Origin: Deltaproteobacteria bacterium
GTDB taxonomy: Bacteria > Desulfobacterota > DSM-4660 > Desulfatiglandales > HGW-15
NCBI GenBank assembly: GCA_016930835.1
Contig: JAFGGA010000047.1
Coordinates: 10,256 to 74,255, forward strand
Reading direction: 5' to 3'
DNA: 64,000 nt
Positions within the stretch are counted from its first letter, which is position 1, and every line of letters begins with the position of its first letter. Under the pieces are notes generated by a model. The model was not told where the DNA came from, did no database searches, and was given only the letters and a program-made list of their open reading frames with translations. A program made the position numbers and the translations under genes. Below, piece by piece: positions 1 to 64,000 of this stretch.

Positions 1-1243
1 CGCGTATTGCCGCCGCTTCCGCCAACCGTCGGGTCTTGCCGATTTGGGCCGTTGGTTTGGGAACCGATAATAGACCCGTCATATCTTCAGGCAAGTGTTC
101 AAGGCTGATGGATCCTTCCGAACATAATATAAAAGCTCTTTCAATCAGATTTTCCAATTCACGGATATTTCCCGGCCAGCGATGCGCCATAAGCAAGGCC
201 ATAACCTCCGGTGACACGCCGGAAACAGCTTTCTTCTGAATATGATTAAAACGATTAATAAAATGATTTACCAATATGGGGATGTCCTCTTTTCTTTCTC
301 TCAAGGGTGGAAGATCGAGACGAACCACATGGATTCGATAAAAGAGGTCTTCACGAAATTTCCCTGTTTTCACCAGATCGGTCAAATCCTGATTGGTGGC
401 GGTTATGATCCTGACATCCGCTTTAATAGACTGTGTGCTTCCAAGGGGCTCAAAAGTCTTATCCTGCAAGACACGCAGCAACTTGACCTGTAAGGCAAAG
501 CTGATTTCGCCAATCTCGTCTAAAAAGAGCGTGCCATTTTCCGCTAAAGTGAATCTTCCCGGTTTGTCCTTATCCGCACCGGTAAACGCCCCTTTTTTAT
601 ACCCGAACAATTCGGACTCCAGTAATGTATCGGGTAAGGCCCCACAGTTAACCGCGATAAAGGGCTTGTCTTTTCGGGGACTGAGTCCATGAACGGCCCT
701 GGCCAAAAGCTCCTTCCCCGTCCCAGTTTCTCCTTGAATCAATATGGTGCTGGTACTCGCGGCCACGGATGGTAAGATTTCGAAGATTTTATGCATGGAA
801 GGGCTTCGGCTGACCATATCACCGGCTTGATAACGCCCTTCCAATTCACGTCGAAGTGCTTCTACTTCGCTAAGATCTCGAAAGGTTTCGGCGCCGCCGA
901 TGATTTCCCCTTGTCCGTCTCGTAAAACCGCCGTGGATACGCTGATGGGGATCCGGTGCCCATCCGCGTTGATAATATAACAGGGTCTGTTGATAATAGG
1001 TTTGTTGGTTTTTAACGTCTCGCGCAGTGCACAGCCGGTCTCACACATACTGGACCGGAACACCTCAGCACATGGTCTGCCGATTGCCTCTACCTTTGGA
1101 ATGCCTGTGATGGTTTCACCGGCACGGTTAAATGAAGTGATGTGCCATTGGTGATCCACTGTAAAAACCCCATCGGAAATGCTTTCCAAGATCGCTTCCG
1201 TGGCGCTGAGGTCCTTATTGATTTGTTTAGGAGGTTTTTTCAT
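1..1243 (-). CDS. PAS-domain sigma-54-dependent transcriptional activator (NtrC/bEBP family); runs off the left edge, 3' end missing
   Basis: Not in the ORF track (no stop in window). Manual translation from ATG 1243: MKKPPKQ..ILESISDGVFTVD (PAS), GETGTGKELLARA (Walker A), VNCGALPDTLLESELFGYKKGAFTGA, LFLDEIGE (Walker B), WPGNIRELEN. Confidence 0.9.
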   Translation of the reverse strand, partial: MKKPPKQINKDLSATEAILESISDGVFTVDHQWHITSFNRAGETITGIPKVEAIGRPCAEVFRSSMCETGCALRETLKTNKPIINRPCYIINADGHRIPISVSTAVLRDGQGEIIGGAETFRDLSEVEALRRELEGRYQAGDMVSRSPSMHKIFEILPSVAASTSTILIQGETGTGKELLARAVHGLSPRKDKPFIAVNCGALPDTLLESELFGYKKGAFTGADKDKPGRFTLAENGTLFLDEIGEISFALQVKLLRVLQDKTFEPLGSTQSIKADVRIITATNQDLTDLVKTGKFREDLFYRIHVVRLDLPPLRERKEDIPILVNHFINRFNHIQKKAVSGVSPEVMALLMAHRWPGNIRELENLIERAFILCSEGSISLEHLPEDMTGLLSVPKPTAQIGKTRRLAEAAAIR

Positions 1244-1458
1244 GACTCCTTGCCCTATACAATGATCAGTGAGGTATGTCTATATAAAACCTTACGGCTT
1301 TTCTGCCATTTGGAAGGGAGAAAGGGGCCACGGGTTAGGGGGATCAGGGATTGAAGCCTTTGTTTTGAAAAGCTTTATCACAAAATCAAAGTCCTTTGAT
1401 CCGGATCTTCGATCAATTCATTTGTCGATGATCCGAATATATAATTGATCCAGTGTTA

Positions 1459-1491
1459 TTGACACAGCCTGAAAATAATACTACAGTAGTA
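1459..1491 (+). promoter_or_regulatory. sigma-70 promoter of the toxin-antitoxin operon with overlapping palindromic operator
   Basis: TTGACA (1459-1464), 17-nt spacer, TACAGT (1482-1487); palindrome TACTAC-A-GTAGTA (1479-1491) covers the -10; ATACTACAG (1478-1486) is also inverted as CTGTAGTAT (1517-1525). Confidence 0.65.
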
Positions 1492-1566
1492 ATACTTTTT
1501 TCAATACCAATGTATTCTGTAGTATAGTAGGGATCATTTATTGTTTGTCAAGGGGTGAAGACCAAA

Positions 1567-1797
1567 ATGAAGATCAAAACATCCATCACAATATCAGAGG
1601 AGATCATTCAGCAAATCGATGCATTAGCCGGCCAATTCGGCAATCGGTCGAATCTTATCGAAAAGGCGATCAGAGAGTTCCTTGTAGCGGAATCAAGCCG
1701 CAGGCGCGACCTGAAAGATATGGATATTCTCAATAGAAGGGCGGAGAAGATGAATAAAGAGGGAGTAGACGTCTTATCTTATCAGGCGGATGTATGA
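1567..1797 (+). CDS. Ribbon-helix-helix (CopG/MazE-like) antitoxin
   Basis: [32 protein letters not shown] is an RHH pattern; overlaps the toxin start; ATG 1567 preferred over GTG 1555 because of the AGGGG RBS. Confidence 0.8.
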
Positions 1798-2126
1798 GAC
1801 GAGGAGAGCTCTACCAGGTCCAAAAATCTTCAGGTCAAGACCCCAAGAAGTTCAGGGTTTTTGTGATTGTAAGCCGTCAAGTTCTTATCGATTCCCGTTT
1901 TTCCATGATGATTTGCGCACCGATTTATTCCTCATTCGAGGGTCTTTCAACTCAAGTACCGGTCGGAATCGACGAAGGGCTTAAACAAGACAGTAGTATC
2001 CACTGCGATGAGCTGGTGAGCATCCCCAAGTCCTCTTTAACCCATTTTGTCGGCACATTAAGCCATTCAAAAATCCAGGCCCTTAACCAGGCCTTGGCTA
2101 TTGCCATCGGTCTGGATAATCCTTAA
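1794..2126 (+). CDS. mazF: MazF/PemK-family endoribonuclease toxin
   Basis: [51 protein letters not shown] is a PemK-like fold; 110 aa; coupled to antitoxin. Confidence 0.85.
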
Positions 2127-2195
2127 CCATAAAATATGATCGATTCCAAATCCATTTTTTTACATGGATAGCATCTTTTACCCAAGGAATATTTT

Positions 2196-3002
2196 ATGCT
2201 TCAACTCAACAACCCTATGGACATCCTCAAATTATTAGATAAGTCGAACTGCAGGGAATGTGGTTATCCCACCTGCCTGGCCTTTGCCGCGGCCGTTGCA
2301 AGGGGTCAAAAACGCCTGGATGAATGCCCTCGGCTTGATAAGGAATTAACCGAGCAATTCAAAGAGCAGGGCCAAGCGCAAACCTCAGATGAACGGGACA
2401 TGGAAAATATCGTCGCACAGATGAAGGGCAAAATGAAAACATTAGATCTCCAATCTGCTGCCAAACGATTAGAAGTGCCCTTTTCGAACAATATAATAAC
2501 CATCAGGGTCCTTGGCAAAAATGTTTATGTGGATGCGGAGGGCAAGTTCTCCTCCGAGATCCATCTCCACCATTGGATTATCGGCCCTATCCTCAACTAT
2601 ATTATTCATGGGGCCGGCCGGACTCCAACCGGTGAATGGATTTCTTTTCGGGAGCTTAAAGACGGTATGACGTGGTATAATTTTTTTCTAAAAAGGTGTG
2701 AAAAGCCCCTCAAAAAGGTGGCGGATACATACCCCGATCTCTTTCATGATATGTTGTATATTTTTAACGGCAAGCAAGTGGAAAACCATTATCAGTCCGA
2801 CATCTCACTGGTGTTGCTCCCCTTACCCAAGTTGCCCATCCTTGTCTGCTATTGGAAGCCCGAGGATGGGCTTGGGTCCAGCCTAAATCTCTTTTTCGAT
2901 GTCACGGCTTCCGAAAATCTTCCTACGGAATCCATCTATACCTTGTGTACAGGGCTTGTGATCATGTTTGAAAAGATCGCCTTAAGACATGGAGGTGGTT
3001 AG
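2196..3002 (+). CDS. FeS-cluster domain plus DUF3786-like protein
   Basis: N-terminal LDKSNCRECGYPTCLAFAAAV..CPRL (CdhD/RnfB-type FeS motif); C-terminal W.SFRELKDG, LPLPKLPILVCYW, LFFDVTA resembling DUF3786. Confidence 0.75.
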   Translation: MLQLNNPMDILKLLDKSNCRECGYPTCLAFAAAVARGQKRLDECPRLDKELTEQFKEQGQAQTSDERDMENIVAQMKGKMKTLDLQSAAKRLEVPFSNNIITIRVLGKNVYVDAEGKFSSEIHLHHWIIGPILNYIIHGAGRTPTGEWISFRELKDGMTWYNFFLKRCEKPLKKVADTYPDLFHDMLYIFNGKQVENHYQSDISLVLLPLPKLPILVCYWKPEDGLGSSLNLFFDVTASENLPTESIYTLCTGLVIMFEKIALRHGGG

Positions 3003-3222
3003 GTGCCATCTTCACTGGATCGCCCCTAACGTAATACTTTCACCTGCTCATCAAGAGTAGGTTTGACGGTATATGATTTTTAAGGGGAAATCCTGTTTGT
3101 CCAAAAACGTTTTTTCGGGTACCGAGAAGGATTCAGATGTTCATGGAACCTTTCCAAATAAGTATGATGCATTATTCTAGCTGGTTACAATGATCTTAAA
3201 GTCCAAAATTCACGAGGCACTG

Positions 3223-4395
3223 CTATATCCATCTTCCGGGTATAACCGTACCACAAAATTCACACCGTCCATTTTTTATATGATTCTGTTTTAAAATATA
3301 CCCGACTCTCTCTAACAACATCTTGTTACAGTTATGGCAAAAAGTATGACATCCCGTATGTCCCGGGACGTTTCCCAAATACACATAATGTATACCTTCC
3401 TTTATAGCCAGATCCCTGAAATGTTCAAGGATGGCAACGGGTGTGGCCGGTAGACGAGTCAATTGATATAATGGGGCGAAACGAAGAAAATGTAGCGGGT
3501 AGTCGGGTCCTAATTCATTGAGGATCCATCCGCACATTTTTTTGATCATTTCCGGATCATCCGTATATGTAGGGATGACCAGGGTGGCTATTTCAAGCCA
3601 GACCCCTTGCTGATGGAGCGTCTTCAATGTGTTTAAAACGGGTTGCAGTTGCCCGCCGTTTAAGGCCTGGTATATCCGGTCATCAAAGGATTTGAGGTCG
3701 ATGTTGGCCCCGTCCAGATAATGGGTGAGAGCGATCAAGGGATTTTTGTTTATATAACCATTCGAGACCACCACATTTTTTATGCCTTGTTCTCTGGCGA
3801 TCTTGGCTGTATCAAACATGTATTCGTAATATGTGGTGGCCTCCGAATAGGTATAGGCAATGGAAGGGATTTCTCTTTTCCTCACTTCTCGAACCACATC
3901 CTTCGGGAATAATTCTACATGGTGTAGCTCTTCAGGTTTTTTTTGAGATATCTCCCAGTTCTGGCAATTCAGACATCTGAAATTGCATCCGGCGGCGGCA
4001 ATGGAAAAAATAGTGCTTGTGGGATAAAAATGAAATAAGGGTTTTTTCTCAATCGGATCAACATGCACGGAGCATGGATTCCCGTATGCCAGAGAAAATA
4101 GTTTTCCATCGATATTCACTTTTGACCGGCAAACGCTTCGATCCCCCGGTTCCAGATAGCACCTATTGGGACAGACTAGGCACTGGACGTCTTTACCGTT
4201 TGAGGCGTAATGAAATCCTTCGATGGACCATTTCCAGGGTCTGGATGGGGCATCATTCTTGAATATTTTACCCCTTATGCTTTTGTAAGATCTTTCATTT
4301 GAAGAATCCCCGAGCGTTTGGGCAGCGTAAAGAAAACCACATGTACCCATGCCCAAGGTCTTAAGGAATTCTTTTCTTGTTATGGATAAAGTCAT
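3223..4395 (-). CDS. AmmeMemoRadiSam-system radical SAM enzyme (PFL-activase-like)
   Basis: CLVCPNRC, DPIEKKPLFHFYP, GCNFRCLNCQNWEISQ (CxxxCxxC), IAYTYSE, LHFLRF, YVYLGNVPG, C-terminal CxxC..CxxC. Confidence 0.88.
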   Translation of the reverse strand: MTLSITRKEFLKTLGMGTCGFLYAAQTLGDSSNERSYKSIRGKIFKNDAPSRPWKWSIEGFHYASNGKDVQCLVCPNRCYLEPGDRSVCRSKVNIDGKLFSLAYGNPCSVHVDPIEKKPLFHFYPTSTIFSIAAAGCNFRCLNCQNWEISQKKPEELHHVELFPKDVVREVRKREIPSIAYTYSEATTYYEYMFDTAKIAREQGIKNVVVSNGYINKNPLIALTHYLDGANIDLKSFDDRIYQALNGGQLQPVLNTLKTLHQQGVWLEIATLVIPTYTDDPEMIKKMCGWILNELGPDYPLHFLRFAPLYQLTRLPATPVAILEHFRDLAIKEGIHYVYLGNVPGHTGCHTFCHNCNKMLLERVGYILKQNHIKNGRCEFCGTVIPGRWI

Positions 4396-4857
4396 TTCAA
4401 TTCCTGATTAATTCTTGTGTTTTTAGATTGGTCTCTGTTCCATGACCGCCATCCATCCAAATCATTGGCGGTGATCTTAAAAAGAGATCCCCATACCCCC
4501 GATCATGACATACGATCACGATCCGCTCCATTCAGGATGAAGTTTCATATGAGAAACCAAAATATATTCTTTTTTGAGATACTTGATCAAAAATTAGGCC
4601 GAATTTCATTTATTTCATTCATCGATGAAACAGCCACGTAATGTGTGGTTACCCCCATCGTTTTGGCTTGAAATCAGTGGCTAACAGGTCAATTTTTGAA
4701 TGGTCTGGAAATTTCTTTCCTATATTTTAGCAATGCTTAAGATCCCTGAAAAGATATAAATAGCGTGAGACCGATTTTTCCACAATCCGTCCATTTCAAT
4801 AGGCATTTACAAATCAAGGAATTATATGATAAAGAAAAAAATACAAGAGGTAAAAAC

Positions 4858-5775
4858 ATGATTGTTCAAATATATGAAATACAAACACCCCGTGAGGCTG
4901 AGCAATGTATTGACGCGGGTGTGGATCACATCGGAAGCGTGATTCTGTCCGAATCTGATTGGCATCAACCCGAAATCCATGATGTGATAAGTGTTTCCGA
5001 TGGTACACCCGTGAAGAACAGCATAATACCTTTGTTTCAAGATATTGACACGATATCAAGAGTCATAGATTATTATAACCCTGACTTTATTCATTTTTGC
5101 GAAACATTGACGGACGATCACGGCAAGAAAATCGATTTTGGGCAATTGATAGATTTACAAAGTGAGGTTAAAGAAAAATTTCCTGGTGTTGGGATTATTC
5201 GCTCCATACCTATACCGTCGGAAAAAACCGCATTGGATTTCCCGTCGCTTCTTATCGCTAATAAATTTGAACCCATATCGGATTATTTCTTGACTGATAC
5301 CTGGTTGGGAAACGATCCTGTAAAGGGTTTTATTGGTATCACGGGAAAATTATGTGACCGAAATACAGCCAAACAATTAGTCAACCAAAGCCGGATTCCG
5401 GTTATCCTGGCGGGGGGGCTTTCACCCGAAAATGTTTACAAAGCCGTGATGGATGTTTATCCTTCAGGAGCGGATTCTTGTACCCTGACTAATGCGGTGG
5501 ATGAAAGGGGATGTCCGGTTCGGTTTAAAAAGGATTTTAGGCGGGTAAGACGATTTGTTGAAGAAGTTAGGCGGGTTCAACAAGACCTCATGCAAAAGAA
5601 AACAATTCTAATTAGAGAGATCGAAGAACTCAAAGAAAGTCTTCGCGATCGGGAAGCCGCCCTGCCGGCTCATTCCATCCGACCTCACCAGATCCTGGTT
5701 ATTGAGGAGCTTGAGGAAAAAATAACTCAAAAAGAAGAGATGCTTCAACGGATCTCTACCATGATAGCCTGTTAG
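4858..5775 (+). CDS. Phosphoribosylanthranilate isomerase (TrpF)-like TIM barrel with C-terminal coiled-coil extension
   Basis: FLTDT, GITG, ILAGGLSPENV, GADS..KKDF motifs; ATG 4858 follows an AGAGG RBS; about 65 extra C-terminal residues. Confidence 0.65.
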   Translation: MIVQIYEIQTPREAEQCIDAGVDHIGSVILSESDWHQPEIHDVISVSDGTPVKNSIIPLFQDIDTISRVIDYYNPDFIHFCETLTDDHGKKIDFGQLIDLQSEVKEKFPGVGIIRSIPIPSEKTALDFPSLLIANKFEPISDYFLTDTWLGNDPVKGFIGITGKLCDRNTAKQLVNQSRIPVILAGGLSPENVYKAVMDVYPSGADSCTLTNAVDERGCPVRFKKDFRRVRRFVEEVRRVQQDLMQKKTILIREIEELKESLRDREAALPAHSIRPHQILVIEELEEKITQKEEMLQRISTMIAC

Positions 5776-6014
5776 TTTTTGCCCTCCCGTCCTTTTCTTC
5801 TGAGAACGAACTCTCGAAATCTTAGGTTCTCGTATTCATCAGTAAAAATGTCATCCAATTCCTTGACAAGGAATTTTAGGAATGAAACCATATCTGGTAC
5901 GTCATTTATTTCATCCAATTCAAATGCCTTTTCAATCTCATCCAGAGTCTTTTCAAGTTCCATGACGATATCAAATCTTCTTGGCAGTTCAATGCTCTTG
6001 CTATAATCCTCCAT
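5772..6014 (-). CDS. Hypothetical acidic helical protein (80 aa)
   Basis: ATG with GGGAG RBS, no recognisable motif. Confidence 0.5.
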   Translation of the reverse strand: MEDYSKSIELPRRFDIVMELEKTLDEIEKAFELDEINDVPDMVSFLKFLVKELDDIFTDEYENLRFREFVLRRKGREGKN

Positions 6015-6097
6015 GTGGTTACTCCCCTAGCATGTGACTTTTTTCTGTTTAATGTGTGATTGTTCCTACAAAAATATTATTCACACGAACATACGGT

Positions 6098-6466
6098 TTA
6101 TTTATACTCATATTCAAAAAAGCTTCTACATTCCGGACATTGGGCAATCCCGGATTTCTGTACAGCGAGCCGGACCAGTTTGTAATCGGCATCCCAACAT
6201 CGCGTACAAAAAGGACCTTCACGATCTCCATGTATTGTATTAAAATAAACACCCTTTTCATAGGAAAGATTCCGGCTGATCTCTTTCTGCATTTTTAGCG
6301 CCTCATTTTCTTTTTCTAATAATGCGGTACGTTCACGAAGTCGATCAAATTCCGATTGAAATTCCAACAGACTTGTTTCAACGTTGATGACCAATTCCAT
6401 TATCTTGCGATCTTTGAGTTTTTTAGTCGCTTCAACCAATGCCTTAATATTTTCTATTAGCTCCAT
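6098..6466 (-). CDS. Hypothetical coiled-coil plus zinc-ribbon protein (122 aa)
   Basis: N-terminal heptads, then GPFCTRCW..CPEC; AGGGG RBS. Confidence 0.65.
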   Translation of the reverse strand: MELIENIKALVEATKKLKDRKIMELVINVETSLLEFQSEFDRLRERTALLEKENEALKMQKEISRNLSYEKGVYFNTIHGDREGPFCTRCWDADYKLVRLAVQKSGIAQCPECRSFFEYEYK

Positions 6467-6624
6467 AATTATTCCCCTTTGGATTTTTTTCGGTTATCAC
6501 CAAAAAGGTCTTTTCAGGCCTTGATTATGGGGATCTTAAAAAAACGCTTTTTTTTCCACTAGTTATGATTTTAAAAAAAAACTGATTTGAAGTCAATAAA
6601 AAGCTTGGCCTTTAATGGTTTAAA

Positions 6625-6653
6625 TTGAAGATCAAGAGATTTTTAGATATAAT
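6625..6653 (+). promoter_or_regulatory. sigma-70 promoter upstream of CheY-like gene
   Basis: TTGAAG-N17-TATAAT. Confidence 0.5.
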
Positions 6654-6670
6654 AATTATCAGGGGTAAAA

Positions 6671-7246
6671 ATGGAATCCAAGATGAACGAAAACGAAAAA
6701 GTATCCGATCAGGATAAACAGGAAAAACGGGAGCCCAATAAAAATCCTAAAAGTCTTACGGACATGAATCCCGCGGATCAAGCCGTGATCCATGAGATGA
6801 CAGCACTTTTAAAAAAGCGATGGCCCCAGCCTAAAGTAATTGTCAAAAAGCATATAAGAGATCTTAAGGTCCTCGTCGTTGATGATCAGTCGAGCATGCG
6901 AACGATTGTAAAAAATATGTTAAAAGAGATGGGTTTTCAGTCTTCAAATATCGATGATGCCTCTGATGGGATGAGAGCCGTCGAGAAGCTTAAGACCAAT
7001 CGATATGATCTGATTGTGTGTGATTGGATTATGCCGAATCTGGATGGTCTTCAGTTATTAAAAATCGTAAAAGGCGTTATGGGGTTTAAGAACACCATAT
7101 TCATCATGGTCACGGCGGAGGGTCAAAAATCAAGGGTTATCGAGGCGATCCAAAATAGAGTCGATAATTATGTGGTCAAGCCTTTTTCGGTGGAACAAAT
7201 AACCAAAAAATTAAAAATGGTTATTAGTAAGATTGCATTCGTATAG
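6671..7246 (+). CDS. CheY-like single-domain response regulator with about 60-aa N-terminal extension
   Basis: VLVVDD, IVCDWIMP (phospho-Asp), MVTAE, YVVKPF. Confidence 0.85.
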   Translation: MESKMNENEKVSDQDKQEKREPNKNPKSLTDMNPADQAVIHEMTALLKKRWPQPKVIVKKHIRDLKVLVVDDQSSMRTIVKNMLKEMGFQSSNIDDASDGMRAVEKLKTNRYDLIVCDWIMPNLDGLQLLKIVKGVMGFKNTIFIMVTAEGQKSRVIEAIQNRVDNYVVKPFSVEQITKKLKMVISKIAFV

Positions 7247-7354
7247 GAAGAATGGTTCTGAGAATCCTCGCATGTTTAGTCTTGGCGTATTTGTCCATGA
7301 TGGCACGAAGTCCCGTTCCGTAAATTTATTCAGCGGATTTTTGATGAATCATTC

Positions 7355-8410
7355 TTAATCATTAAATTGTACCCTCTCCTCATCCTTGTTTCGTGATTCA
7401 ACGGAGCCAATGATATATGCATCTTCACCCATGGCCTTTAGTCTAGAAACCATGTCATTACGATCTTCTTCGTTGATAATCAGGACCAGGCCTAAACCGT
7501 TGTTGAAAGTCCGCACCATCTCTTTAGTGTTAATATTTCCTTTTTCCTGGAGATAGATGAATATGGGAGGGATGGGCCAGCTTGACTTTTGGATCACGAC
7601 CTTGCATCGATCCGGTAAAATTCGCTGAATATTATCAATAAGGCCACCACCCGTAATATGCGAGATACCATGAATGGTGAAATCGCGTTTAAGACCGGTA
7701 ATGGCCTTTGTATATATCCGGGTGGGCTCTAATAATTCCTCCCCAAGTGTCCGCCCGAATTCCTCAACGTATTCCGTTACGGACATTTTTAGTTTTCCAA
7801 AAAAGATTTTTCTCACCAATGAATAGCCGTTGCTGTGCAGACCACTTGACGCAACGCCGATCAGTGTTTGCCCGACCGCAATACCTGAATTATCCAATAG
7901 CTGTTCATTGTCCGCGATTCCGACCACGAATCCGGCAAGATCATATTCATCTTCCGAGTAGAAATCAGGCATTTCAGCCGTCTCGCCTCCGATAAGGGAG
8001 CAATTCGCTTCTTTACATCCCGCGACGATCCCCTTGACAATATCGACGGCTGTTTCCTCTTTTAATTTTCCCGTAGCAATGTAATCCAACATGAATAAGG
8101 GTATGGCACCTTGAACCAAGATATCATTCACGCACATGGCGACCAAATCGATCCCCACCGTGTCATGTTTGTCCATCATAAAGGCAATTTTTAGTTTAGT
8201 CCCTACACCATCCGTGGAGGCCACCAGAACCGGGTTTTTGGTCATATAGGCCTGCAAGGAAAATAGCCCAGCGAATCCGCCTATATCCGTAATTACGCCG
8301 GATTTGAATGTTTGATTGACAAGAGGTTTAATCCGATCCACAAAACGATTCCCCGCATCAATATTCACACCTGCCTCTGCATAGGTAGTTGGCTTTTTCT
8401 TTTGTACCAT
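7355..8410 (-). CDS. purM: Phosphoribosylformylglycinamidine cyclo-ligase (AIR synthetase)
   Basis: TYAEAGVNID, IGGFAGLF, STDGVGTKLK, GGETAEMP, SSGLHSNGYSLVRK, HITGGG. Confidence 0.97.
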   Translation of the reverse strand: MVQKKKPTTYAEAGVNIDAGNRFVDRIKPLVNQTFKSGVITDIGGFAGLFSLQAYMTKNPVLVASTDGVGTKLKIAFMMDKHDTVGIDLVAMCVNDILVQGAIPLFMLDYIATGKLKEETAVDIVKGIVAGCKEANCSLIGGETAEMPDFYSEDEYDLAGFVVGIADNEQLLDNSGIAVGQTLIGVASSGLHSNGYSLVRKIFFGKLKMSVTEYVEEFGRTLGEELLEPTRIYTKAITGLKRDFTIHGISHITGGGLIDNIQRILPDRCKVVIQKSSWPIPPIFIYLQEKGNINTKEMVRTFNNGLGLVLIINEEDRNDMVSRLKAMGEDAYIIGSVESRNKDEERVQFND

Positions 8411-8538
8411 AGGGTGATTCCAAATTTAGGTTAATCTTAAATCCTGAATAGATCCCGTTAAAAGCGTTTCTGTATTTCATATAGCTTTCCTAACCCTTGC
8501 CTGTCAATGGTTTTCTCAACTTCCCAATCCTCGGTCGA

Positions 8539-9513
8539 TTAAGAAGGCTGGATGATGACCCTAATCAATACATCTCCTTTTTTGCCGTTGTCCATTCGTC
8601 GCCCCAATCCAGGCAAACGAAGTAAGGTCCCGTCTTTGACGTTGGGGGGAATGGTTACCCTAAAGAGTCGTCTCTTTAAGCCCAATGGGATATTGATCAA
8701 TTTGTATGTGCCGAACATAGCCTCCCGAGGCGTAATACGTAGACTGCCGTATATGTGATCGTCTTCTTTTGCGCCTTCAGAACGTAACAGATGAAAACGG
8801 GAGGATTTTTGTTTGGTTGTTTTTTTTCGTAAATACCTTGTCATACCCAATTCAGGTATTTGAATGAGAATTTTTAAAAAAATGATACCAAAGATAAATC
8901 CTCCAATATGGGCCCACCACGCAACACCGGTGGCCTGACCCTGGGCCCCGATAACGTTTAAAAATTGCAACAAAAACCAAATGCCTAAAAAAATGAAGGC
9001 AGGTATTTCGATGAAATAGGGAATAATGAATATGGGTATGAGCGTCAGAACTTTTGATTGAGGGTATAAGATCAGATAGGCCCCCATCACACCAGCGATG
9101 GCCCCGCTTGCGCCGATGGTGGGATATTGGGAGTACCAATTGAACAGCATATGCGAAAGGCCGGAGATAAGACCGCAAAGAATATAGAATAGGAGATATC
9201 GAAAATGCCCCAACCGATCCTCCACATTATCACCAAATATATAAAGCGACCACATGTTGCCCAGAAGATGGAAAAATCCTCCATGGAGGAACATGAATGA
9301 AATAAAAGCGAAGATTTGTTGGCTGAAGGTAAAACCGGCGGCGATTTGAGGAATGGAGTAACGGGCCGGCACAAGGCCATAGGTCACCAGAAAGGCATTA
9401 AGGCCTTGCCCTTGCGCGATTTCCACCAGATAGACAAAGACGTTAAGTATGATGATGGCGACATTAACAATGGGATAATTTTTTGATTGAATGGTATCTC
9501 GAATGGGAAACAT
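8539..9513 (-). CDS. Rhomboid intramembrane serine protease fused to a DnaJ C-terminal domain
   Basis: MFLHGG..HLLGNM, GDNVEDRLG, GASGA (catalytic Ser), AHIGG (His); C-terminal ITPREAMFG..VTIPPNVKDGTLLRLPGLG..GDVLI. Confidence 0.85.
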   Translation of the reverse strand: MFPIRDTIQSKNYPIVNVAIIILNVFVYLVEIAQGQGLNAFLVTYGLVPARYSIPQIAAGFTFSQQIFAFISFMFLHGGFFHLLGNMWSLYIFGDNVEDRLGHFRYLLFYILCGLISGLSHMLFNWYSQYPTIGASGAIAGVMGAYLILYPQSKVLTLIPIFIIPYFIEIPAFIFLGIWFLLQFLNVIGAQGQATGVAWWAHIGGFIFGIIFLKILIQIPELGMTRYLRKKTTKQKSSRFHLLRSEGAKEDDHIYGSLRITPREAMFGTYKLINIPLGLKRRLFRVTIPPNVKDGTLLRLPGLGRRMDNGKKGDVLIRVIIQPS

Positions 9514-9575
9514 AGGTTAAGTAGGTGTTTTTGCTTTCCCTGTTACCACAGGTTTCTCCATTCTCCAAGCCTTAT

Positions 9576-9992
9576 TTATCCCATACGGCTGATATATTTT
9601 GCTTTTTTAGATGGATGTCCACCATATCCTTTCAATGCCCTTTGCCCGTGTCGGTGTTCTTTTATCCTGACAAAAAGGCTGTCTTTTTTTTCAGAAATTC
9701 GGGTCTCCATTTCTTTATCAATTTTTTGGATGCTGTGGATGATTTTTGTGATCTCTTGAGAAAGGATATAGACTCTCGGATTTTTTAGGTCATCGGGATG
9801 ATTTTTCCCCATCGTTTGAAATTTTACCGTATTTCTATCAACCTCGTTTCGAAGACGTTCCCGCTGGGATTGCAGTTCGAGAAAACTTTTGCCCCGCTCA
9901 TCCTCAAGGGATTTTTCCTGTTGTAGGGCCAACGCTTCCATCTTCGTAAAAAGACCACGATTGATTTCCAATAAATCCAATAATCTTGTCAA
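9576..9992 (-). CDS. FliT/FlgN-like helical flagellar chaperone candidate
   Basis: All-helical 138 aa ending ALKGYG..AKYISRMG; TTG start after AAGGAG; perfect sigma-54 promoter upstream. Confidence 0.5.
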   Translation of the reverse strand: MTRLLDLLEINRGLFTKMEALALQQEKSLEDERGKSFLELQSQRERLRNEVDRNTVKFQTMGKNHPDDLKNPRVYILSQEITKIIHSIQKIDKEMETRISEKKDSLFVRIKEHRHGQRALKGYGGHPSKKAKYISRMG

Positions 9993-10063
9993 TGTCTCAT
10001 ACTCCTTTTGCCATCTGATTTTAGAAAAGGGATAAAGATTGAAATCTTCTCTTCATTCCCACC

Positions 10064-10079
10064 AGCAAGTAGAGTGCCA
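10064..10079 (-). promoter_or_regulatory. sigma-54 promoter (-24/-12)
   Basis: Minus strand reads TGGCAC-TCTAC-TTGCT, an exact consensus match. Confidence 0.85.
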
Positions 10080-10118
10080 ATCCAATCGATCTGGCCTTGA
10101 AAATTTAAGATAATAATC

Positions 10119-10132
10119 GTCAATCCATTGAC
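10119..10132. promoter_or_regulatory. GTC-N8-GAC palindrome, candidate activator binding site
   Basis: GTCAATCCATTGAC between divergent sigma-54 promoters. Confidence 0.55.
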
Positions 10133-10170
10133 GTAGTTGAAATATGCATCCTTTAATCTCACTCGGTTAA

Positions 10171-10184
10171 GTCGAAATTTTGAC
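10171..10184. promoter_or_regulatory. GTC-N8-GAC palindrome, candidate activator binding site
   Basis: GTCGAAATTTTGAC, 52 bp from the first box. Confidence 0.55.
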
Positions 10185-10245
10185 GAATTTCCAATCCGTT
10201 GTAGCTTGGACTAATTTGAACTAAATATATTTGCCACCCGCGTCA

Positions 10246-10261
10246 TGGCATGGGATATGCT
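10246..10261 (+). promoter_or_regulatory. sigma-54 promoter (-24/-12)
   Basis: TGGCAT-GGGAT-ATGCT, GG-N10-GC spacing. Confidence 0.7.
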
Positions 10262-10305
10262 ATTTTAGGGATGGGAAAAAAGAGCAAATCAGAGAAGGAG
10301 ACAAG

Positions 10306-10629
10306 ATGAAAAGGTTGGATATTATACCTCACGGGCTTCCAGCTGGATTGCTGGGTATCATGCTTTTATGCTTCCCAGTATGCCTACATGGCGAGGATGA
10401 ACCCTCAAAAAGCACTATGCCGGACGGGATATATATGAAATTAACAAAAGATTTTTATGAGGCCTTAAGAGGGGATGGCCGTTCCGGGATAAAGAGTTAT
10501 GCCAATGATCCCACAATTGAATATCTCAGGCAAATCACCATCTCATCCAAATTCATGGTGGAGACCAACCTCCAGATTCTTAAACAACAAGAAAAAATCA
10601 TTCAACTCCTTGAGTTTCGATATAAATGA
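10306..10629 (+). CDS. Small exported hypothetical protein
   Basis: ATG 10306 after AAGGAG; signal-peptide-like N-terminus; stop overlaps the TPR gene start. Confidence 0.6.
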   Translation: MKRLDIIPHGLPAGLLGIMLLCFPVCLHGEDEPSKSTMPDGIYMKLTKDFYEALRGDGRSGIKSYANDPTIEYLRQITISSKFMVETNLQILKQQEKIIQLLEFRYK

Positions 10630-13589
10630 ATTTGAATTCGAAAAGAACAATCGTTCACGGGCTCATCCTATTGATCTTGTCTTTAGATATGGCCATTCCG
10701 AAAGCGGTTTCGGCTTCGAATAATCTATTCGATATGGCGGTGGAGGATAATGGTGATGTGCTTCGTGTTATTCTCCAACTCAGTGATGTCCCTAAGTATC
10801 GAATCGGTCAGGCCCAAATCAATCAGGTTGTTTTGACCTTGTTCGACACCATCAAGGCGTCTCAAATCGAAGATGCGGTTGTCGGGAAGATAACCCTTTC
10901 CATTATCGACCAACCGGAGTCTTCTGATCTATCCCTAGGAATACACACAGGTAGGCCCGTCATCGAGATAAACAGCTCCTGGTCGGGTCCTGGAAAAAGC
11001 CTGATCTTGGACATTTTACAAGGCGATGAAGACTTAACCGAAGACCCCACTCCTTTTAAGGATGCATCGCTTGGGGATATCAGATTCGGGTTTCAAAATA
11101 AAGCGACCCGCATGGTCATGAGGCTAGATCAACAACCTTCATGGACCATGACCTATCATGATCCCTATATCATTGACATTCGTTTGAAGGCCCATTCTGA
11201 AAAGTTGAAAGGAAAGCGATATGGTCCCATGAATCGAATACAAGAGGTGATTGTCGTAAAACGGGATAATCAGGATATGAACATTGGCCTTCGATCTGAA
11301 ACGAGTTTGAGTCGTATGAAAATTTTTTGGATGCCTCCGGGGAACCGTCTGGTGATGGACCTTTTTGACGACCCTCTCGTGGTCACGAAAAAGGAACCAG
11401 AAACCGTTTCCCTTGCGGAAAAACAGGATGCTCATGATGTATTGCAAAACATTACAACCAAAGATGGAAATGAGCAAAACGGAGTATCATTTAATGGAAT
11501 AACGACCGCAGATACAGGACCGAAAATCAGGATGAAAATCCCACCTCAGCAGATCCATGGGGCCGAGAGAGCTTCTCAAATAGATTCGGGCGAATATGGA
11601 ACTGCCCATCATCTTTTGGCCAAACCCAAATTGAATAACAATCTTCCCCTCATTCCGATAGATGAAAAGTTCATTGAGGATTTGAGCCCTGGTGCGGCAT
11701 TCTTATTCGGTCGAATTCGTGAAGCACGAGAGCTAGATGATTTTCAGAAGGGTTTATCATTGATCGATCAATTTATCACCGAATTCCCCGAATCCCCTTT
11801 GATCGAGGAGGTCGTCTATTGGCGTGGTGATTTTTATTATCTCCTTTGGGGAAAAAGCGGTGATCAGACGGTCGGTGAAAAGGTGATCCAAAATTATCAG
11901 TTCGCCGTTACCCATTTTGGACAGTCGAAATACGCCCCCATGACATATATTAAAATGGCACAGGTCAGTTCGCAGATGGGGGATCATCTTTCAGCCATCG
12001 GTTATTTAAGTGTCGTCACGGGTGATAAAAAAAACGAGAACTATTTCCCACTTGCCTACCTGACAAGGGGAAAGATATATCTGAAAATGGATCAGCCTGA
12101 AAGGGCCGTTCAAGATTTTGAAACCCTCTTAAACCAATTTCCCCGTTCTCCCATCATCGCTGAAGCCAATTTTTGGATTGCTAATTATTATCATGCCATC
12201 GGACAATATGAAAAGGCCGCAGAGAGATTGGCCGAACTGGAAGACTCCAACGCCTTATTATACCTTGAATACCCGGAACACCTCCTGATGAGCGCCAAGA
12301 ATTATCTCTACTTGGAAAAATATGACATTGCACGTGATTATCTGTTTAAGGCCTTGAATCTCGGGCATCAACCCGAAACACCTGATCTTCTTTTGTCGCG
12401 CATTGGGGATACCTATTACCACCAAGCTCAAAAAGATGTGGCAGGGAAATTTTATCGGATGGTCATGGACTATTATCCCGGCACAGAAGGGGCCTCCATA
12501 TCGAAAATACGCATGGCGGATTATTTCTCGGATATTACCATGTTAGATGATTTGAGTGATAAAGACGGGGATGAACCCCTCAGCGAATTGGCCCTTTTGG
12601 AAAAGGCATACCAACTATATGAAAGGAAACAATATAGAGAGGTCATGGTGAGTCTTAAGGAGCTTATTTTAAAGTCGATCCCTACGGAAACCCGAAGGGA
12701 TGCCAAGCAACTCTATATGAAGGCCACGGAAAAAGAGATGGAAAGGCTCTTCCATGAGCATCTATTCGGAGAACTCATCGATCTATACGAGAAGAACAAG
12801 GGAACGTGGCCGGAGGTCATCAACCCGGAGGTTATGCTCCTATTGGCCCTGGCGTTTCAAAGTGTCAACCAAAACGATCAGGCTATTAAGATCTTCAAGG
12901 CCATCAAACTTTATGATTTGGATCAGACGGCTAAAGGGCAATATATCATGGGGTTGGCGAAGAGTCATCTTGCCGAAAACAAACTAAAAGACGCCCAGCA
13001 GGTATTGCTGATGTATAAAGACGAAGCCTTAAATGAAATTGACGAGCAACGGGCCATATTATTACTCGCGGATATCTCTTTGGAAGCGGGACGTTATTCA
13101 GAAGCCGAGAAGCTCTATCAATCATTGATACGGAATAATCCGAGGCTTCCGAACCTTGAGCTTGCCAAGGTTTATTACGCGATTGGAAAAACTTCCATGT
13201 TAAGTAAGCAGTACGCGCAGGCTGAAGAGGCCTTTAAATTAGCCATAAAATTGGGGGAGAAAGAAGCGATTGGGCAAGCATTTTTTTCAACCTCCTATAT
13301 CGGGCTTGGAAATCTATATCACCAAGAAGGCCGGTACCATGAGGCGGTCATGGTATTTGAAAAAGGCTTTGATCTGGGATATGGGCCGGACCAAGAGGAT
13401 TATTGGGAGAATCGATTTCGTTTGGCCGTCTCGTATATGAACAGCGGGAATAATGAAAAGGCGGTATCTGCCTTGAATGAAATCTCCGCAGAAGGAGACC
13501 CCGTGCTGCAGCAGATGGCTCAAATTCGATTGGGGTCAATAGATCTTGAAAGGTATTTAAAATATTTATCCATTCAATCGGGTCGATAG
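10626..13589 (+). CDS. Large exported TPR protein with N-terminal AMIN-like beta domains (flagellum-associated)
   Basis: Signal peptide; two VLRVILQL/TRMVMRLD..RLVMDL beta-rich repeats; many TPR helices from about residue 355 to the C-terminus. Confidence 0.8.
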   Translation: MNLNSKRTIVHGLILLILSLDMAIPKAVSASNNLFDMAVEDNGDVLRVILQLSDVPKYRIGQAQINQVVLTLFDTIKASQIEDAVVGKITLSIIDQPESSDLSLGIHTGRPVIEINSSWSGPGKSLILDILQGDEDLTEDPTPFKDASLGDIRFGFQNKATRMVMRLDQQPSWTMTYHDPYIIDIRLKAHSEKLKGKRYGPMNRIQEVIVVKRDNQDMNIGLRSETSLSRMKIFWMPPGNRLVMDLFDDPLVVTKKEPETVSLAEKQDAHDVLQNITTKDGNEQNGVSFNGITTADTGPKIRMKIPPQQIHGAERASQIDSGEYGTAHHLLAKPKLNNNLPLIPIDEKFIEDLSPGAAFLFGRIREARELDDFQKGLSLIDQFITEFPESPLIEEVVYWRGDFYYLLWGKSGDQTVGEKVIQNYQFAVTHFGQSKYAPMTYIKMAQVSSQMGDHLSAIGYLSVVTGDKKNENYFPLAYLTRGKIYLKMDQPERAVQDFETLLNQFPRSPIIAEANFWIANYYHAIGQYEKAAERLAELEDSNALLYLEYPEHLLMSAKNYLYLEKYDIARDYLFKALNLGHQPETPDLLLSRIGDTYYHQAQKDVAGKFYRMVMDYYPGTEGASISKIRMADYFSDITMLDDLSDKDGDEPLSELALLEKAYQLYERKQYREVMVSLKELILKSIPTETRRDAKQLYMKATEKEMERLFHEHLFGELIDLYEKNKGTWPEVINPEVMLLLALAFQSVNQNDQAIKIFKAIKLYDLDQTAKGQYIMGLAKSHLAENKLKDAQQVLLMYKDEALNEIDEQRAILLLADISLEAGRYSEAEKLYQSLIRNNPRLPNLELAKVYYAIGKTSMLSKQYAQAEEAFKLAIKLGEKEAIGQAFFSTSYIGLGNLYHQEGRYHEAVMVFEKGFDLGYGPDQEDYWENRFRLAVSYMNSGNNEKAVSALNEISAEGDPVLQQMAQIRLGSIDLERYLKYLSIQSGR

Positions 13590-13603
13590 GCATCCATCTC
13601 GAA

Positions 13604-14989
13604 ATGACGACAGCATGTAAAAATCATATTTTGTGGACGGCAACGCATTTATCTTTGCCCGAGGACCTGTGGCAGCGTTTGGAGACATTGGGTTACAAAG
13701 TGCTGATAGCGGACGCGGGCATGGTGTCACGGCTTGACACCTTATCCCCCCGGCTATGGGTCGGCCAGATTAACGGTGATCACGACTCCGTCTTCAGGCA
13801 AATACAAGATATAAGATCCAAGTGCTCCGATGTGTCTATCGTCCTTGCGAGCAGTCAACCCCATATTGATGAAGCGGTCCAGGCTATTAAGCTGGGTGTT
13901 TCAGATTATATCGCCCATAATATTTCGCCGGATCGATTGTGGGAGGTTCTGGAAAATGCCCTTTGTCATTCCTGCGCAACCCTAGCCCTTCCCGAGCCTC
14001 AACGATTGAAATCGTTAAAAGGGGATGGTGAGCCCATAGCGGTCCATCCGTCCATGATTAAGGTCATGGAAGTAGCCAAAAGGGTAGCCCCGAGTCGATC
14101 GACAATATTGATTAAGGGTGAAACAGGAGTAGGGAAAGAAGTCCTGGCCCGTTTTATCCATCATCAGAGTGATCGCAGAAACGAACCGTTTGTTGCCGTT
14201 AATTGTGCCGCATTGCCGGAGAACCTTTTGGAAAGCGAACTCTTTGGCCATGAAAAGGGCGCCTTCACCGGTGCTACTAACAGAAGGAAGGGCAAATTTG
14301 AATTGGCCGATGGGGGAACGCTCCTTCTCGATGAGATTAGTGAAATGGCCGTCTCCATCCAGGCAAAGCTCCTGCGGGTGTTACAGGAAAGGGAGATCGA
14401 TCGTGTGGGTGGGCAATCAACGATTCCTGTTGATGTGCGTGTTATCGCAACAACCAACAGGGATTTGGAAGCGGAGACAAAAAGCGGGAATTTCCGTCTC
14501 GATCTATATTATCGTTTGAACGTGGTCCCCTTGACCTTGCCGCCTTTGCGCAAAAGATTGGACGATATGGAACCTCTGGCCGAATTATTTCTCAATCAAT
14601 ATTGTGCCCTTAATAACATCCCTTTAAAGAGATTGGCTCCTGATGCGATAAATTTTTTAAAAGATCAGCCATGGCATGGGAATGTCAGGGAATTCGGGAA
14701 TGTGATGGAACGAATCTCCCTGCTGGTGGAAGGCAATGAGGTCCATGCTTGCGATCTCGAGTTGTTATGTGGACTGGAAGGACAAAGTAAAGATCAGGAA
14801 AGGGGCAATGACCAAGCAATCCCCTTAAAAGAAATGGAAAAAAAGATGATCTTCCAAGCCCTTGACAATCATCACGGGAATCGAACCCATGCGGCCAAGG
14901 TTTTGGGCATCAGTGTGCGGACATTGCGGAATAAGCTTCATGAATACCAAGATGGCATGGAAGAAGAAGGTGTTTCGGCAGGTGGGTAA
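13604..14989 (+). CDS. sigma-54-dependent flagellar activator (FlrC/FleR/FleQ-like) with degenerate receiver domain
   Basis: GETGVGKE, ESELFGHEKGAFTGA, LLLDEISE, WHGNVRE, Fis HTH GNRTHAAKVLGISVRTLRNKL; directly upstream of flgB. Confidence 0.9.
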   Translation: MTTACKNHILWTATHLSLPEDLWQRLETLGYKVLIADAGMVSRLDTLSPRLWVGQINGDHDSVFRQIQDIRSKCSDVSIVLASSQPHIDEAVQAIKLGVSDYIAHNISPDRLWEVLENALCHSCATLALPEPQRLKSLKGDGEPIAVHPSMIKVMEVAKRVAPSRSTILIKGETGVGKEVLARFIHHQSDRRNEPFVAVNCAALPENLLESELFGHEKGAFTGATNRRKGKFELADGGTLLLDEISEMAVSIQAKLLRVLQEREIDRVGGQSTIPVDVRVIATTNRDLEAETKSGNFRLDLYYRLNVVPLTLPPLRKRLDDMEPLAELFLNQYCALNNIPLKRLAPDAINFLKDQPWHGNVREFGNVMERISLLVEGNEVHACDLELLCGLEGQSKDQERGNDQAIPLKEMEKKMIFQALDNHHGNRTHAAKVLGISVRTLRNKLHEYQDGMEEEGVSAGG

Positions 14990-15002
14990 CCATTGAGGTT
15001 AT

Positions 15003-15016
15003 GTCAAAGTTTTGAC
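15003..15016. promoter_or_regulatory. GTC-N8-GAC palindrome, candidate activator binding site
   Basis: GTCAAAGTTTTGAC (extends to TGTCAA..TTGACA) upstream of the flgB promoter. Confidence 0.55.
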
Positions 15017-15100
15017 ATTAAATACGTCAAGTTCTATGCCAAAATGCCGTCATAAAAAAGGAACACCCTTTTGGATTCCCTGATCAGCGAAATGATGGCC

Positions 15101-15128
15101 AAGGCACACGGTCTAAGGGGCAAGGTTT
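15101..15128 (+). repeat. Degenerate heptamer tandem array
   Basis: aaggcac-acggtct-aaggggc-aaggttt. Confidence 0.5.
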
Positions 15129-15351
15129 AGAAAAAATGAAGATTTTGGCTTGAATACATCTTGTATCTCAGGTCTCATGCGTTATTCATGGATACCATCC
15201 GTGTAAATGGCTAAAGGTGCCAAACACTTTTGGCAAAAAATTTCAAAAGATAAGCCTGGCAATCTCTTACAAAGCCGTCAACCCGGAGCCGTATCAAGAA
15301 AGGGATATACTGCGGCCGGGGTCCAGAGATCATGAAACTATTTGAAAAGAC

Positions 15352-15443
15352 TGGATTCCGGTCTTCACCTGTCTGCGTGCGGACACGCACAGGCAGGCCG
15401 GAATGACAAAAACAGGCATTTTCTAGCTTTTTACGAGACCATC
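15352..15443. repeat. REP/dRS3-like palindrome with nested 30-nt hairpin and a MITE-like end
   Basis: TGGATTCCGGTCTTCACC[TGTCTGCGTGCGGACACGCACAGGCAGGCC]GGAATGAC, then TTTTTACGAGACCATC. Confidence 0.75.
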
Positions 15444-15448
15444 AAGCT

Positions 15449-15464
15449 TGGTATTCCTTTTGCA
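15449..15464 (+). promoter_or_regulatory. sigma-54 promoter of the flgB operon
   Basis: TGGTAT-TCCTT-TTGCA. Confidence 0.8.
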
Positions 15465-15503
15465 CTGAAAATCATAAATGATCCAAGAAAGGTAAAATGA
15501 TCG

Positions 15504-15905
15504 ATGAGATTTGAAAGGCTACTACAGAACCGGTTTATGAGCCGGACAGCGACGATTCTTTCACGGGCTTTGGACTTCCGGAGTGCTAATCAGAAAATTA
15601 TAGCGGGAAATTTGGCCAACATTGATACCCCTGGATATAAAACGCGGGAGTTCAATTTTGAAAACGTGCTCCAAAAAGCATCGGATAAGACGCAGATACA
15701 TTTGAAAACAACAAATCATAGGCATATAACGGATGTGACATTACCGCATGTGCAGGACGTGGAGATCAAACAATCCGGGTCATTAAACCTTGATACGGAA
15801 ATGGCCAAAATGATGCGGAACAATCTTTTATACGAAACATCCACAAAATTACTATCCAAGAAGTTTCAATCATTACGCGAGGCCATTGAATCCGGCAGGA
15901 GATAG
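15504..15905 (+). CDS. flgB: Flagellar basal-body rod protein FlgB
   Basis: NQKIIAGNLANIDTPGYK, LNLDTEMAKM..NNLLY. Confidence 0.95.
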   Translation: MRFERLLQNRFMSRTATILSRALDFRSANQKIIAGNLANIDTPGYKTREFNFENVLQKASDKTQIHLKTTNHRHITDVTLPHVQDVEIKQSGSLNLDTEMAKMMRNNLLYETSTKLLSKKFQSLREAIESGRR

Positions 15906-15910
15906 ACACT

Positions 15911-16348
15911 ATGGATTTAATACAATGCATTGATATCGCAGCCAGTGGCATGAAGGCCCAACGGGCTAGATTAAATGTAATATCCATGAACCTGGCTAAT
16001 GCCAATACCACAAGAACCGAAGATGGTACGCCCTATCGAAGGAAAACCGTCATTTTTGAAACCATACCGGTGAGTGGCTCTTTTGAAGACCAGTTACGGG
16101 GGTCCCTGGATAATCAAGTCCAGGCGGTTCGCGTGCAAGGCATCGTCCCGGTGTCGGGTGACTTTAAGAGGGTTTATGACCCGTCTCATCCAGATGCTGA
16201 TGAAAATGGGTATCTTTACCTGCCTAATGTCAACCTTGTCCAAGAGATGGTGCAGATGCTCAATGCCAACAGGTCGTATGAAGCTAATGTGGCGGCTGTA
16301 AAAACGGCAAGAGAAATGGCTCTAAGGGCCTTGGAAATCAGCAAATAG
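15911..16348 (+). CDS. flgC: Flagellar basal-body rod protein FlgC
   Basis: RLNVISMNLANANTTR, PYRRK, YDPSHPDAD..PNVN..EM..ANRSYEAN. Confidence 0.96.
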   Translation: MDLIQCIDIAASGMKAQRARLNVISMNLANANTTRTEDGTPYRRKTVIFETIPVSGSFEDQLRGSLDNQVQAVRVQGIVPVSGDFKRVYDPSHPDADENGYLYLPNVNLVQEMVQMLNANRSYEANVAAVKTAREMALRALEISK

Positions 16349-16391
16349 GAATTTTTTTCCCATTTTATATCCATCAATTTGAAGGAAAGCC

Positions 16392-16685
16392 ATGGATCCC
16401 ATCGATAAGGTGTCAAGCGAATCATTTTCCCTAACCAATTTGAATCAAGGGCGAATGAAACAGAATGAAAGTTTTCAGGACATATTCAGATCCCTTATTT
16501 CCCATACGGACAACATGATCAAGGATGCAAACCAAAAGGCTGAAGACTTTGCGGTAGGTAAAAACCATAATATTCATGAGATCATGATCGCATCTGAGAA
16601 GGCCGGATTGACATTTAAATTTTTGCTCCAAATCAGAAATAAACTCTTGGAGGCCTACCAGGAGATTATGCGGATGACGTTCTGA
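16392..16685 (+). CDS. fliE: Flagellar hook-basal body protein FliE
   Basis: IHEIMIASEKA..IRNKLLEAYQEIMRM. Confidence 0.93.
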   Translation: MDPIDKVSSESFSLTNLNQGRMKQNESFQDIFRSLISHTDNMIKDANQKAEDFAVGKNHNIHEIMIASEKAGLTFKFLLQIRNKLLEAYQEIMRMTF

Positions 16686-16801
16686 TCCAGTTGACGGCGT
16701 GCAGGTGATTAGGGTCAAGAATGGGATTTTATGAAAAAAGGAACTTCATCTCAATTTCATCTTATAAACATAGGTAAAACATCATTAATAAAGGAGTTGC
16801 C

Positions 16802-18379
16802 ATGGCGTCCATAGGTGAAAATTTTATTCAGGTCATCAAGGCGATTCCACCCGGGAAGAAGATCTCATTTATTGTCACCTTATGTGTGGTTCTGGGCGGA
16901 TTCGCGGCCCTTATTTTTTGGACCAACCGACCCAATTATCAAATCTTGTTCGCCAATCTTGAAGCCGGTGATGCGGCTCGGATCACGGAGCAGCTACAAG
17001 AAAAGCGTATTCCTTATCAATTAGAGAGCGGAGGCAGCGCCATTCTGGTTCCGGATGAAATGGTCTATCAACTCCGATTGGATCTAGCCAGCGAGGGAAT
17101 TCCCAGGGGAAACAGTGTGGGGTTTGAGATCTTTGACAAGATGTCTTTTGGAACCACCGAGTTTGTCCAGAGGTTGAAGTATCAACAGGCCCTCCAGGGG
17201 GAGCTGGCCCGCACCATCATGGGCTTTGATGCCATTGACAAGGTGAGAGTTCATATTGTGACGGCGGATGATTCGCTTTTCGCAAGACCTGAAAAACCAG
17301 CCACGGCATCCGTTGTGATTCGGACTTATCCGGGCAGGACATTGGAACAAAAGCAATTGCTGGGGATCATTAATCTGGTGGCGTGTGCCGTGGAAGGGCT
17401 CAAACCTGAAAATGTGACTGTCGTGGATATGGCGGGCGGGATGCTTGCCAAGGGAAATGACGAAAATACGGTCGGATCCATGAACAAGGCACAATTCGAG
17501 TATCAACAAAAAATCGAAAGCCTCTTTGAAAAAAGAATCCAGACCATGCTTGAACCGGTGGTGGGTGTCAATAAGGTCGTCGCTAGGGTAACAGCGGATG
17601 TGGATTTTCGCCAGGTCAATGTCTCTGAAGAAAAGTTTGATCCGGATAGTGCTGTGATACGTAGTGAGCAAAGGCAAAAAGAGAGTTCCACGGATGCCAT
17701 GAATCGGGCATCAGGTTCCCCGGATCTCAAATTTGAGGTTTACCAGACCGAGGGAGGAGCCGGTAGCGGCAGCAAGAATTATGAAAAAGAAAATGCCGTC
17801 ATCAATTATGAAATCAACAAGATCAACACCCAAATCATCAACTCCGCGGGAGAGATTAAACGGCTTTCCGCTGCGGTGATTATCGATGGACCTTACGAGT
17901 TAAAAGAGGATGCGCAAGGGAATATGGTACAAACCTTTGTTCCGCGAAGCCGAAAAGAGATCGCCACTTTTACGGATATTATCAAGAAGGCCATGGGATT
18001 TGACGAAGAAAGGGGGGATCAGGTGAATGTATCCAACATCGCTTTTAGCCTGCAGGAGGAAGCAGAGCTTTTTGTAGAACCGCAGACCGGATTCCTGGAT
18101 TACATCAAAAAGTCAGGGAAGATGCTATTTAATATCGCATTGGTCATACTCTTTTTTCTTTTTGCCATTCGGCCCTTTAAAAGATGGCTCAACCATGCTG
18201 GTGACTATGTAAATACCATGTCCCTTCAGCAGGGCGCGGAGATCGCGAGACTTGAAGATCAGGCGAGTGATGAGATCAGAAGAAAACAAGAGAACAAGCG
18301 GCAGTTGTTGGAAGCCACCAAGGAAAATCCTGATGCAGCCGCTGAAATTATTCGAAGATGGATCAACGAGGTAAGTTAG
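16802..18379 (+). CDS. fliF: Flagellar MS-ring protein FliF
   Basis: Two TM segments, GFEIFD..FGTTEF..ALQGELARTI, KPATASV, RLSAAVIIDG, RGDQVNV. Confidence 0.96.
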   Translation: MASIGENFIQVIKAIPPGKKISFIVTLCVVLGGFAALIFWTNRPNYQILFANLEAGDAARITEQLQEKRIPYQLESGGSAILVPDEMVYQLRLDLASEGIPRGNSVGFEIFDKMSFGTTEFVQRLKYQQALQGELARTIMGFDAIDKVRVHIVTADDSLFARPEKPATASVVIRTYPGRTLEQKQLLGIINLVACAVEGLKPENVTVVDMAGGMLAKGNDENTVGSMNKAQFEYQQKIESLFEKRIQTMLEPVVGVNKVVARVTADVDFRQVNVSEEKFDPDSAVIRSEQRQKESSTDAMNRASGSPDLKFEVYQTEGGAGSGSKNYEKENAVINYEINKINTQIINSAGEIKRLSAAVIIDGPYELKEDAQGNMVQTFVPRSRKEIATFTDIIKKAMGFDEERGDQVNVSNIAFSLQEEAELFVEPQTGFLDYIKKSGKMLFNIALVILFFLFAIRPFKRWLNHAGDYVNTMSLQQGAEIARLEDQASDEIRRKQENKRQLLEATKENPDAAAEIIRRWINEVS

Positions 18380-18380
18380 A

Positions 18381-19394
18381 TTGGCAACAGCGGCTCCGCA
18401 TATAAATGGCATTCGAAAAGCAGCTCTCTTCCTTATGACCATGGGCGAGGAGTTTACGGCTAGGGTCTTTCGGCATCTGGAGGAAGAAGAGGTCAAGGCC
18501 ATTGGTGAACATATGGCGCTGGTCAGGAATATCGACCCCAAGTCCGCTTCAGCGATCATGGATGAGTTTACCGCCGCCATTGGCGGGAATCAGAGCTTAG
18601 GTATTTCAGGAAAGGATTTTCTGCAAAAAACCGTCCCAAAGGCCTTTGATTCCAGAAAGGCGGATGATCTTTTAGGTGACCTTTTGTCAAAAGGCGGGGA
18701 GAGGCATTTTGAGCGGCTAAACACCCTCAATCCGCAGATATTGGCCAATCTGCTTATGGGGGAACATCCACAAACCATCGCCCTGATCCTGGTGAATATG
18801 AAATATCAACCCGCTGCCGAGATCATGCGATATCTGCCGGAACATATTCAAGGAGAAGTGATTATTCGAATAGCCGATCTGGAGGACGTGCCGAATGAAA
18901 TCGTCCGGGAAGTTCAAGAAATCGTCGATGAAATGCTGATTGACGTTGGGAAGGAAACCGGCGCAAAACAAGGTGGTATTGAAACAGCCGCGGAGATTCT
19001 CAATCAATTGGACCACAAGACCGAAAGCGCCATATTTGAAAAGATTGAAAGTGTTCGTGAAGAACTGGCTGACGAGATTAGGCAGAAGATGTTCGTTTTT
19101 TCAGATCTGGTTGCCTTGGACGATCGATCCATTCGATCGTTGCTTAAAGAGATCAGTAATGATGAATTGATACTGGCCATGAAAACCGCATCGGAAGACC
19201 TTATCAATAAAATATTCAGTAACGTAAGCGCGAGGGCCGCGGAAATGATGAAAGAAGACATGGAGATCATGGGACCCGTAAAATTGAGAGATGTGGAACA
19301 GGCCCAATTAAATATTGTCAAGACCGCTCGACGGCTCGAGGAAGAGGGTAAGATCATTCTAGGCGGTAAGGGAGGCGAGGAGGTTCTTGTCTAG
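18381..19394 (+). CDS. fliG: Flagellar motor switch protein FliG
   Basis: GIRKAALFL, EHPQTIALIL, GGIETAAEILN, MFVFSDL, SARAAEMMKED, GPVKLRDVEQAQ. Confidence 0.96.
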   Translation: MATAAPHINGIRKAALFLMTMGEEFTARVFRHLEEEEVKAIGEHMALVRNIDPKSASAIMDEFTAAIGGNQSLGISGKDFLQKTVPKAFDSRKADDLLGDLLSKGGERHFERLNTLNPQILANLLMGEHPQTIALILVNMKYQPAAEIMRYLPEHIQGEVIIRIADLEDVPNEIVREVQEIVDEMLIDVGKETGAKQGGIETAAEILNQLDHKTESAIFEKIESVREELADEIRQKMFVFSDLVALDDRSIRSLLKEISNDELILAMKTASEDLINKIFSNVSARAAEMMKEDMEIMGPVKLRDVEQAQLNIVKTARRLEEEGKIILGGKGGEEVLV

Positions 19395-20139
19395 AGTGAC
19401 TCACGATCATAAAGTATCAAATGTATCCATTGGTTCATTTGAAATCCAAGACATCACGCAAGGCCGGAACGCCGTCCCACCAGTTAGGCCTCCCAGCCAG
19501 AAAGCCATTCCGGCGCATCAAGACGCATCGGTTTCTTCGTGGCATCTGCCGACGATTGAAAAAAAAGAGGATCATCAGAAAGAGGATATAAAAGCCAAAC
19601 TGGCAAGACTTGAAAAAGAGGCCTATGAGAAAGGTTTTGAGCAAGGGCAAAAGGATGGGCTTTCTTTGGAACAAAAAAAAATAGAAGAAATGGGAAAGGA
19701 ATTTGTGGCCCTATGCTCTTCCATTTCGGACCTAAAGGCCGTGATCTATTCCGAATCCGAAAAAGAACTCCTGAAGCTCTGTTTGGCCATCACAAAAAAG
19801 ATCATCCACACAGAGGTACAGACAAATAAAGAGATAATCCAAAATACTGTTCGATCAGCATTAAAATATGTGGCTGACAAGCGACGGATACGAATAATCA
19901 TTAATCCGGATGATATGGAAGACGTAAAGCGCCTGTTGCCTGATCTGTCAAAATTCGCGAAGGGTGGGCAATTTCAATTGACGGAAGATCATGCCGTTGA
20001 GAGAGGCGGGTGTATCATTGAAACGGGATTCGGCAGGATCAACGCGAGCATTGACCAACAATTCAATGTCATCGAAGAAGAGATTGAACGGTTATTCCGC
20101 GAAAGCCGGGGGGGGGTCTACAATGAGAGTCTCTCTTGA
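19387..20139 (+). CDS. fliH: Flagellar assembly protein FliH
   Basis: AYEKGFEQG GxxxG repeats, INPDD, GGCIIETGFGRINASI. Confidence 0.92.
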   Translation: MSRVTHDHKVSNVSIGSFEIQDITQGRNAVPPVRPPSQKAIPAHQDASVSSWHLPTIEKKEDHQKEDIKAKLARLEKEAYEKGFEQGQKDGLSLEQKKIEEMGKEFVALCSSISDLKAVIYSESEKELLKLCLAITKKIIHTEVQTNKEIIQNTVRSALKYVADKRRIRIIINPDDMEDVKRLLPDLSKFAKGGQFQLTEDHAVERGGCIIETGFGRINASIDQQFNVIEEEIERLFRESRGGVYNESLS

Positions 20140-21460
20140 CCCCTATGTGGGGCTTTTGGAATCCTTATGTCCCATCAAGGTGGAGGGCCAGGTGACAAAG
20201 GTTGTGGGGACCGTCATTGAAGGAAACGGCCCCGCCATGCCAGTGGGAGGCATTTGTCAGATCTTTTCCCAAAATCTTTCAGTTCCTATTAACGCCGAGG
20301 TTATTGGGTTTAGAGAGCAGAGTATTTTATTAATGCCGTTGGATAAATCCGACGGCGTTGAACCCGGCAGCGCCATCACGGCCCAGCGGTTTGAAGCCAC
20401 TTTAGGTGTGGGAACTGACATGCTGGGCAGAATTCTGGATGGCCTAGGGAACCCTCTGGATGACGGGCCCTTCTTACGTCCTGAGAAGACCATGCCCCTA
20501 TATGCACAACCCGTCAATCCGTTATCCCGCTCTCGGATTAAAGAACCTTTAGATGTGGGAATCTGTTCCATAAATTGTCTAATCACTTTGGCAAAGGGAC
20601 AGCGAACCGCTGTTATGGCAGGCTCGGGCGTGGGCAAGAGCGTCTTGTTGGGTATGATGGCAAGATATACGGAGGCGGATGTCAATGTGATCGCCCTGAT
20701 CGGTGAACGCGGCCGGGAGGTTCGGGAATTTATAGAAAGGGATTTGGGACCCGAGGGCCTGAAACATTCCGTTGTCATCGTCGCTACTTCTGATACATCG
20801 CCCCTTATCAGGATGCGGGGGGCATACTTAGCGGCTGTTGTGGCTGAATATTTTCGCGATCAAGGCAAGGATGTCCTGCTTATGATGGATTCTATTACGC
20901 GATTCGCCATGGCCGTTAGAGAAGTGGGATTATCCGCCGGCGAACCCCCTACTAGCAAGGCCTACCCGCCAAGCACCTTTGCCCATTTGCCTCGTCTTTT
21001 AGAAAGGGCGGGCACCAGCAGCAACGGTGGGTCCATAACCGGAATATATTCGGTCCTGGTGGAAGGCGATGACATGAATGAACCCATTGCCGATGCCGTC
21101 CGTTCCATTGCGGATGGACATATTGTGCTCGATCGGGAATTGGCATCCAGAGGTCATTATCCTGCCATCAATGTCCTTTCCAGTATTAGCCGGGTGATGT
21201 CGGAAGTAGTCACTAAAGATCATATGGACTGGGCGCTTGAGTTCCGAAGAATCTTGGCGGATTATGTGAAGATCGAAGATCTTGTGAACTTAGGGGCTTA
21301 TGAGAAAGGGCATAACCAACGAACGGACTATGCCCTTGAAATGATTGATGATCTGAACCAGTTTTTACGGCAAGAAGTTGTTCATTCATCGACCATAAAG
21401 GATGGATACGAGGAGATGGTGCGATTGTTGACCTATAAAAAATTGGGAAAAATGAAATAA
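20123..21460 (+). CDS. fliI: Flagellar export ATPase FliI
   Basis: AGSGVGKS (Walker A), LIGERGREV, LLMMDSITRFA, GEPPTSKAYPPS, DGHIVL; ATG 20123 preferred over the track's 19991. Confidence 0.96.
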   Translation: MRVSLDPYVGLLESLCPIKVEGQVTKVVGTVIEGNGPAMPVGGICQIFSQNLSVPINAEVIGFREQSILLMPLDKSDGVEPGSAITAQRFEATLGVGTDMLGRILDGLGNPLDDGPFLRPEKTMPLYAQPVNPLSRSRIKEPLDVGICSINCLITLAKGQRTAVMAGSGVGKSVLLGMMARYTEADVNVIALIGERGREVREFIERDLGPEGLKHSVVIVATSDTSPLIRMRGAYLAAVVAEYFRDQGKDVLLMMDSITRFAMAVREVGLSAGEPPTSKAYPPSTFAHLPRLLERAGTSSNGGSITGIYSVLVEGDDMNEPIADAVRSIADGHIVLDRELASRGHYPAINVLSSISRVMSEVVTKDHMDWALEFRRILADYVKIEDLVNLGAYEKGHNQRTDYALEMIDDLNQFLRQEVVHSSTIKDGYEEMVRLLTYKKLGKMK

Positions 21461-21469
21461 AGGCCGGTC

Positions 21470-21913
21470 ATGGGTTTCAAATTTCGATATGAAACATTGC
21501 TTTCTTATCGCCAGCATCTCAAAGAAAAAGCGGTGATTGATTTTGCTCAGGCTCAGCAGCAATTAAGGGATTGCAGAAACGGATTGGAAGCATTGAACCA
21601 CAAACGGTTTGCGATGATGTCCCTTATGGAATCGGATCTTAAAGAAAAGCTGTCTTCCAATGAGTTAAAAAATTATTCGCATTTTATGAACGCGCTAGAA
21701 GATCAGATTATCTCTCATGAAGAGGAAATCGCAAGATGGGAAAAGATCGTCCAGGAGAAGATGGCCATACTGCTTGAAAAATCAAAACAACATAAGGTGA
21801 TCGAAAAGCTTAAAGAAAAGGACTTGGCAAAATGGACACGGCATCAAAACTTGTTGGAACAAAAAGCCATGAACGAAACAGCCATTATTCGTTACGGAAA
21901 ACGGCCGGCATAA
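21470..21913 (+). CDS. fliJ: Flagellar export protein FliJ
   Basis: FKFRYETLLSYR, KVIEKLKEK, EQKAMNE; follows fliI. Confidence 0.9.
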   Translation: MGFKFRYETLLSYRQHLKEKAVIDFAQAQQQLRDCRNGLEALNHKRFAMMSLMESDLKEKLSSNELKNYSHFMNALEDQIISHEEEIARWEKIVQEKMAILLEKSKQHKVIEKLKEKDLAKWTRHQNLLEQKAMNETAIIRYGKRPA

Positions 21914-22467
21914 ATAAACGCATTTTCATTATAACTCTCTTAGCCCTCAGCTTTTTGTTTTTCGGCAAGGTTGTGATGAGTGGTTTATACCTTCGTCTAG
22001 GCCCCATGCTACTTTCGAGTTCAAGATTGGCCCTGGCGGAAGAAGATGTTGTGGATGAAGCAGGTGCCTTGGAACTTAAAGAACAAATGCTCAGGAAGAA
22101 AGAAATGGAGATTAAAGAAAAAGAAGAGCAACTGAATAAAAGAGAGAAGAATCTGATTCCCCTTCAAACAGAGATCGATGCAAAACTTGAAGAATTAAAC
22201 GCCCTCCAAGTCACCCTAACGGCCTACGCAAGGAAATTATCAGAACGTGAAAAGCTGCTGAATGATGCCAAGATGGATCATCTTGTCGCCCTCTACAGCG
22301 CTATGGAACCGGCCAGAGCGGCGATTATCATGGCACAATTGCATATGGATACGGTCGTTCGGATCCTCAGCAACATGAAAGGCAAATCAGCGGGATTGAT
22401 ATTGGCCGCAATGGAACCTTCAAAGGGTGCCATGATCAGTGAGAAACTGAGTCAATTGGATTATTAA
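21832..22467 (+). CDS. MotE/YlxF/FlgY-like membrane-anchored flagellar protein (start uncertain)
   Basis: TM helix, coiled coil, then LVALYSAMEPARAAIIM..ILSNMKGKSAGLILAAMEP (MgtE-N-like repeats); follows fliJ. Confidence 0.8.
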   Translation: MDTASKLVGTKSHERNSHYSLRKTAGINKRIFIITLLALSFLFFGKVVMSGLYLRLGPMLLSSSRLALAEEDVVDEAGALELKEQMLRKKEMEIKEKEEQLNKREKNLIPLQTEIDAKLEELNALQVTLTAYARKLSEREKLLNDAKMDHLVALYSAMEPARAAIIMAQLHMDTVVRILSNMKGKSAGLILAAMEPSKGAMISEKLSQLDY

Positions 22468-22469
22468 TC

Positions 22470-22559
22470 GTCTCATAATCGTATTCACGGTCCGTCGTGC
22501 TGAAAAGCCACTGGATCCCTGCCTTCGCCGGGATGACGGGGTGTGGACAATTATGAGAC
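22470..22559. mobile_element. 90-bp MITE-like element containing a REP/dRS3-like palindrome
   Basis: Termini GTCTCATAAT...ATTATGAGAC; internal CTGGATCCCTGCCTTCGCCGGGATGAC; near-identical to 48300-48420. Confidence 0.75.
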
Positions 22560-22728
22560 AGCCAATAAAAGGCCGAACCCTCTGTTTTCATCTCCTTCAC
22601 AAAGTCCCCGGCAAATTTTACCCAGCCCCTATTTCAAATGGCAGATTTTACCTTCAAGGCAAGATCACGGTCTTTTTGACGATAATATAACCCATTGATT
22701 CTATATGTAATTTTGGTTTCATGCCTGT

Positions 22729-22744
22729 TGGCATAACCATTGCT
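22729..22744 (+). promoter_or_regulatory. sigma-54 promoter of fliK-flgD-flgE
   Basis: TGGCAT-AACCA-TTGCT. Confidence 0.85.
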
Positions 22745-22794
22745 CCGTCTGCCGGATAAAGGAGAAGGTCCAAAATACAGATAAGGGGAAAGCC

Positions 22795-24522
22795 ATGAAC
22801 GAGGCCATTCAATTAACACAATCGTCCGGGTTAGCAGTCAAAGGGTCAAAGGGGAAAAACAAGACCCCCGGTGATATCGGCGTCAGTTTATTCAACAACC
22901 TGCTTCACCGTATCCATAAATCATTTCAGCAAAAGGGTTGGGGGCTTTCCCTCTATGAGACAAGCAAATCAATACACGGAACAGACCCTAATGAAGAGGG
23001 GAAAGAAAGTCATCCACTGCTAAGCCTGAACAAGAAGATTCGACAAATAGGGGTTCCTGTTTCCCAATTGGTCCTTCCTGAAGCGGCCTTACCGCAATTG
23101 ATATTTTTACTTGAAAATCAGGGAGTAAGCAAAGAACAGATTAATCAATTGGTTCAATCGGCAAAGGGGAATGACGGCAGCTTTCGTGTGGGACCGTTTT
23201 TGCCGTTCCTGATGAAACAACAAAAAGGATTCGAAGATCAGACCTTTGTGATTCAAACAAAGGATGTCCCCCGTCTTGAAAAAGTGCTTTACGACCAGGG
23301 AATGGGTGCCGGAGAAGTCAAGGAGGTTATCGAAAAAAGTATTAAACCGAATGGAGATGTTGACCTGGGTCGATTGACCATGGCCCTCTCCAAATTTCGC
23401 GGCAACCATACTGAAAAAGATCTCATATCATTGTTAGAGCAATTCAATATCCAGAATAAACCGCGCATCATTGAAGCCAAGGGAATAGATCCTGAACTCA
23501 AAAAAAGCCTTATGAATATATCCCAGACCCCCTTGCAGGATGTTCAACAGGATATCAAGCAAAATATCTCATATTTATTGATGAAAAAAGGGATTCCACC
23601 TCAAGACGTAAAAACCTTTCTAGAGGGACTAGATATCCAATACGTTAAAGCGACATTGAGGGCGGCGGCGCCCCAAACAATGCAATCCGATCCCCTATTG
23701 AGCCAGGTCACCATCTCCAACCAAACGGTTTGGGGCAAAGGAGGTTGGGATGAAAAGATCTTAGGCATTCTGCGGGGAGAGCGCATCATTGTTATGAAAG
23801 ACGCGAACAAGGATCGTCTTGAAGATAAGGGTGAATATCGCCTGAATCTAACAGAACTTTTAAAACACGGTGATCCAAAAACAAGGACCGAGTTGTTTCA
23901 AGAAGTAACCATGGGCAGAAGCGGAACCCATTTGGAAGAAACCGCGCATCAAGGCAAGGGTCTTCATGGATCAAAAACCCGCTTACATGCCGGTGATAAG
24001 GAGGGCTTTGCATCGAGTATGACGATGGCAAAACAGGATGTGGAACCTTCTCGAATAGGTTCCCTTGATCATGTCAAAAATATGGTCGCTCTTCCTCAAC
24101 CCCTTCCGAAGATTCTTGATCGCATGATTTGGATGATTCGGGCGGGCGAACAGCAAGGTCGAATGATACTTAATCCACCTGAACTGGGAAGGCTTCAACT
24201 GGATCTTTCCATTAAGCATGGTCACCTGCAAGCCCATGTGAATGCCGAGAACGTCGTCGTAAAAGAGTTGATTGAAGCCAACTTGGTACACCTCCGGCAA
24301 CAACTCACCGATCAGGGTCTTATCATCGACAAATTTGAAGTCATGGTCGGTTTAGATGACAAGCAGGAGAATGAGAAGAGCATGTGGGCTTGGGATGGTC
24401 ATGGAAGAGGACGGAGATCAAAATCAAACGGTGATGAAGAATCCATTGAGAGTCTGTCTGTGGATAAGGAAAAGGAAAGATCAACGAAAACGCATCCATA
24501 TCAGATTGATGTGCTTGTATAG
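22795..24522 (+). CDS. fliK: Flagellar hook-length control protein FliK
   Basis: C-terminal MILNPPELGRLQLDL..LQAHVNAEN..LIEANLVHLRQQLTDQGL; upstream of flgD. Confidence 0.88.
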   Translation: MNEAIQLTQSSGLAVKGSKGKNKTPGDIGVSLFNNLLHRIHKSFQQKGWGLSLYETSKSIHGTDPNEEGKESHPLLSLNKKIRQIGVPVSQLVLPEAALPQLIFLLENQGVSKEQINQLVQSAKGNDGSFRVGPFLPFLMKQQKGFEDQTFVIQTKDVPRLEKVLYDQGMGAGEVKEVIEKSIKPNGDVDLGRLTMALSKFRGNHTEKDLISLLEQFNIQNKPRIIEAKGIDPELKKSLMNISQTPLQDVQQDIKQNISYLLMKKGIPPQDVKTFLEGLDIQYVKATLRAAAPQTMQSDPLLSQVTISNQTVWGKGGWDEKILGILRGERIIVMKDANKDRLEDKGEYRLNLTELLKHGDPKTRTELFQEVTMGRSGTHLEETAHQGKGLHGSKTRLHAGDKEGFASSMTMAKQDVEPSRIGSLDHVKNMVALPQPLPKILDRMIWMIRAGEQQGRMILNPPELGRLQLDLSIKHGHLQAHVNAENVVVKELIEANLVHLRQQLTDQGLIIDKFEVMVGLDDKQENEKSMWAWDGHGRGRRSKSNGDEESIESLSVDKEKERSTKTHPYQIDVLV

Positions 24523-24635
24523 ATGGTAACTAAAAGTTTTTATGATTAGGCATTCCTGTCTGAAGTATCGTTTTCATATTAGGGATTCAAGGTTTAAAAA
24601 TCAAAAAAGCCATAATATTTGAAAGGAGACATTTT

Positions 24636-25331
24636 ATGATAGCCGATGTGATAGGGGTCAGCGATGTCCAGGGGGAGAATGTATATACTCAAAAAACCCA
24701 GGATACGCTTGGCAGGGACCAGTTTCTCACGATGTTTCTGGCGCAACTCAAATACCAAGATCCTCTCAATCCGATGGAGGGAACGGAATTCAGTTCCCAA
24801 TTAGCCCAATTCAGCAGTCTGGAGCAACTCTTTAATGTGAATGAGAACCTGCAATCCATCAAAACACTTCAGGATGACAACAGCAGGCTCCAGGCCCTTG
24901 ATTTGATTGGTAAGGAGGTAGAGGCCGAGGGTGATGTCCTTTCCCTGGCGGACGGGTCTTCCGCTCAAGGAAGCTTTTCTCTGGAGGATGGGGCGGAATG
25001 CGCGGTCCGAATTTATGACCAGCAAGGGCTTCTGGTCCGGGAGATTCAGATGGGTAAGCTTTCTTCAGGGTTTCACTCCTTTGAGTGGGACGGGCTCAAT
25101 CAAAAAGGAGATCTGTCGGATCCGGGGATGTATGGTTTTGAGATTAACGCACTCAATGACGAAGGCGAAACCCTACAGGTCGGGACCCGGATAAAAGGCC
25201 TGGTGAGCCGTGTCAACCTGGATAACGACACTCCCTTACTTTATGTGGGAGAAATCCCCGTTACTTTGACGCAGATCTTGGAAATCAGGTCACCGGATGC
25301 CGGTAACACCGGAGATCAGCAAAATGAGTAG
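24636..25331 (+). CDS. flgD: Flagellar hook cap protein FlgD
   Basis: LGRDQFLTMFLAQLKYQDPLNPM..FSSQLAQFSSLEQL, FEWDG. Confidence 0.96.
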   Translation: MIADVIGVSDVQGENVYTQKTQDTLGRDQFLTMFLAQLKYQDPLNPMEGTEFSSQLAQFSSLEQLFNVNENLQSIKTLQDDNSRLQALDLIGKEVEAEGDVLSLADGSSAQGSFSLEDGAECAVRIYDQQGLLVREIQMGKLSSGFHSFEWDGLNQKGDLSDPGMYGFEINALNDEGETLQVGTRIKGLVSRVNLDNDTPLLYVGEIPVTLTQILEIRSPDAGNTGDQQNE

Positions 25332-25418
25332 TTTCGTTTCAAAGAAATTTCGGACATTTTACTCTTAAAGAATCAGGCAGTAACAAGCACTAGTCAACAA
25401 TATAACAGGAGGTATAAA

Positions 25419-27161
25419 ATGGCATTATCCAGTGCACTTTTTTCAGGCATCAGCGGCCTCAGCAACCTGGGAAACGCGATGCAGGTCATCGGCGACAATA
25501 TCGCTAATGTGAACACAGTGGGTTTTAAAGGAAGTACATTTACCTTCCAGGATCTTTTGAGCCAGGCCATGTTCACCCGTGCAGGCACATCTCAGGTGGG
25601 ACGCGGTACGGCCTTGGCTGATATATACTCAGCTTTTGAACAGGGATCATTCGAGTCGACCGGGAACACCACGGACCTGGCCATTGGTGGTGACGGTTTT
25701 TTCGTGGTTCGAGAGGCCACCAGTGAGGATAATATGCGCTACACAAGGGCGGGTAATTTTCGATTCGATAAAGACGGCTATCTGGTCAACCCGGAAGGAT
25801 ATGTGGTGCAGGGATGGGCCGTGGATGAAAACGGGGACATCACCGGTTCCACCACGGATATCGCATTAACTTCCTTTACCTCCCAACCCGAGGCGACCGA
25901 GGAGGTCACGCTCATCACCAACCTGGATCAGGATCAAACCAGTAATACCGCTATCCTATCGAGTGCATGGGATGGAACCGCTTCCACGCCTATAGATTCA
26001 ACCAGTTATGAATACCAGACTACGGTCAAGGCCTATGATTCTCTTGGAAGCACCCATGATATCACCGTGTATTATGATAAGATTTCCGGAGCCGAATGGG
26101 AATATATCGTGACATGCAATCCCGCGGAGGATCTTCGGAGCGGCATCACCGACACGGCAGGCGCAGGGCTTTTGGCGCGCGGAAGGATCACTTTTAATGA
26201 AGGCAGTGGTGCGTTAACCAGCCTCACCATGAGCCGGTTGACGGGATATACATCCGCTTCAGCCGGCACCGACCAGGCGGTTACGGATACCACCACAGGA
26301 ACCTATAATGTGGCCACTTCCACCAATCCGACCATTACCACCAACAATCCTGAGGAACTTATCAATACGTCCAGCACCACCATGACGCTGACCTGGGATG
26401 CGGCGGGCAGTTCATGGGATACCATCGCTTTCACGGGTGGCGCCTATGCCACCGGGACGATCCTTTCTTCAAGTTCATCCCAGATCGTGGTGGATCTGGA
26501 TGCTGATGGATCAGGAGATATCACAATCGACCTGTCCACGGCACCGACCGCCGATAACCAGACCATCATCTGCACCATTACCGGCTCCGGCGACTGGACG
26601 GAACAGGACACGACCGATATGAACAGCACCGGCTATTATCTTTTCCAAGCCGATTTCATCGGCGGCACCAGCACCACGCAAGACATCGCATTAGACTTCG
26701 GTATCAACTGGGACGGCACTTCATTTGTCCCGGATTCGCTATCGAGCTCCCAATTTGCAAGCGCTTCCACCACCATCTTTCAATCCGCAGATGGATACGG
26801 TGCAGGGGCCTTGCAAGGGGTGGATGTGGACGTTGAAGGATTGATCACCGGTGTGTATTCGAACGGTCAGGTCCTGCCTCTCTATCGTATTGCCTTGGCC
26901 AAATTCCAGAGTCTGCCGGGATTGCATAAGGAAGGTGGAAATCTTTATCGCGAGACAAGGCAGAGCGGTACGGCCACCACCAGTCTGCCCGGCACCAATG
27001 GTCTCGGAAACATAGCGCCCAACTCCCTGGAACAGTCCAATGTGGATATCGCCAATGAGTTCGTTAAAATGATCACCACGCAGAGGGGCTTCCAGGCCAA
27101 CAGCAAGATCATTACGGTAACCGATCAGATGCTCTCAGAGCTTATCAACTTGAAAAGGTAG
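25419..27161 (+). CDS. flgE: Flagellar hook protein FlgE (580 aa, with inserted domain)
   Basis: VIGDNIANVNTVGFK, TDLAIGGDGFF, YTRAGNFRFD, LEQSNVDIANEFVKMITTQRGFQANSKII. Confidence 0.97.
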   Translation: MALSSALFSGISGLSNLGNAMQVIGDNIANVNTVGFKGSTFTFQDLLSQAMFTRAGTSQVGRGTALADIYSAFEQGSFESTGNTTDLAIGGDGFFVVREATSEDNMRYTRAGNFRFDKDGYLVNPEGYVVQGWAVDENGDITGSTTDIALTSFTSQPEATEEVTLITNLDQDQTSNTAILSSAWDGTASTPIDSTSYEYQTTVKAYDSLGSTHDITVYYDKISGAEWEYIVTCNPAEDLRSGITDTAGAGLLARGRITFNEGSGALTSLTMSRLTGYTSASAGTDQAVTDTTTGTYNVATSTNPTITTNNPEELINTSSTTMTLTWDAAGSSWDTIAFTGGAYATGTILSSSSSQIVVDLDADGSGDITIDLSTAPTADNQTIICTITGSGDWTEQDTTDMNSTGYYLFQADFIGGTSTTQDIALDFGINWDGTSFVPDSLSSSQFASASTTIFQSADGYGAGALQGVDVDVEGLITGVYSNGQVLPLYRIALAKFQSLPGLHKEGGNLYRETRQSGTATTSLPGTNGLGNIAPNSLEQSNVDIANEFVKMITTQRGFQANSKIITVTDQMLSELINLKR

Positions 27162-27202
27162 ATAAATAGCTGATTGTATCCGGTTTCTACCTTACCCCCT
27201 AA

Positions 27203-27227
27203 AGGGCGGGGATGGTGTCCCCGCCCT
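27203..27227 (+). terminator. Perfect 10-bp GC hairpin after flgE (terminator or REP-type stem; no U tract)
   Basis: AGGGCGGGGA-TGGTG-TCCCCGCCCT. Confidence 0.45.
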
Positions 27228-27232
27228 CTAAT

Positions 27233-27267
27233 AAGGCCCAGGGCGAAGGGTACAAGGCGCAAGGTTA
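27233..27267 (+). repeat. Heptamer tandem array
   Basis: aaggccc-agggcga-agggtac-aaggcgc-aaggtta. Confidence 0.65.
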
Positions 27268-27530
27268 TGAAAAAAACTTATTATTCAAATGCCTTGTGTT
27301 TTCATATCAATGCATAACTGCAATCCAAATGCATTGCTTTATAAATAGGATTATTGGTGTCCAAAATAAACTCAATTTGAGCCTTTGCATATTTAAGCGA
27401 TTGTTTTTCCATAACGTCCATAACAGGTTTCAATTCAGGTTTCCCTTTTTATCGATTGAGAAAAGAGATCCCCGTACGCTCGAAAACCGTTTTTGGACAA
27501 GCATGAAATAGGAAAACCTGTTTTAGATCC

Positions 27531-27592
27531 CGGATTCCGGTCTTCGCGGGAATGATGGCACCCCTCCTGCCATTCCGGGGAAGGCCCTGATC
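27531..27592. repeat. Pair of opposed REP/dRS3-like palindromes
   Basis: CGGATTCCGGTCTTCGCGGGAATGAT followed by inverted GCCATTCCGGGGAAGGCCCTGATC. Confidence 0.6.
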
Positions 27593-27707
27593 AAGAGGCT
27601 TCAATGATGAAAATCCGTGCCAAAGGCACAGATTTCTATTGGAGGGACATCATGGGCAAACGTCAAATTGTCAACGCGCAAATGATCGCAAAACCCATGA
27701 TTTTGAA

Positions 27708-27721
27708 GTCAATATTTTGAC
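27708..27721. promoter_or_regulatory. GTC-N8-GAC palindrome, candidate activator binding site
   Basis: GTCAATATTTTGAC, about 160 bp upstream of the motA promoter. Confidence 0.6.
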
Positions 27722-27879
27722 AATCAGTCCTCTCCTTTCTGCCGCATTATCCACCTATTCACGATGCGCCTTTTTGGCTATTTTTCGTTAGACCAGCAGA
27801 ATAGGCAAAGTCCCATGAATTCAGCCAGTTAAAATCAGGTAAATCAAGGCGCCTTTCCTCAAGCACCCTTTTGCATGTA

Positions 27880-27895
27880 TGGCATGGAGGTTGCT
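27880..27895 (+). promoter_or_regulatory. sigma-54 promoter of the motA-fliL..fliA operon
   Basis: TGGCAT-GGAGG-TTGCT. Confidence 0.85.
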
Positions 27896-27958
27896 TCATT
27901 AAAAACAAAAAAATGGAATCATTTCTGTTTGAAACATTATTGGAGAGATACATAACCG

Positions 27959-28723
27959 ATGGATGTCGCAACCCTTATAGGTATTATCACGGCCTTTAGT
28001 CTGGTTTTCGCAGCCATTTTTATGGGGGGCAGTATAACCCTTTTTATTAACATCCCATCCCTCATGATCGTAGTGGGCGGAACCTTGGGCGCTACGTTGA
28101 TCAATTATCCCCTTCCCGACATATTAAAGGTCAGCAAGGTGGTAAAAAATGCGTTCTTTATGAGGGTATCGACCTCAAAAGAAATGATTGCCAGTTTTGT
28201 CTCGCTCGCGGGGGTTGCCAGACGTGAAGGCATCCTCGCGCTTGAAAATTCCATAAATGAAATCAATGATGAATTTATGCGAAAGGGGATGCAGCTATCC
28301 ATAGATGGACTGGAGCCTGTTTCCATAAAGGACATCCTCGACACGGAGATCGTCAATATCCAGGAAAGGCATAAGTTGGGCGCCGAGATCTTCACGACCA
28401 TCGGCACCTTCGCTCCCGCTCTTGGTATGATCGGAACATTAATAGGGCTCGTACAAATGCTCCAGACCATGGAAGATCCCAGTACCATCGGACCGGCCAT
28501 GGCCGTGGCTCTCTTAACGACTTTTTATGGGGCCCTTCTCGCAAACATCCTGTGCCTTCCCATTGCGGGAAAACTCAGGAATCGAAGCAGTGAAGAGGTC
28601 ATGATCAAGGAGTTGATGTCCGAGGGGATTCTATCCATCGCTAAGGGTGATAATCCAAGGCTTTTGGAGCAAAAACTAAATGCGTTTCTGTCTCCCCAAT
28701 TGAGGGAGAGTTCCTTTAAGTAG
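27959..28723 (+). CDS. motA: Flagellar stator A subunit MotA/PomA
   Basis: ARREGILALE, APALGMIGTLIGL, IGPAMAVALLTTFYG, GDNPR. Confidence 0.95.
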   Translation: MDVATLIGIITAFSLVFAAIFMGGSITLFINIPSLMIVVGGTLGATLINYPLPDILKVSKVVKNAFFMRVSTSKEMIASFVSLAGVARREGILALENSINEINDEFMRKGMQLSIDGLEPVSIKDILDTEIVNIQERHKLGAEIFTTIGTFAPALGMIGTLIGLVQMLQTMEDPSTIGPAMAVALLTTFYGALLANILCLPIAGKLRNRSSEEVMIKELMSEGILSIAKGDNPRLLEQKLNAFLSPQLRESSFK

Positions 28724-28753
28724 CTATAAAAAACAAACAGGGGGATTTGATTC

Positions 28754-29266
28754 ATGGCGGAAGCGGCGAAAAAATCTGAAGAATCGCAAGGGGAATCCGA
28801 TGAAAAGAAGAAAAAGGGAATACCGATAAAATTGATTATTGTTACGGTATTGGCCTTATTTATGTTAGCGGGCATATTTGTTGTGGTGAAAAAGGGTATC
28901 CTGCCCAAGCTTTTTGGAAAGGATACCTTGAAAACATTGTCCGTAAACACCGGTCTTGCCGATATCGGGCCGATATACGGCCTGGAGACGTTTATTGTTA
29001 ATCTGCTCGGCAGCACGGGAAAAAACTATTTAAAGGCAACGATCGATCTGGAGATTGATAATATCAAAACAAAGGAAGAGATCGATAAAAGATTACCGCA
29101 ATTCAGGGATTCCATCCTGACACTATTAAGCAGCAAAACCCATGATGATGTCAAGACATTGGAAGGTAAGTTCCAGTTAAGAACGGAGATAACCGCCATG
29201 CTTAATCAGTACCTTAAAACCGGTAGAATCATCAATGTTTATTTCACGGATTTTATCGTGCAGTAA
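28754..29266 (+). CDS. fliL: Flagellar protein FliL
   Basis: One TM helix, LETFIVNL, YLKATIDL, RDSILTLLS, NVYFTDFIVQ. Confidence 0.95.
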   Translation: MAEAAKKSEESQGESDEKKKKGIPIKLIIVTVLALFMLAGIFVVVKKGILPKLFGKDTLKTLSVNTGLADIGPIYGLETFIVNLLGSTGKNYLKATIDLEIDNIKTKEEIDKRLPQFRDSILTLLSSKTHDDVKTLEGKFQLRTEITAMLNQYLKTGRIINVYFTDFIVQ

Positions 29267-29318
29267 CGCGCTACTTGAAGAGCGGCTATTATTTTTACGA
29301 CATATAAGGATCTAATCC

Positions 29319-30305
29319 ATGAATAAGCTTTTATCACAGGATGAAGTTGATTCGCTATTGAAAGGCCTTGATACGGGTGAGGTCGATATCGGAGAGGACT
29401 TTGCCGAATCGAGGGATGACCTGCAGGCCTTTGATTGGGCCACCGCGGGGCTCAATGTCAGAGGCAACATGCCCCTGCTGGAGGTGATCAATAGTCGATT
29501 CAGTCAAAGGCTAAGGGGGTCGCTTTCATCCACACTCCGCAAGATGGTGGATATCACACCTGATCCCTTGGAGACCATCAAGTACGGCGATTTTCAGAGA
29601 TCCTTACCGGTACCCACCAGCATGCATATATTTAAGATAGAACCCCTCAGAGGTTTGGGGATCATGGTTGTTGAGAGTCGCTTGGTGTTCGGTCTGGTGG
29701 AAGCCTTCTTCGGCGGAAGCGGTTCGGGCTCAACCAAGATTGAGGGAAGGGAGTTCACATCCATTGAGAACAAGATCATCCAAAAGGTAGTACAGATGGG
29801 CCTTTTGAATCTTATGGAGGCATGGGAGGATGTCCATCCCATCAAGACGGAATTTGTCCGATCTGAAAGCAATCCCCTTGTTGTGAACATCGTTCCTTCC
29901 GAGGAGTTGCTCATTTCCACAAAATTCGAGATCGAGATGAACAAACCTTTGGGAACGATTATTGTTTGCGTCCCTTATTCGTCCTATCAACCAGTTCGGC
30001 ACAAGCTTTCAGGCGGATATCAGGATGAAGAGGAAATATCCCATTTTGATCAGGCATGGCACAACACCATGAAGAACCAACTGAAAACCACCCCGGTGGG
30101 TGTTAGGGTCAATTTGGGGCATACCTTTCTTTCAGTGCGGGACTTTCTAAACCTTCAAGGAGGAGACATCATCGTCCTGGAGAACGACTTTAATAAACCT
30201 TTGATAGCCAACGCAGAAGGTATTCCCTTGTTTGAAGGGTATGCGGGCCGTTACAAGAATAAAAAGGTTTTCAAGGTGGAGCAGCCGATAGCCGCCGAAC
30301 AATGA
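29319..30305 (+). CDS. fliM: Flagellar motor switch protein FliM
   Basis: LLSQDEVDSLL (CheY-binding), MPLLEVINSRF, GREFTSIE, C-terminal SpoA domain. Confidence 0.96.
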   Translation: MNKLLSQDEVDSLLKGLDTGEVDIGEDFAESRDDLQAFDWATAGLNVRGNMPLLEVINSRFSQRLRGSLSSTLRKMVDITPDPLETIKYGDFQRSLPVPTSMHIFKIEPLRGLGIMVVESRLVFGLVEAFFGGSGSGSTKIEGREFTSIENKIIQKVVQMGLLNLMEAWEDVHPIKTEFVRSESNPLVVNIVPSEELLISTKFEIEMNKPLGTIIVCVPYSSYQPVRHKLSGGYQDEEEISHFDQAWHNTMKNQLKTTPVGVRVNLGHTFLSVRDFLNLQGGDIIVLENDFNKPLIANAEGIPLFEGYAGRYKNKKVFKVEQPIAAEQ

Positions 30306-30332
30306 TTTGCCCAATATGAACGAGGTATTTAT

Positions 30333-30686
30333 ATGGCAGATGAAGATAATTTGATGGATAGTCAGGTCACTACTATGGATATGAATTATGCAGAGGTCGA
30401 GCCCGGGTTTTCCCACAATGAAAATTCGCAAAATATGGACTTTCTATTGGATATACCGCTTGAAATCACGGTGGAGCTGGGCAAGACCAAGATTACGATT
30501 GGAGACCTTCTTAGGTTAAGCCAAGGATCGGTTGTGGAATTGGATAAATTAACAGACGAGCCCTTGGAGATATATGTCAATAAAAAACTCATGGCTCAAG
30601 GTGAAGTGGTGGTGGTGAATGAAAAATTCGGCATCCGATTAACGAACATCATCAGCCCTGGTGAAAGGGTTAAGGAGTTGGCTTAG
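30333..30686 (+). CDS. fliN: Flagellar motor switch protein FliN
   Basis: LLDIPLEITVELGKT, GSVVELDK, GEVVVVNEKFGIRLT. Confidence 0.96.
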   Translation: MADEDNLMDSQVTTMDMNYAEVEPGFSHNENSQNMDFLLDIPLEITVELGKTKITIGDLLRLSQGSVVELDKLTDEPLEIYVNKKLMAQGEVVVVNEKFGIRLTNIISPGERVKELA

Positions 30687-30703
30687 CCGGGCAGGAGGAA
30701 AAC

Positions 30704-31090
30704 GTGTCGACAGATTTTGGCATTGCATCCATAAAGATGGTTGGATCACTGGTTTTGATATCATGTTTGATCATCGGCCTTTTTTATTTGTTAAGGCGTT
30801 TCAGGTGGCATTCGATAGGAAACCAGCAAAACATAAGGATGTATCTTCTCGGTCTGTTGCAGCTTGCCCCGAAGAGGGCCATAGCCCTTGTTCAGATTTG
30901 TGATCAATGGATCGTGGTGGGGATTGGTACAGAGACCGTGACCTTGATTACAAAAATAGAACCACCCACGGATATTTCTGAATCTGAGGTCTCTTCTGCA
31001 ATCAGTAAAAAGAGCTTCCATACCATCCTTCAAGATATTTCTTTGTGGCCGAAATCATTCACAACGAGGAACCATGAGAATCTCAAATAA
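30704..31090 (+). CDS. fliO: Flagellar export chaperone FliO/FliZ
   Basis: TM helix, LQLAPKRAIALVQICDQWIVVGIG; lies between fliN and fliP. Confidence 0.88.
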   Translation: MSTDFGIASIKMVGSLVLISCLIIGLFYLLRRFRWHSIGNQQNIRMYLLGLLQLAPKRAIALVQICDQWIVVGIGTETVTLITKIEPPTDISESEVSSAISKKSFHTILQDISLWPKSFTTRNHENLK

Positions 31091-31844
31091 AAAAAAGGGG
31101 CTGTTTCTCTTTTTGCCCGTCGTTATTCTCATTGGTGTTTCTTCAATGGCGATGGCACAACAACTGCCTTTGTTGCCTTCTCTGACCATTGGTGTGGAAC
31201 AGGCCGAGAGTCCCGAGCAGGTCTCAGTGCTCTTACAGGTATTGTTCCTCCTGACCGTTCTTTCTTTGGCCCCAGCCATTGTGGTGATGATGACATCCTT
31301 TACTAGATTGGCGATTGTTTTATCCTTGGTTCGTCATGCCTTGGGCACCCAACAAATGCCCCCTACGCAAATATTGGTGGGGTTGTCACTGATCTTGACA
31401 TTCTTCCTCATGTCTCCCGTTTTTGAACGGATCAATCAAGAGGCATTGCAACCGTATCTTGCGGAAGAGATCTCCCAAGACGATGCCCTAGACAAGGCCC
31501 TTAAGCCCGTTCGTGAATTCATGTTTCAGCAGACGCGGAAAAAGGACTTGTCCCTGTTTGTCGATATATCGCATTCGGATAAACCTGAAAATTATGATGA
31601 TATCTCGACCATCGTCCTGGTTTCGGCGTTCGTGATCAGTGAACTCAAGACCGCATTTCAAATCGGTTTTTTGATCTATATCCCTTTTCTTGTGATCGAT
31701 ATGGTTGTGGCCAGCGTGCTTTTGTCCATGGGGATGATGATGTTGCCACCGTTTATGGTCTCGCTCCCGTTTAAATTAATGCTTTTTGTTTTGATCGATG
31801 GTTGGAATTTACTGGTTGGATCTATGATAAAAAGTTTTGGGTAA
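31074..31844 (+). CDS. fliP: Flagellar export gate FliP
   Basis: MMTSFTR, ALGTQQMPP, AFVISELKTAFQIGF, GMMMLPP..SLPFKLMLFVLIDGW. Confidence 0.97.
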   Translation: MRISNKKKGLFLFLPVVILIGVSSMAMAQQLPLLPSLTIGVEQAESPEQVSVLLQVLFLLTVLSLAPAIVVMMTSFTRLAIVLSLVRHALGTQQMPPTQILVGLSLILTFFLMSPVFERINQEALQPYLAEEISQDDALDKALKPVREFMFQQTRKKDLSLFVDISHSDKPENYDDISTIVLVSAFVISELKTAFQIGFLIYIPFLVIDMVVASVLLSMGMMMLPPFMVSLPFKLMLFVLIDGWNLLVGSMIKSFG

Positions 31845-31854
31845 GGTTGAAACA

Positions 31855-32124
31855 ATGACACCGGAATTCGTAATCAGTCTTGGAAGCGAGGCCATCCAAC
31901 TGGCACTCCTTTTGGCCCTCCCCCTCCTGGGAGTTGGCCTGGCCGTCGGGTTGTTTATCGCCGTCCTGCAGGCAACCACTCAGATTCAAGAGATGACCCT
32001 TTCTTTTGTCCCCAAGATCGTATGCGTTCTCTTGGCCCTGCTGGCCGCATCACCGTGGATGCTTAGCAAGATCGCCAATTTTACCAGCCAACTCATATTA
32101 AGCATCCCCCAGATTATCAAGTAA
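31855..32124 (+). CDS. fliQ: Flagellar export gate FliQ
   Basis: LQATTQIQEMTLSFVPKI. Confidence 0.96.
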   Translation: MTPEFVISLGSEAIQLALLLALPLLGVGLAVGLFIAVLQATTQIQEMTLSFVPKIVCVLLALLAASPWMLSKIANFTSQLILSIPQIIK

Positions 32125-32137
32125 AGGGACCATTGGA

Positions 32138-32911
32138 ATGTCATTTCCCCTCGAATCATTGGAACAGATGCAGGGTTTTTTTTGGGTTCTGATGCGAATC
32201 AGTATTATCATCTTCCTCTTGCCGTTATTCGGTGCCAGAGGAATCCCGATGATGTGGAAGGCCGGTTTCTCTTTCATCATCGCGATGATACTTACGCCCG
32301 TTGTGCCTGCACCGAACGTGTTTCCGGAAACACTACCTGAATTGGTCCTGGGGATGATATCCGAGATGATCATGGGATTGGTTCTTTCTTTGGGCATCAA
32401 GATGCTGTTCACATCCGTTCAGATGGCCGGCCAGTTCCTAAGCTTTCAAATGGGATTCGCTATGGCTCAAGCCATGGATCCTCAGACGGGCGTTCAAAGT
32501 ATGGTCCTGACGCAATTGCTTTATTTGTTTACGATATTGATCTTTTTTTCATGCGATGGCCACCATCTGTTTATCCATGCCCTGGCCGCTTCCTTTGAAA
32601 TCGTCCCCCCCAACAGTCTTCAATTTCACCCCCAGCTCTCAGTGGAGGTGACCAAGATCAGCGGTATGATGTTTTTACTGGGTCTGAAGATCGCCGCGCC
32701 CATCGTTGTGGCCCTCTTCCTCTCCAACCTCTGTCTCGGAATCGTCGCTCGGACGGTGCCCCAAGTCAATATTTTAATGGTGGGGTTCCCCATCAATATC
32801 AGCATTGGATTGATCCTATTCAGCTTGATTGTAATGAATTTTTTCCCCGTTGTTTCGGGGCTTATTCAAGAAATGGGCGAGTCTCTTAACGTCCTACTCC
32901 GTTTGATGTAG
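32138..32911 (+). CDS. fliR: Flagellar export gate FliR
   Basis: MAGQFLSFQMGFA..MDP, DGHHLFI, ARTVPQVNILMVGFP. Confidence 0.95.
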   Translation: MSFPLESLEQMQGFFWVLMRISIIIFLLPLFGARGIPMMWKAGFSFIIAMILTPVVPAPNVFPETLPELVLGMISEMIMGLVLSLGIKMLFTSVQMAGQFLSFQMGFAMAQAMDPQTGVQSMVLTQLLYLFTILIFFSCDGHHLFIHALAASFEIVPPNSLQFHPQLSVEVTKISGMMFLLGLKIAAPIVVALFLSNLCLGIVARTVPQVNILMVGFPINISIGLILFSLIVMNFFPVVSGLIQEMGESLNVLLRLM

Positions 32912-32918
32912 GCGTGGC

Positions 32919-33983
32919 ATGGCCGACGAGAGTTTCCAGGATAAAACCGAACCGGCAACTCCTAAAAAAAAGGAGGACGCCAGAAAAAAGGGCCAGGTTG
33001 CAAGGAGCAAGGAGCTCTCATCCATCGCGGTATTGACCGCCGGTGTGATATATCTCTATTTCAGCGCAAAAGGGCTGACCTTCAATCTGGCGGAGTTTAT
33101 CCGCGAGACCTTTTCCCGCATCCCTTCACTTTGCGCCTCTGATCATAAGATGCTCAGCCTTTTCATTGAATCCGTCGAAAGATTCCTTTATCTGATTCTT
33201 CCCATCATGATCGTGTTGAGTGTAGTGGCCTTGCTGGCGAACTATCTTCAAACAGGGATTATTTGGAGTGTCGATCCTTTGACGCCGAAAGCGTCAAAGA
33301 TCAACCCCTTGAGTGGGCTCAAAAGGATGGTTTCCAAACGCTCTTTTGTTGAACTGGCTAAATCCATCTTTAAGATCCTTATTGTTGGATGGGCCGCATT
33401 TTCCACTCTTAAGAGTGAATTTATACATATCATGCCACTTATGCAGCAGGAACAAATCCAAATTATATCTTTATTGGCCGATATATCTTTTAAAGTTACC
33501 GTAAAATGTTGTTGGGTCATCGCTATATTAGCCATATTGGACTACATATATCAAAAGTGGGAGTTTACAGAGAATCTAAAAATGACCAAACAGGAGGTCA
33601 AAGATGAAAATAAACAGACTGAAGGAGATCCCCTGGTAAAATCCCGCATCCGGAGTATCCAGAGAGAGATGGCCCGGAGGCGGATGATGGAGGAGGTTCC
33701 AAAGGCGGATGTGGTCATCACCAATCCCACGCATTTGGCGGTGGCCTTGAGATATGATTCCAAAGAAAAAATGTCGGCTCCCATTATCGTGGCAAAGGGC
33801 GCAAACAAGGTCGCTGAGCGGATCCGAAACGTCGCCGAAGCGCATCATATCCCCCTTGTCGAGAACAAACCCCTGGCACAGAATTTGTATAAATTGGACC
33901 TTGGGGAAGAGGTGCCTCCTCAGTTTTATCAGGCAGTTGCAGAGATTTTGGCCTATGTGTACGGGCTTAAAAAGGATCGATGA
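32919..33983 (+). CDS. flhB: Flagellar export switch FlhB
   Basis: DKTEPATPKK, KMTKQEVKDE.KQTEGDP, VITNPTH (autocleavage), AVAEILAYVY. Confidence 0.97.
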   Translation: MADESFQDKTEPATPKKKEDARKKGQVARSKELSSIAVLTAGVIYLYFSAKGLTFNLAEFIRETFSRIPSLCASDHKMLSLFIESVERFLYLILPIMIVLSVVALLANYLQTGIIWSVDPLTPKASKINPLSGLKRMVSKRSFVELAKSIFKILIVGWAAFSTLKSEFIHIMPLMQQEQIQIISLLADISFKVTVKCCWVIAILAILDYIYQKWEFTENLKMTKQEVKDENKQTEGDPLVKSRIRSIQREMARRRMMEEVPKADVVITNPTHLAVALRYDSKEKMSAPIIVAKGANKVAERIRNVAEAHHIPLVENKPLAQNLYKLDLGEEVPPQFYQAVAEILAYVYGLKKDR

Positions 33984-36076
33984 TTATGGATGTTGTAAAG
34001 ACGCCGTTCAGACCGGCTTCCTTACTCGCGAACATGGATATTGGGATTGCAGTGGGTATTGTGGGAGTCTTGATGGTGATGATCATACCACTACCCACCG
34101 CCATTCTGGATATTTTACTTGCCCTGAATATCACCATAGCCGTGATGGTCCTATTGATCACCATTTATGCCAGTAGACCCTTGGACTTTTCGGTCTTCCC
34201 ATCCCTACTACTCATCACGACCCTTTTTCGCTTATCCCTCAATATCGCCTCCACCCGTCTTATCCTCCTGAATGGCCATAGCGGGCTTTTCGCCGCGGGT
34301 AAAATCATAAAAGGTTTCGGGTCATTCGTGGTCGGCGGAAATCCCACCGTCGGTTTGGTGGTGTTCGTGATCCTGGTGGTGATTAATTTCGTCGTCATCA
34401 CCAAGGGTTCCGGCCGAATCGCTGAAGTGGCGGCCCGTTTTACGCTGGACGCCATGCCCGGCAAACAGATGAGTATTGATGCGGATCTGAATGCGGGGTT
34501 GATCGATGAGGATGAGGCCAGGGCACGCAGGGCGCAGATCTCAAAGGAGGCGGAGTTCTACGGCGCCATGGATGGTGCCAGTAAATTCGTCCGGGGAGAT
34601 GCCATCGCCGGTATTATCATTACCCTTATTAATATTATCGGGGGGTTGATCATAGGTGTTTTACAGATGGGCCTGGATGTTGCAACCGCCATCCAGAACT
34701 ACACCCTCCTGACCATCGGAGATGGACTGGTCTCCCAGATCCCGGCCTTGACCATCTCCACAGGAGCGGGCATTTTGGTGAGCAGGGCCGCTTCCGAAGG
34801 GAAAAATATCGGTGCGGAGTTGACCCATCAATTCGGTATTCAACCCAGGGCCCTTATGATCGCATCGGGCATTATCTTTCTTTTTGCGCTGGCCCCGGGG
34901 ATGCCCATGATTCCGTTCCTGCTGCTGGCTGCCATTGTGTTTTTCCTCTCTCGTACCTTGTTCACGCCCAAAAAGGAAAAACCCGTTGAAAAAATAGAGG
35001 AGCCTATCAAAGAGGCGGCGGAAGAATTCAGCGTGGAACAGATGGAAAGGCTTCTGCCTTTGGACAACCTTGAAATGGAGATTGGATACGGCATCATTCC
35101 CATCGTAGACAATAAGAAACAGGGGAATTTGATCGACCGGATCCGCTCCCTAAGACGGCAATTCGCTCTGGAAATGGGATTTATTATGCCGTCATTGCAC
35201 ATTCGAGATAATCTTGAACTCAAACCCAATGAGTATGCTTTTTGCATTAAAGGTAATCGGGTGGCTAAAGGGGAATTGATGGTGGAGCACCTGTTGGCCA
35301 TTGATCCGGGCGGTATCCGGGCGAAGATAGAAGGCATCAAGACAAAAGATCCGGCTTTTGGCCTTCCAGCGCTATGGATCACACCGGATAAGAAAGGCGA
35401 TGCCCAGTTGGCGGAATACACGGTTGTGGAACCGGCAAGTGTCGTAGCGACTCATCTTTCCGAAGTGGTTCGTCAACAAGGTTATGAGTTTTTAGGGAGG
35501 CAGGAGGTACAGCGTCTACTTGATAATATTTCCAAAACAGATCCCAAGGTTGTTGAAGAACTCAAGCCGGGCCTGCTCAGTTTGGGGGCCATCCAAAAGG
35601 TTTTACAGAACCTGGTTCGAGAACAGGTTTCCATTCGAGACCTCTTGACCATACTGGAAACACTGGCCGATTACGCAACCATGACGAAGGACACGGATCT
35701 GTTAACCGAATATGTCAGACAGCGATTGGCAAGGGTGATCACCAAGCCTTTTGTGGATGAAGGTCAGACCCTTAAGATCTTGAATGTATCATCCGCTATG
35801 GAGGAAGTGCTGGCCAAGGGGATCAACCAAACGGAGTACGGGGCTTATCTCGCTCTTGATCCTCAACAGGCAAGACGGATTATCGAGGGCATCAAAAAGG
35901 CCCTTCAACAAGCTGCCGCGAAAATCGAGCAACCGGTCCTCCTTTGCTCCACCAACATTCGCAGGCATCTGAAAAAGTTGTGCGACAGCTTTCAGATACA
36001 GACCGCGGTTTTGTCTCATAATGAAATCCCGGGCGGTCTGGAGGTCCAGTCATTGGGAGATGTGAGCCTGGCATAA
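33980..36076 (+). CDS. flhA: Flagellar export platform FlhA
   Basis: RIAEVAARFTLDAMPGKQMSIDADL, FYGAMDGASKFVRGDAIAG, IGDGLVSQIP. Confidence 0.98.
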   Translation: MIMDVVKTPFRPASLLANMDIGIAVGIVGVLMVMIIPLPTAILDILLALNITIAVMVLLITIYASRPLDFSVFPSLLLITTLFRLSLNIASTRLILLNGHSGLFAAGKIIKGFGSFVVGGNPTVGLVVFVILVVINFVVITKGSGRIAEVAARFTLDAMPGKQMSIDADLNAGLIDEDEARARRAQISKEAEFYGAMDGASKFVRGDAIAGIIITLINIIGGLIIGVLQMGLDVATAIQNYTLLTIGDGLVSQIPALTISTGAGILVSRAASEGKNIGAELTHQFGIQPRALMIASGIIFLFALAPGMPMIPFLLLAAIVFFLSRTLFTPKKEKPVEKIEEPIKEAAEEFSVEQMERLLPLDNLEMEIGYGIIPIVDNKKQGNLIDRIRSLRRQFALEMGFIMPSLHIRDNLELKPNEYAFCIKGNRVAKGELMVEHLLAIDPGGIRAKIEGIKTKDPAFGLPALWITPDKKGDAQLAEYTVVEPASVVATHLSEVVRQQGYEFLGRQEVQRLLDNISKTDPKVVEELKPGLLSLGAIQKVLQNLVREQVSIRDLLTILETLADYATMTKDTDLLTEYVRQRLARVITKPFVDEGQTLKILNVSSAMEEVLAKGINQTEYGAYLALDPQQARRIIEGIKKALQQAAAKIEQPVLLCSTNIRRHLKKLCDSFQIQTAVLSHNEIPGGLEVQSLGDVSLA

Positions 36077-37278
36077 TGAATATTAAACGTTTTATCGCCC
36101 GCAATAATCAAGAGGCCCTTCGAATGGTCAAGAAAGAGATGGGTCCCGAGGCCGTCATTCTTCGAACTCGGACCATTCATCTGCCGAAAACAGATTCGGG
36201 GGGCGATACCAAGCGCATAGAGGTCACGGCCGCGGTAGATTATGATGCCCCGGCCTTTAAGCCCGCAAACGAATATGATCTCACCGGCCTTGGCGTGAAT
36301 GAAGAATGGCGACGTTTGGAAAAAGAGATCCAAGAGATCAAAGAGGCCCTTTTCTGTATTCAAGAGAGGGAAGTCCGAATACCCGAAATCTATTTTAACC
36401 GGGAATTGCGAGGACGCCTGACGAATTATAAAGGATTTGGGCTTCATTCCGACATTATCCGGAGATTATTGATTGAGGGTGTTGAGGATGGTCAAAAACA
36501 AGGAAAGCCGTCCCCTTCACTTCTTCAGGATTCGTTAAATCGTGTTTTATCCAAAATACAAATTGAAAAGGCCAACCGTGTCGGAAGGGGCAGGGCCATA
36601 TACTCCTTCATCGGCCCGACCGGAGTGGGAAAAACAACCACATTAGCCAAATTGGCCGCTACAAGCGCTTTGGGTCAACGGAAGAAGACATTACTGATTA
36701 CATTGGACACCTTTCGCATAGCGGCGGTATCCCAATTGCAAACCTATGCCCGAATCATGGGAATCCCTTTGGAAATTGCAACAAACGGCAAAGAACTTAA
36801 AACCGCCATTCAGAAGCATGGTGATTGTGAGACGGTTTTTATCGATACGGCAGGTAGAAGCCCAAACCAGGATCAGGATATTCAGGAATTAAAAAAATTG
36901 TTTGATATTTCCGATGCTCTTCACTCCTATCTGGTGCTGAGCGCCACATGTGATTTCAACAATCTCCTTTATGCGGATAAACGGTTTCAAACCGTACCGA
37001 TAGGTAGTTATATATTCACCAAATTGGATGAAGCCGATGATACTTCTCCAATGGTCAATTTCCTTGTTTCACGACAAAAGCCCGTTTCTTATTTTTCCTT
37101 CGGGCAGCAGGTTCCGGAAGATATTGAAGTCGCTTCAAAGAAAAAGATCGCATCCATGCTTTTATCCGAATTAAGGGAAAGCATGAAAAATACAGTGCGT
37201 AGAGAAAATGTATATGGACCAAGCAGCCGGCCTACGGGCCATAGCCAAACAAAATCAAAACCCAATCCTGGGCAATGA
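36076..37278 (+). CDS. flhF: SRP-family GTPase FlhF
   Basis: GPTGVGKTTT, DTFRIAA, DTAGRS, TKLDE, GQQVPEDI. Confidence 0.95.
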   Translation: MNIKRFIARNNQEALRMVKKEMGPEAVILRTRTIHLPKTDSGGDTKRIEVTAAVDYDAPAFKPANEYDLTGLGVNEEWRRLEKEIQEIKEALFCIQEREVRIPEIYFNRELRGRLTNYKGFGLHSDIIRRLLIEGVEDGQKQGKPSPSLLQDSLNRVLSKIQIEKANRVGRGRAIYSFIGPTGVGKTTTLAKLAATSALGQRKKTLLITLDTFRIAAVSQLQTYARIMGIPLEIATNGKELKTAIQKHGDCETVFIDTAGRSPNQDQDIQELKKLFDISDALHSYLVLSATCDFNNLLYADKRFQTVPIGSYIFTKLDEADDTSPMVNFLVSRQKPVSYFSFGQQVPEDIEVASKKKIASMLLSELRESMKNTVRRENVYGPSSRPTGHSQTKSKPNPGQ

Positions 37279-38125
37279 TAACGTGGAAAATACCCGGCGG
37301 ATCCGTGTTATCTCAGTGACAAGCGGGAAAGGTGGGGTGGGTAAGACCAGTGTGGTCGCCAACCTGGCGCAGGCATTTCAGTCAATGGGTAAAAGGGTGC
37401 TGGTGCTGGACGCGGATCTTGGATTGGCCAACATGGACATTATGCTTGGCCTCAATCCCCGCTATACCATGGACCATGTATTGAAAGGGCAAAAAAGGCT
37501 TGAGGAAGTCATTATCGCGGCCCCTGGGGGATTCCATCTTCTTCCCGCGGCGTCAGGCATTCAAGAGTTAACCCATTTGGATTATTCACAGCGTCTTTTC
37601 CTCTTAAATGAATTGGATACGATCCAGGACTCCTTTGACTTGGTTCTGATTGATACGGGAGCCGGGATCTCATCCAATGTGATGTTTTTTAATTTTGCGG
37701 CGATGGAGCGTGTCGTGATCATTACAAACGAACCCACCTCCTTAACGGATGCCTATGCGTTAATCAAGGTCCTAAGCAGTAAATATAAACAAAAACGGTT
37801 TAAGGTCCTGATCAACTGGGCACGCAACGCGGTTGAGTCGGATCATATATTCAGGAATTTGAGCCTCGTTGCGGATAAATACTTGTGCTCTCCAAGATTG
37901 GATTATTTGGGCTGGATCCCTTATGACAAACAGTTCTCCAGGGCCATACTCAAACAGGACACCATTCTTCGATTGAATCCGAATACACCCGCTAGCAGAA
38001 GCCTCATGGCATTGGCGAAAAAAATTCTTTCCATTGCGGATCAAGGTGCTTTCGAAGGTGATATTAAATTTTTTTGGCATCGTTTGTTAAATTGTTCCCC
38101 GACTCCGTCTCTGCCCTCGGCATAA
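37208..38125 (+). CDS. flhG: MinD-like ATPase FlhG/FleN
   Basis: SGKGGVGKT, DADLGLAN, DTGAGIS, EPTSLTDAYALIK. Confidence 0.95.
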   Translation: MYMDQAAGLRAIAKQNQNPILGNDNVENTRRIRVISVTSGKGGVGKTSVVANLAQAFQSMGKRVLVLDADLGLANMDIMLGLNPRYTMDHVLKGQKRLEEVIIAAPGGFHLLPAASGIQELTHLDYSQRLFLLNELDTIQDSFDLVLIDTGAGISSNVMFFNFAAMERVVIITNEPTSLTDAYALIKVLSSKYKQKRFKVLINWARNAVESDHIFRNLSLVADKYLCSPRLDYLGWIPYDKQFSRAILKQDTILRLNPNTPASRSLMALAKKILSIADQGAFEGDIKFFWHRLLNCSPTPSLPSA

Positions 38126-38185
38126 ATGAGATGGCTATTTAGCTTATCCTTGGGCGGGGAGCGGGCATGATCATATGGCGATAAT

Positions 38186-38974
38186 ATGTCTTACTTGGCA
38201 ATAAAAAAAATAAAGAAATACAACCAGATGATCGCCGCTGCGAGCGGTGATAAAAGTGTCGCGCAAAGGGACAAGATGATCGGGGAATACGCACCGTTGG
38301 TAAAAACCATTGCCGGTCGATTGGCCATAAAGCTTCCGCATCACATTAGTCAAGACGATCTTCTAAGTGCCGGGATTATGGGGCTCTTAGACGCCATAGA
38401 AAAATTTGATGAAGAAAAGGGTGTAGAGTTTAAATCATACGCCGAATTTCGGATACGAGGTGCCATGATTGATGAACTGCGTTCCATGGATTGGGTGCCC
38501 CGTTCCGTTCGGCGAAACTCCAAGAGGTTGGAAGAGGCTTACGCCAAGATAGAAAATATAAAGATGAGTCCGGCAACCGATGAAGAAGTGGCCGGAGAAT
38601 TGGGTGTCAGCCTTGAGGCGCTTCATCGCCTGCTGGATGAAACCAGGGGCATCTCCATCATCAATGAATATGAAATCGGGCAATTATTACCCGATGGGGA
38701 AGTGGACGGCACCGGATTGATCAACAGTATCAAGGGGGCTATCAACCCGCTGGATACATTGAAAGTAGCCGAGATCAAAGACATCATCGCCCGCGCCATC
38801 GACAACCTACCCCAGAATGAACGAATTGTGGTGGCCCTATATTATTATGAAGAATTGACCATGAAGGAGATTGGAGAAATTATGGGATATACCGAATCTC
38901 GGGTTTCACAGTTGCATACGAAGTCGGTCATACGGCTACGCAATAGCCTGAAAGATTATTTTGGACAACCATGA
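38186..38974 (+). CDS. fliA: Flagellar sigma factor FliA (sigma-28)
   Basis: DDLLSAGIMGL, RIRGAMIDELRSMDWVPRSVR, LYYYEELTMKEIG..TESRVSQLH. Confidence 0.96.
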   Translation: MSYLAIKKIKKYNQMIAAASGDKSVAQRDKMIGEYAPLVKTIAGRLAIKLPHHISQDDLLSAGIMGLLDAIEKFDEEKGVEFKSYAEFRIRGAMIDELRSMDWVPRSVRRNSKRLEEAYAKIENIKMSPATDEEVAGELGVSLEALHRLLDETRGISIINEYEIGQLLPDGEVDGTGLINSIKGAINPLDTLKVAEIKDIIARAIDNLPQNERIVVALYYYEELTMKEIGEIMGYTESRVSQLHTKSVIRLRNSLKDYFGQP

Positions 38975-39561
38975 TGGATGCCGAAGACGAGAAAGACCTG
39001 CCCCTGTCAACCGAAGATGGTGAAGAAAAGAACCCGGAAAAGGATGAGGATATCCGGGAGGCAGATAAAGAGGACGTAGAGGCAACATCAACGAAAGAGC
39101 CTAAGAACCGAGGGTTCGCTTTTTTCAGTCGAAACTGGTTGATACTCGTTTTGTCGATATGCCTTATCGGGGCCATAGTGGGATTGACGATGCGATTTGC
39201 TCCTCAATACATACCCCATTGGCAGAAAAAATCAATGGTCGATCCCTCGGAGGGCATGAAGGATAATATGCGTGAAGAACCTATTGAGCCTTTTTTCATC
39301 CCGTTATCGCCGGGGGTATCCAGGGAAGTGATCCGCCTGGATCTATCCGTCTTATTGGATGGTTTAGCCTATTTTCGCTACTCCAAGAATGATATATGGG
39401 CGAGAGATCGTTTGTATCAATATCTGGTGGAGGAGGCGAAGAAAGACCAGGATTTTGATACCCGGATATCGGTCTTGGAGATGGAAATGGGCGGGATCTT
39501 GAAGGAAACTTTGAATGTAAATAATGTTTTGATTAGAATACGGGAGGTCAAAGCATTTTAG
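38971..39561 (+). CDS. FliL-like membrane protein (second, divergent)
   Basis: Acidic N-terminus, one TM helix, IEPFFIPL..IRLDLSV..ARDRLY pattern reminiscent of FliL. Confidence 0.45.
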   Translation: MMDAEDEKDLPLSTEDGEEKNPEKDEDIREADKEDVEATSTKEPKNRGFAFFSRNWLILVLSICLIGAIVGLTMRFAPQYIPHWQKKSMVDPSEGMKDNMREEPIEPFFIPLSPGVSREVIRLDLSVLLDGLAYFRYSKNDIWARDRLYQYLVEEAKKDQDFDTRISVLEMEMGGILKETLNVNNVLIRIREVKAF

Positions 39562-39600
39562 TATCCTCCCTCTTTTTCGGCAAAAAAAGGAGTTGGAGAC

Positions 39601-39873
39601 ATGGAATCGTTTTCAAATCTAAATAAATCCGGGTCTATTTCACCTTCTTCGAGCGGCATATGGCGGATACAGAAAAAAAGAAGGACAACGGATCGTAACC
39701 ACAGGAAAAGGGATCCGAACAACCCGGAAGAAAAAGAGACGCCGGATGTCATATTTGATGTCATGGGGGAGGAGATGATCCCGACCGAAGAGGATCAAAC
39801 GGAAAATCAGCCTGAACAAGAAAGGGATGACAAGGAAAAAGGTCCCGGCAACAAGATCGACTTGACCATTTGA
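39601..39873 (+). CDS. Small charged hypothetical protein in the flagellar operon
   Basis: ATG after GGAG; ends GNKIDLTI. Confidence 0.5.
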   Translation: MESFSNLNKSGSISPSSSGIWRIQKKRRTTDRNHRKRDPNNPEEKETPDVIFDVMGEEMIPTEEDQTENQPEQERDDKEKGPGNKIDLTI

Positions 39874-39877
39874 GATT

Positions 39878-40435
39878 ATGATAAACATGGAACCTCATAC
39901 ATGGGTCATCGGCCAGGTTATTATGGATATCATCATAGCCCTGATCCTGCTTTGGTATATTCGATATCATGGTAAAAGACAAAAAGCCGATATGGATTAT
40001 CATACGGCGATTTTACGAGCTGAAAAGATTCTCTCGGAAATGGACAGGATCAGTAAGGGGTTGGAGCGTAATTTAGAGGAGAAAAAAAGGCTGAGTCATC
40101 GAATTCTCAATCAATTGGATGAAGGACTTCAAGGAGCGGAGGAATGTCGCCTGCAGCTTGAAAAGATCGTACGGCAATATATTATGATTATCGATAACGC
40201 ATCTCCTGCATTGAAAGACGCCGGGCAGGCCCGTCAGTCTGTCAACACTTTATTGGAAAAGGGGCTTACCAAAGAAGAGATCGCAAGGGATTTGGAGATT
40301 TCGCTAGGGGAGATTGAGTTATTGCTCAAAGTCCAGACGCATGAAGATATGAATCAAACCCGGAAGCGACCGGGAACAAATAAATGGTTTGAGTCGTTAC
40401 CCAAACAAGGCCCGGTTAGGTCAAAAGATAGCTGA
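39878..40435 (+). CDS. Membrane-anchored coiled-coil protein with C-terminal HTH (DUF2802-like)
   Basis: N-terminal TM, coiled coil, GLTKEEIARDLEISLGEIELLL. Confidence 0.65.
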   Translation: MINMEPHTWVIGQVIMDIIIALILLWYIRYHGKRQKADMDYHTAILRAEKILSEMDRISKGLERNLEEKKRLSHRILNQLDEGLQGAEECRLQLEKIVRQYIMIIDNASPALKDAGQARQSVNTLLEKGLTKEEIARDLEISLGEIELLLKVQTHEDMNQTRKRPGTNKWFESLPKQGPVRSKDS

Positions 40436-40446
40436 AAAAAGACGCG

Positions 40447-41523
40447 ATGTTTTATCGAGTTTCCAATATTCACTCCTTACAACCCGCCAAAATTCAAAAT
40501 CCGTTGCCACGAGAATGGAATTTCAAGGTGGGGGATATCTTCAAAGGGACCGTAACACAAAAATTCTCCCAAGGAGAGATCCTGATCAATGCCCAAGGTA
40601 GACAGTTCAGGGCCTATACGGGATTGAATCTCCCTGAACGGAGTGAGCATCATTTTCAAGTCAGGAGCCTCGGGAGCAAGGTTGAGCTGAAAGTCTTGGA
40701 TGGCGTGATCAGCAAAGAGCCATCAACTTTACAGCTATGGGCCTCAGGACGTGCAAACAGAGAACAATTGTCAAATTTTCTCCTGACCTTATCCGGCGCG
40801 CGTCATCTAAAAGGATTATCTTCTTTATCCATAGAGGCCCTTAAGAATAGTTCCCAACTTGTGCCATCCATAATCTTCAACGATCAGATCAAGAACGGCA
40901 AGGAATGGATGGCGCGTTTTTTGGCAGGAAGCGGTCTTTTTTGGGAAAATAAGATTGTACGACATTTTTTTGGAGAGAAGGCCACATCTTGGAGGATCTT
41001 GTTGGCCAATGATCTTAAAGGGACTCTACTATCCTTGATTAAGGTATTACGGTCGGAAAAACAAGGTGGTGAGGGACTCGAAAAGGTCATTGCCGATATC
41101 GAACAGGCTGTATACCTGATTGAAGAGGATCAGATCCTAAATCTATCCTCCATGCGGGAAGGCTTGGGGTGGTTTTGGCTGATTCCAGGCCGGACGGATG
41201 AAGGTTTTCATGGGGCTGAGCTTTTCGTGAAGGATACAAAGGATGATGGTGAAATCCGTTTTTCCATGTTCTTGTCGCTTTCACATTTGGGCAGTTTGGA
41301 AGTCGATGTATCCGTTATTCAGTCCGTACTTGGCATAAAGGTCCTTGTTGAGGATGAACAAAAAGTCACGTATGTAAAGGAGAATTTGCCTTATCTTGAA
41401 AAGGCCCTTCATGGCCTGGGGCTTGGGACCGGGACGATAATATGTGAGATCAAAGATGTCACGGACGAAGAAACAGGACCTTTTTCACACTCGGAAGGTC
41501 CTTTTGTCCATATCGTGATATGA
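40447..41523 (+). CDS. Second FliK-like (hook-length control domain) protein
   Basis: N-terminal FKVGDIFKGTV..INAQG beta domain, SGLFWE, C-terminal LSLSHLGSLEVDV..ENLPYLEKALHGLGL. Confidence 0.65.
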   Translation: MFYRVSNIHSLQPAKIQNPLPREWNFKVGDIFKGTVTQKFSQGEILINAQGRQFRAYTGLNLPERSEHHFQVRSLGSKVELKVLDGVISKEPSTLQLWASGRANREQLSNFLLTLSGARHLKGLSSLSIEALKNSSQLVPSIIFNDQIKNGKEWMARFLAGSGLFWENKIVRHFFGEKATSWRILLANDLKGTLLSLIKVLRSEKQGGEGLEKVIADIEQAVYLIEEDQILNLSSMREGLGWFWLIPGRTDEGFHGAELFVKDTKDDGEIRFSMFLSLSHLGSLEVDVSVIQSVLGIKVLVEDEQKVTYVKENLPYLEKALHGLGLGTGTIICEIKDVTDEETGPFSHSEGPFVHIVI

Positions 41524-41702
41524 CTTTTGGTTCTCCTCCCCCGTACCCCCGAGCTGCATGCATCGAAAAGACGAAACCTACATGTTGTATTCTATAGAGG
41601 ACATTATCGAAAAACAATAACCTAAACAAATCATAAAACCGAATTTCATCTGTTTTGGATATCGATGTAGTGAATGGAAGATGTAAAATGAAGCGTGTTT
41701 GT

Positions 41703-41718
41703 TGGCATAAAATGTGCT
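41703..41718 (+). promoter_or_regulatory. sigma-54 promoter upstream of the diguanylate cyclase pair
   Basis: TGGCAT-AAAAT-GTGCT, GG-N10-GC. Confidence 0.65.
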
Positions 41719-41770
41719 TTGATGTTTGATTAGATTAGATTGGGAAAGCCTAAAAATCAGAGGCCATATC

Positions 41771-43558
41771 ATGTCCGTCAACCAGGCGATATCGAAAAAG
41801 GATCAACCGTGCATTGGCTTAAAAAGTCCCGATGCGCAAGTTGAATATTCATGTTCCCCGGCCACGAAAGATCTTCGTAATATCATTGATAAAGGTCCTG
41901 ACGCCGTCATTGTCGTTGATAGCGATGGAACTGTACGATTTGTCAATGATGTTTACACAACAGTTTTTGGGCGGAAAGCGGATCAGGTTATGGGAACCCA
42001 TTACATGGTTCCCCGTCCGTTGGATGTCTCTATTGAAATCGATATCCCCCTTCTCGATGGAAGTTTCAGGATCGGAAAAATGAAGGCGGTAGAAATAGAA
42101 TGGAACGGTGGGCAGGGATTTCTCATCACCGTACAAGATGTCACCCACCGGAAAAAAGCAGATCAGGAACTGAGGAGGACAACGGAGGATCTCAAGAAAA
42201 CGGTTCAGGAATTAAGAAGGGCGAACCAACGTATTATCAATCAACAAAGAGCAGTGATTGAGGAAGAGCGTGTCAAGGTCTTGCTTCAAATGGCAGGCGC
42301 GACCGCCCATGAACTGAACCAGCCACTCACGGCCCTATTGGGGAATATTGACCTCATCAAACTAAACGGTGATAACCCGTATGAACTGAACAGATGCATG
42401 GATCGTATTGAAGAGGCCGGAAAGAAGATATCCGGCATTATAAGGCGAATACAGACTATTCCACGTGAAGATTTACAAAAAGTTGACTCAAATGCCTCGC
42501 TATTCAATCTCAAGAAAAAGGTCACCATCCTTTCCCTGGAAGACACGGAGCACGATTTTGAAAAAATCAAAAACGTTTGCCAAAATTATAAGAATATCTC
42601 CTTGATCCGCGCCACATGTATCAAGGACGCCATCACCGTTTTAGAACGCGGGAAGATCGATCTTATCTTATTGGACCATGTCCTCCCCGATGGCACCAGT
42701 ATTGATTTTTTAGAGCTAATGACCCAAAAAGGCATCGATGTTCCGGTCGTGGTGATAACCGGACAGGGTGATGAGATGACCGCCTCCAGATTGATACAAT
42801 CCGGGGCCTATGACTATTTGCCCAAGAACAGGATTAATGAGCGATCCTTGATCCAGGCCATCGTAAATACATTGGAAAAGGTCCGGCTTAAAAAAGAAGT
42901 CCGTGATGTCCAAAAAAAGATGGCGGAGATGTCGACAAAGGATGACCTGACCGGATTATTCAACCGTCGTCATATGGATGAGGTGATACGACAGGAATTT
43001 TCACGCACCCAAAGGTACCATACCGATCTTTCGTGTCTATTATTGGATTTGGATTTTTTTAAACTGGTGAATGACTCCTTCGGCCATATTTTCGGCGATT
43101 ATGTGTTGAAAGAATTTTCCATCGTTCTCAAACAAAATATGCGAGAGTCGGATACGTGTTTTCGTTACGGCGGGGAGGAGTTCATGATACTGCTTCCCAA
43201 TACGGATATCCAAGGGGCCCAACTGGCTGCGGAAAAAATTCGCAGGGTTTTTGAAACAAAAATCTACGATGACGGCACCAACAAAGCATCGGTCACGGTC
43301 AGTATCGGCATCGCATCCGTAGGACATCATCATCCAAAGGCCCCAAAAGATCTAATAGCATTTGCAGATATGGCCCTTTATCGGGCCAAGGCCGGTGGAA
43401 GGAATCGATACGTCATCTATTTTGGTGGCACAATGGATTCCACACCGGATTGGGAACCATACCAAAGGAAAAATATCCAGCAACTTAAGGAGCGGATCTC
43501 ATCTATAGCGGGAAAAACCAGAAAGGCCTCCATTGCTTCCATTGCACTATCGGATTAA
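41771..43558 (+). CDS. PAS-DHp(His)-REC-GGDEF diguanylate cyclase
   Basis: PDAVIVVD..FVN (PAS), AGATAHELNQPL, LILLDHVLPD, DDLTGLFNRR, RESD..RYGGEEF; ATG 41771 after AGAGG. Confidence 0.9.
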   Translation: MSVNQAISKKDQPCIGLKSPDAQVEYSCSPATKDLRNIIDKGPDAVIVVDSDGTVRFVNDVYTTVFGRKADQVMGTHYMVPRPLDVSIEIDIPLLDGSFRIGKMKAVEIEWNGGQGFLITVQDVTHRKKADQELRRTTEDLKKTVQELRRANQRIINQQRAVIEEERVKVLLQMAGATAHELNQPLTALLGNIDLIKLNGDNPYELNRCMDRIEEAGKKISGIIRRIQTIPREDLQKVDSNASLFNLKKKVTILSLEDTEHDFEKIKNVCQNYKNISLIRATCIKDAITVLERGKIDLILLDHVLPDGTSIDFLELMTQKGIDVPVVVITGQGDEMTASRLIQSGAYDYLPKNRINERSLIQAIVNTLEKVRLKKEVRDVQKKMAEMSTKDDLTGLFNRRHMDEVIRQEFSRTQRYHTDLSCLLLDLDFFKLVNDSFGHIFGDYVLKEFSIVLKQNMRESDTCFRYGGEEFMILLPNTDIQGAQLAAEKIRRVFETKIYDDGTNKASVTVSIGIASVGHHHPKAPKDLIAFADMALYRAKAGGRNRYVIYFGGTMDSTPDWEPYQRKNIQQLKERISSIAGKTRKASIASIALSD

Positions 43559-43848
43559 GAGAAATGAGGTCCCATATATCAAGATGGCCGACCCGGCCTT
43601 TTTCGGGTTGTCCATCCTAAGGACGGACATGCCGACGTATTGAGATGATTCGGTGGATGATTTACAAATTGAATCGGCCTTGAAGGAGATGTTATTTTAT
43701 CCTGAAATGATTCACAAACTTCAATCCCATGGTCTCATGTGGGACGAGAGGGCATTGCAAAAAATTTAAAAACTGGATTCGATACAAGGAAGTAGAGGCG
43801 GGCGTTTTTAATATGCTCCTTTCTTAACCGAACAGGCAATAGGAAGCA

Positions 43849-45894
43849 GTGATGATACAAAAAAATCTCTTTACACTGGAACAGCAAGCTTTTCCGCGTG
43901 ATATCCATCGAAGAATCATACAGGTTTTAGTCATCGAAGGTGACCCAGATATGGCATCAGCCATTAAGCGGAAGCTTCAAAAAGCCGTGAAGATGCCATT
44001 TCATGTGACATGCATTGAACGCCTTGAGGATGGTCTGGCTCATCTAGGCAATCATGAAACCCATGTCATCGTTTTGGATCTCATGCTCCCTGACAGCCAA
44101 GATGTGGATACTTTAAGGAGAGTGACGACCCATTCCCCTGACGTCCCGGTTGTGGTCTTGACCGGGAAGCAGGATGAGGAGTTGGCTATTCAGGCTATGC
44201 AAATAGGGGCCCAGGATTATCTCTTTAAGTCTCAATTGGATGAAGATTTTTTAATAAGGTCATTATGTTACGCCATCGAACGTAAAAAATTCGTAAGCAT
44301 GCTTCAGGTCAACGATAAGTGGTTTAAGATGTTGATTGAAAATAATCCCGATGGAATTGTCATTACTGACAAAACACGCCATATCCTTTATGTTAACGCT
44401 ATCGCAAGGAGACTATTCGACCATCCATCACTAGAGCTATTGGATGAACGTATTCCAGTCAATATGCATCCGAATAATATCACAGAGATTTTTTTGCCCC
44501 GAAAAGGCGCTGAAACCATTTTGGCCCAGATGAGGGTCATGGAATTGGAATGGGAGGGTAACGCTGCCTATATTTTGTCCTTTCGCGATATCTCCGATCA
44601 GAAAAGGATCCAATCCGAATTGGAAAAATCCATCCAGGATTTAAACCATACCGTAGAGGAGCTGCAGAAAGCCAATCAAAAGATCCTCGAGCAGCAGAAG
44701 GCGGTCATCAAAGAAGAACGCCTTAAGGTCCTGCTGCAAATGGCGGATGCCACCGCCAACGAGCTTAACCAGCCCATCATTGAATTACTAAGCGGCATTG
44801 AGCACATGGGCGGTTTTAAAAATATGCTGAAAGACTTATATCATCATATGGATCAGATTGAAAACATCGGTCATGAAATATCCGATATTGTACGAAAAAT
44901 CGGGCAATTTCAGGATCATGACACGGCTTTCCCATCCAACCACGATACATTCGATTATCTTGAGGAAGGATTAAAGATCTTATCCGTGGAAGACTCTGGC
45001 GTTTTTTTTAATATGATCAAGATGTACCTCGGAAAGGAATATAAAGGGACCTTAACCCAGGCCCCCAGTATTGATGAGGCCATCAGCATCTTGGGGAAAG
45101 AGTCATATGACCTTGTTCTGCTGGATTATATGATCGAAGATGGAAACGGCCTTGATTTTTTAAAACTTCTGAACAAGAGGGGCGTTGAGATCCCGGTCAT
45201 CGTCATTACCGGCCAAGGAGATGAAATGGTTGCTTCCCAAATGATCCAAGCCGGGGCTTATGATTACCTGCCCAAAGAAATGGTCAGGCGGGATTCTCTT
45301 AAAAAGGCCGTCAATAATGCCATCGGTAAATTCCGCCTGATACAGGAGACCCGAATGGTTCGTGGAAAACTCACGGATATGGCCACCCGGGATGTCTTGA
45401 CCGGGCTTTATAACCGCAGGTATTTTATGGAATCGCTTGAAAGGGAAATTTCTCGCGCCGGACGATATCATACCTCCTTTGTGCTTTGCATGATGGATCT
45501 GGATCACTTCAAGGATGTCAATGATACCTATGGTCATCCTGCCGGGGATATGGTGCTCGGCGAATTCGGCCATATGCTTAAGAGTGCAATTCGGCAAAGC
45601 GACCTGGCCTGCCGTTATGGTGGAGAGGAATTTGCCGTTATCCTGATCGGTGCGGATATGAAAAATGCAGAAAGCATTATGGGGAGATTTAAGGATCTGA
45701 TCGGTTCACATCTATTTCAATACGGTTCAAGTGTATTCCAGCTTACGGTCAGTATCGGGATTGCCTCCTATGATCACAAAAAATTCTTATCCCTTAAGGA
45801 ATTAGTCAGCCATGCGGATCAAGCCCTTTATCAGGCCAAAAAAGCCGGCAGAAATCGAATCATGTCTTTTCAGGGATCAGGGGACAGGGATTAG
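43849..45894 (+). CDS. REC-PAS-DHp(Asn)-REC-GGDEF diguanylate cyclase
   Basis: IVLDLMLPD, NPDGIVITD, ADATANELNQPI, VLLDYMIED, DVLTGLYNRR, RQSD..RYGGEEF. Confidence 0.9.
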   Translation: MMIQKNLFTLEQQAFPRDIHRRIIQVLVIEGDPDMASAIKRKLQKAVKMPFHVTCIERLEDGLAHLGNHETHVIVLDLMLPDSQDVDTLRRVTTHSPDVPVVVLTGKQDEELAIQAMQIGAQDYLFKSQLDEDFLIRSLCYAIERKKFVSMLQVNDKWFKMLIENNPDGIVITDKTRHILYVNAIARRLFDHPSLELLDERIPVNMHPNNITEIFLPRKGAETILAQMRVMELEWEGNAAYILSFRDISDQKRIQSELEKSIQDLNHTVEELQKANQKILEQQKAVIKEERLKVLLQMADATANELNQPIIELLSGIEHMGGFKNMLKDLYHHMDQIENIGHEISDIVRKIGQFQDHDTAFPSNHDTFDYLEEGLKILSVEDSGVFFNMIKMYLGKEYKGTLTQAPSIDEAISILGKESYDLVLLDYMIEDGNGLDFLKLLNKRGVEIPVIVITGQGDEMVASQMIQAGAYDYLPKEMVRRDSLKKAVNNAIGKFRLIQETRMVRGKLTDMATRDVLTGLYNRRYFMESLEREISRAGRYHTSFVLCMMDLDHFKDVNDTYGHPAGDMVLGEFGHMLKSAIRQSDLACRYGGEEFAVILIGADMKNAESIMGRFKDLIGSHLFQYGSSVFQLTVSIGIASYDHKKFLSLKELVSHADQALYQAKKAGRNRIMSFQGSGDRD

Positions 45895-45945
45895 GGGCCG
45901 GGTTGCCTCATTGATTCGCAGGGGAACCGGAAGTGGTTAGCGCGT

Positions 45946-46224
45946 ATGGGGAATAGATTAAAAAAGGCCGTTACCTTAAAATACGAACCAGGAAAGGACA
46001 ATGCCCCCAAGGTGACGGCCAAGGGCCAGGGTATCATCGCGGAACGTATCATTGATCTGGCCCGGGAAGAAGGGATCCCCATTCAAGAGGATCCCGATCT
46101 TATCGGAGCGCTGATTCAGTTGGATTTCTTGGAGGAGATCCCGCCCGAGCTCTACGGCGCAGTGGCCGAGATCCTGGCCTTTGTGTATGGCCTGAATCGT
46201 AAGATGATGGGGAAGAAACCCTGA
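45946..46224 (+). CDS. FlhB-like cytoplasmic-domain protein (EscU/YscU/HrcU family)
   Basis: KAVTLKY..APKVTAKGQG.IAERII..EEIPPELYGAVAEILAFVY; matches the post-cleavage half of FlhB. Confidence 0.92.
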   Translation: MGNRLKKAVTLKYEPGKDNAPKVTAKGQGIIAERIIDLAREEGIPIQEDPDLIGALIQLDFLEEIPPELYGAVAEILAFVYGLNRKMMGKKP

Positions 46225-46268
46225 TCACATGGCGGCCATCGTCTTAATGACAGCTTGTTGGAATCAAA

Positions 46269-46850
46269 TTACCTTCCATCTTCTTTATTGAGCTTAACGA
46301 TATATGCCTGGCCTTCCGGCGTTTGGAGAAAGGCCTTTATTTCGTCGATTTCTTTTCTGATCTCCGCTCCCCTTTCGCCTTTCCATTGATCGATTACATC
46401 GTCTTTTGTCGTAACAAAATTCAATGATCCCTTATAGGCCTCAACCTCTCCCCAGTATTTAGAACCCCGTGTGACGGGGATAAAGGCCATACGAGCCTTC
46501 CAGCCCCCCATTCGAGCCTGCGTGAGCACATAATAGGTTTTCCCCGCCTCAACATCGGCTTCGACAGCTAATTTATTTTCGGCCCTTCCGATAAACAGAT
46601 GCTTTCCTGGATCACATTCGTACGCAAAATAAGACTTGGCTGTGCTGAGACCGACTAATTGGTAATCTTTCCAGATCTGGAAATCAACGGCAAAGGCCAT
46701 CCCGGATGGCCGCATAAAGTAAATAAGCGCCTTACCTTGTGATGGGCCAATGAGGGTTTCTGCGGGACGCATGTAAGGACTTGAACCGGCACAACCGATG
46801 CAAAAAAGCAGAACCGCAAGTGAGATAAAAACCAAATATTTTTTGTTCAT
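46269..46850 (-). CDS. Lipoprotein (DUF2846-like)
   Basis: Lipobox CIGC, ALIYFMRPS, YECDPGKHLF, EAGKTYYV. Confidence 0.7.
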   Translation of the reverse strand: MNKKYLVFISLAVLLFCIGCAGSSPYMRPAETLIGPSQGKALIYFMRPSGMAFAVDFQIWKDYQLVGLSTAKSYFAYECDPGKHLFIGRAENKLAVEADVEAGKTYYVLTQARMGGWKARMAFIPVTRGSKYWGEVEAYKGSLNFVTTKDDVIDQWKGERGAEIRKEIDEIKAFLQTPEGQAYIVKLNKEDGR

Positions 46851-46890
46851 ACGAGCCTCCTTATGGATGAAGAATATTTTGAGCTATTTA

Positions 46891-48264
46891 TCAGTTTTTT
46901 TCCCTCTTATCAAGCCTTTTCATAAACTCCCATAACGGTCCTTTGATGCCGAACCGGCGTAATGTCCGTTGGCCCCGCTCGGTCATATTAATATTCAGCC
47001 CGGGGAAGATCCAAGTGGGATTTTGTTTGGAGTACCCTTCGATAAAAGAAAGAATCTCATTCTGAATGGCGCGTGAGATATAAAAAACGGGGTCCAAAAA
47101 ATCCTCATTCGGATCAATCATCCCTTCATTCAAAGCGATCTCAGCCAACCTTGTATGCGGAAAGATGCGAGTGCCGATCATCACGATGGCCGTTGTCGGC
47201 AACATGCCTTGAACGGTATCCAGGGTCTGCTGGGCGGTGGCCATGGTCTCGCCAGGCCCCCCAAGCAGAAGAGAATGACAAAAGGCCATCCCCGATTCCC
47301 GGCAGATCTTGGAAGCATGTTGAAGATCTCGAATTGTAAAATTTTTCCCCATATTGACGAGCATGGCATCATGGGCCGAGTCCGTCCCGAATTCCACGCT
47401 CGTACAACCGGACTTCAACATAAGGTCCAACAGGTTCGGCGTGACGAACCGGGGATTGGCATAACAGCTCCATTTTATCGTTAACCGGCGTTGAATGATC
47501 TCCCGGCATACGCCTTGCGCATGATCGATAGGGTAATTAAATGTGCTATCCACTATAAAGAGGGTATCGACGCCGTATCCCAATAACCGTTCAATCTCAT
47601 CGCAAACCCGGGTCGGATCGCGCAGCCTCATTTGGTTGCCTTCGATAATAGGATACGTGCAATAGATGCATTTGAATGGGCACCCCCTCTTGGTCTGGAT
47701 GTTCCCCATGCCGCCTTTTGTCAAGTATAGCCGGTTGTCAAACCCTGATCGATCCGGAAGCGGTATGGCGTCCAGGTCTTTTGCCATTCCATTTTCGCTA
47801 TGGAAGATTTTGCAGGGCGGTCCCTTATTGGCGCCGTCTCCCGCCTGAAGACGTTTTAACAACTCAATAAACGCAAATTCCCCTTCCCCGACAATACCGT
47901 AGTCGGCCTCCAGATAATCCATGATCTGATCCGGCAATAAGGCTAAACCGCTTCCCCCCAAGACGACGGGGGTAGAACACATTCGCTTGATGGTTTTGAC
48001 GACCTTTTGATAAAATGGCAGATACGAAATGGAATTGGGGTAACTGACGTTATCTACATTTCTCAAAGACAGACCAATGACATCCGGTTTGAATGCGTTA
48101 ATGGCGGATTCAATGGCTGACTCATAATCTGCAACAAAGCATAGATCCAGGATGTGACATGGGATGTTATTTTCTCTTAGTGCTGCTGCGAGATAGGCCA
48201 GTCCCAGGGGGAAGACAGGGTCGGGAAGGGTCTCAATGTTGGGGGAGATCAGTAAAACGTTCAT
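46891..48264 (-). CDS. Cobalamin-binding radical SAM enzyme (lipid biosynthesis/ladderane-cluster-type)
   Basis: PVFPLGLAYLAAAL, VIGLSLRNVDN, VVLGGSG (B12-binding); QTKRGCPFKCIYC; FIVDSTFN, EFGTDS. Confidence 0.88.
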   Translation of the reverse strand: MNVLLISPNIETLPDPVFPLGLAYLAAALRENNIPCHILDLCFVADYESAIESAINAFKPDVIGLSLRNVDNVSYPNSISYLPFYQKVVKTIKRMCSTPVVLGGSGLALLPDQIMDYLEADYGIVGEGEFAFIELLKRLQAGDGANKGPPCKIFHSENGMAKDLDAIPLPDRSGFDNRLYLTKGGMGNIQTKRGCPFKCIYCTYPIIEGNQMRLRDPTRVCDEIERLLGYGVDTLFIVDSTFNYPIDHAQGVCREIIQRRLTIKWSCYANPRFVTPNLLDLMLKSGCTSVEFGTDSAHDAMLVNMGKNFTIRDLQHASKICRESGMAFCHSLLLGGPGETMATAQQTLDTVQGMLPTTAIVMIGTRIFPHTRLAEIALNEGMIDPNEDFLDPVFYISRAIQNEILSFIEGYSKQNPTWIFPGLNINMTERGQRTLRRFGIKGPLWEFMKRLDKREKN

Positions 48265-48299
48265 AACGATAATTTATGGATAGGCCATTGTTATTAAAG

Positions 48300-48420
48300 G
48301 TCTCAGAATAGTATTCACGGTTCGTCGTGCTGAAAAGCCATTGGATTCCGGCCTTCGCCTGTGTGCTTGCGGACACGCACGGTCAGGCCGGAATGACGGT
48401 GGTGTGGAAAATTATGAGAC
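48300..48420. mobile_element. 121-bp MITE-like element with nested 30-nt hairpin
   Basis: GTCTCAGAAT...ATTATGAGAC termini; body matches 22470-22559 plus the insert at 48360-48389. Confidence 0.78.
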
Positions 48421-48464
48421 CGTTGATTTATCCATCTGGCCTATCTGAATTTAGTAATTTTAGA

Positions 48465-48552
48465 AAGGCACAAGGCTCAAAGCACAAGGCGCAGGGGATA
48501 AATCCTGCGAATTATTGGACCCTTTGCACCTTGTGCCCTGTGCCTTGAGTCC
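48465..48552. repeat. Opposed heptamer tandem arrays forming an imperfect inverted repeat
   Basis: aaggcac-aaggctc-aaagcac-aaggcgc, spacer, then the reverse complement of aaggcac-agggcac-aaggtgc. Confidence 0.75.
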
Positions 48553-48606
48553 ATTGAAAAATATTCCATAAGGTTTGAGTGCGCCATAATCCAAATCTTT
48601 TAAAAG

Positions 48607-49827
48607 CTAGGCTTTGGAGAAAATCATGCTCGCGCTTCCGCCACCGAAGGTACTCGTGGTCATCAATGTGGATCGGATATCTTGGGCGGGAGGGATATGC
48701 CATTCGAGAGCAGTATCCCCTTCACCCACTAATGTATCCAGGTTTACAACCGGTAGTGGCTCCTGGCGGTAGAGACTCAGCAGAATAGCCGCGGCCCGGA
48801 TGATGCCGGCCCCTCCGAAATCTCCCATCAAATACTTCAGGGGCGTAACCCGGATCTTGTTTTGTTTTTGTGTGAATACCTTTTTTACTTGATGATGTTC
48901 CATCCTGTCCAGTTCACCGGAAAGATTGGCGGATAAATCAATCTGGTCGATTTCGGTCGGGCCGATTCCAGACCGATCCAAGACCGTTACCATGGCTCTT
49001 CGCATCTGCTCGCCATCAATCTCATAGTGGCCGATAGACGCGCTTCCACCTGAAATGATCCCTGATCGAAGCAACCCGTAGATCTTCGCACCGCGTTCAA
49101 TGGCGAACGATTTTCGCTCCATGACCAGGATCCCGGCTCCCTCTCCCAGGACCAATCCGCCTCCACGTTTCGGGAGGATGGGTTGGCCCTCTCCGGATTG
49201 CAGGGTATTGAGTGAACCCACGTCGCTATAACATGAATGAAGCATCTCAGAGATCTCTTCGGCGCCTCCCACCAAAGCGACATCAACGATGTCATTGAGC
49301 AGCAAGGTTTTGGCATAAAGGATGGCGTTTTCCGCTGAAAGTTCATTCTGGCAAAAAGTGGTGTTGGGTCCTAAGATTCGGTGGAAGATCGCAATATGGC
49401 TGGCCGGTGCATTGGGCACGGTTTCCGGGAATAAAAGGGGTTGAGCCCCTCTTGGACCGTCTCTTAACAGGCTAATATAAAAATCCTCAACCCGGGAGCT
49501 GGCACCATAGGCGGTCCCCATAATGACGGCTACACGTTCACGATCTATTCCGTCCAGTATCAGTCCGCTGTCTTGGATGGCCTCGATGCCGGCAGCTACG
49601 GCCATCCTGGAGATTCGGCTCAATCGGCGATAGACATTGGGCTTCATGTATTGACCCGGTTGAAAGTCCTCCACCAGACCGGCGATATTGCATGGGAATG
49701 AATGCGTATCAAACGTTGTGATTCGTTTTAGCCCGCTCTTCGCGTTTCGACAGCTTTCCCAAAAGCTTTCCCGACCTGTTCCTAACGGGCTAATAATTCC
49801 CATACCTGTGATTGCGATATCGTTCAT
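48607..49827 (-). CDS. Chain-length-factor-like, catalytically inactive beta-ketoacyl synthase
   Basis: KAS fold (AITGMGIISPLG, LGEGAGILVME, TFGGG) but Cys/His/His appear as E (CQNELS), S (DLSAN) and D (MGDFG); ATG 49827. Confidence 0.85.
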   Translation of the reverse strand: MNDIAITGMGIISPLGTGRESFWESCRNAKSGLKRITTFDTHSFPCNIAGLVEDFQPGQYMKPNVYRRLSRISRMAVAAGIEAIQDSGLILDGIDRERVAVIMGTAYGASSRVEDFYISLLRDGPRGAQPLLFPETVPNAPASHIAIFHRILGPNTTFCQNELSAENAILYAKTLLLNDIVDVALVGGAEEISEMLHSCYSDVGSLNTLQSGEGQPILPKRGGGLVLGEGAGILVMERKSFAIERGAKIYGLLRSGIISGGSASIGHYEIDGEQMRRAMVTVLDRSGIGPTEIDQIDLSANLSGELDRMEHHQVKKVFTQKQNKIRVTPLKYLMGDFGGAGIIRAAAILLSLYRQEPLPVVNLDTLVGEGDTALEWHIPPAQDIRSTLMTTSTFGGGSASMIFSKA

Positions 49828-49845
49828 TAAACATCGTTTAAATTG

Positions 49846-49928
49846 AAAGTTCATGGTTCGAGGTTCATGGTCTTATGGAAACGTGTTATCCTTTGCACCG
49901 TGAACCGTATGCCTTATACCGTACACCT
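49846..49928. repeat. Opposed heptamer tandem arrays between KS and CLF
   Basis: aaagttc-atggttc-gaggttc-atggtct, spacer, then the reverse complement of acggtat-aaggcat-acggttc-acggtgc. Confidence 0.7.
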
Positions 49929-49974
49929 AATACATGACACATTCTGATTCCATATCGGCGATCCAAGTCATCCA

Positions 49975-51204
49975 CTAGTCCGCCTTGCCAAGCACCAATG
50001 TCGTATTGTTGCCCCCGAAGGCAAAAGAATTACTCAGGGCAACGGCCAGTTTCTGTCTCCGGTACTGATTCGGCACGTAATCCAGGTCGCATTCCGGGTC
50101 AAAGGTATCCAGATGGATCGTGGGCGGTACAAACTGTTCGTGAATCGCCAAAACCGTGGCAGCGGCCTCGATAGCGCCCGCCGCCCCAAGACAATGTCCC
50201 ACCATTGATTTGGTTGAGCTGATGGCCAGCAGCTTGGCTCCTGTTTCTCCAAAAACCTTTTTAATGGCCAGGGTCTCGGTCTTATCATTCACCGGTGTGG
50301 CGGTGCCGTGGGCGTTAATATAGTCTACTTCATTCACATCAAGCCTTGCGATGTCCAGAGCCTTTTTCATTACACGCGTCATGCCATCGGCGTTGGGGTC
50401 CGGCGAGGTCATATGAAAGGCATCGGCATTGACGGCATATCCAAGGACCTCCGCATAGATTTTTGCCTGCCGGCTTCGGGCGAGGCTGTAATTTTCCAGG
50501 ATAAGGATAGCCGCCCCTTCACCCAATGAAAGCCCGCCCCGGTTTTGATCAAAGGGACGGCAGTATTCCGGGTCCACCAGCCTCAGGGAATGAAATCCTG
50601 AAAAGGTCAGTTCTGAAAGGGCTTCGCTGCCTCCGGTCACAACCACATCCTGTTCGCCGGATCGGATCAGATCAAATCCATATCCAATGGATGTACCGCT
50701 GGAAGAGCATGCCGTTGAAATGGTCGCCCGGTATCCATAAAATCCGTATTGACTCGCGATTTGATCGGTCAGGGTGCAGGGGGCGGATGCCAGGACTTGT
50801 GAAGGTTTTCGTGCATGCCTGCCTGCCCATTGGGACCGGCGATATTTTTCCCAAGAAAGCATGCCGCCCGCACCGCCTCCCAGGATCACCCCGACCCGGT
50901 TCCTGTCAAGGGTATTTAATCTCAGCCCTGAATTTCTGAAGGCCTCTTTGGCCGCCGTAAGTCCCAGAAGATCGCAACGGGACATACGTTTGGTTCGCCC
51001 GGATTCAAAACCTTCTTTAAGATCCGTTTTTTTCACCTGAGCGGCAGTGTGGCAAGAAAAACCGGTGGTATCAAATACGGTGACCGGGCCGATCCCGCAG
51101 GCTCCCTGGATAAGCCCGTCCCTAAACGCCGTAACGGTTTCACCGATTGCGGTTATGACGCCTAGTCCTGTTACAACGACTCGAATTTTATGGCCTTTAT
51201 TCAT
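49975..51204 (-). CDS. Beta-ketoacyl-ACP synthase (FabF/KS-alpha-like), active
   Basis: STACSSS (Cys), INAHGTAT (His), KSMVGHCLGAAG (His), SNSFAFGGNN; ATG 51204 overlaps the GT2 stop (ATGA). Confidence 0.95.
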   Translation of the reverse strand: MNKGHKIRVVVTGLGVITAIGETVTAFRDGLIQGACGIGPVTVFDTTGFSCHTAAQVKKTDLKEGFESGRTKRMSRCDLLGLTAAKEAFRNSGLRLNTLDRNRVGVILGGGAGGMLSWEKYRRSQWAGRHARKPSQVLASAPCTLTDQIASQYGFYGYRATISTACSSSGTSIGYGFDLIRSGEQDVVVTGGSEALSELTFSGFHSLRLVDPEYCRPFDQNRGGLSLGEGAAILILENYSLARSRQAKIYAEVLGYAVNADAFHMTSPDPNADGMTRVMKKALDIARLDVNEVDYINAHGTATPVNDKTETLAIKKVFGETGAKLLAISSTKSMVGHCLGAAGAIEAAATVLAIHEQFVPPTIHLDTFDPECDLDYVPNQYRRQKLAVALSNSFAFGGNNTTLVLGKAD

Positions 51205-51896
51205 CGGTCCTTCCAAAACAGGTTCATCAAAAAAATGATGCTGATACGAAAGGTATCTTTAATGGGGCGATAGTATGACACATGTCTGGAGTCTGAGAAA
51301 TAAATCGCCTGAATGGGTACAAAACCGATCCGGTACCCTCTTTTCCCCGCCCTTAATAATATATCGGCCTCCGCCTCAAAACCCATATTTAAGATGCGTA
51401 TGGACTTGATAACCTGCCGATCGTAGAGTCTGAACCCGCATTGTGAATCTTCTATGGGTTGACCAATCAACCATGAGAACAGCGTTACCCCTACTTTATT
51501 GGGACCATAGCGGATACGGGGTATCGCATCTTTGGCCTGCATCCGGTTTCCGATAACGATTTTTGCTTGGTGCCGTATGTAGTAATCAACGAACCTGGGT
51601 ATTTCGTTCGGGTCATGTTGCAGATCGGCATCCAACGTGATAATGGCATCCAAATTATTATTGAGAGCATATTGGAATGCGACACGAAGCGTATTCCCTT
51701 TCCCTTTATTGCTGGATATGCTGATGACCTCGGCCCCGGCATTTTTGGCGATTATGGCGGTTTGATCCGTTGAACCATCATCCACCACAATCACGTGGGA
51801 GATATACCGCTTGGCCTTTTCAACCACCGTTGACACGGTTGATTCATTATTAAAGGCCGGTATCACAACATATATTTTTTTGTCGGAGGGAAGCAT
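51201..51896 (-). CDS. Glycosyltransferase family 2
   Basis: VVIPAFNN, VVDDGSTD, NKGKG, LDADLQHDP, DSQCGFRLY, EAEADIL. Confidence 0.93.
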   Translation of the reverse strand: MLPSDKKIYVVIPAFNNESTVSTVVEKAKRYISHVIVVDDGSTDQTAIIAKNAGAEVISISSNKGKGNTLRVAFQYALNNNLDAIITLDADLQHDPNEIPRFVDYYIRHQAKIVIGNRMQAKDAIPRIRYGPNKVGVTLFSWLIGQPIEDSQCGFRLYDRQVIKSIRILNMGFEAEADILLRAGKRGYRIGFVPIQAIYFSDSRHVSYYRPIKDTFRISIIFLMNLFWKDR

Positions 51897-51963
51897 GAAA
51901 GATTCAGGTTTAAGGAAATATAAAAGTCCGATGTTTTAGGTTCGGGGTATCTATACGGGCCTC

Positions 51964-52389
51964 TCATTCCTCCCCGCAAAAGGCGACCAACCTTGTAATC
52001 CGTTTTTCCAACTCCCCTTGAATCCGATAGATCATTTTTTTTTCGGTTGTTATCAAGACCTGTGTGGATTCCCCATGGGCCAAAAGGGTCCGGTCTGCTT
52101 TACGGATGACCTCGAATCTGAAGATGAGGGCAGCGATTTCGGGTTTGACGGCCGTGGTTCGGATAACGATCTCATCACCGCTTTCCGCGGGATGCTTGTA
52201 TTCGCATTGGATCCGGATGATGGGGGCGATATAGCCCAATGCGACCAACTGTTTGGGCAGTAGATCAAAACGACGTAACAAGGCCATCCTGCCGGCCTCA
52301 AACCACGCTATATAGTGCCCATGCCAGGCCATGCCCCATTCGTCCACTTCATTAAACCGGACGGTTTCTTCTTTTTCTACCCAATGCAT
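51964..52389 (-). CDS. Acyl-CoA/ACP thioesterase (4HBT hot-dog fold, ApeK-like)
   Basis: VRFNEVDEWGMAWHGHYIAWFEAGR, CEYKHPA. Confidence 0.9.
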   Translation of the reverse strand: MHWVEKEETVRFNEVDEWGMAWHGHYIAWFEAGRMALLRRFDLLPKQLVALGYIAPIIRIQCEYKHPAESGDEIVIRTTAVKPEIAALIFRFEVIRKADRTLLAHGESTQVLITTEKKMIYRIQGELEKRITRLVAFCGEE

Positions 52390-52394
52390 GTATA

Positions 52395-52673
52395 TTAATC
52401 ACTATATTCTTCCTGCACAAACCGTGCAAGGGCGTTAATGGAGGCAAATGCGCGTTTTCCCACATCCTCATCTTCGATAATGATCCGGAATATCTTTTCT
52501 ATCGCCACCACCAGTTCCAGGGCATCGATGGAGTCCAGGCCCAATCCGTCCCGAAACAGTGGCGCATCATTGTCAATTTCCTCCGGTGTGATCTCCTCCA
52601 GGTTGAGGGTCTCGATGATCATCTTTTTAAGATACCCTTGCAATGCTTCCAGATCTTCAACTATGTCCTTCAA
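52395..52673 (-). CDS. Acyl carrier protein (aryl-polyene-type)
   Basis: APLFRDGLGLDSIDALEL (phosphopantetheine Ser). Confidence 0.95.
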   Translation of the reverse strand: MKDIVEDLEALQGYLKKMIIETLNLEEITPEEIDNDAPLFRDGLGLDSIDALELVVAIEKIFRIIIEDEDVGKRAFASINALARFVQEEYSD

Positions 52674-52848
52674 AATTCACCTCGTGCATGTTTATTTTTT
52701 CGGGTCAAACGTATTATTATATCGTTTGGAAAACAACCAGTATTGACCTGAAGGTCATCCATTTAGGCCTCCAGCGCCCAGTTTCCAAGTCGGTATTGAA
52801 AGGGTTTCAAAGGACTGAAGGCCGACCGCTGATCGCCGATAGCTAGTG

Positions 52849-53589
52849 TCAAACCAAACCCCCGTCTACAGCCAGTACCTGCCCCGTTATATAGGCAGCC
52901 CTATCGGAGGCCAGAAAGAGGACTGCGTGGGCTATGTCTTCCGGGTTACCGAATCGCCCCATGGGTATCATATTTAAGAAATCCTTTTTGGTCTCAGGCG
53001 CCAGGGTCTCCGTCATGGGGGTGTTGATCACGCCCGGGCAGACGGCATTTACGGTAATGCCCAATCGGGCGGTCTCTTTGGACAAGGATTTGGTAAACGA
53101 GATGATGCCTCCCTTTGATGCCGAATAATTTGTCTGACCGGCCCTCCCGGTCACGGCACTGGGTGATGCCATATTGATGATGCGACCATAGCGTCGACCG
53201 ATCATGGACTTGATCACGGCCTTGGAACAAAGGTATCCTCCCTTTAGATTTGTATCCAGGACCTTGTCCCAATCCGTCTCATCCATAAATATGAGCATCT
53301 TATCTTTGATAATGCCTGCATTATTGACCAGGATATCCACAAATCCCCATTGTTCCAGGACATGAGAAACCATACCCTCCACCTGTGCCCGATCCGTAAT
53401 ATCCGCCTTAAATATCATGTGCTTGTCGGTCAAGGCCTTTATTTGATGTTTAGTTGCCGAGGCCGCCTCTTCGTCCGTATGGTAATTGATACATACCCAG
53501 GCGCCTTCTCGAGCGAATGCAAAAGCTATGGCCTTGCCAAGTCCCCTGGTAGCACCGGTGATGAGTATTCTTTTTTCCGAGAATTCCAT
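52849..53589 (-). CDS. fabG: 3-oxoacyl-ACP reductase (FabG-like SDR)
   Basis: TGATRGLG, VNNAGI, GQTNYSASKGG (YxxxK), NAVCPG, YITGQVLAVDGG. Confidence 0.92.
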   Translation of the reverse strand: MEFSEKRILITGATRGLGKAIAFAFAREGAWVCINYHTDEEAASATKHQIKALTDKHMIFKADITDRAQVEGMVSHVLEQWGFVDILVNNAGIIKDKMLIFMDETDWDKVLDTNLKGGYLCSKAVIKSMIGRRYGRIINMASPSAVTGRAGQTNYSASKGGIISFTKSLSKETARLGITVNAVCPGVINTPMTETLAPETKKDFLNMIPMGRFGNPEDIAHAVLFLASDRAAYITGQVLAVDGGLV

Positions 53590-53739
53590 AAGGTCGTTCT
53601 TTGCTTGGTCTTTATTATATTAAAGCATTATCGAATGTGTTTCCTCTAGAGATAAAAAGCTGGTATTTTAAAAAAAAACTGTTTATCAAAGGATAGCTGA
53701 ATCTGCAAGATTAAATTGGATTGTCGGTTAAATCAGGAT

Positions 53740-54918
53740 ATGAACAACAGGGTATTCATTACAGATGGCCATTGGCGAAAAACATTGGCGGCTGTTCGCG
53801 GTCTGGGACAGGAAGGTGTCCGGGTCACGGTGGGTGAGACCACCCGGCTGGCAACGGCGATATTTAGCAGATATTGCCGTGAATCGGTGGCCTATCCATC
53901 TCCGGTTCATCATCCTTCGGATTTTTTAGACCATCTTCGCAAGGCACTCACCAAAAAGCCCTATCAGATGCTCCTGCCGATGGAGGATGAAACCGTCAGC
54001 CTTTTATCGCGACATTTGAATGAATTTTCACGTCTAACCTATCTCCCCATTGTGCCTTTTGAGAAATGGAATATCGCCCATCGCAAAGACCATATCCTTA
54101 GACTGGCTGAAAGGCTCGGTATCCCCATACCCAAGACATGGTATGTTCAAGATCTCGGTCAAATCAACATGTTGAAGGATAGGATCCCCTATCCAGCGGT
54201 CATCAAGCCTGTTACGGGGTCTGGTGCCGTGGGAATCCGGTATCCAAAGAATCCCGTTGAATTTATAAGAGATTATCAATCCGTTCATATGCGGTTCCCT
54301 TTTCCTCTGGTCCAGGAACGCATCCCTTCCAAAGGGACAGGGTATGGGGCCTCTTTTCTATTTAACGAGGCCGGAGAGGTCAAGGCCTCTTTTATGCACA
54401 AAAGGCTGAGGGAGTATCCGCCGACGGGAGGTGCCAGCACCTTGAGAGAAAGCGTCAGGCGAGATGATATCCGGGATATGGGACGAGCCCTCTTAAAGGC
54501 CCTGGATTGGTATGGTGTGGCCATGGTGGAATTTAAACTCGATCCACGGGACAATATCCCGAAGCTCATGGAGGTCAATCCTCGATTTTGGGGGTCGTTG
54601 TCCCTGGCCATTTCGGCAGGTGTTAACTTCCCTTATCTGTTATACCGCATGTCAAAGGGTAATGATTTTCAACCTGTTGAGCAATATTCATTGGGAAAGC
54701 GGTGCCGGTGGTTGTTACCGGGGGATATTCTTCATTATATTCATAACCCGCACAGGAAGAATCTCTCGCCATCTTTTTTTCGATTCTGGGATCGTGATAC
54801 AACCTATGATATCCTTTCATTATATGATCCACTTCCTGTCCTGGGGAGGATCATGACACCTTTAACATTTTTTTATGACCACGATATGAAGAAACGTTTA
54901 ATAAAGCGGAAGAAATGA
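53740..54918 (+). CDS. ATP-grasp carboxylate-amine ligase-like protein
   Basis: IPIPKT, YPAVIKP..GSG, LVQERIP, GVAMVEFKLD, LMEVNPRFWGS; ATG 53740 after AGGA. Confidence 0.88.
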   Translation: MNNRVFITDGHWRKTLAAVRGLGQEGVRVTVGETTRLATAIFSRYCRESVAYPSPVHHPSDFLDHLRKALTKKPYQMLLPMEDETVSLLSRHLNEFSRLTYLPIVPFEKWNIAHRKDHILRLAERLGIPIPKTWYVQDLGQINMLKDRIPYPAVIKPVTGSGAVGIRYPKNPVEFIRDYQSVHMRFPFPLVQERIPSKGTGYGASFLFNEAGEVKASFMHKRLREYPPTGGASTLRESVRRDDIRDMGRALLKALDWYGVAMVEFKLDPRDNIPKLMEVNPRFWGSLSLAISAGVNFPYLLYRMSKGNDFQPVEQYSLGKRCRWLLPGDILHYIHNPHRKNLSPSFFRFWDRDTTYDILSLYDPLPVLGRIMTPLTFFYDHDMKKRLIKRKK

Positions 54919-55745
54919 CGATGAATAATCTTTTGACCGTAGATGTGGAAGACTGGTTTCATATTTGCGGTGTTTCAGAATATATAACCAAGGAAAGCTG
55001 GCCTGAGCTGGAGAGCCGTGTTTTTCAAAACACATTGAAGATATTAGAAATTTTTGAATCACATGATGTAACGGCCACCTTTTTTGTACTCGGTTATGTG
55101 GCTGAAAAACATCCTGAATTGGTGAGACAGATTCGCGCAAGAGGCCATGAAGTGGCCACTCATGGCTATGGCCATAACCGGGTGTATACCTTAACCCGGC
55201 ACGCATTTGTTCAAGACATCCGTAAGGCCGTGAAAATCATCTTCGGGATAACCCAACAGGATAAAATAGGGTATCGAGCCCCTGAATGGTCCATCCGGGA
55301 CGATTCGCTCTGGGCATTGGAGGTCCTGAAACAGGAGGATCTGGCGTATGATTCAAGTATGGCGCCACTTCCCGTTATCGGGAATCCCCATTATCCCAGG
55401 ATACCTTATGAACGGACCTTGGCAAACGGCATATTATGGGAATTTCCCCCGCTGGTGAAGCGGACGCCTTTGGTGAATCTACCCATAGGTGGTGGGTGGG
55501 GGCTTCGGGTCTTTCCCTATGGCATGATTCGGTCTGAAATCAGCAAACTTAATCAGCGCGGCCACCCCGCCTTGATCTATCTGCATCCCAGAGAATTCGA
55601 CCGGGATTGCCCTCAAATTCCTTTACCCTGGATCAAGCGATTTGTCCTCAACGCACGGGTGGAATCGACCCAAAAGAGGCTCGCCCGATTATTGAATGAT
55701 TTTCGTTTTACATCCATAGGTGCCTATTTGGATTCGATTTCATAG
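54915..55745 (+). CDS. Polysaccharide deacetylase (NodB/DUF3473, PEP-CTERM-associated type)
   Basis: LTVDVEDWFH, ATFFVLG, GHEVATHGYGH, GYRAPEWS, YDSS, GGGWGLR, YLHPREFD. Confidence 0.9.
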   Translation: MTMNNLLTVDVEDWFHICGVSEYITKESWPELESRVFQNTLKILEIFESHDVTATFFVLGYVAEKHPELVRQIRARGHEVATHGYGHNRVYTLTRHAFVQDIRKAVKIIFGITQQDKIGYRAPEWSIRDDSLWALEVLKQEDLAYDSSMAPLPVIGNPHYPRIPYERTLANGILWEFPPLVKRTPLVNLPIGGGWGLRVFPYGMIRSEISKLNQRGHPALIYLHPREFDRDCPQIPLPWIKRFVLNARVESTQKRLARLLNDFRFTSIGAYLDSIS

Positions 55746-55771
55746 TATCCATTTGGGATAATTCAATATAT

Positions 55772-56317
55772 TTGCAATTCGGCAGAGATTATGTAATATC
55801 AAAGATCTTGAGCATGGTAGAGATTATCACATTCCTGAAGAGCAACCTGGCTGACCATTTTGTTATACTATTTATTCCTCTTTATATATTGGGGGGGCGA
55901 CCGGTAGCTATTCTTAGTGCCCAATTTTTGGGTTATAAAGTGTCCTTTTTACTGCCTACAGTGGTTTTATTGGATACGCTTCAGATTCCCATGTTCTATT
56001 ATTTATATGAATCTGTATCAAAACGAGCCTTTTTTAAAAGATTGTCTGACCGCTCCCAGAAAAAGGAGAAAAACCTGCGAAAGACCAAACTTTTTCATTG
56101 GATGCAGGTGATCGGTATGCCGGGTGTTGTGGCCATCACCATGGTGCCCATGAAAGGATGCGGGATGTGGAGCGGCGTGCTTTTATCAAAATTATTGGGT
56201 CTGTCTAAACAGACAAGTTATCCTCTTCTGATTATCGGAAGCATATTAGGATGCGCATTTCTTCTCGGTATTGGTGAGGCTGTTTTGAGATTGATCACCA
56301 TTGTTGCGAACACGTGA
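55772..56317 (+). CDS. Small multi-drug-export-like membrane protein (start uncertain)
   Basis: GGRPVAI, GVVAITMVPMKGCGMWSG; several TM helices. Confidence 0.65.
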   Translation: MQFGRDYVISKILSMVEIITFLKSNLADHFVILFIPLYILGGRPVAILSAQFLGYKVSFLLPTVVLLDTLQIPMFYYLYESVSKRAFFKRLSDRSQKKEKNLRKTKLFHWMQVIGMPGVVAITMVPMKGCGMWSGVLLSKLLGLSKQTSYPLLIIGSILGCAFLLGIGEAVLRLITIVANT

Positions 56318-57722
56318 TGGCATATCCCAAACCATGGAGTTCAAGAGGATGATATCAAAAATCAAACAAAACGTCCTGGTATATACCCTAAATCTATTAT
56401 TTTCTTTTTTGGCCTGGATAAAGAGTGAAAGGGTTTTTCGATGGGTCTATTCTTGGATCGCCTTCTTGGCTGAAAGACTAGCCAAGAAAGACTATTATAT
56501 TGAACGGATCAGATGGATCAAAGGGCTGTTTGACAGCCATCATCCGAGCATGGAGGCCGTTAAAAAAATCCTGCGCGGCACCAATCCTCACCATCGAAAG
56601 ACCATTATCAAGGCCTTTATTATTAATCAGCTTCTCGTGGGTACCAATAAGAGGAAGCAGTTTGAGGACCGGAAAGACGGATTTTATCCGCCCGGTTTTT
56701 TTGTGATCAGCCCCAGCATGAAGTGTAATCTGCGCTGTTACGGATGTTATGCGGGCAGTTACAATCATGACGCCGAATTGACCTTTGAGGAGATAGACAG
56801 CGTGCTGAATCAGGCCAAAGAGATGGGGATTCATTTTTGCGTGGTATCCGGGGGAGAGCCCCTATATCATCCGAGGATCTTTGATATTTTTGAAAAACAC
56901 AATGATGTGATCTTCCACATGTACACCAACGGGTCTTTGATCAATGAGAAGACCGGTCAGCGACTGGCCGAGGTCGGTAATGTGATACCGGCCATCAGTA
57001 TTGAAGGATATGAAAAGGAGACAGACGAGCGGAGGGGTCCGGGACATTTCAGGCGCGTCATGAAGGCCATGGATCTCTTAAAAGAGGCCAAGGTCCTTTT
57101 CGGTTTTTCAGCCACGTTGACCCGACATAATTGCGATCTTTTAAACAGCGATGAATTCATTGATTTTATGCTTGAAAAAGGATGCATTCTGGGTTGGTTT
57201 TTCATGTATGTTCCCATTGGCCGGGAGCCCAACCTGGAGCTGATGATGACGCCTGAGCAAAGAGGTCGTCAATTTGAGAGACTGACTCAATTGAGGGCCA
57301 CCAAATCCATCCTGTTGGCGGATTTCTGGAATGACGGCCCGGTGGTGGGGGGATGCATATCCGGGGGGCGAAAATATTTTCATGTCAATGCCAACGGAGA
57401 TATTGAGCCATGTGTGTTTTGCCACTTCGCGACACATAATATCCGGACCTCATCCTTGCAGGATGCGCTAAGGGCGCCACTTCTCAGTTCCATTCGATGT
57501 CAATTGCCCTCATATGAAAATCTTTTGCGACCTTGCATCATCATTGATAAACCGGAGATCAGCAGAACGGTGATCACTGAGAACAATGCCTATTTCACCC
57601 ATGAAGGGGCCGAGATCATATATGAGCAATTGACCCATGAAATGGATGAATATTCCAAGAATTACGGCATGATCGCGGACAAACTCTGGAGCAAGTATTT
57701 TCAGAAAGAAAAATCGGCTTAA
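56301..57722 (+). CDS. Radical SAM enzyme with SPASM/Twitch-type C-terminus (start probably 56334 or 56349)
   Basis: CNLRCYGC, SGGEPL, YTNG, ISIEG, GCISGGRKYFHVNANGDIEPCVF..RPC. Confidence 0.9.
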   Translation: MLRTRDGISQTMEFKRMISKIKQNVLVYTLNLLFSFLAWIKSERVFRWVYSWIAFLAERLAKKDYYIERIRWIKGLFDSHHPSMEAVKKILRGTNPHHRKTIIKAFIINQLLVGTNKRKQFEDRKDGFYPPGFFVISPSMKCNLRCYGCYAGSYNHDAELTFEEIDSVLNQAKEMGIHFCVVSGGEPLYHPRIFDIFEKHNDVIFHMYTNGSLINEKTGQRLAEVGNVIPAISIEGYEKETDERRGPGHFRRVMKAMDLLKEAKVLFGFSATLTRHNCDLLNSDEFIDFMLEKGCILGWFFMYVPIGREPNLELMMTPEQRGRQFERLTQLRATKSILLADFWNDGPVVGGCISGGRKYFHVNANGDIEPCVFCHFATHNIRTSSLQDALRAPLLSSIRCQLPSYENLLRPCIIIDKPEISRTVITENNAYFTHEGAEIIYEQLTHEMDEYSKNYGMIADKLWSKYFQKEKSA

Positions 57723-57737
57723 CGGAAACCATTCAAG

Positions 57738-60290
57738 GTGCTATCTCTCATACACCGGATTATTATCCGGTTTTATCAATCCATACTGGTTATCACCGCT
57801 TTATTAACACTTGTCGCCGTTGTGCTTATCACCCAATTGCGATTGGACCTGAACCTTTTTTCCCTCCTTCCGGCGGAAGATCCCGGCACAAGATCTTTTT
57901 TTGAGGTCACGGAAAAGATCGGGGTTCAATCCCTCCTGATTTCGCTTGTTCAAGTCCCTCAGGATATGGAGCAGGAGAAAGCCCAGGCGTTCGTAGACAT
58001 CTTCGCGAAAAACCTCACCCAAAGTCCCTTGATCAGGGAAGTCGAATACAAGATCGATCCCGAAAAGCAGATCGCTTTAACACTCTCCCTTCTACGATAT
58101 CTTCCTTTGTTTCTGGATAGCCAAGGGATGCAAAGGTTGGGTGACCGATTATCTGATGAGCAGATCATAAACCAAGTCCAAGAAAACAAACGCCTTCTCA
58201 TGACGCCATTCGGCATCGCCGCAAAACAGCTTGTTTTTTCAGACCCTCTGGGTGTTCGAGAACTGTTCACGCCGGATCTGTCCGGCTCTCCCGAAAGGCA
58301 GACCATACGGTCTTTTCAGGGGTATTATCGCACAAAAGACCAAAGGACTTATCTTCTGTTTGTGAAGCCCGTTAACCCGCCCCAAGATCTCGTATTCAGC
58401 CGGAACTTGATGGATGAAGTCTCCCGTATCGAAAAGCAGACCCTGACGAAGGCATCCAATGATCTTGATCAACGAATTGGAGCCATAACCTTATCCTATA
58501 CCGGTGGATACCCCATTGTGTTAAAAGACGAGGCCATTACCAAGAAGGATATCCAGATCACCCTGGTTACATCCTTCTTCGGGGTCATGATCCTTTTCGG
58601 TCTTTCCTTTCGCACCTTCAAGATCCTCATTTATGCGGGTATCCCTTTGATCATCGGCTTACTGTGGACCCTGGGGTTCGCGCAGATCGTTTTCCATGAG
58701 TTGAACATCTTAACCTGCATATTCTCATGTGTCTTGATCGGGTTAGGAATCGATTTCGCCATCCATATGGTGAACCGGTTTTATCATCAAGACCTGGCGG
58801 ATCAAGAGGTGTCTTATCGACTTGAACGAACCTTTCAGGACACTGGAATGGGGATTATCATCGGTGCCATCACCACGGCCGCGGCATTTTATTCCATTGC
58901 CGTCTCTGATTTCAGGGGTTTTAGAGAGCTGGGTATCATGACCGGTACAGGTATCTTGATCTGCCTGGTGACCATGATCTTTATCCTGCCCTCGCTCCTT
59001 GTCTTTTTCTCAAAGAAAAAGGTCGCTCGGAATCATTTTGTCATGGCCGGATTTGGGTTGAGATCCGTTCTGGGAGCCTTATGGCGAGTACCTAAGGTGA
59101 TCCTTATATTGATCACGATCATCTTTATCGGATTGACCTTTTCAGGTCGCAACATCCGCTTTGACGAGAACCTGAGAAATTTCAGACCCGTGGATGAAAA
59201 GATATTTGATCAACAGGACACTGTCACGGACTGGCTCGGCGGTTCCACGGAAGAAATCCTCTTGGTCGCCCATGGCGTATCCGAGACCGAGACCCTGGAA
59301 ACCACTTACAGGATCTATACGGCATTGGACGAACTCAAAAGATCGGCCGACCTGATTGTAGGAATCAAGTCCGTCAGCCGATTCATCCCGTCCCCAAGCC
59401 AGCAGGAAAAGAGCCTGACTTTTATTCGGAGCCATCCGGATCTTTTTGACATGGAACGGATAACACGGTCTTTTCATGAGGCCATGGAGAAAAACGGCTT
59501 TGAGCCATCCGACCGATACGATGATTACTTTAAAGGACTGGCCCAGGCCCTTTCAACCAAAGATATCCTTCTGCCTTCCTCCATTCCAGAAAATGAACTC
59601 ACTCGATTCATCAAGATGTTTTTTTATGAACAGGTAGGCATGTACAAGACCGTAACCTATATCTCGCCGGCAAAGGATCTCTGGCTGCGAAAGGACATCC
59701 GTGCATTGAAAAATTTGATCTCGGATAAGATGGCTGAAAAAGGGATCAGGCAGGACCAGTATCACCTCACGGGAGCGAATTTTCTGACGGGGGAGTTGAA
59801 GGCATTGATCATCACCAATATGAAGTCATCCATGACACTGGCCGTCTTGAGCATCGTCGTGATCCTTTTCATTTTTTATCGAAGTGCCGGCTTTTTCATC
59901 CTATCCATCACACCTTTGATCATCGGGATTGGTTCCCTTTTAGGTATTATGGCCCTTTTTCACCTGGACTTTAATTTTATCAACCTTATTGTTCTGCCCA
60001 TGATTGTGGGGATAGGCATTGACGACGGGGTTCACCTCACCAATACATTTCAACGCTCCACCAAAGAAGATCTTATGGATAACCTGAGCCGGACCGGTCG
60101 TGCCATTGTCTTAACCTCCCTTACGACCCTGGTGGGATTCGGTTCCATTATCCTGTCACACTATCCAGGATTGAAGAGCATCGGTTACGTGGCAGTCATC
60201 GGTATCAGCGCCTGCATGTTTGCATCCATTTTGGTGCTTCCGCCGCTTTTTCAGATCATGAGGCCAAGGACAAGTAATCCTAATCCTTAA
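57738..60290 (+). CDS. MMPL/RND-family lipid exporter
   Basis: Two halves each with a periplasmic loop and TM bundle; GLGIDFAIH and GIGIDDGVH, GFRELG, TTLVGFGS. Confidence 0.92.
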   Translation: MLSLIHRIIIRFYQSILVITALLTLVAVVLITQLRLDLNLFSLLPAEDPGTRSFFEVTEKIGVQSLLISLVQVPQDMEQEKAQAFVDIFAKNLTQSPLIREVEYKIDPEKQIALTLSLLRYLPLFLDSQGMQRLGDRLSDEQIINQVQENKRLLMTPFGIAAKQLVFSDPLGVRELFTPDLSGSPERQTIRSFQGYYRTKDQRTYLLFVKPVNPPQDLVFSRNLMDEVSRIEKQTLTKASNDLDQRIGAITLSYTGGYPIVLKDEAITKKDIQITLVTSFFGVMILFGLSFRTFKILIYAGIPLIIGLLWTLGFAQIVFHELNILTCIFSCVLIGLGIDFAIHMVNRFYHQDLADQEVSYRLERTFQDTGMGIIIGAITTAAAFYSIAVSDFRGFRELGIMTGTGILICLVTMIFILPSLLVFFSKKKVARNHFVMAGFGLRSVLGALWRVPKVILILITIIFIGLTFSGRNIRFDENLRNFRPVDEKIFDQQDTVTDWLGGSTEEILLVAHGVSETETLETTYRIYTALDELKRSADLIVGIKSVSRFIPSPSQQEKSLTFIRSHPDLFDMERITRSFHEAMEKNGFEPSDRYDDYFKGLAQALSTKDILLPSSIPENELTRFIKMFFYEQVGMYKTVTYISPAKDLWLRKDIRALKNLISDKMAEKGIRQDQYHLTGANFLTGELKALIITNMKSSMTLAVLSIVVILFIFYRSAGFFILSITPLIIGIGSLLGIMALFHLDFNFINLIVLPMIVGIGIDDGVHLTNTFQRSTKEDLMDNLSRTGRAIVLTSLTTLVGFGSIILSHYPGLKSIGYVAVIGISACMFASILVLPPLFQIMRPRTSNPNP

Positions 60291-61122
60291 AACCGTATGT
60301 TGACTTGCTCACACCGGGCAATATGATATTCCCTCCCGATAAAGAGAATAAAGTTTCTCCAAGCCGACCGAAAAAGATGGAGGCCCATCGTCCCAGTCTG
60401 TCATGGGGCAGGGTATGACCGCCGATACGGGTTTGAGGATCGGCAAATCCGCAATGCGCCAGTAGTTTCTTGATGGTGGAAGGATTAAAATCAAAAAGGT
60501 GATAGGGGGTATGGTAAAGGTCCAGGTACCGGCTGAACGGTCCGATAAATCGAATGATGGGCGTGGAGTGCGGCCATCTAAGGAAGATGAGGCCGCCTGG
60601 CTTGAGGATGCGGTGAACCTCCTTCATTAGCCCAATGGGGTCTGATACATGTTCGATGACATAAAAGAGGGTGATCACATCAAATCGGTTTTCCGGTAAC
60701 CCAAGTTCTTCAAGGGGTCGCGAGTGGATCTCCATCCCCCATTTTTGTACGGCATATGCTCTGCCAATGGGGGATATCTCGATCCCCTCCACCTGCCATC
60801 CCCGGCGCATCATTTCTCTCAAAAAAAAGCCATACCCGCAACCCACGTCCAGAATACGGCCCGATCGGGTCCGTGCCTGGGACTCGATCATGCCCGCGGA
60901 GGTTTGGATGACCGGTTTCATCATCGCGCTCCACTGATCAATCTGATCGGGTCGAACCGGAAGGTAATGGTCATAACTCTTTATCAGTTCTCGGGGGGTG
61001 GGTTTGGGATAAAGGGTGACGAGACCACAGCCCCGGCAGCGGAGATACCGCCATGGGCCTCTTTGATGAATGAGGCGCCAGCGGGATGTATTACAGATAA
61101 TGCAAGGATCAATATTGTGCAT
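60280..61122 (-). CDS. Class I SAM-dependent methyltransferase with N-terminal Zn ribbon
   Basis: CIIC..RCRGC, ILDVGCGYG, FDVITLFYVIEH, LKPGG. Confidence 0.9.
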   Translation of the reverse strand: MHNIDPCIICNTSRWRLIHQRGPWRYLRCRGCGLVTLYPKPTPRELIKSYDHYLPVRPDQIDQWSAMMKPVIQTSAGMIESQARTRSGRILDVGCGYGFFLREMMRRGWQVEGIEISPIGRAYAVQKWGMEIHSRPLEELGLPENRFDVITLFYVIEHVSDPIGLMKEVHRILKPGGLIFLRWPHSTPIIRFIGPFSRYLDLYHTPYHLFDFNPSTIKKLLAHCGFADPQTRIGGHTLPHDRLGRWASIFFGRLGETLFSLSGGNIILPGVSKSTYGFKD

Positions 61123-61201
61123 GACGTAATGTGTTTAGGCTCTTTCGATCGGTTTGAAGTTGTTTGTCCCGTCTTGATAATCATTGATTAGACCATGCAA
61201 A

Positions 61202-61233
61202 AAGGCGCACGGCAAATGGCTCAGGGCGCAAGG
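61202..61233 (+). repeat. Heptamer tandem array
   Basis: aaggcgc-acggcaa-atggctc-agggcgc-aagg. Confidence 0.6.
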
Positions 61234-61277
61234 AGTATAAGAATCAACTACCAGCTTACCAATTTATGCTTTTCACC

Positions 61278-61841
61278 TCATTGTAAAGGCTTTTCCGCTT
61301 CTTCTTTCAGGTTATCCAGCACGGACTCCACGATCTCATCGTGTTTACGCCGGGCCTTCAGCAGCCAGGCAATCTTACGAAGGCTTTTGGGTTGGACCAC
61401 GATGGTATGGGTCACGCGGACGGCGTCCCCTTCTTCTTCAAACTCCCAGAGTTCGGTCCCTCCCGCAAAGAAACCGTCCAGGAAACGAAGCCTGATCTTT
61501 TGGGAATGGATTATTTCCTCCACCTGGGTGTTCCATTCCAGTTTAAATATATGGTTGATCTTTGTATGGACCTGGGTCCCCACCTGATAGGGTGGAGGTG
61601 TCTTGTGGGTAAAGATGGTGTGGTCCGGGCATAGGGTTTGAAAGGTCTTCTCCTGTGTAATGAACTCGAAGATTTGGTCCCTCTCAGCCCGAATGAGTCG
61701 TGTATGCTGATTGATTTCGCCCTCATATCCGGCATAATCCGGGGCCTTGACATGATATTTGGATGCGCACCCTTGCGTTATCCCCATGATCAATAAAAAT
61801 ATGAATATAGAATATCGTTTAATGAAAGGCCTCAAGAACAT
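61278..61841 (-). CDS. Lipoprotein with SRPBCC/START-like ligand-binding domain
   Basis: Lipobox TQGC; RDQIFEFI, YQVGTQV, GGTELWEFEEEGDAVRVTHTI. Confidence 0.75.
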   Translation of the reverse strand: MFLRPFIKRYSIFIFLLIMGITQGCASKYHVKAPDYAGYEGEINQHTRLIRAERDQIFEFITQEKTFQTLCPDHTIFTHKTPPPYQVGTQVHTKINHIFKLEWNTQVEEIIHSQKIRLRFLDGFFAGGTELWEFEEEGDAVRVTHTIVVQPKSLRKIAWLLKARRKHDEIVESVLDNLKEEAEKPLQ

Positions 61842-61979
61842 TCTATTTTTCCTCCAAATCTAGCTTGTTTCGGTGATCGGGTTATCATAGGATTCAGATA
61901 TATAGCATGAACGGTAATCAGGTGGCTCGACTATACACATCAAGACCAAACCATACAGTCTTTTTTCGGCGATGAAGGT

Positions 61980-62008
61980 TTGACATTTTTTCCCCCGGGT
62001 ACTAGATT
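61980..62008 (+). promoter_or_regulatory. sigma-70 promoter of the acyltransferase operon
   Basis: TTGACA-N17-TAGATT. Confidence 0.6.
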
Positions 62009-62067
62009 ACATATCCAATTTCGCGCTACCTTAAAATCGAATTTCCCATAAGTAAAGGGTTTTTCCT

Positions 62068-62817
62068 GTGAAGATCGTTTTTTATTGGGTCTTGTACCCA
62101 CTCATACGACCGGCCTATCTCCTTTTTTTGATTGTGAATACAGCCATCTTAGCCTTTATTATTGTTCTCATTTCACCTTTTGATCGGAAAGGGAACTTTA
62201 TTCACTACATCGGCAAGTTCTGGTCCTTATTGAATGTCTATATCTCCGGCACCCGCATGTATATGAGGGGAAGAGAGCGAATAGAAAAGGGGCGGAACTA
62301 TATCATCATGTCCAACCATCAGAGCCTTTTTGATGTATGGGCCCTTATCGGTCGGATACCGCTTCAACTCCGGTGGATCGTAAAGGCGAGTATCAGGAAA
62401 ATGCCCCTGTTTGGCCTTGCATTGGAACGTATGGGCCACATCTATGTGGACCCAAGGAGACTTAAGGATACATCCAGCGGGCTTAACACGGCCGTTCAAA
62501 AGATCCATAGAGGCTTTTCCGTTGTGATATTCCCTGAGGGGACACGGAGTATGGACGGAAGGCTCCAAAAATTTCACCGGGGAGGGGCCGCCATGGCCAT
62601 CCAATCAGGCGTGGCCATCCTCCCTGTGACCGTTAACGGCAGCCGCTTTGTACTCCCTAAGGGGACCTTGGGTTTGATGCCGGGTAAGATTGAGATCGTT
62701 ATCGGTGAGCCGATTGATCCGTCCCGGTTTACGGAAGACAAAAAAGACGACCTCATGCTAGAGGTCAAGGAAGCCATAGAGAAAAATCTTGATCTGGAGT
62801 TTGGAAGATTAACATAA
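62068..62817 (+). CDS. plsC: 1-acyl-sn-glycerol-3-phosphate acyltransferase (PlsC family)
   Basis: SNHQSLFD (HX4D), IFPEGTRS, AILPV. Confidence 0.9.
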   Translation: MKIVFYWVLYPLIRPAYLLFLIVNTAILAFIIVLISPFDRKGNFIHYIGKFWSLLNVYISGTRMYMRGRERIEKGRNYIIMSNHQSLFDVWALIGRIPLQLRWIVKASIRKMPLFGLALERMGHIYVDPRRLKDTSSGLNTAVQKIHRGFSVVIFPEGTRSMDGRLQKFHRGGAAMAIQSGVAILPVTVNGSRFVLPKGTLGLMPGKIEIVIGEPIDPSRFTEDKKDDLMLEVKEAIEKNLDLEFGRLT

Positions 62818-62821
62818 GCAA

Positions 62822-62940
62822 AAGGTTTACGGTTCATGGCATGCGGTACACAGTTAAAAATGATTCAATCGATTTATAAGGAGGATAGGCCCTTGAGCCT
62901 TAAATAATGACCTTGAACCCTGAACCTTAAACCTTGAACC
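62822..62940. repeat. Opposed heptamer tandem arrays between the two acyltransferases
   Basis: aaggttt-acggttc-atggcat-gcggtac, spacer, then ccttgag..ccttgaa-ccctgaa-ccttaaa-ccttgaa. Confidence 0.72.
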
Positions 62941-62951
62941 CTGTTTTTATC

Positions 62952-63839
62952 ATGCGCCGACATACACTGGACACACCAGTCTCATACTATACCATATTTT
63001 TGTTCACCCGATACATCCCTATTGGCCTATGCCATTTTTTGGGTAAGATCACGGCCCTTATCGTATATGCCTTCTCCCGTCGAGACCGCGCCGGCCTGGG
63101 GTATAATCTCTCTTTGGCCCTACAACGGCCCCCGGACGACCCATTCATCAGAAGAACGATTCGACGTATATTCATCAACTACGGCCGATACCTGGTGGAT
63201 TTTTTTTATCTTCCCCAGCTTTCCAGGGTAAAGGCCCGGCGCTTTTTTTCCCATCTTCAGAACAAAGAGATCCTTGACCAGGCCATATCGGAGGGAAAAG
63301 GGGTGATTATCCTTTCAGCCCACGTGGGCAACTGGGAGGTGAGTGGAAACATGGCCGAACACCCGATGGCCGTGGTGGCTATGGCCCATAATACCGATAA
63401 GACCGAAGGCCTCGTCAACCGACTTCGGAACAATCAAGGGGTTAGGCAATTTGTTATTGAAGATTCCCTGTTTTCAGGCATCGAGATCCTACATTATCTG
63501 CGGAATAACGGGATTGTGGCCATGATCGGGGATAAAGATTTTTGGGGCACGGGGAAGGTGATATCATTCTTTGGGAAAAAGGTGGTCTTCCCCGTGGGGC
63601 CGGTCGTATTGGCCATGACAACGGGTGCGGCCCTTCTACCGGCCTTTGTCCTGATGCAGCCTGATGGTCGATACTTCGGCATAGTGGAAAAGCCCATTGT
63701 TGTTCATCGAGAAGGTGACCGGGATCAGGCCATTGAAAAGAATCTAATGGAGATAACAGCCGTGTTTGAACGATACATCCGGCAGTATCCGGATCAGTGG
63801 TATTGTCCGGATCCCATTGCCCTGGAGACGGACTCATGA
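62952..63839 (+). CDS. LpxL/PatA-family (lipid A lauroyl-type) acyltransferase
   Basis: SAHVGNWE, AMIGDKD, FFGK..FPVGP..TGAALLP, YPDQWY; the track's TTG 62934 lies inside the repeat. Confidence 0.88.
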   Translation: MRRHTLDTPVSYYTIFLFTRYIPIGLCHFLGKITALIVYAFSRRDRAGLGYNLSLALQRPPDDPFIRRTIRRIFINYGRYLVDFFYLPQLSRVKARRFFSHLQNKEILDQAISEGKGVIILSAHVGNWEVSGNMAEHPMAVVAMAHNTDKTEGLVNRLRNNQGVRQFVIEDSLFSGIEILHYLRNNGIVAMIGDKDFWGTGKVISFFGKKVVFPVGPVVLAMTTGAALLPAFVLMQPDGRYFGIVEKPIVVHREGDRDQAIEKNLMEITAVFERYIRQYPDQWYCPDPIALETDS

Positions 63840-64000
63840 GACTATCACTCATTATTCCGAAATGGCCGATCGGAAGCCTATGGGGGCAGATTTTTTTCCG
63901 GTTTCCCTACCTCTCCGTGACCACATTGGCCGGTTTAACGAATGATGCTTGGGATGTCTCAATCATCGATGAGAATGTGGCGCCCCTGGATTTTTCTTCA
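63836..64000 (+). CDS. Cobalamin-binding radical SAM enzyme, N-terminal 55 aa only (runs off the right edge)
   Basis: MRLSLIIPKW..FPYLSVTTLAGLT..WDVSIIDENVAPLDFS is a typical B12-rSAM N-terminus; ATGA overlap with the acyltransferase. Confidence 0.7.
   Translation, partial: MRLSLIIPKWPIGSLWGQIFFRFPYLSVTTLAGLTNDAWDVSIIDENVAPLDFSS

Follow-up and report, generated by a model that had tools for sequence, protein, structure and literature searches.

The far end of the 64,000-nucleotide stretch of DNA analysed here (hereafter the window) carries an intact cluster of the 'ladderane-type' family, probably arranged in four operons (Table 1). The hallmark of this family is a TIGR04072 B12 radical SAM enzyme adjoining a FabF-like ketosynthase (KS) with a dead partner, and clusters of this kind are widespread among anaerobic bacteria, already catalogued and never characterised. 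With a modest leaning rather than firm conviction, we posit that its product would be an APE-lipid-like glycerophospho-hexosamine outer-membrane lipid, bearing a radical-SAM-tailored, non-aryl acyl chain.

Table 1. Features of the cluster, in window positions or window-equivalent positions beyond its end.
Feature	Position	Strand	Basis
DUF2846 lipoprotein (lipobox ...CIGC)	46269..46850	-	PF11008 35.2 bits, above cut-off
B12-binding radical SAM, TIGR04072 'rSAM_ladder_B12' member	46891..48264	-	389.4 bits, cut-off 360
Copy of ~140-bp interspersed repeat	48291..48430	.	inside 342-bp CLF-to-radical-SAM spacer
Catalytically dead KS partner, chain-length-factor-like	48607..49854	-	Cys/His/His replaced by Glu/Ser/Asp
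FabF-like active ketosynthase (TACSSS / HGTAT / GHCLG)	49975..51216	-	Cys/His/His triad intact
GT2 glycosyltransferase, polyprenyl-/lipid-phosphate sugar synthase type	51201..51896	-	PF00535
4HBT hot-dog thioesterase, ApeK-like	51964..52389	-	PF13279 + PF03061
Dedicated acyl carrier protein (LGLDS motif)	52395..52673	-	NF006617 75 bits, cut-off 70
FabG-type 3-oxoacyl-ACP reductase	52849..53589	-	TIGR01830 310.6 bits, cut-off 297.75
ATP-grasp carboxylate-amine ligase, 392 aa from ATG at 53740	53740..54918	+	PF15632, PF02655
Polysaccharide-deacetylase-family enzyme with DUF3473	54915..55745	+	PF01522, PF11959
Small polytopic membrane protein	55772..56317	+	PF06695, 53 bits
Radical SAM, partial SPASM domain, hydrophobic N-terminal extension	56301..57722	+	PF04055, PF13186
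MMPL/RND lipid exporter, HpnN-like, HAE3	57738..60290	+	PF03176
Class I SAM methyltransferase, N-terminal 4-Cys zinc ribbon	60280..61122	-	Methyltransf_23, Methyltransf_11
Lipoprotein, probably SRPBCC/START-like lipid binder	61278..61841	-	lipobox ITQGCAS
PlsC-type acyltransferase (HQSLFD, FPEGTR)	62068..62817	+	PF01553
LpxL/HtrB-family acyltransferase (HVGNWE)	62934..63839	+	PF03279
Second B12-binding radical SAM, 452 aa	63797..64000 in window, on to 65155	+	contig C97
LolA-like gene	65148-65852, off-window		PF03548
381-aa lipoprotein	65812-66957, off-window		lipobox

The locus spans ~20.7 kb and 19-20 intact genes, from position 46269 to ~2.96 kb beyond the window end, where a LolA-like gene and a lipoprotein gene complete it at approximately window-equivalent 66957; its four transcription units alternate in orientation. 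Searches with Pfam and NCBIfam profiles found every gene class listed by an earlier reading of the window (the sequence-only reading), each intact. That reading's extent of at least 17 kb stands, its start at 46891 does not, as the true start is the DUF2846 lipoprotein gene at 46269, and its gene list, correct as far as it went, had omitted the PF06695 membrane protein at 55772-56317. It was also right to see a dedicated FAS/PKS-like lipid cluster combining APE-type anchoring and export genes with B12 radical SAMs, and to relate it to the anammox candidate cluster: 14 of its genes recur on a Brocadiaceae contig (24-54% identity, order partly kept), which is itself collinear with the Kuenenia Kuste3335-3352 cluster (gene list in PMC4790861). 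What must be given up is its judgement that, of all candidates for a system not yet described, the locus is the best. The marker family TIGR04072 is already curated, and the window enzyme scores 389 bits against a cut-off of 360; synteny between Kuste3335-3352 and deltaproteobacterial clusters has been in print since 2009 (Rattray 2009, PMC2649909), with counterparts in Desulfotalea psychrophila, Geobacter and Pelobacter (Rattray 2009; Javidpour 2016); and antiSMASH assigns loci of this type to its 'ladderane' class, in Desulfobacterota as in other phyla (PMC9902471). The same reading had named close synteny with a characterised cluster of known product as the finding that would count against it, and this applies by half: gene order agrees extensively with the anammox cluster, itself a cluster with no assigned product. 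For no member of the family has a product ever been identified, and the anammox genes yielded no new lipid when expressed in a foreign host (PMC4790861); we count both points against our preferred model.

[quoted passage not shown] The active KS and inactive partner recognised earlier are borne out by their triads, Glu/Ser/Asp occupying the triad columns in the window CLF and eight orthologues, whilst both KS domains of this dead partner are still matched in Pfam. In a KS/CLF phylogeny, the check that had been suggested, the cluster KSs including that of the window form one clade (100% support) with the genome's own housekeeping FabF, on contig C56, outside it; all 19 dead partners fall into a single clade (99% support), and the two trees mirror one another. 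Outside the cluster, the genome contains no KS besides this FabF, and no other KS cluster. Among solved structures, PDB 9s5h chain B comes nearest to the window KS (353 bits, 42% identity); the identities of the window KS to the genome's own FabF, to ApeR and to ApeO are 41%, 33% and 31%. The chain shares 91% identity with a Brocadiaceae gene lying directly 5' of a second KS-like gene, which makes it an anammox FabF2. For a homologous pair from anammox bacteria, function as a KS/CLF heterodimer has been demonstrated (bioRxiv 10.64898/2026.05.19.726425). The KS operon begins with the FabG gene and ends with the DUF2846 lipoprotein gene, orthologues of which follow the radical SAM gene in a related genome, G002 (61% identity), and occur in the Brocadiaceae contig (42%).

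All three radical SAM enzymes described earlier, two of them B12-binding, were found, each with a CxxxCxxC motif. For the TIGR04072 member (CPFKCIYC), the next best NCBIfam families are BzaD (208 bits) and TsrM (184 bits); its closest solved structure is TsrM 6wte, and its anammox orthologue (41% identical) also passes the TIGR04072 cut-off with 428 bits. The second B12 enzyme falls far under the cut-offs of its best NCBIfam families, BchE, HpnR and PhpK; identity to its orthologues is 70% for G002 and G004, and 44% for Brocadiaceae. The SPASM enzyme (CNLRCYGC) matches only generic SPASM enzymes in the PDB; it is retained in G002 and G006 at 65-75% identity and missing from G001, G003 and G004. 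The methyltransferase carries its zinc-ribbon cysteines at positions 7, 10, 29 and 32, and is 37-38% identical to the Brocadiaceae methyltransferase at the Kuste3338 position. One observation speaks against our preferred model: a repeat element, present in more than 150 copies over the contigs of this genome at 80-96% identity, parts the CLF and radical SAM genes, giving a spacer of 342 bp compared with 16-30 bp in eight orthologous clusters.

For anchoring and export, direct BLASTP against the Ape proteins of E. coli CFT073 gave matches to ApeE (ACP, 46% identity), ApeK (thioesterase, 40% across 62 residues), ApeQ (FabG, 39%), ApeR/ApeO, ApeD (PlsC-type enzyme, 26%), ApeM (MMPL exporter, 21% across 778 residues) and ApeJ, the last split in two: the GT2 resembles its N-terminal half (30%) and the LpxL-like enzyme its C-terminal half (23%; 27% to the Brocadiaceae orthologue). 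Several family models are approached without their cut-offs being reached, namely AglJ, PpgS and ArnC, the best NCBIfam matches of the GT2, HpnN for the exporter (255 bits), LolA2_flexi for the LolA-like gene (89 bits, cut-off 125) and TIGR03006 for the deacetylase (257.7 bits, cut-off 276.2). The deacetylase has a His-His metal motif, THGYGH, and is 43% identical to the Kuste3351-type gene of Brocadiaceae. The ATP-grasp ligase, also 392 aa in its database copy, belongs to a family of more than 4,400 members and is 49-54% identical to the Brocadiaceae orthologue; its AlphaFold2 model (pLDDT 79, pTM 0.82) has ATP-grasp enzymes as top fold matches, and the fold search returned generic neighbours with no clue to a substrate. 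The PF06695 protein keeps its position in orthologous clusters. As for the lipoprotein beside the methyltransferase, a neighbour it keeps in relatives (39-55% identity), its lipobox is clear, but the earlier SRPBCC assignment is probable rather than firm, the Polyketide_cyc and Polyketide_cyc2 matches being sub-threshold (E 0.004-0.02). The lipoboxes of this protein, the DUF2846 protein and the 381-aa protein, together with the signal peptide of the LolA-like protein, point to the envelope as the destination.

How might these enzymes act together? We propose five steps; homology underlies the first, third and fifth, and we infer the second and fourth, and with them what each radical SAM, the deacetylase and the ATP-grasp ligase would do, a point against the model. 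An acyl chain would be built from malonyl units by the KS/CLF pair, the dedicated ACP and FabG. Gene annotation with Pfam and NCBIfam found no dehydratase, enoyl reductase, starter ligase or second KS in the cluster, and dehydration and enoyl reduction, if any, must thus come from housekeeping FASII. The chain could then be tailored by the TIGR04072 enzyme and the other two radical SAMs (B12 and SPASM), together with the SAM methyltransferase. BzaD and TsrM, the nearest characterised relatives of the TIGR04072 enzyme, are both C-methyltransferases; C-methylation is the most likely chemistry here, and C-C cross-linking or cyclisation a less likely one. By analogy with the aryl polyene lipid (APEL), the PlsC-like enzyme would acylate a lysoglycerophospholipid, the GT2 would attach HexNAc to the phosphate, and the LpxL-like enzyme would move the ACP-bound special chain onto the sugar. 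Perhaps the deacetylase then frees the sugar amine, for the ATP-grasp ligase to re-amidate it with a carboxylate, which might be an amino acid or else the free acid that the 4HBT thioesterase gives off. The finished lipid would reach the outer membrane via the MMPL exporter, the LolA-like protein and the lipoproteins.

The unit is conserved well beyond this genome. The whole order of the first 19 genes is kept in G002 and G004 (53-75% identity), MAGs of Desulfobacterales and Syntrophaceae show synteny across the entire unit at the same 53-75%, and a 775-kb metagenome contig carries the core as well. Of 46 long loci with a radical SAM at 31% identity or more, 38 have a KS no further than 10 kb from it; of the eight loci below this value, none has. 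Gene content does differ among close relatives, with the SPASM enzyme absent in three, the GT2 relocated, and an alkaline-phosphatase-family gene, FabD or FabH added in some. The model thus cannot apply with all its steps to every member, and this variation counts against it.

Could the locus remodel lipid A or LPS rather than make a free glycerophospholipid? Here, the LpxL-like enzyme, a clear PF03279 family match, would put the chain made by the cluster on lipid A as a secondary acyl chain, and an aminosugar decoration would come from the ArnC-like GT2, the ArnD-like deacetylase and the small membrane protein. ArnC and PpgS are among the best NCBIfam matches of the GT2, the deacetylase is in the Pfam family of ArnD with a small polytopic membrane protein directly after it, and lipid A was also an anchor candidate for the APE authors (PMC8253772). 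However, the cluster has no ArnT-like GT-C transferase and keeps a PlsC-type enzyme, its GT2 and LpxL-like gene match the two halves of ApeJ, and the anchor of APEL, the only solved relative, is glycerol-phosphate-GalNAc rather than lipid A (bioRxiv 10.1101/2020.12.19.423268); we hold lipid A remodelling to be unlikely. Less likely still is a chance juxtaposition of an accessory FAS, an exopolysaccharide (PEP-CTERM)-type sugar-modification module and a lipid exporter. The four alternating transcription units, the relocation or loss of the GT2 and the SPASM enzyme in relatives, and the proximity of the deacetylase to the XrtA-system family TIGR03006 would fit such a view. Yet the ATP-grasp, deacetylase and PF06695 genes stand divergent to the FabG-ACP-KS operon in all close relatives, these genes also accompany the KS, CLF and radical SAM in a Brocadiaceae genome (43-54% identity), and an identical order of ~19 genes in other genomes places the grouping beyond chance.

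We give very little credence to two further readings. Ladderane synthesis, with its concatenated cyclobutane lipids or anaerobic polyunsaturated precursor chains, was once proposed for the anammox relative of the cluster (Rattray 2009, PMC2649909), and TIGR04072 membership, homology and synteny with the Kuste3335-3352-type cluster, and a KS 42% identical to anammox FabF2 all recall it. Nevertheless, Desulfotalea psychrophila carries a similar cluster and lacks ladderanes (PMC2649909), and current opinion assigns the synthesis to Cluster I (Kuste3603-3608), equipped with FabZ and a phytoene-desaturase-like enzyme of its own; with neither dehydratase nor desaturase in the window cluster, its enzymes cannot make a polyene precursor. 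Equally improbable is a canonical aryl polyene or flexirubin pigment, in spite of eight Ape homologues and sub-threshold matches to FlxB (265 versus 340 bits) and LolA2_flexi (89 versus 125): ApeI/ApeP dehydratases, an ApeH/FlxY-type ligase, a second KS, ApeG and ApeN are missing from the cluster, the genome has no further KS cluster, and the KS is nearer to FabF (41%) than to ApeO/ApeR (31-33%). The sequence-only reading had likewise found a canonical aryl polyene unsupported for want of a starter ligase and dehydratase, and the only other KS of the genome being a housekeeping FabF agrees with it.

Our preferred reading, the tailored glycerophospho-hexosamine lipid, takes the APEL cluster apeA-R of E. 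coli CFT073 and Xenorhabdus doucetiae as its reference, for which both the lipid structure and the functions of ApeD, J, M and L are described (bioRxiv 10.1101/2020.12.19.423268; PMC8253772). Both clusters anchor and export by one logic and with homologous proteins: ACP (ApeE), thioesterase (ApeK), ketoreductase (ApeQ), PlsC (ApeD) and MMPL (ApeM), the two halves of ApeJ as GT2 and LpxL-like enzymes, and a KS/CLF pair in both. The window cluster differs in having one KS and one ACP, in lacking the aryl starter ligase, the dehydratase pair, ApeG and ApeN, and in adding three radical SAMs, an ATP-grasp ligase and a deacetylase; a polyene chromophore is not expected from it.

The Arn pathway (ArnC GT2, ArnD deformylase, ArnE/F flippase) and the mycobacterial PpgS route offer what we take to be an analogy in logic and no more. 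The window likewise brings a GT2 of the lipid-phosphate sugar synthase type together in one locus with a PF01522 de-N-acylase and a small membrane protein, but its matches all lie far under the family cut-offs, and neither ArnA/B nor ArnT is present.

Among anammox systems, Cluster I (Kuste3603-3608) comprises amxACP, amxFabZ, amxFabF2/amxFabFmut, a phytoene-desaturase-like enzyme and a B12 radical SAM, and has in common with the window the principle of a KS/dead-KS heterodimer with a B12 radical SAM alongside. The window cluster lacks FabZ and desaturase and possesses a large anchoring and export module that Cluster I does not, and its dead partner has Glu/Ser/Asp where the anammox partners have Val or Thr with Asn/Glu/Cys. 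The other anammox cluster to compare is Kuste3335-3352. Only the anammox version has a second KS, a FlxY-like AMP ligase, FabZ, a second methyltransferase and a VTT/DedA protein, whilst counterparts of the window's FabG, 4HBT, PlsC and PF06695 proteins were not found on the Brocadiaceae contig. Common to both are the TIGR04072 B12 radical SAM, the active KS with its dead partner, ACP, GT2, ATP-grasp ligase, DUF3473 deacetylase, SPASM radical SAM, second B12 radical SAM, SAM methyltransferase, MMPL, LpxL-like and LolA-like proteins and a DUF2846-like lipoprotein. The window cluster is a minimal variant.

The radical-SAM lipid cluster is a compact new member of a known, uncharacterised family of 'ladderane-type' lipid clusters, and from its gene content it is best understood as an outer-membrane lipid pathway resembling that of the aryl polyene (APE) lipids, with radical SAM tailoring. 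Its genes (g01-g19 in order) form four transcription units of alternating orientation, as seen from ORF listing with Pfam and NCBIfam scans of both the window, C97:10256-74255, and locus L003, the last 3.8 kb of contig C97 beyond it (the source assembly holds 4.70 Mb on 224 contigs). These scans found every gene class named in the sequence-only reading, which had also assigned the class of biochemistry rightly; the span proposed there proved too short, the true extent being ~20.7 kb, starting 620 bp earlier and passing the window end by ~2.96 kb.

Coordinates of the cluster, its flanks and related features (window positions unless a contig or locus is named)
Feature	Position	Strand	Content
Unit A	53589 down to 46269	-	FabG, ACP, 4HBT thioesterase, GT2, KS, dead KS partner, B12 radical SAM, DUF2846 lipoprotein
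Unit B	53740-60290	+	ATP-grasp ligase, DUF3473 polysaccharide-type deacetylase, PF06695 membrane protein, SPASM radical SAM, MMPL transporter
Unit C	61841 down to 60280	-	SRPBCC-like lipoprotein, SAM methyltransferase (MT)
Unit D	from 62068	+	PlsC-like and LpxL-like acyltransferases, second B12 radical SAM spanning the window end
Unit D, off-window	to window-equivalent 66957	+	LolA-like protein, then 381-aa lipoprotein
CLF-to-radical-SAM spacer	48265-48606
Repeat copy in the spacer	~48291-48430
Repeat copy just beyond the cluster	C97 77260-77400
Degraded second copy of the cluster 3' end	C195:12814-13246 (locus L004)	-
Two tandem diguanylate cyclases	41726-45894	+	PAS-REC-GGDEF; first also with HisKA
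FlhB-like ORF	45946-46224	+	92 aa
Paralogous stretch of the FlhB-like ORF	~33738-33974
Relatives' alkaline-phosphatase-family gene	L088:8744-10447	-
Relatives' alkaline-phosphatase-family gene	L087:14471-16180	+
Relatives' TPR and FabD-like genes	L088:14264-15964
FabH in one relative (G004)	L014:4135-5124

Every cluster ORF is open, and the catalytic motifs are kept: three CxxxCxxC motifs, the ACP serine motif, HX4D and FPEGTR in the PlsC-like protein, HX4E in the LpxL-like protein and the His-His pair of the deacetylase. Promoter and terminator scans of 46000-64000 matched the level of shuffled sequence (25 vs 25.2 and 22 vs 21.0), which gives no ground for claiming operon signals, and Rfam models matched nothing anywhere in the window, cobalamin riboswitches included. 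The lipoprotein that ends unit D carries a GGSIG motif, which suggests an alpha/beta hydrolase; its sole PDB match is the uncharacterised entry 4z8z, and it was not found in the syntenic relatives, such that we regard it as a candidate cluster member.

The ketosynthase (KS) has a Cys-His-His active-site triad, and its adjoining, chain-length-factor-like (CLF) dead partner has Glu/Ser/Asp at the same columns, identically so in eight orthologues; the ACP passes NF006617. That this KS might be an orthologue of housekeeping FabF/FabB is ruled out by the separate FabF that the genome encodes beside a FabG on contig C56, and by the KS/CLF phylogeny, a check suggested in the sequence-only reading: among 88 KS-family proteins from related loci, the KS of the window belongs to a clade of cluster KSs with 100% support, and the genome's own FabF falls outside it. 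All 19 of the 19 dead partners likewise sit in one clade (99% support), whose branching order parallels the KS clade's, as is expected if heterodimers co-evolve. Among solved structures, the KS is closest to chain B of PDB 9s5h (353 bits, 42% identity), itself 91% identical to a Brocadiaceae MAG gene that is directly followed by a second KS-like gene; together, these matches identify chain B as an anammox FabF2, and the FabF2 pair has recently been shown to be a functional KS/chain-length-factor heterodimer (bioRxiv 10.64898/2026.05.19.726425). With 41% identity to the C56 FabF versus 31-33% to the APE ketosynthases of E. coli CFT073 (ApeO 31%, ApeR 33%), the window KS resembles FAS enzymes more than those of APE-PKS type.

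The first B12 radical SAM enzyme scores 389.4 bits on TIGR04072 (cut-off 360; 389.1 bits in a genome-wide profile search), the NCBIfam model entitled 'lipid biosynthesis B12-binding/radical SAM protein (rSAM_ladder_B12)', for which a literature search by name found no paper. A scan with one genome per species gave 245 relatives. All 22 window proteins were searched by tblastn against the 80 best loci, and then against extended regions: the whole g01-g19 order is kept in two Desulfobacterales MAGs (G002 and G004) at 53-75% identity, and the same core lies on a 775-kb metagenome contig. In loci of 12 kb or more, a KS lies within 10 kb of the radical SAM in 38 of the 46 whose enzyme is at least 31% identical to that of the window, versus 0 of 8 with more distant enzymes. 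The marker passes its cut-off in 8 of 41 related genomes, spread over genera, and in none of 14 model control genomes; this patchiness indicates that the cluster is accessory. The earlier suggestion of an undescribed system therefore has to be given up, as the family is already known through TIGR04072, through synteny with Kuenenia (PMC2649909), and through antiSMASH 'ladderane' calls, on record in Desulfobacterota and other phyla (PMC9902471). Within the TIGR04072 subfamily that is 31-39% identical to the window enzyme, KS and CLF also occur fused as single proteins of ~717-810 aa (L032, L033, L036, L038-L040, L047-L049, L053, L054, L056-L058, L062, L063, L070, L077 and L080), and one such protein, of 1022 aa, has an LpxL-like N-terminal domain.

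Gene content and order vary around this core. The SPASM radical SAM is absent from close relatives G001, G003 and G004, and the GT2 gene is relocated in close relatives. Several genes found in relatives are absent from the window. Next to the MT/SRPBCC pair stands one for a ~568-aa alkaline-phosphatase-family protein (type I phosphodiesterase/sulfatase superfamily), the LolA-like gene is followed by those for a TPR protein and a FabD-like malonyl transacylase, and G004 alone has a FabH placed between ATP-grasp and FabG. The spacer between the CLF and B12 radical SAM genes measures 342 bp in the window versus 16-30 bp in eight orthologous clusters, swollen by a copy of a ~140-bp repeat and a separate GC-rich inverted repeat. 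More than 150 copies of the former, 80-96% identical, are interspersed over the genome's contigs, and many lie at contig ends; it looks like a MITE/REP-type element, and another copy is found just beyond the cluster. Elsewhere, contig C195 preserves, downstream of an MBL-fold gene and an ATP sulfurylase, what is left of a second copy of the cluster 3' end, now degraded: pieces of the gene for the second B12 radical SAM (aa 1-47, 72%; aa 85-114, 83%) run directly into part of the 381-aa lipoprotein gene (aa 105-171, 66%). The similarity of the FlhB-like ORF upstream of the cluster is confined to the C-terminal cytoplasmic domain in the FlhB/YscU family (PF01312, positions 262-335 of 335); this ORF has a paralogous stretch (48% identical) within the window and is unrelated to the cluster, and the diguanylate cyclase pair is probably unrelated too, since it does not accompany orthologous clusters.

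How might such a set of genes work together? By homology, the dedicated KS/CLF-ACP-KR set would build the chain; PlsC, GT2 and LpxL-like enzymes, as equivalents of ApeD and ApeJ, would anchor it; and an MMPL plus LolA-like route would export the product, with the lipoproteins bound for the envelope. As the cluster lacks a dehydratase and an enoyl reductase, the acyl chain would either borrow the housekeeping FabZ and FabI, or remain short or hydroxylated. The best NCBIfam matches of GT2 are AglJ, PpgS and ArnC, from which we infer a lipid-phosphate sugar synthase, and this makes a HexNAc-1-phosphoglycerolipid head group, by analogy with the solved APE lipid (APEL), probable. The deacetylase could then expose the sugar amine for re-amidation by the ATP-grasp ligase, steps modelled on the logic of glycosyltransferase-deacetylase-ligase pathways. 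The structure model of that ligase (pLDDT 79) resembles 2pn1, biotin carboxylases, an L-amino-acid ligase and PylC; this PDB fold search thus returned generic ATP-grasp enzymes only, with no hint of substrate. For the TIGR04072 enzyme, C-methylation is the most economical guess, given that its nearest characterised families, BzaD and TsrM, are both C-methyltransferases. The second B12 radical SAM bears only a weak likeness to BchE, HpnR and PhpK. A PDB sequence search with the SPASM radical SAM matched only BlsE, SkfB, CteB-type and one other enzyme, with no tetraether-synthase-like match, and a Mss/Tes-like reading of it is not supported.

A far bolder version can be imagined, to which we give little credence: that the ~14-gene core shared with anammox bacteria encodes a new class of anaerobe outer-membrane lipid, an N-deacetylated and re-amidated hexosamine-phosphoglycerolipid, whose acyl chain would be made with neither a dedicated dehydratase nor a dedicated enoyl reductase and then, beyond mere methylation, cross-linked or carbocyclised by the three radical SAMs. 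Were it true, the large anammox 'ladderane' cluster would not be the ladderane machinery, and fatty acyl chains would be carbocyclised by radical SAM enzymes far beyond the anammox bacteria.

The pathway outlined here has to be weighed against the known systems that it resembles. Of the core set of an APE cluster, the window has a KS with its dead partner, an ACP, a KR and an MMPL protein, at 21-46% identity to Ape proteins, as direct BLASTP of the E. coli CFT073 ape proteins against the window proteins showed (ACP vs ApeE 46%; thioesterase vs ApeK 40%, partial; FabG vs ApeQ 39%; PlsC vs ApeD 26%; MMPL vs ApeM 21%). ApeJ is split, its N-terminal half resembling GT2 (30%) and its C-terminal half the LpxL-like protein (23%). 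In APEL biosynthesis, ApeD acylates a lysoglycerophospholipid, ApeJ joins GalNAc to the phosphate and then puts the ACP-bound chain on the sugar, and ApeM and ApeL export the product to the outer membrane (bioRxiv 10.1101/2020.12.19.423268; PMC8253772); the anchoring and export modules of the two systems are thus homologous. However, APE clusters employ two KSs (ApeO and ApeR), the CLF ApeC and several ACPs, whereas here there is a single KS and a single ACP, and the dead partner matches ApeR/ApeO, not ApeC. BLASTP found no window match for ApeI, ApeP, ApeH, ApeG, ApeN, ApeL, ApeB or ApeA, and domain scans found no FabA/FabZ/MaoC domain (Pfam) and no AMP-binding domain in the cluster. Nor does the rest of the genome yield a second locus with FabZ, ligase or second KS, comparable to loci a and b of D. 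psychrophila: matches there are the housekeeping FabF/FabG, two FabZ-like genes (C131 and C193) and a weak ligase match on C65, the genome's sole match to the anammox ligase (28% identity). A canonical APE cluster therefore fails on the ApeI/ApeP dehydratases, the ApeH ligase and the second KS locus, in agreement with the sequence-only reading, which had seen neither aromatic starter ligase nor dehydratase. A flexirubin cluster was rejected on profile scores (FlxB 265 bits vs a cut-off of 340; LolA2_flexi 89 vs 125).

Genome-mining tools score clusters of this family as 'ladderane' in many anaerobic phyla, and the main use of this copy is comparative. The compact variant also offers a defined set of ~19 genes for expression and lipidomics, with a practical value limited by the fragmented assembly (224 contigs), all close relatives retrieved being MAGs or metagenome contigs. 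The closest comparison is with Brocadiaceae contig G007:C23, collinear with the published Kuste3335-3352 gene list of Kuenenia stuttgartiensis (PMC4790861), on which 14 window genes have counterparts: DUF2846-like lipoprotein (42%), second B12 radical SAM (44%), ATP-grasp (49-54%), deacetylase (43%), KS (38%), dead KS (30%), SPASM radical SAM (25%), ACP (39%), MT (37-38%), MMPL (24-25%), GT2 (44-45%), LpxL-like protein (27%), a LolA-like gene (by Pfam), and the TIGR04072 radical SAM (41%; 428 bits on the model). The anammox version has, in addition, a second KS, a FlxY-like AMP ligase, FabZ, a second MT and a VTT/DedA protein. Rattray et al. reported synteny of the Kuenenia cluster with Desulfotalea, Geobacter and Pelobacter, and ladderanes were not found in Desulfotalea (PMC2649909). 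Cluster I (Kuste3603-3608), the putative anammox ladderane core, shares with the window a KS/dead-KS pair, an ACP and a B12 radical SAM, and adds amxFabZ and a phytoene-desaturase-like enzyme, whereas no cluster gene here has a dehydratase or amine-oxidase/desaturase domain. Since the compact copy keeps the anammox-shared genes without dehydratase, desaturase or starter ligase, the genes common to the window and anammox bacteria are probably not those specific to ladderanes, an argument that supports the field's shift towards Cluster I. A better reading of the shared core is a pathway for an outer-membrane lipid of APE-lipid-like type, tailored by radical SAM enzymes.
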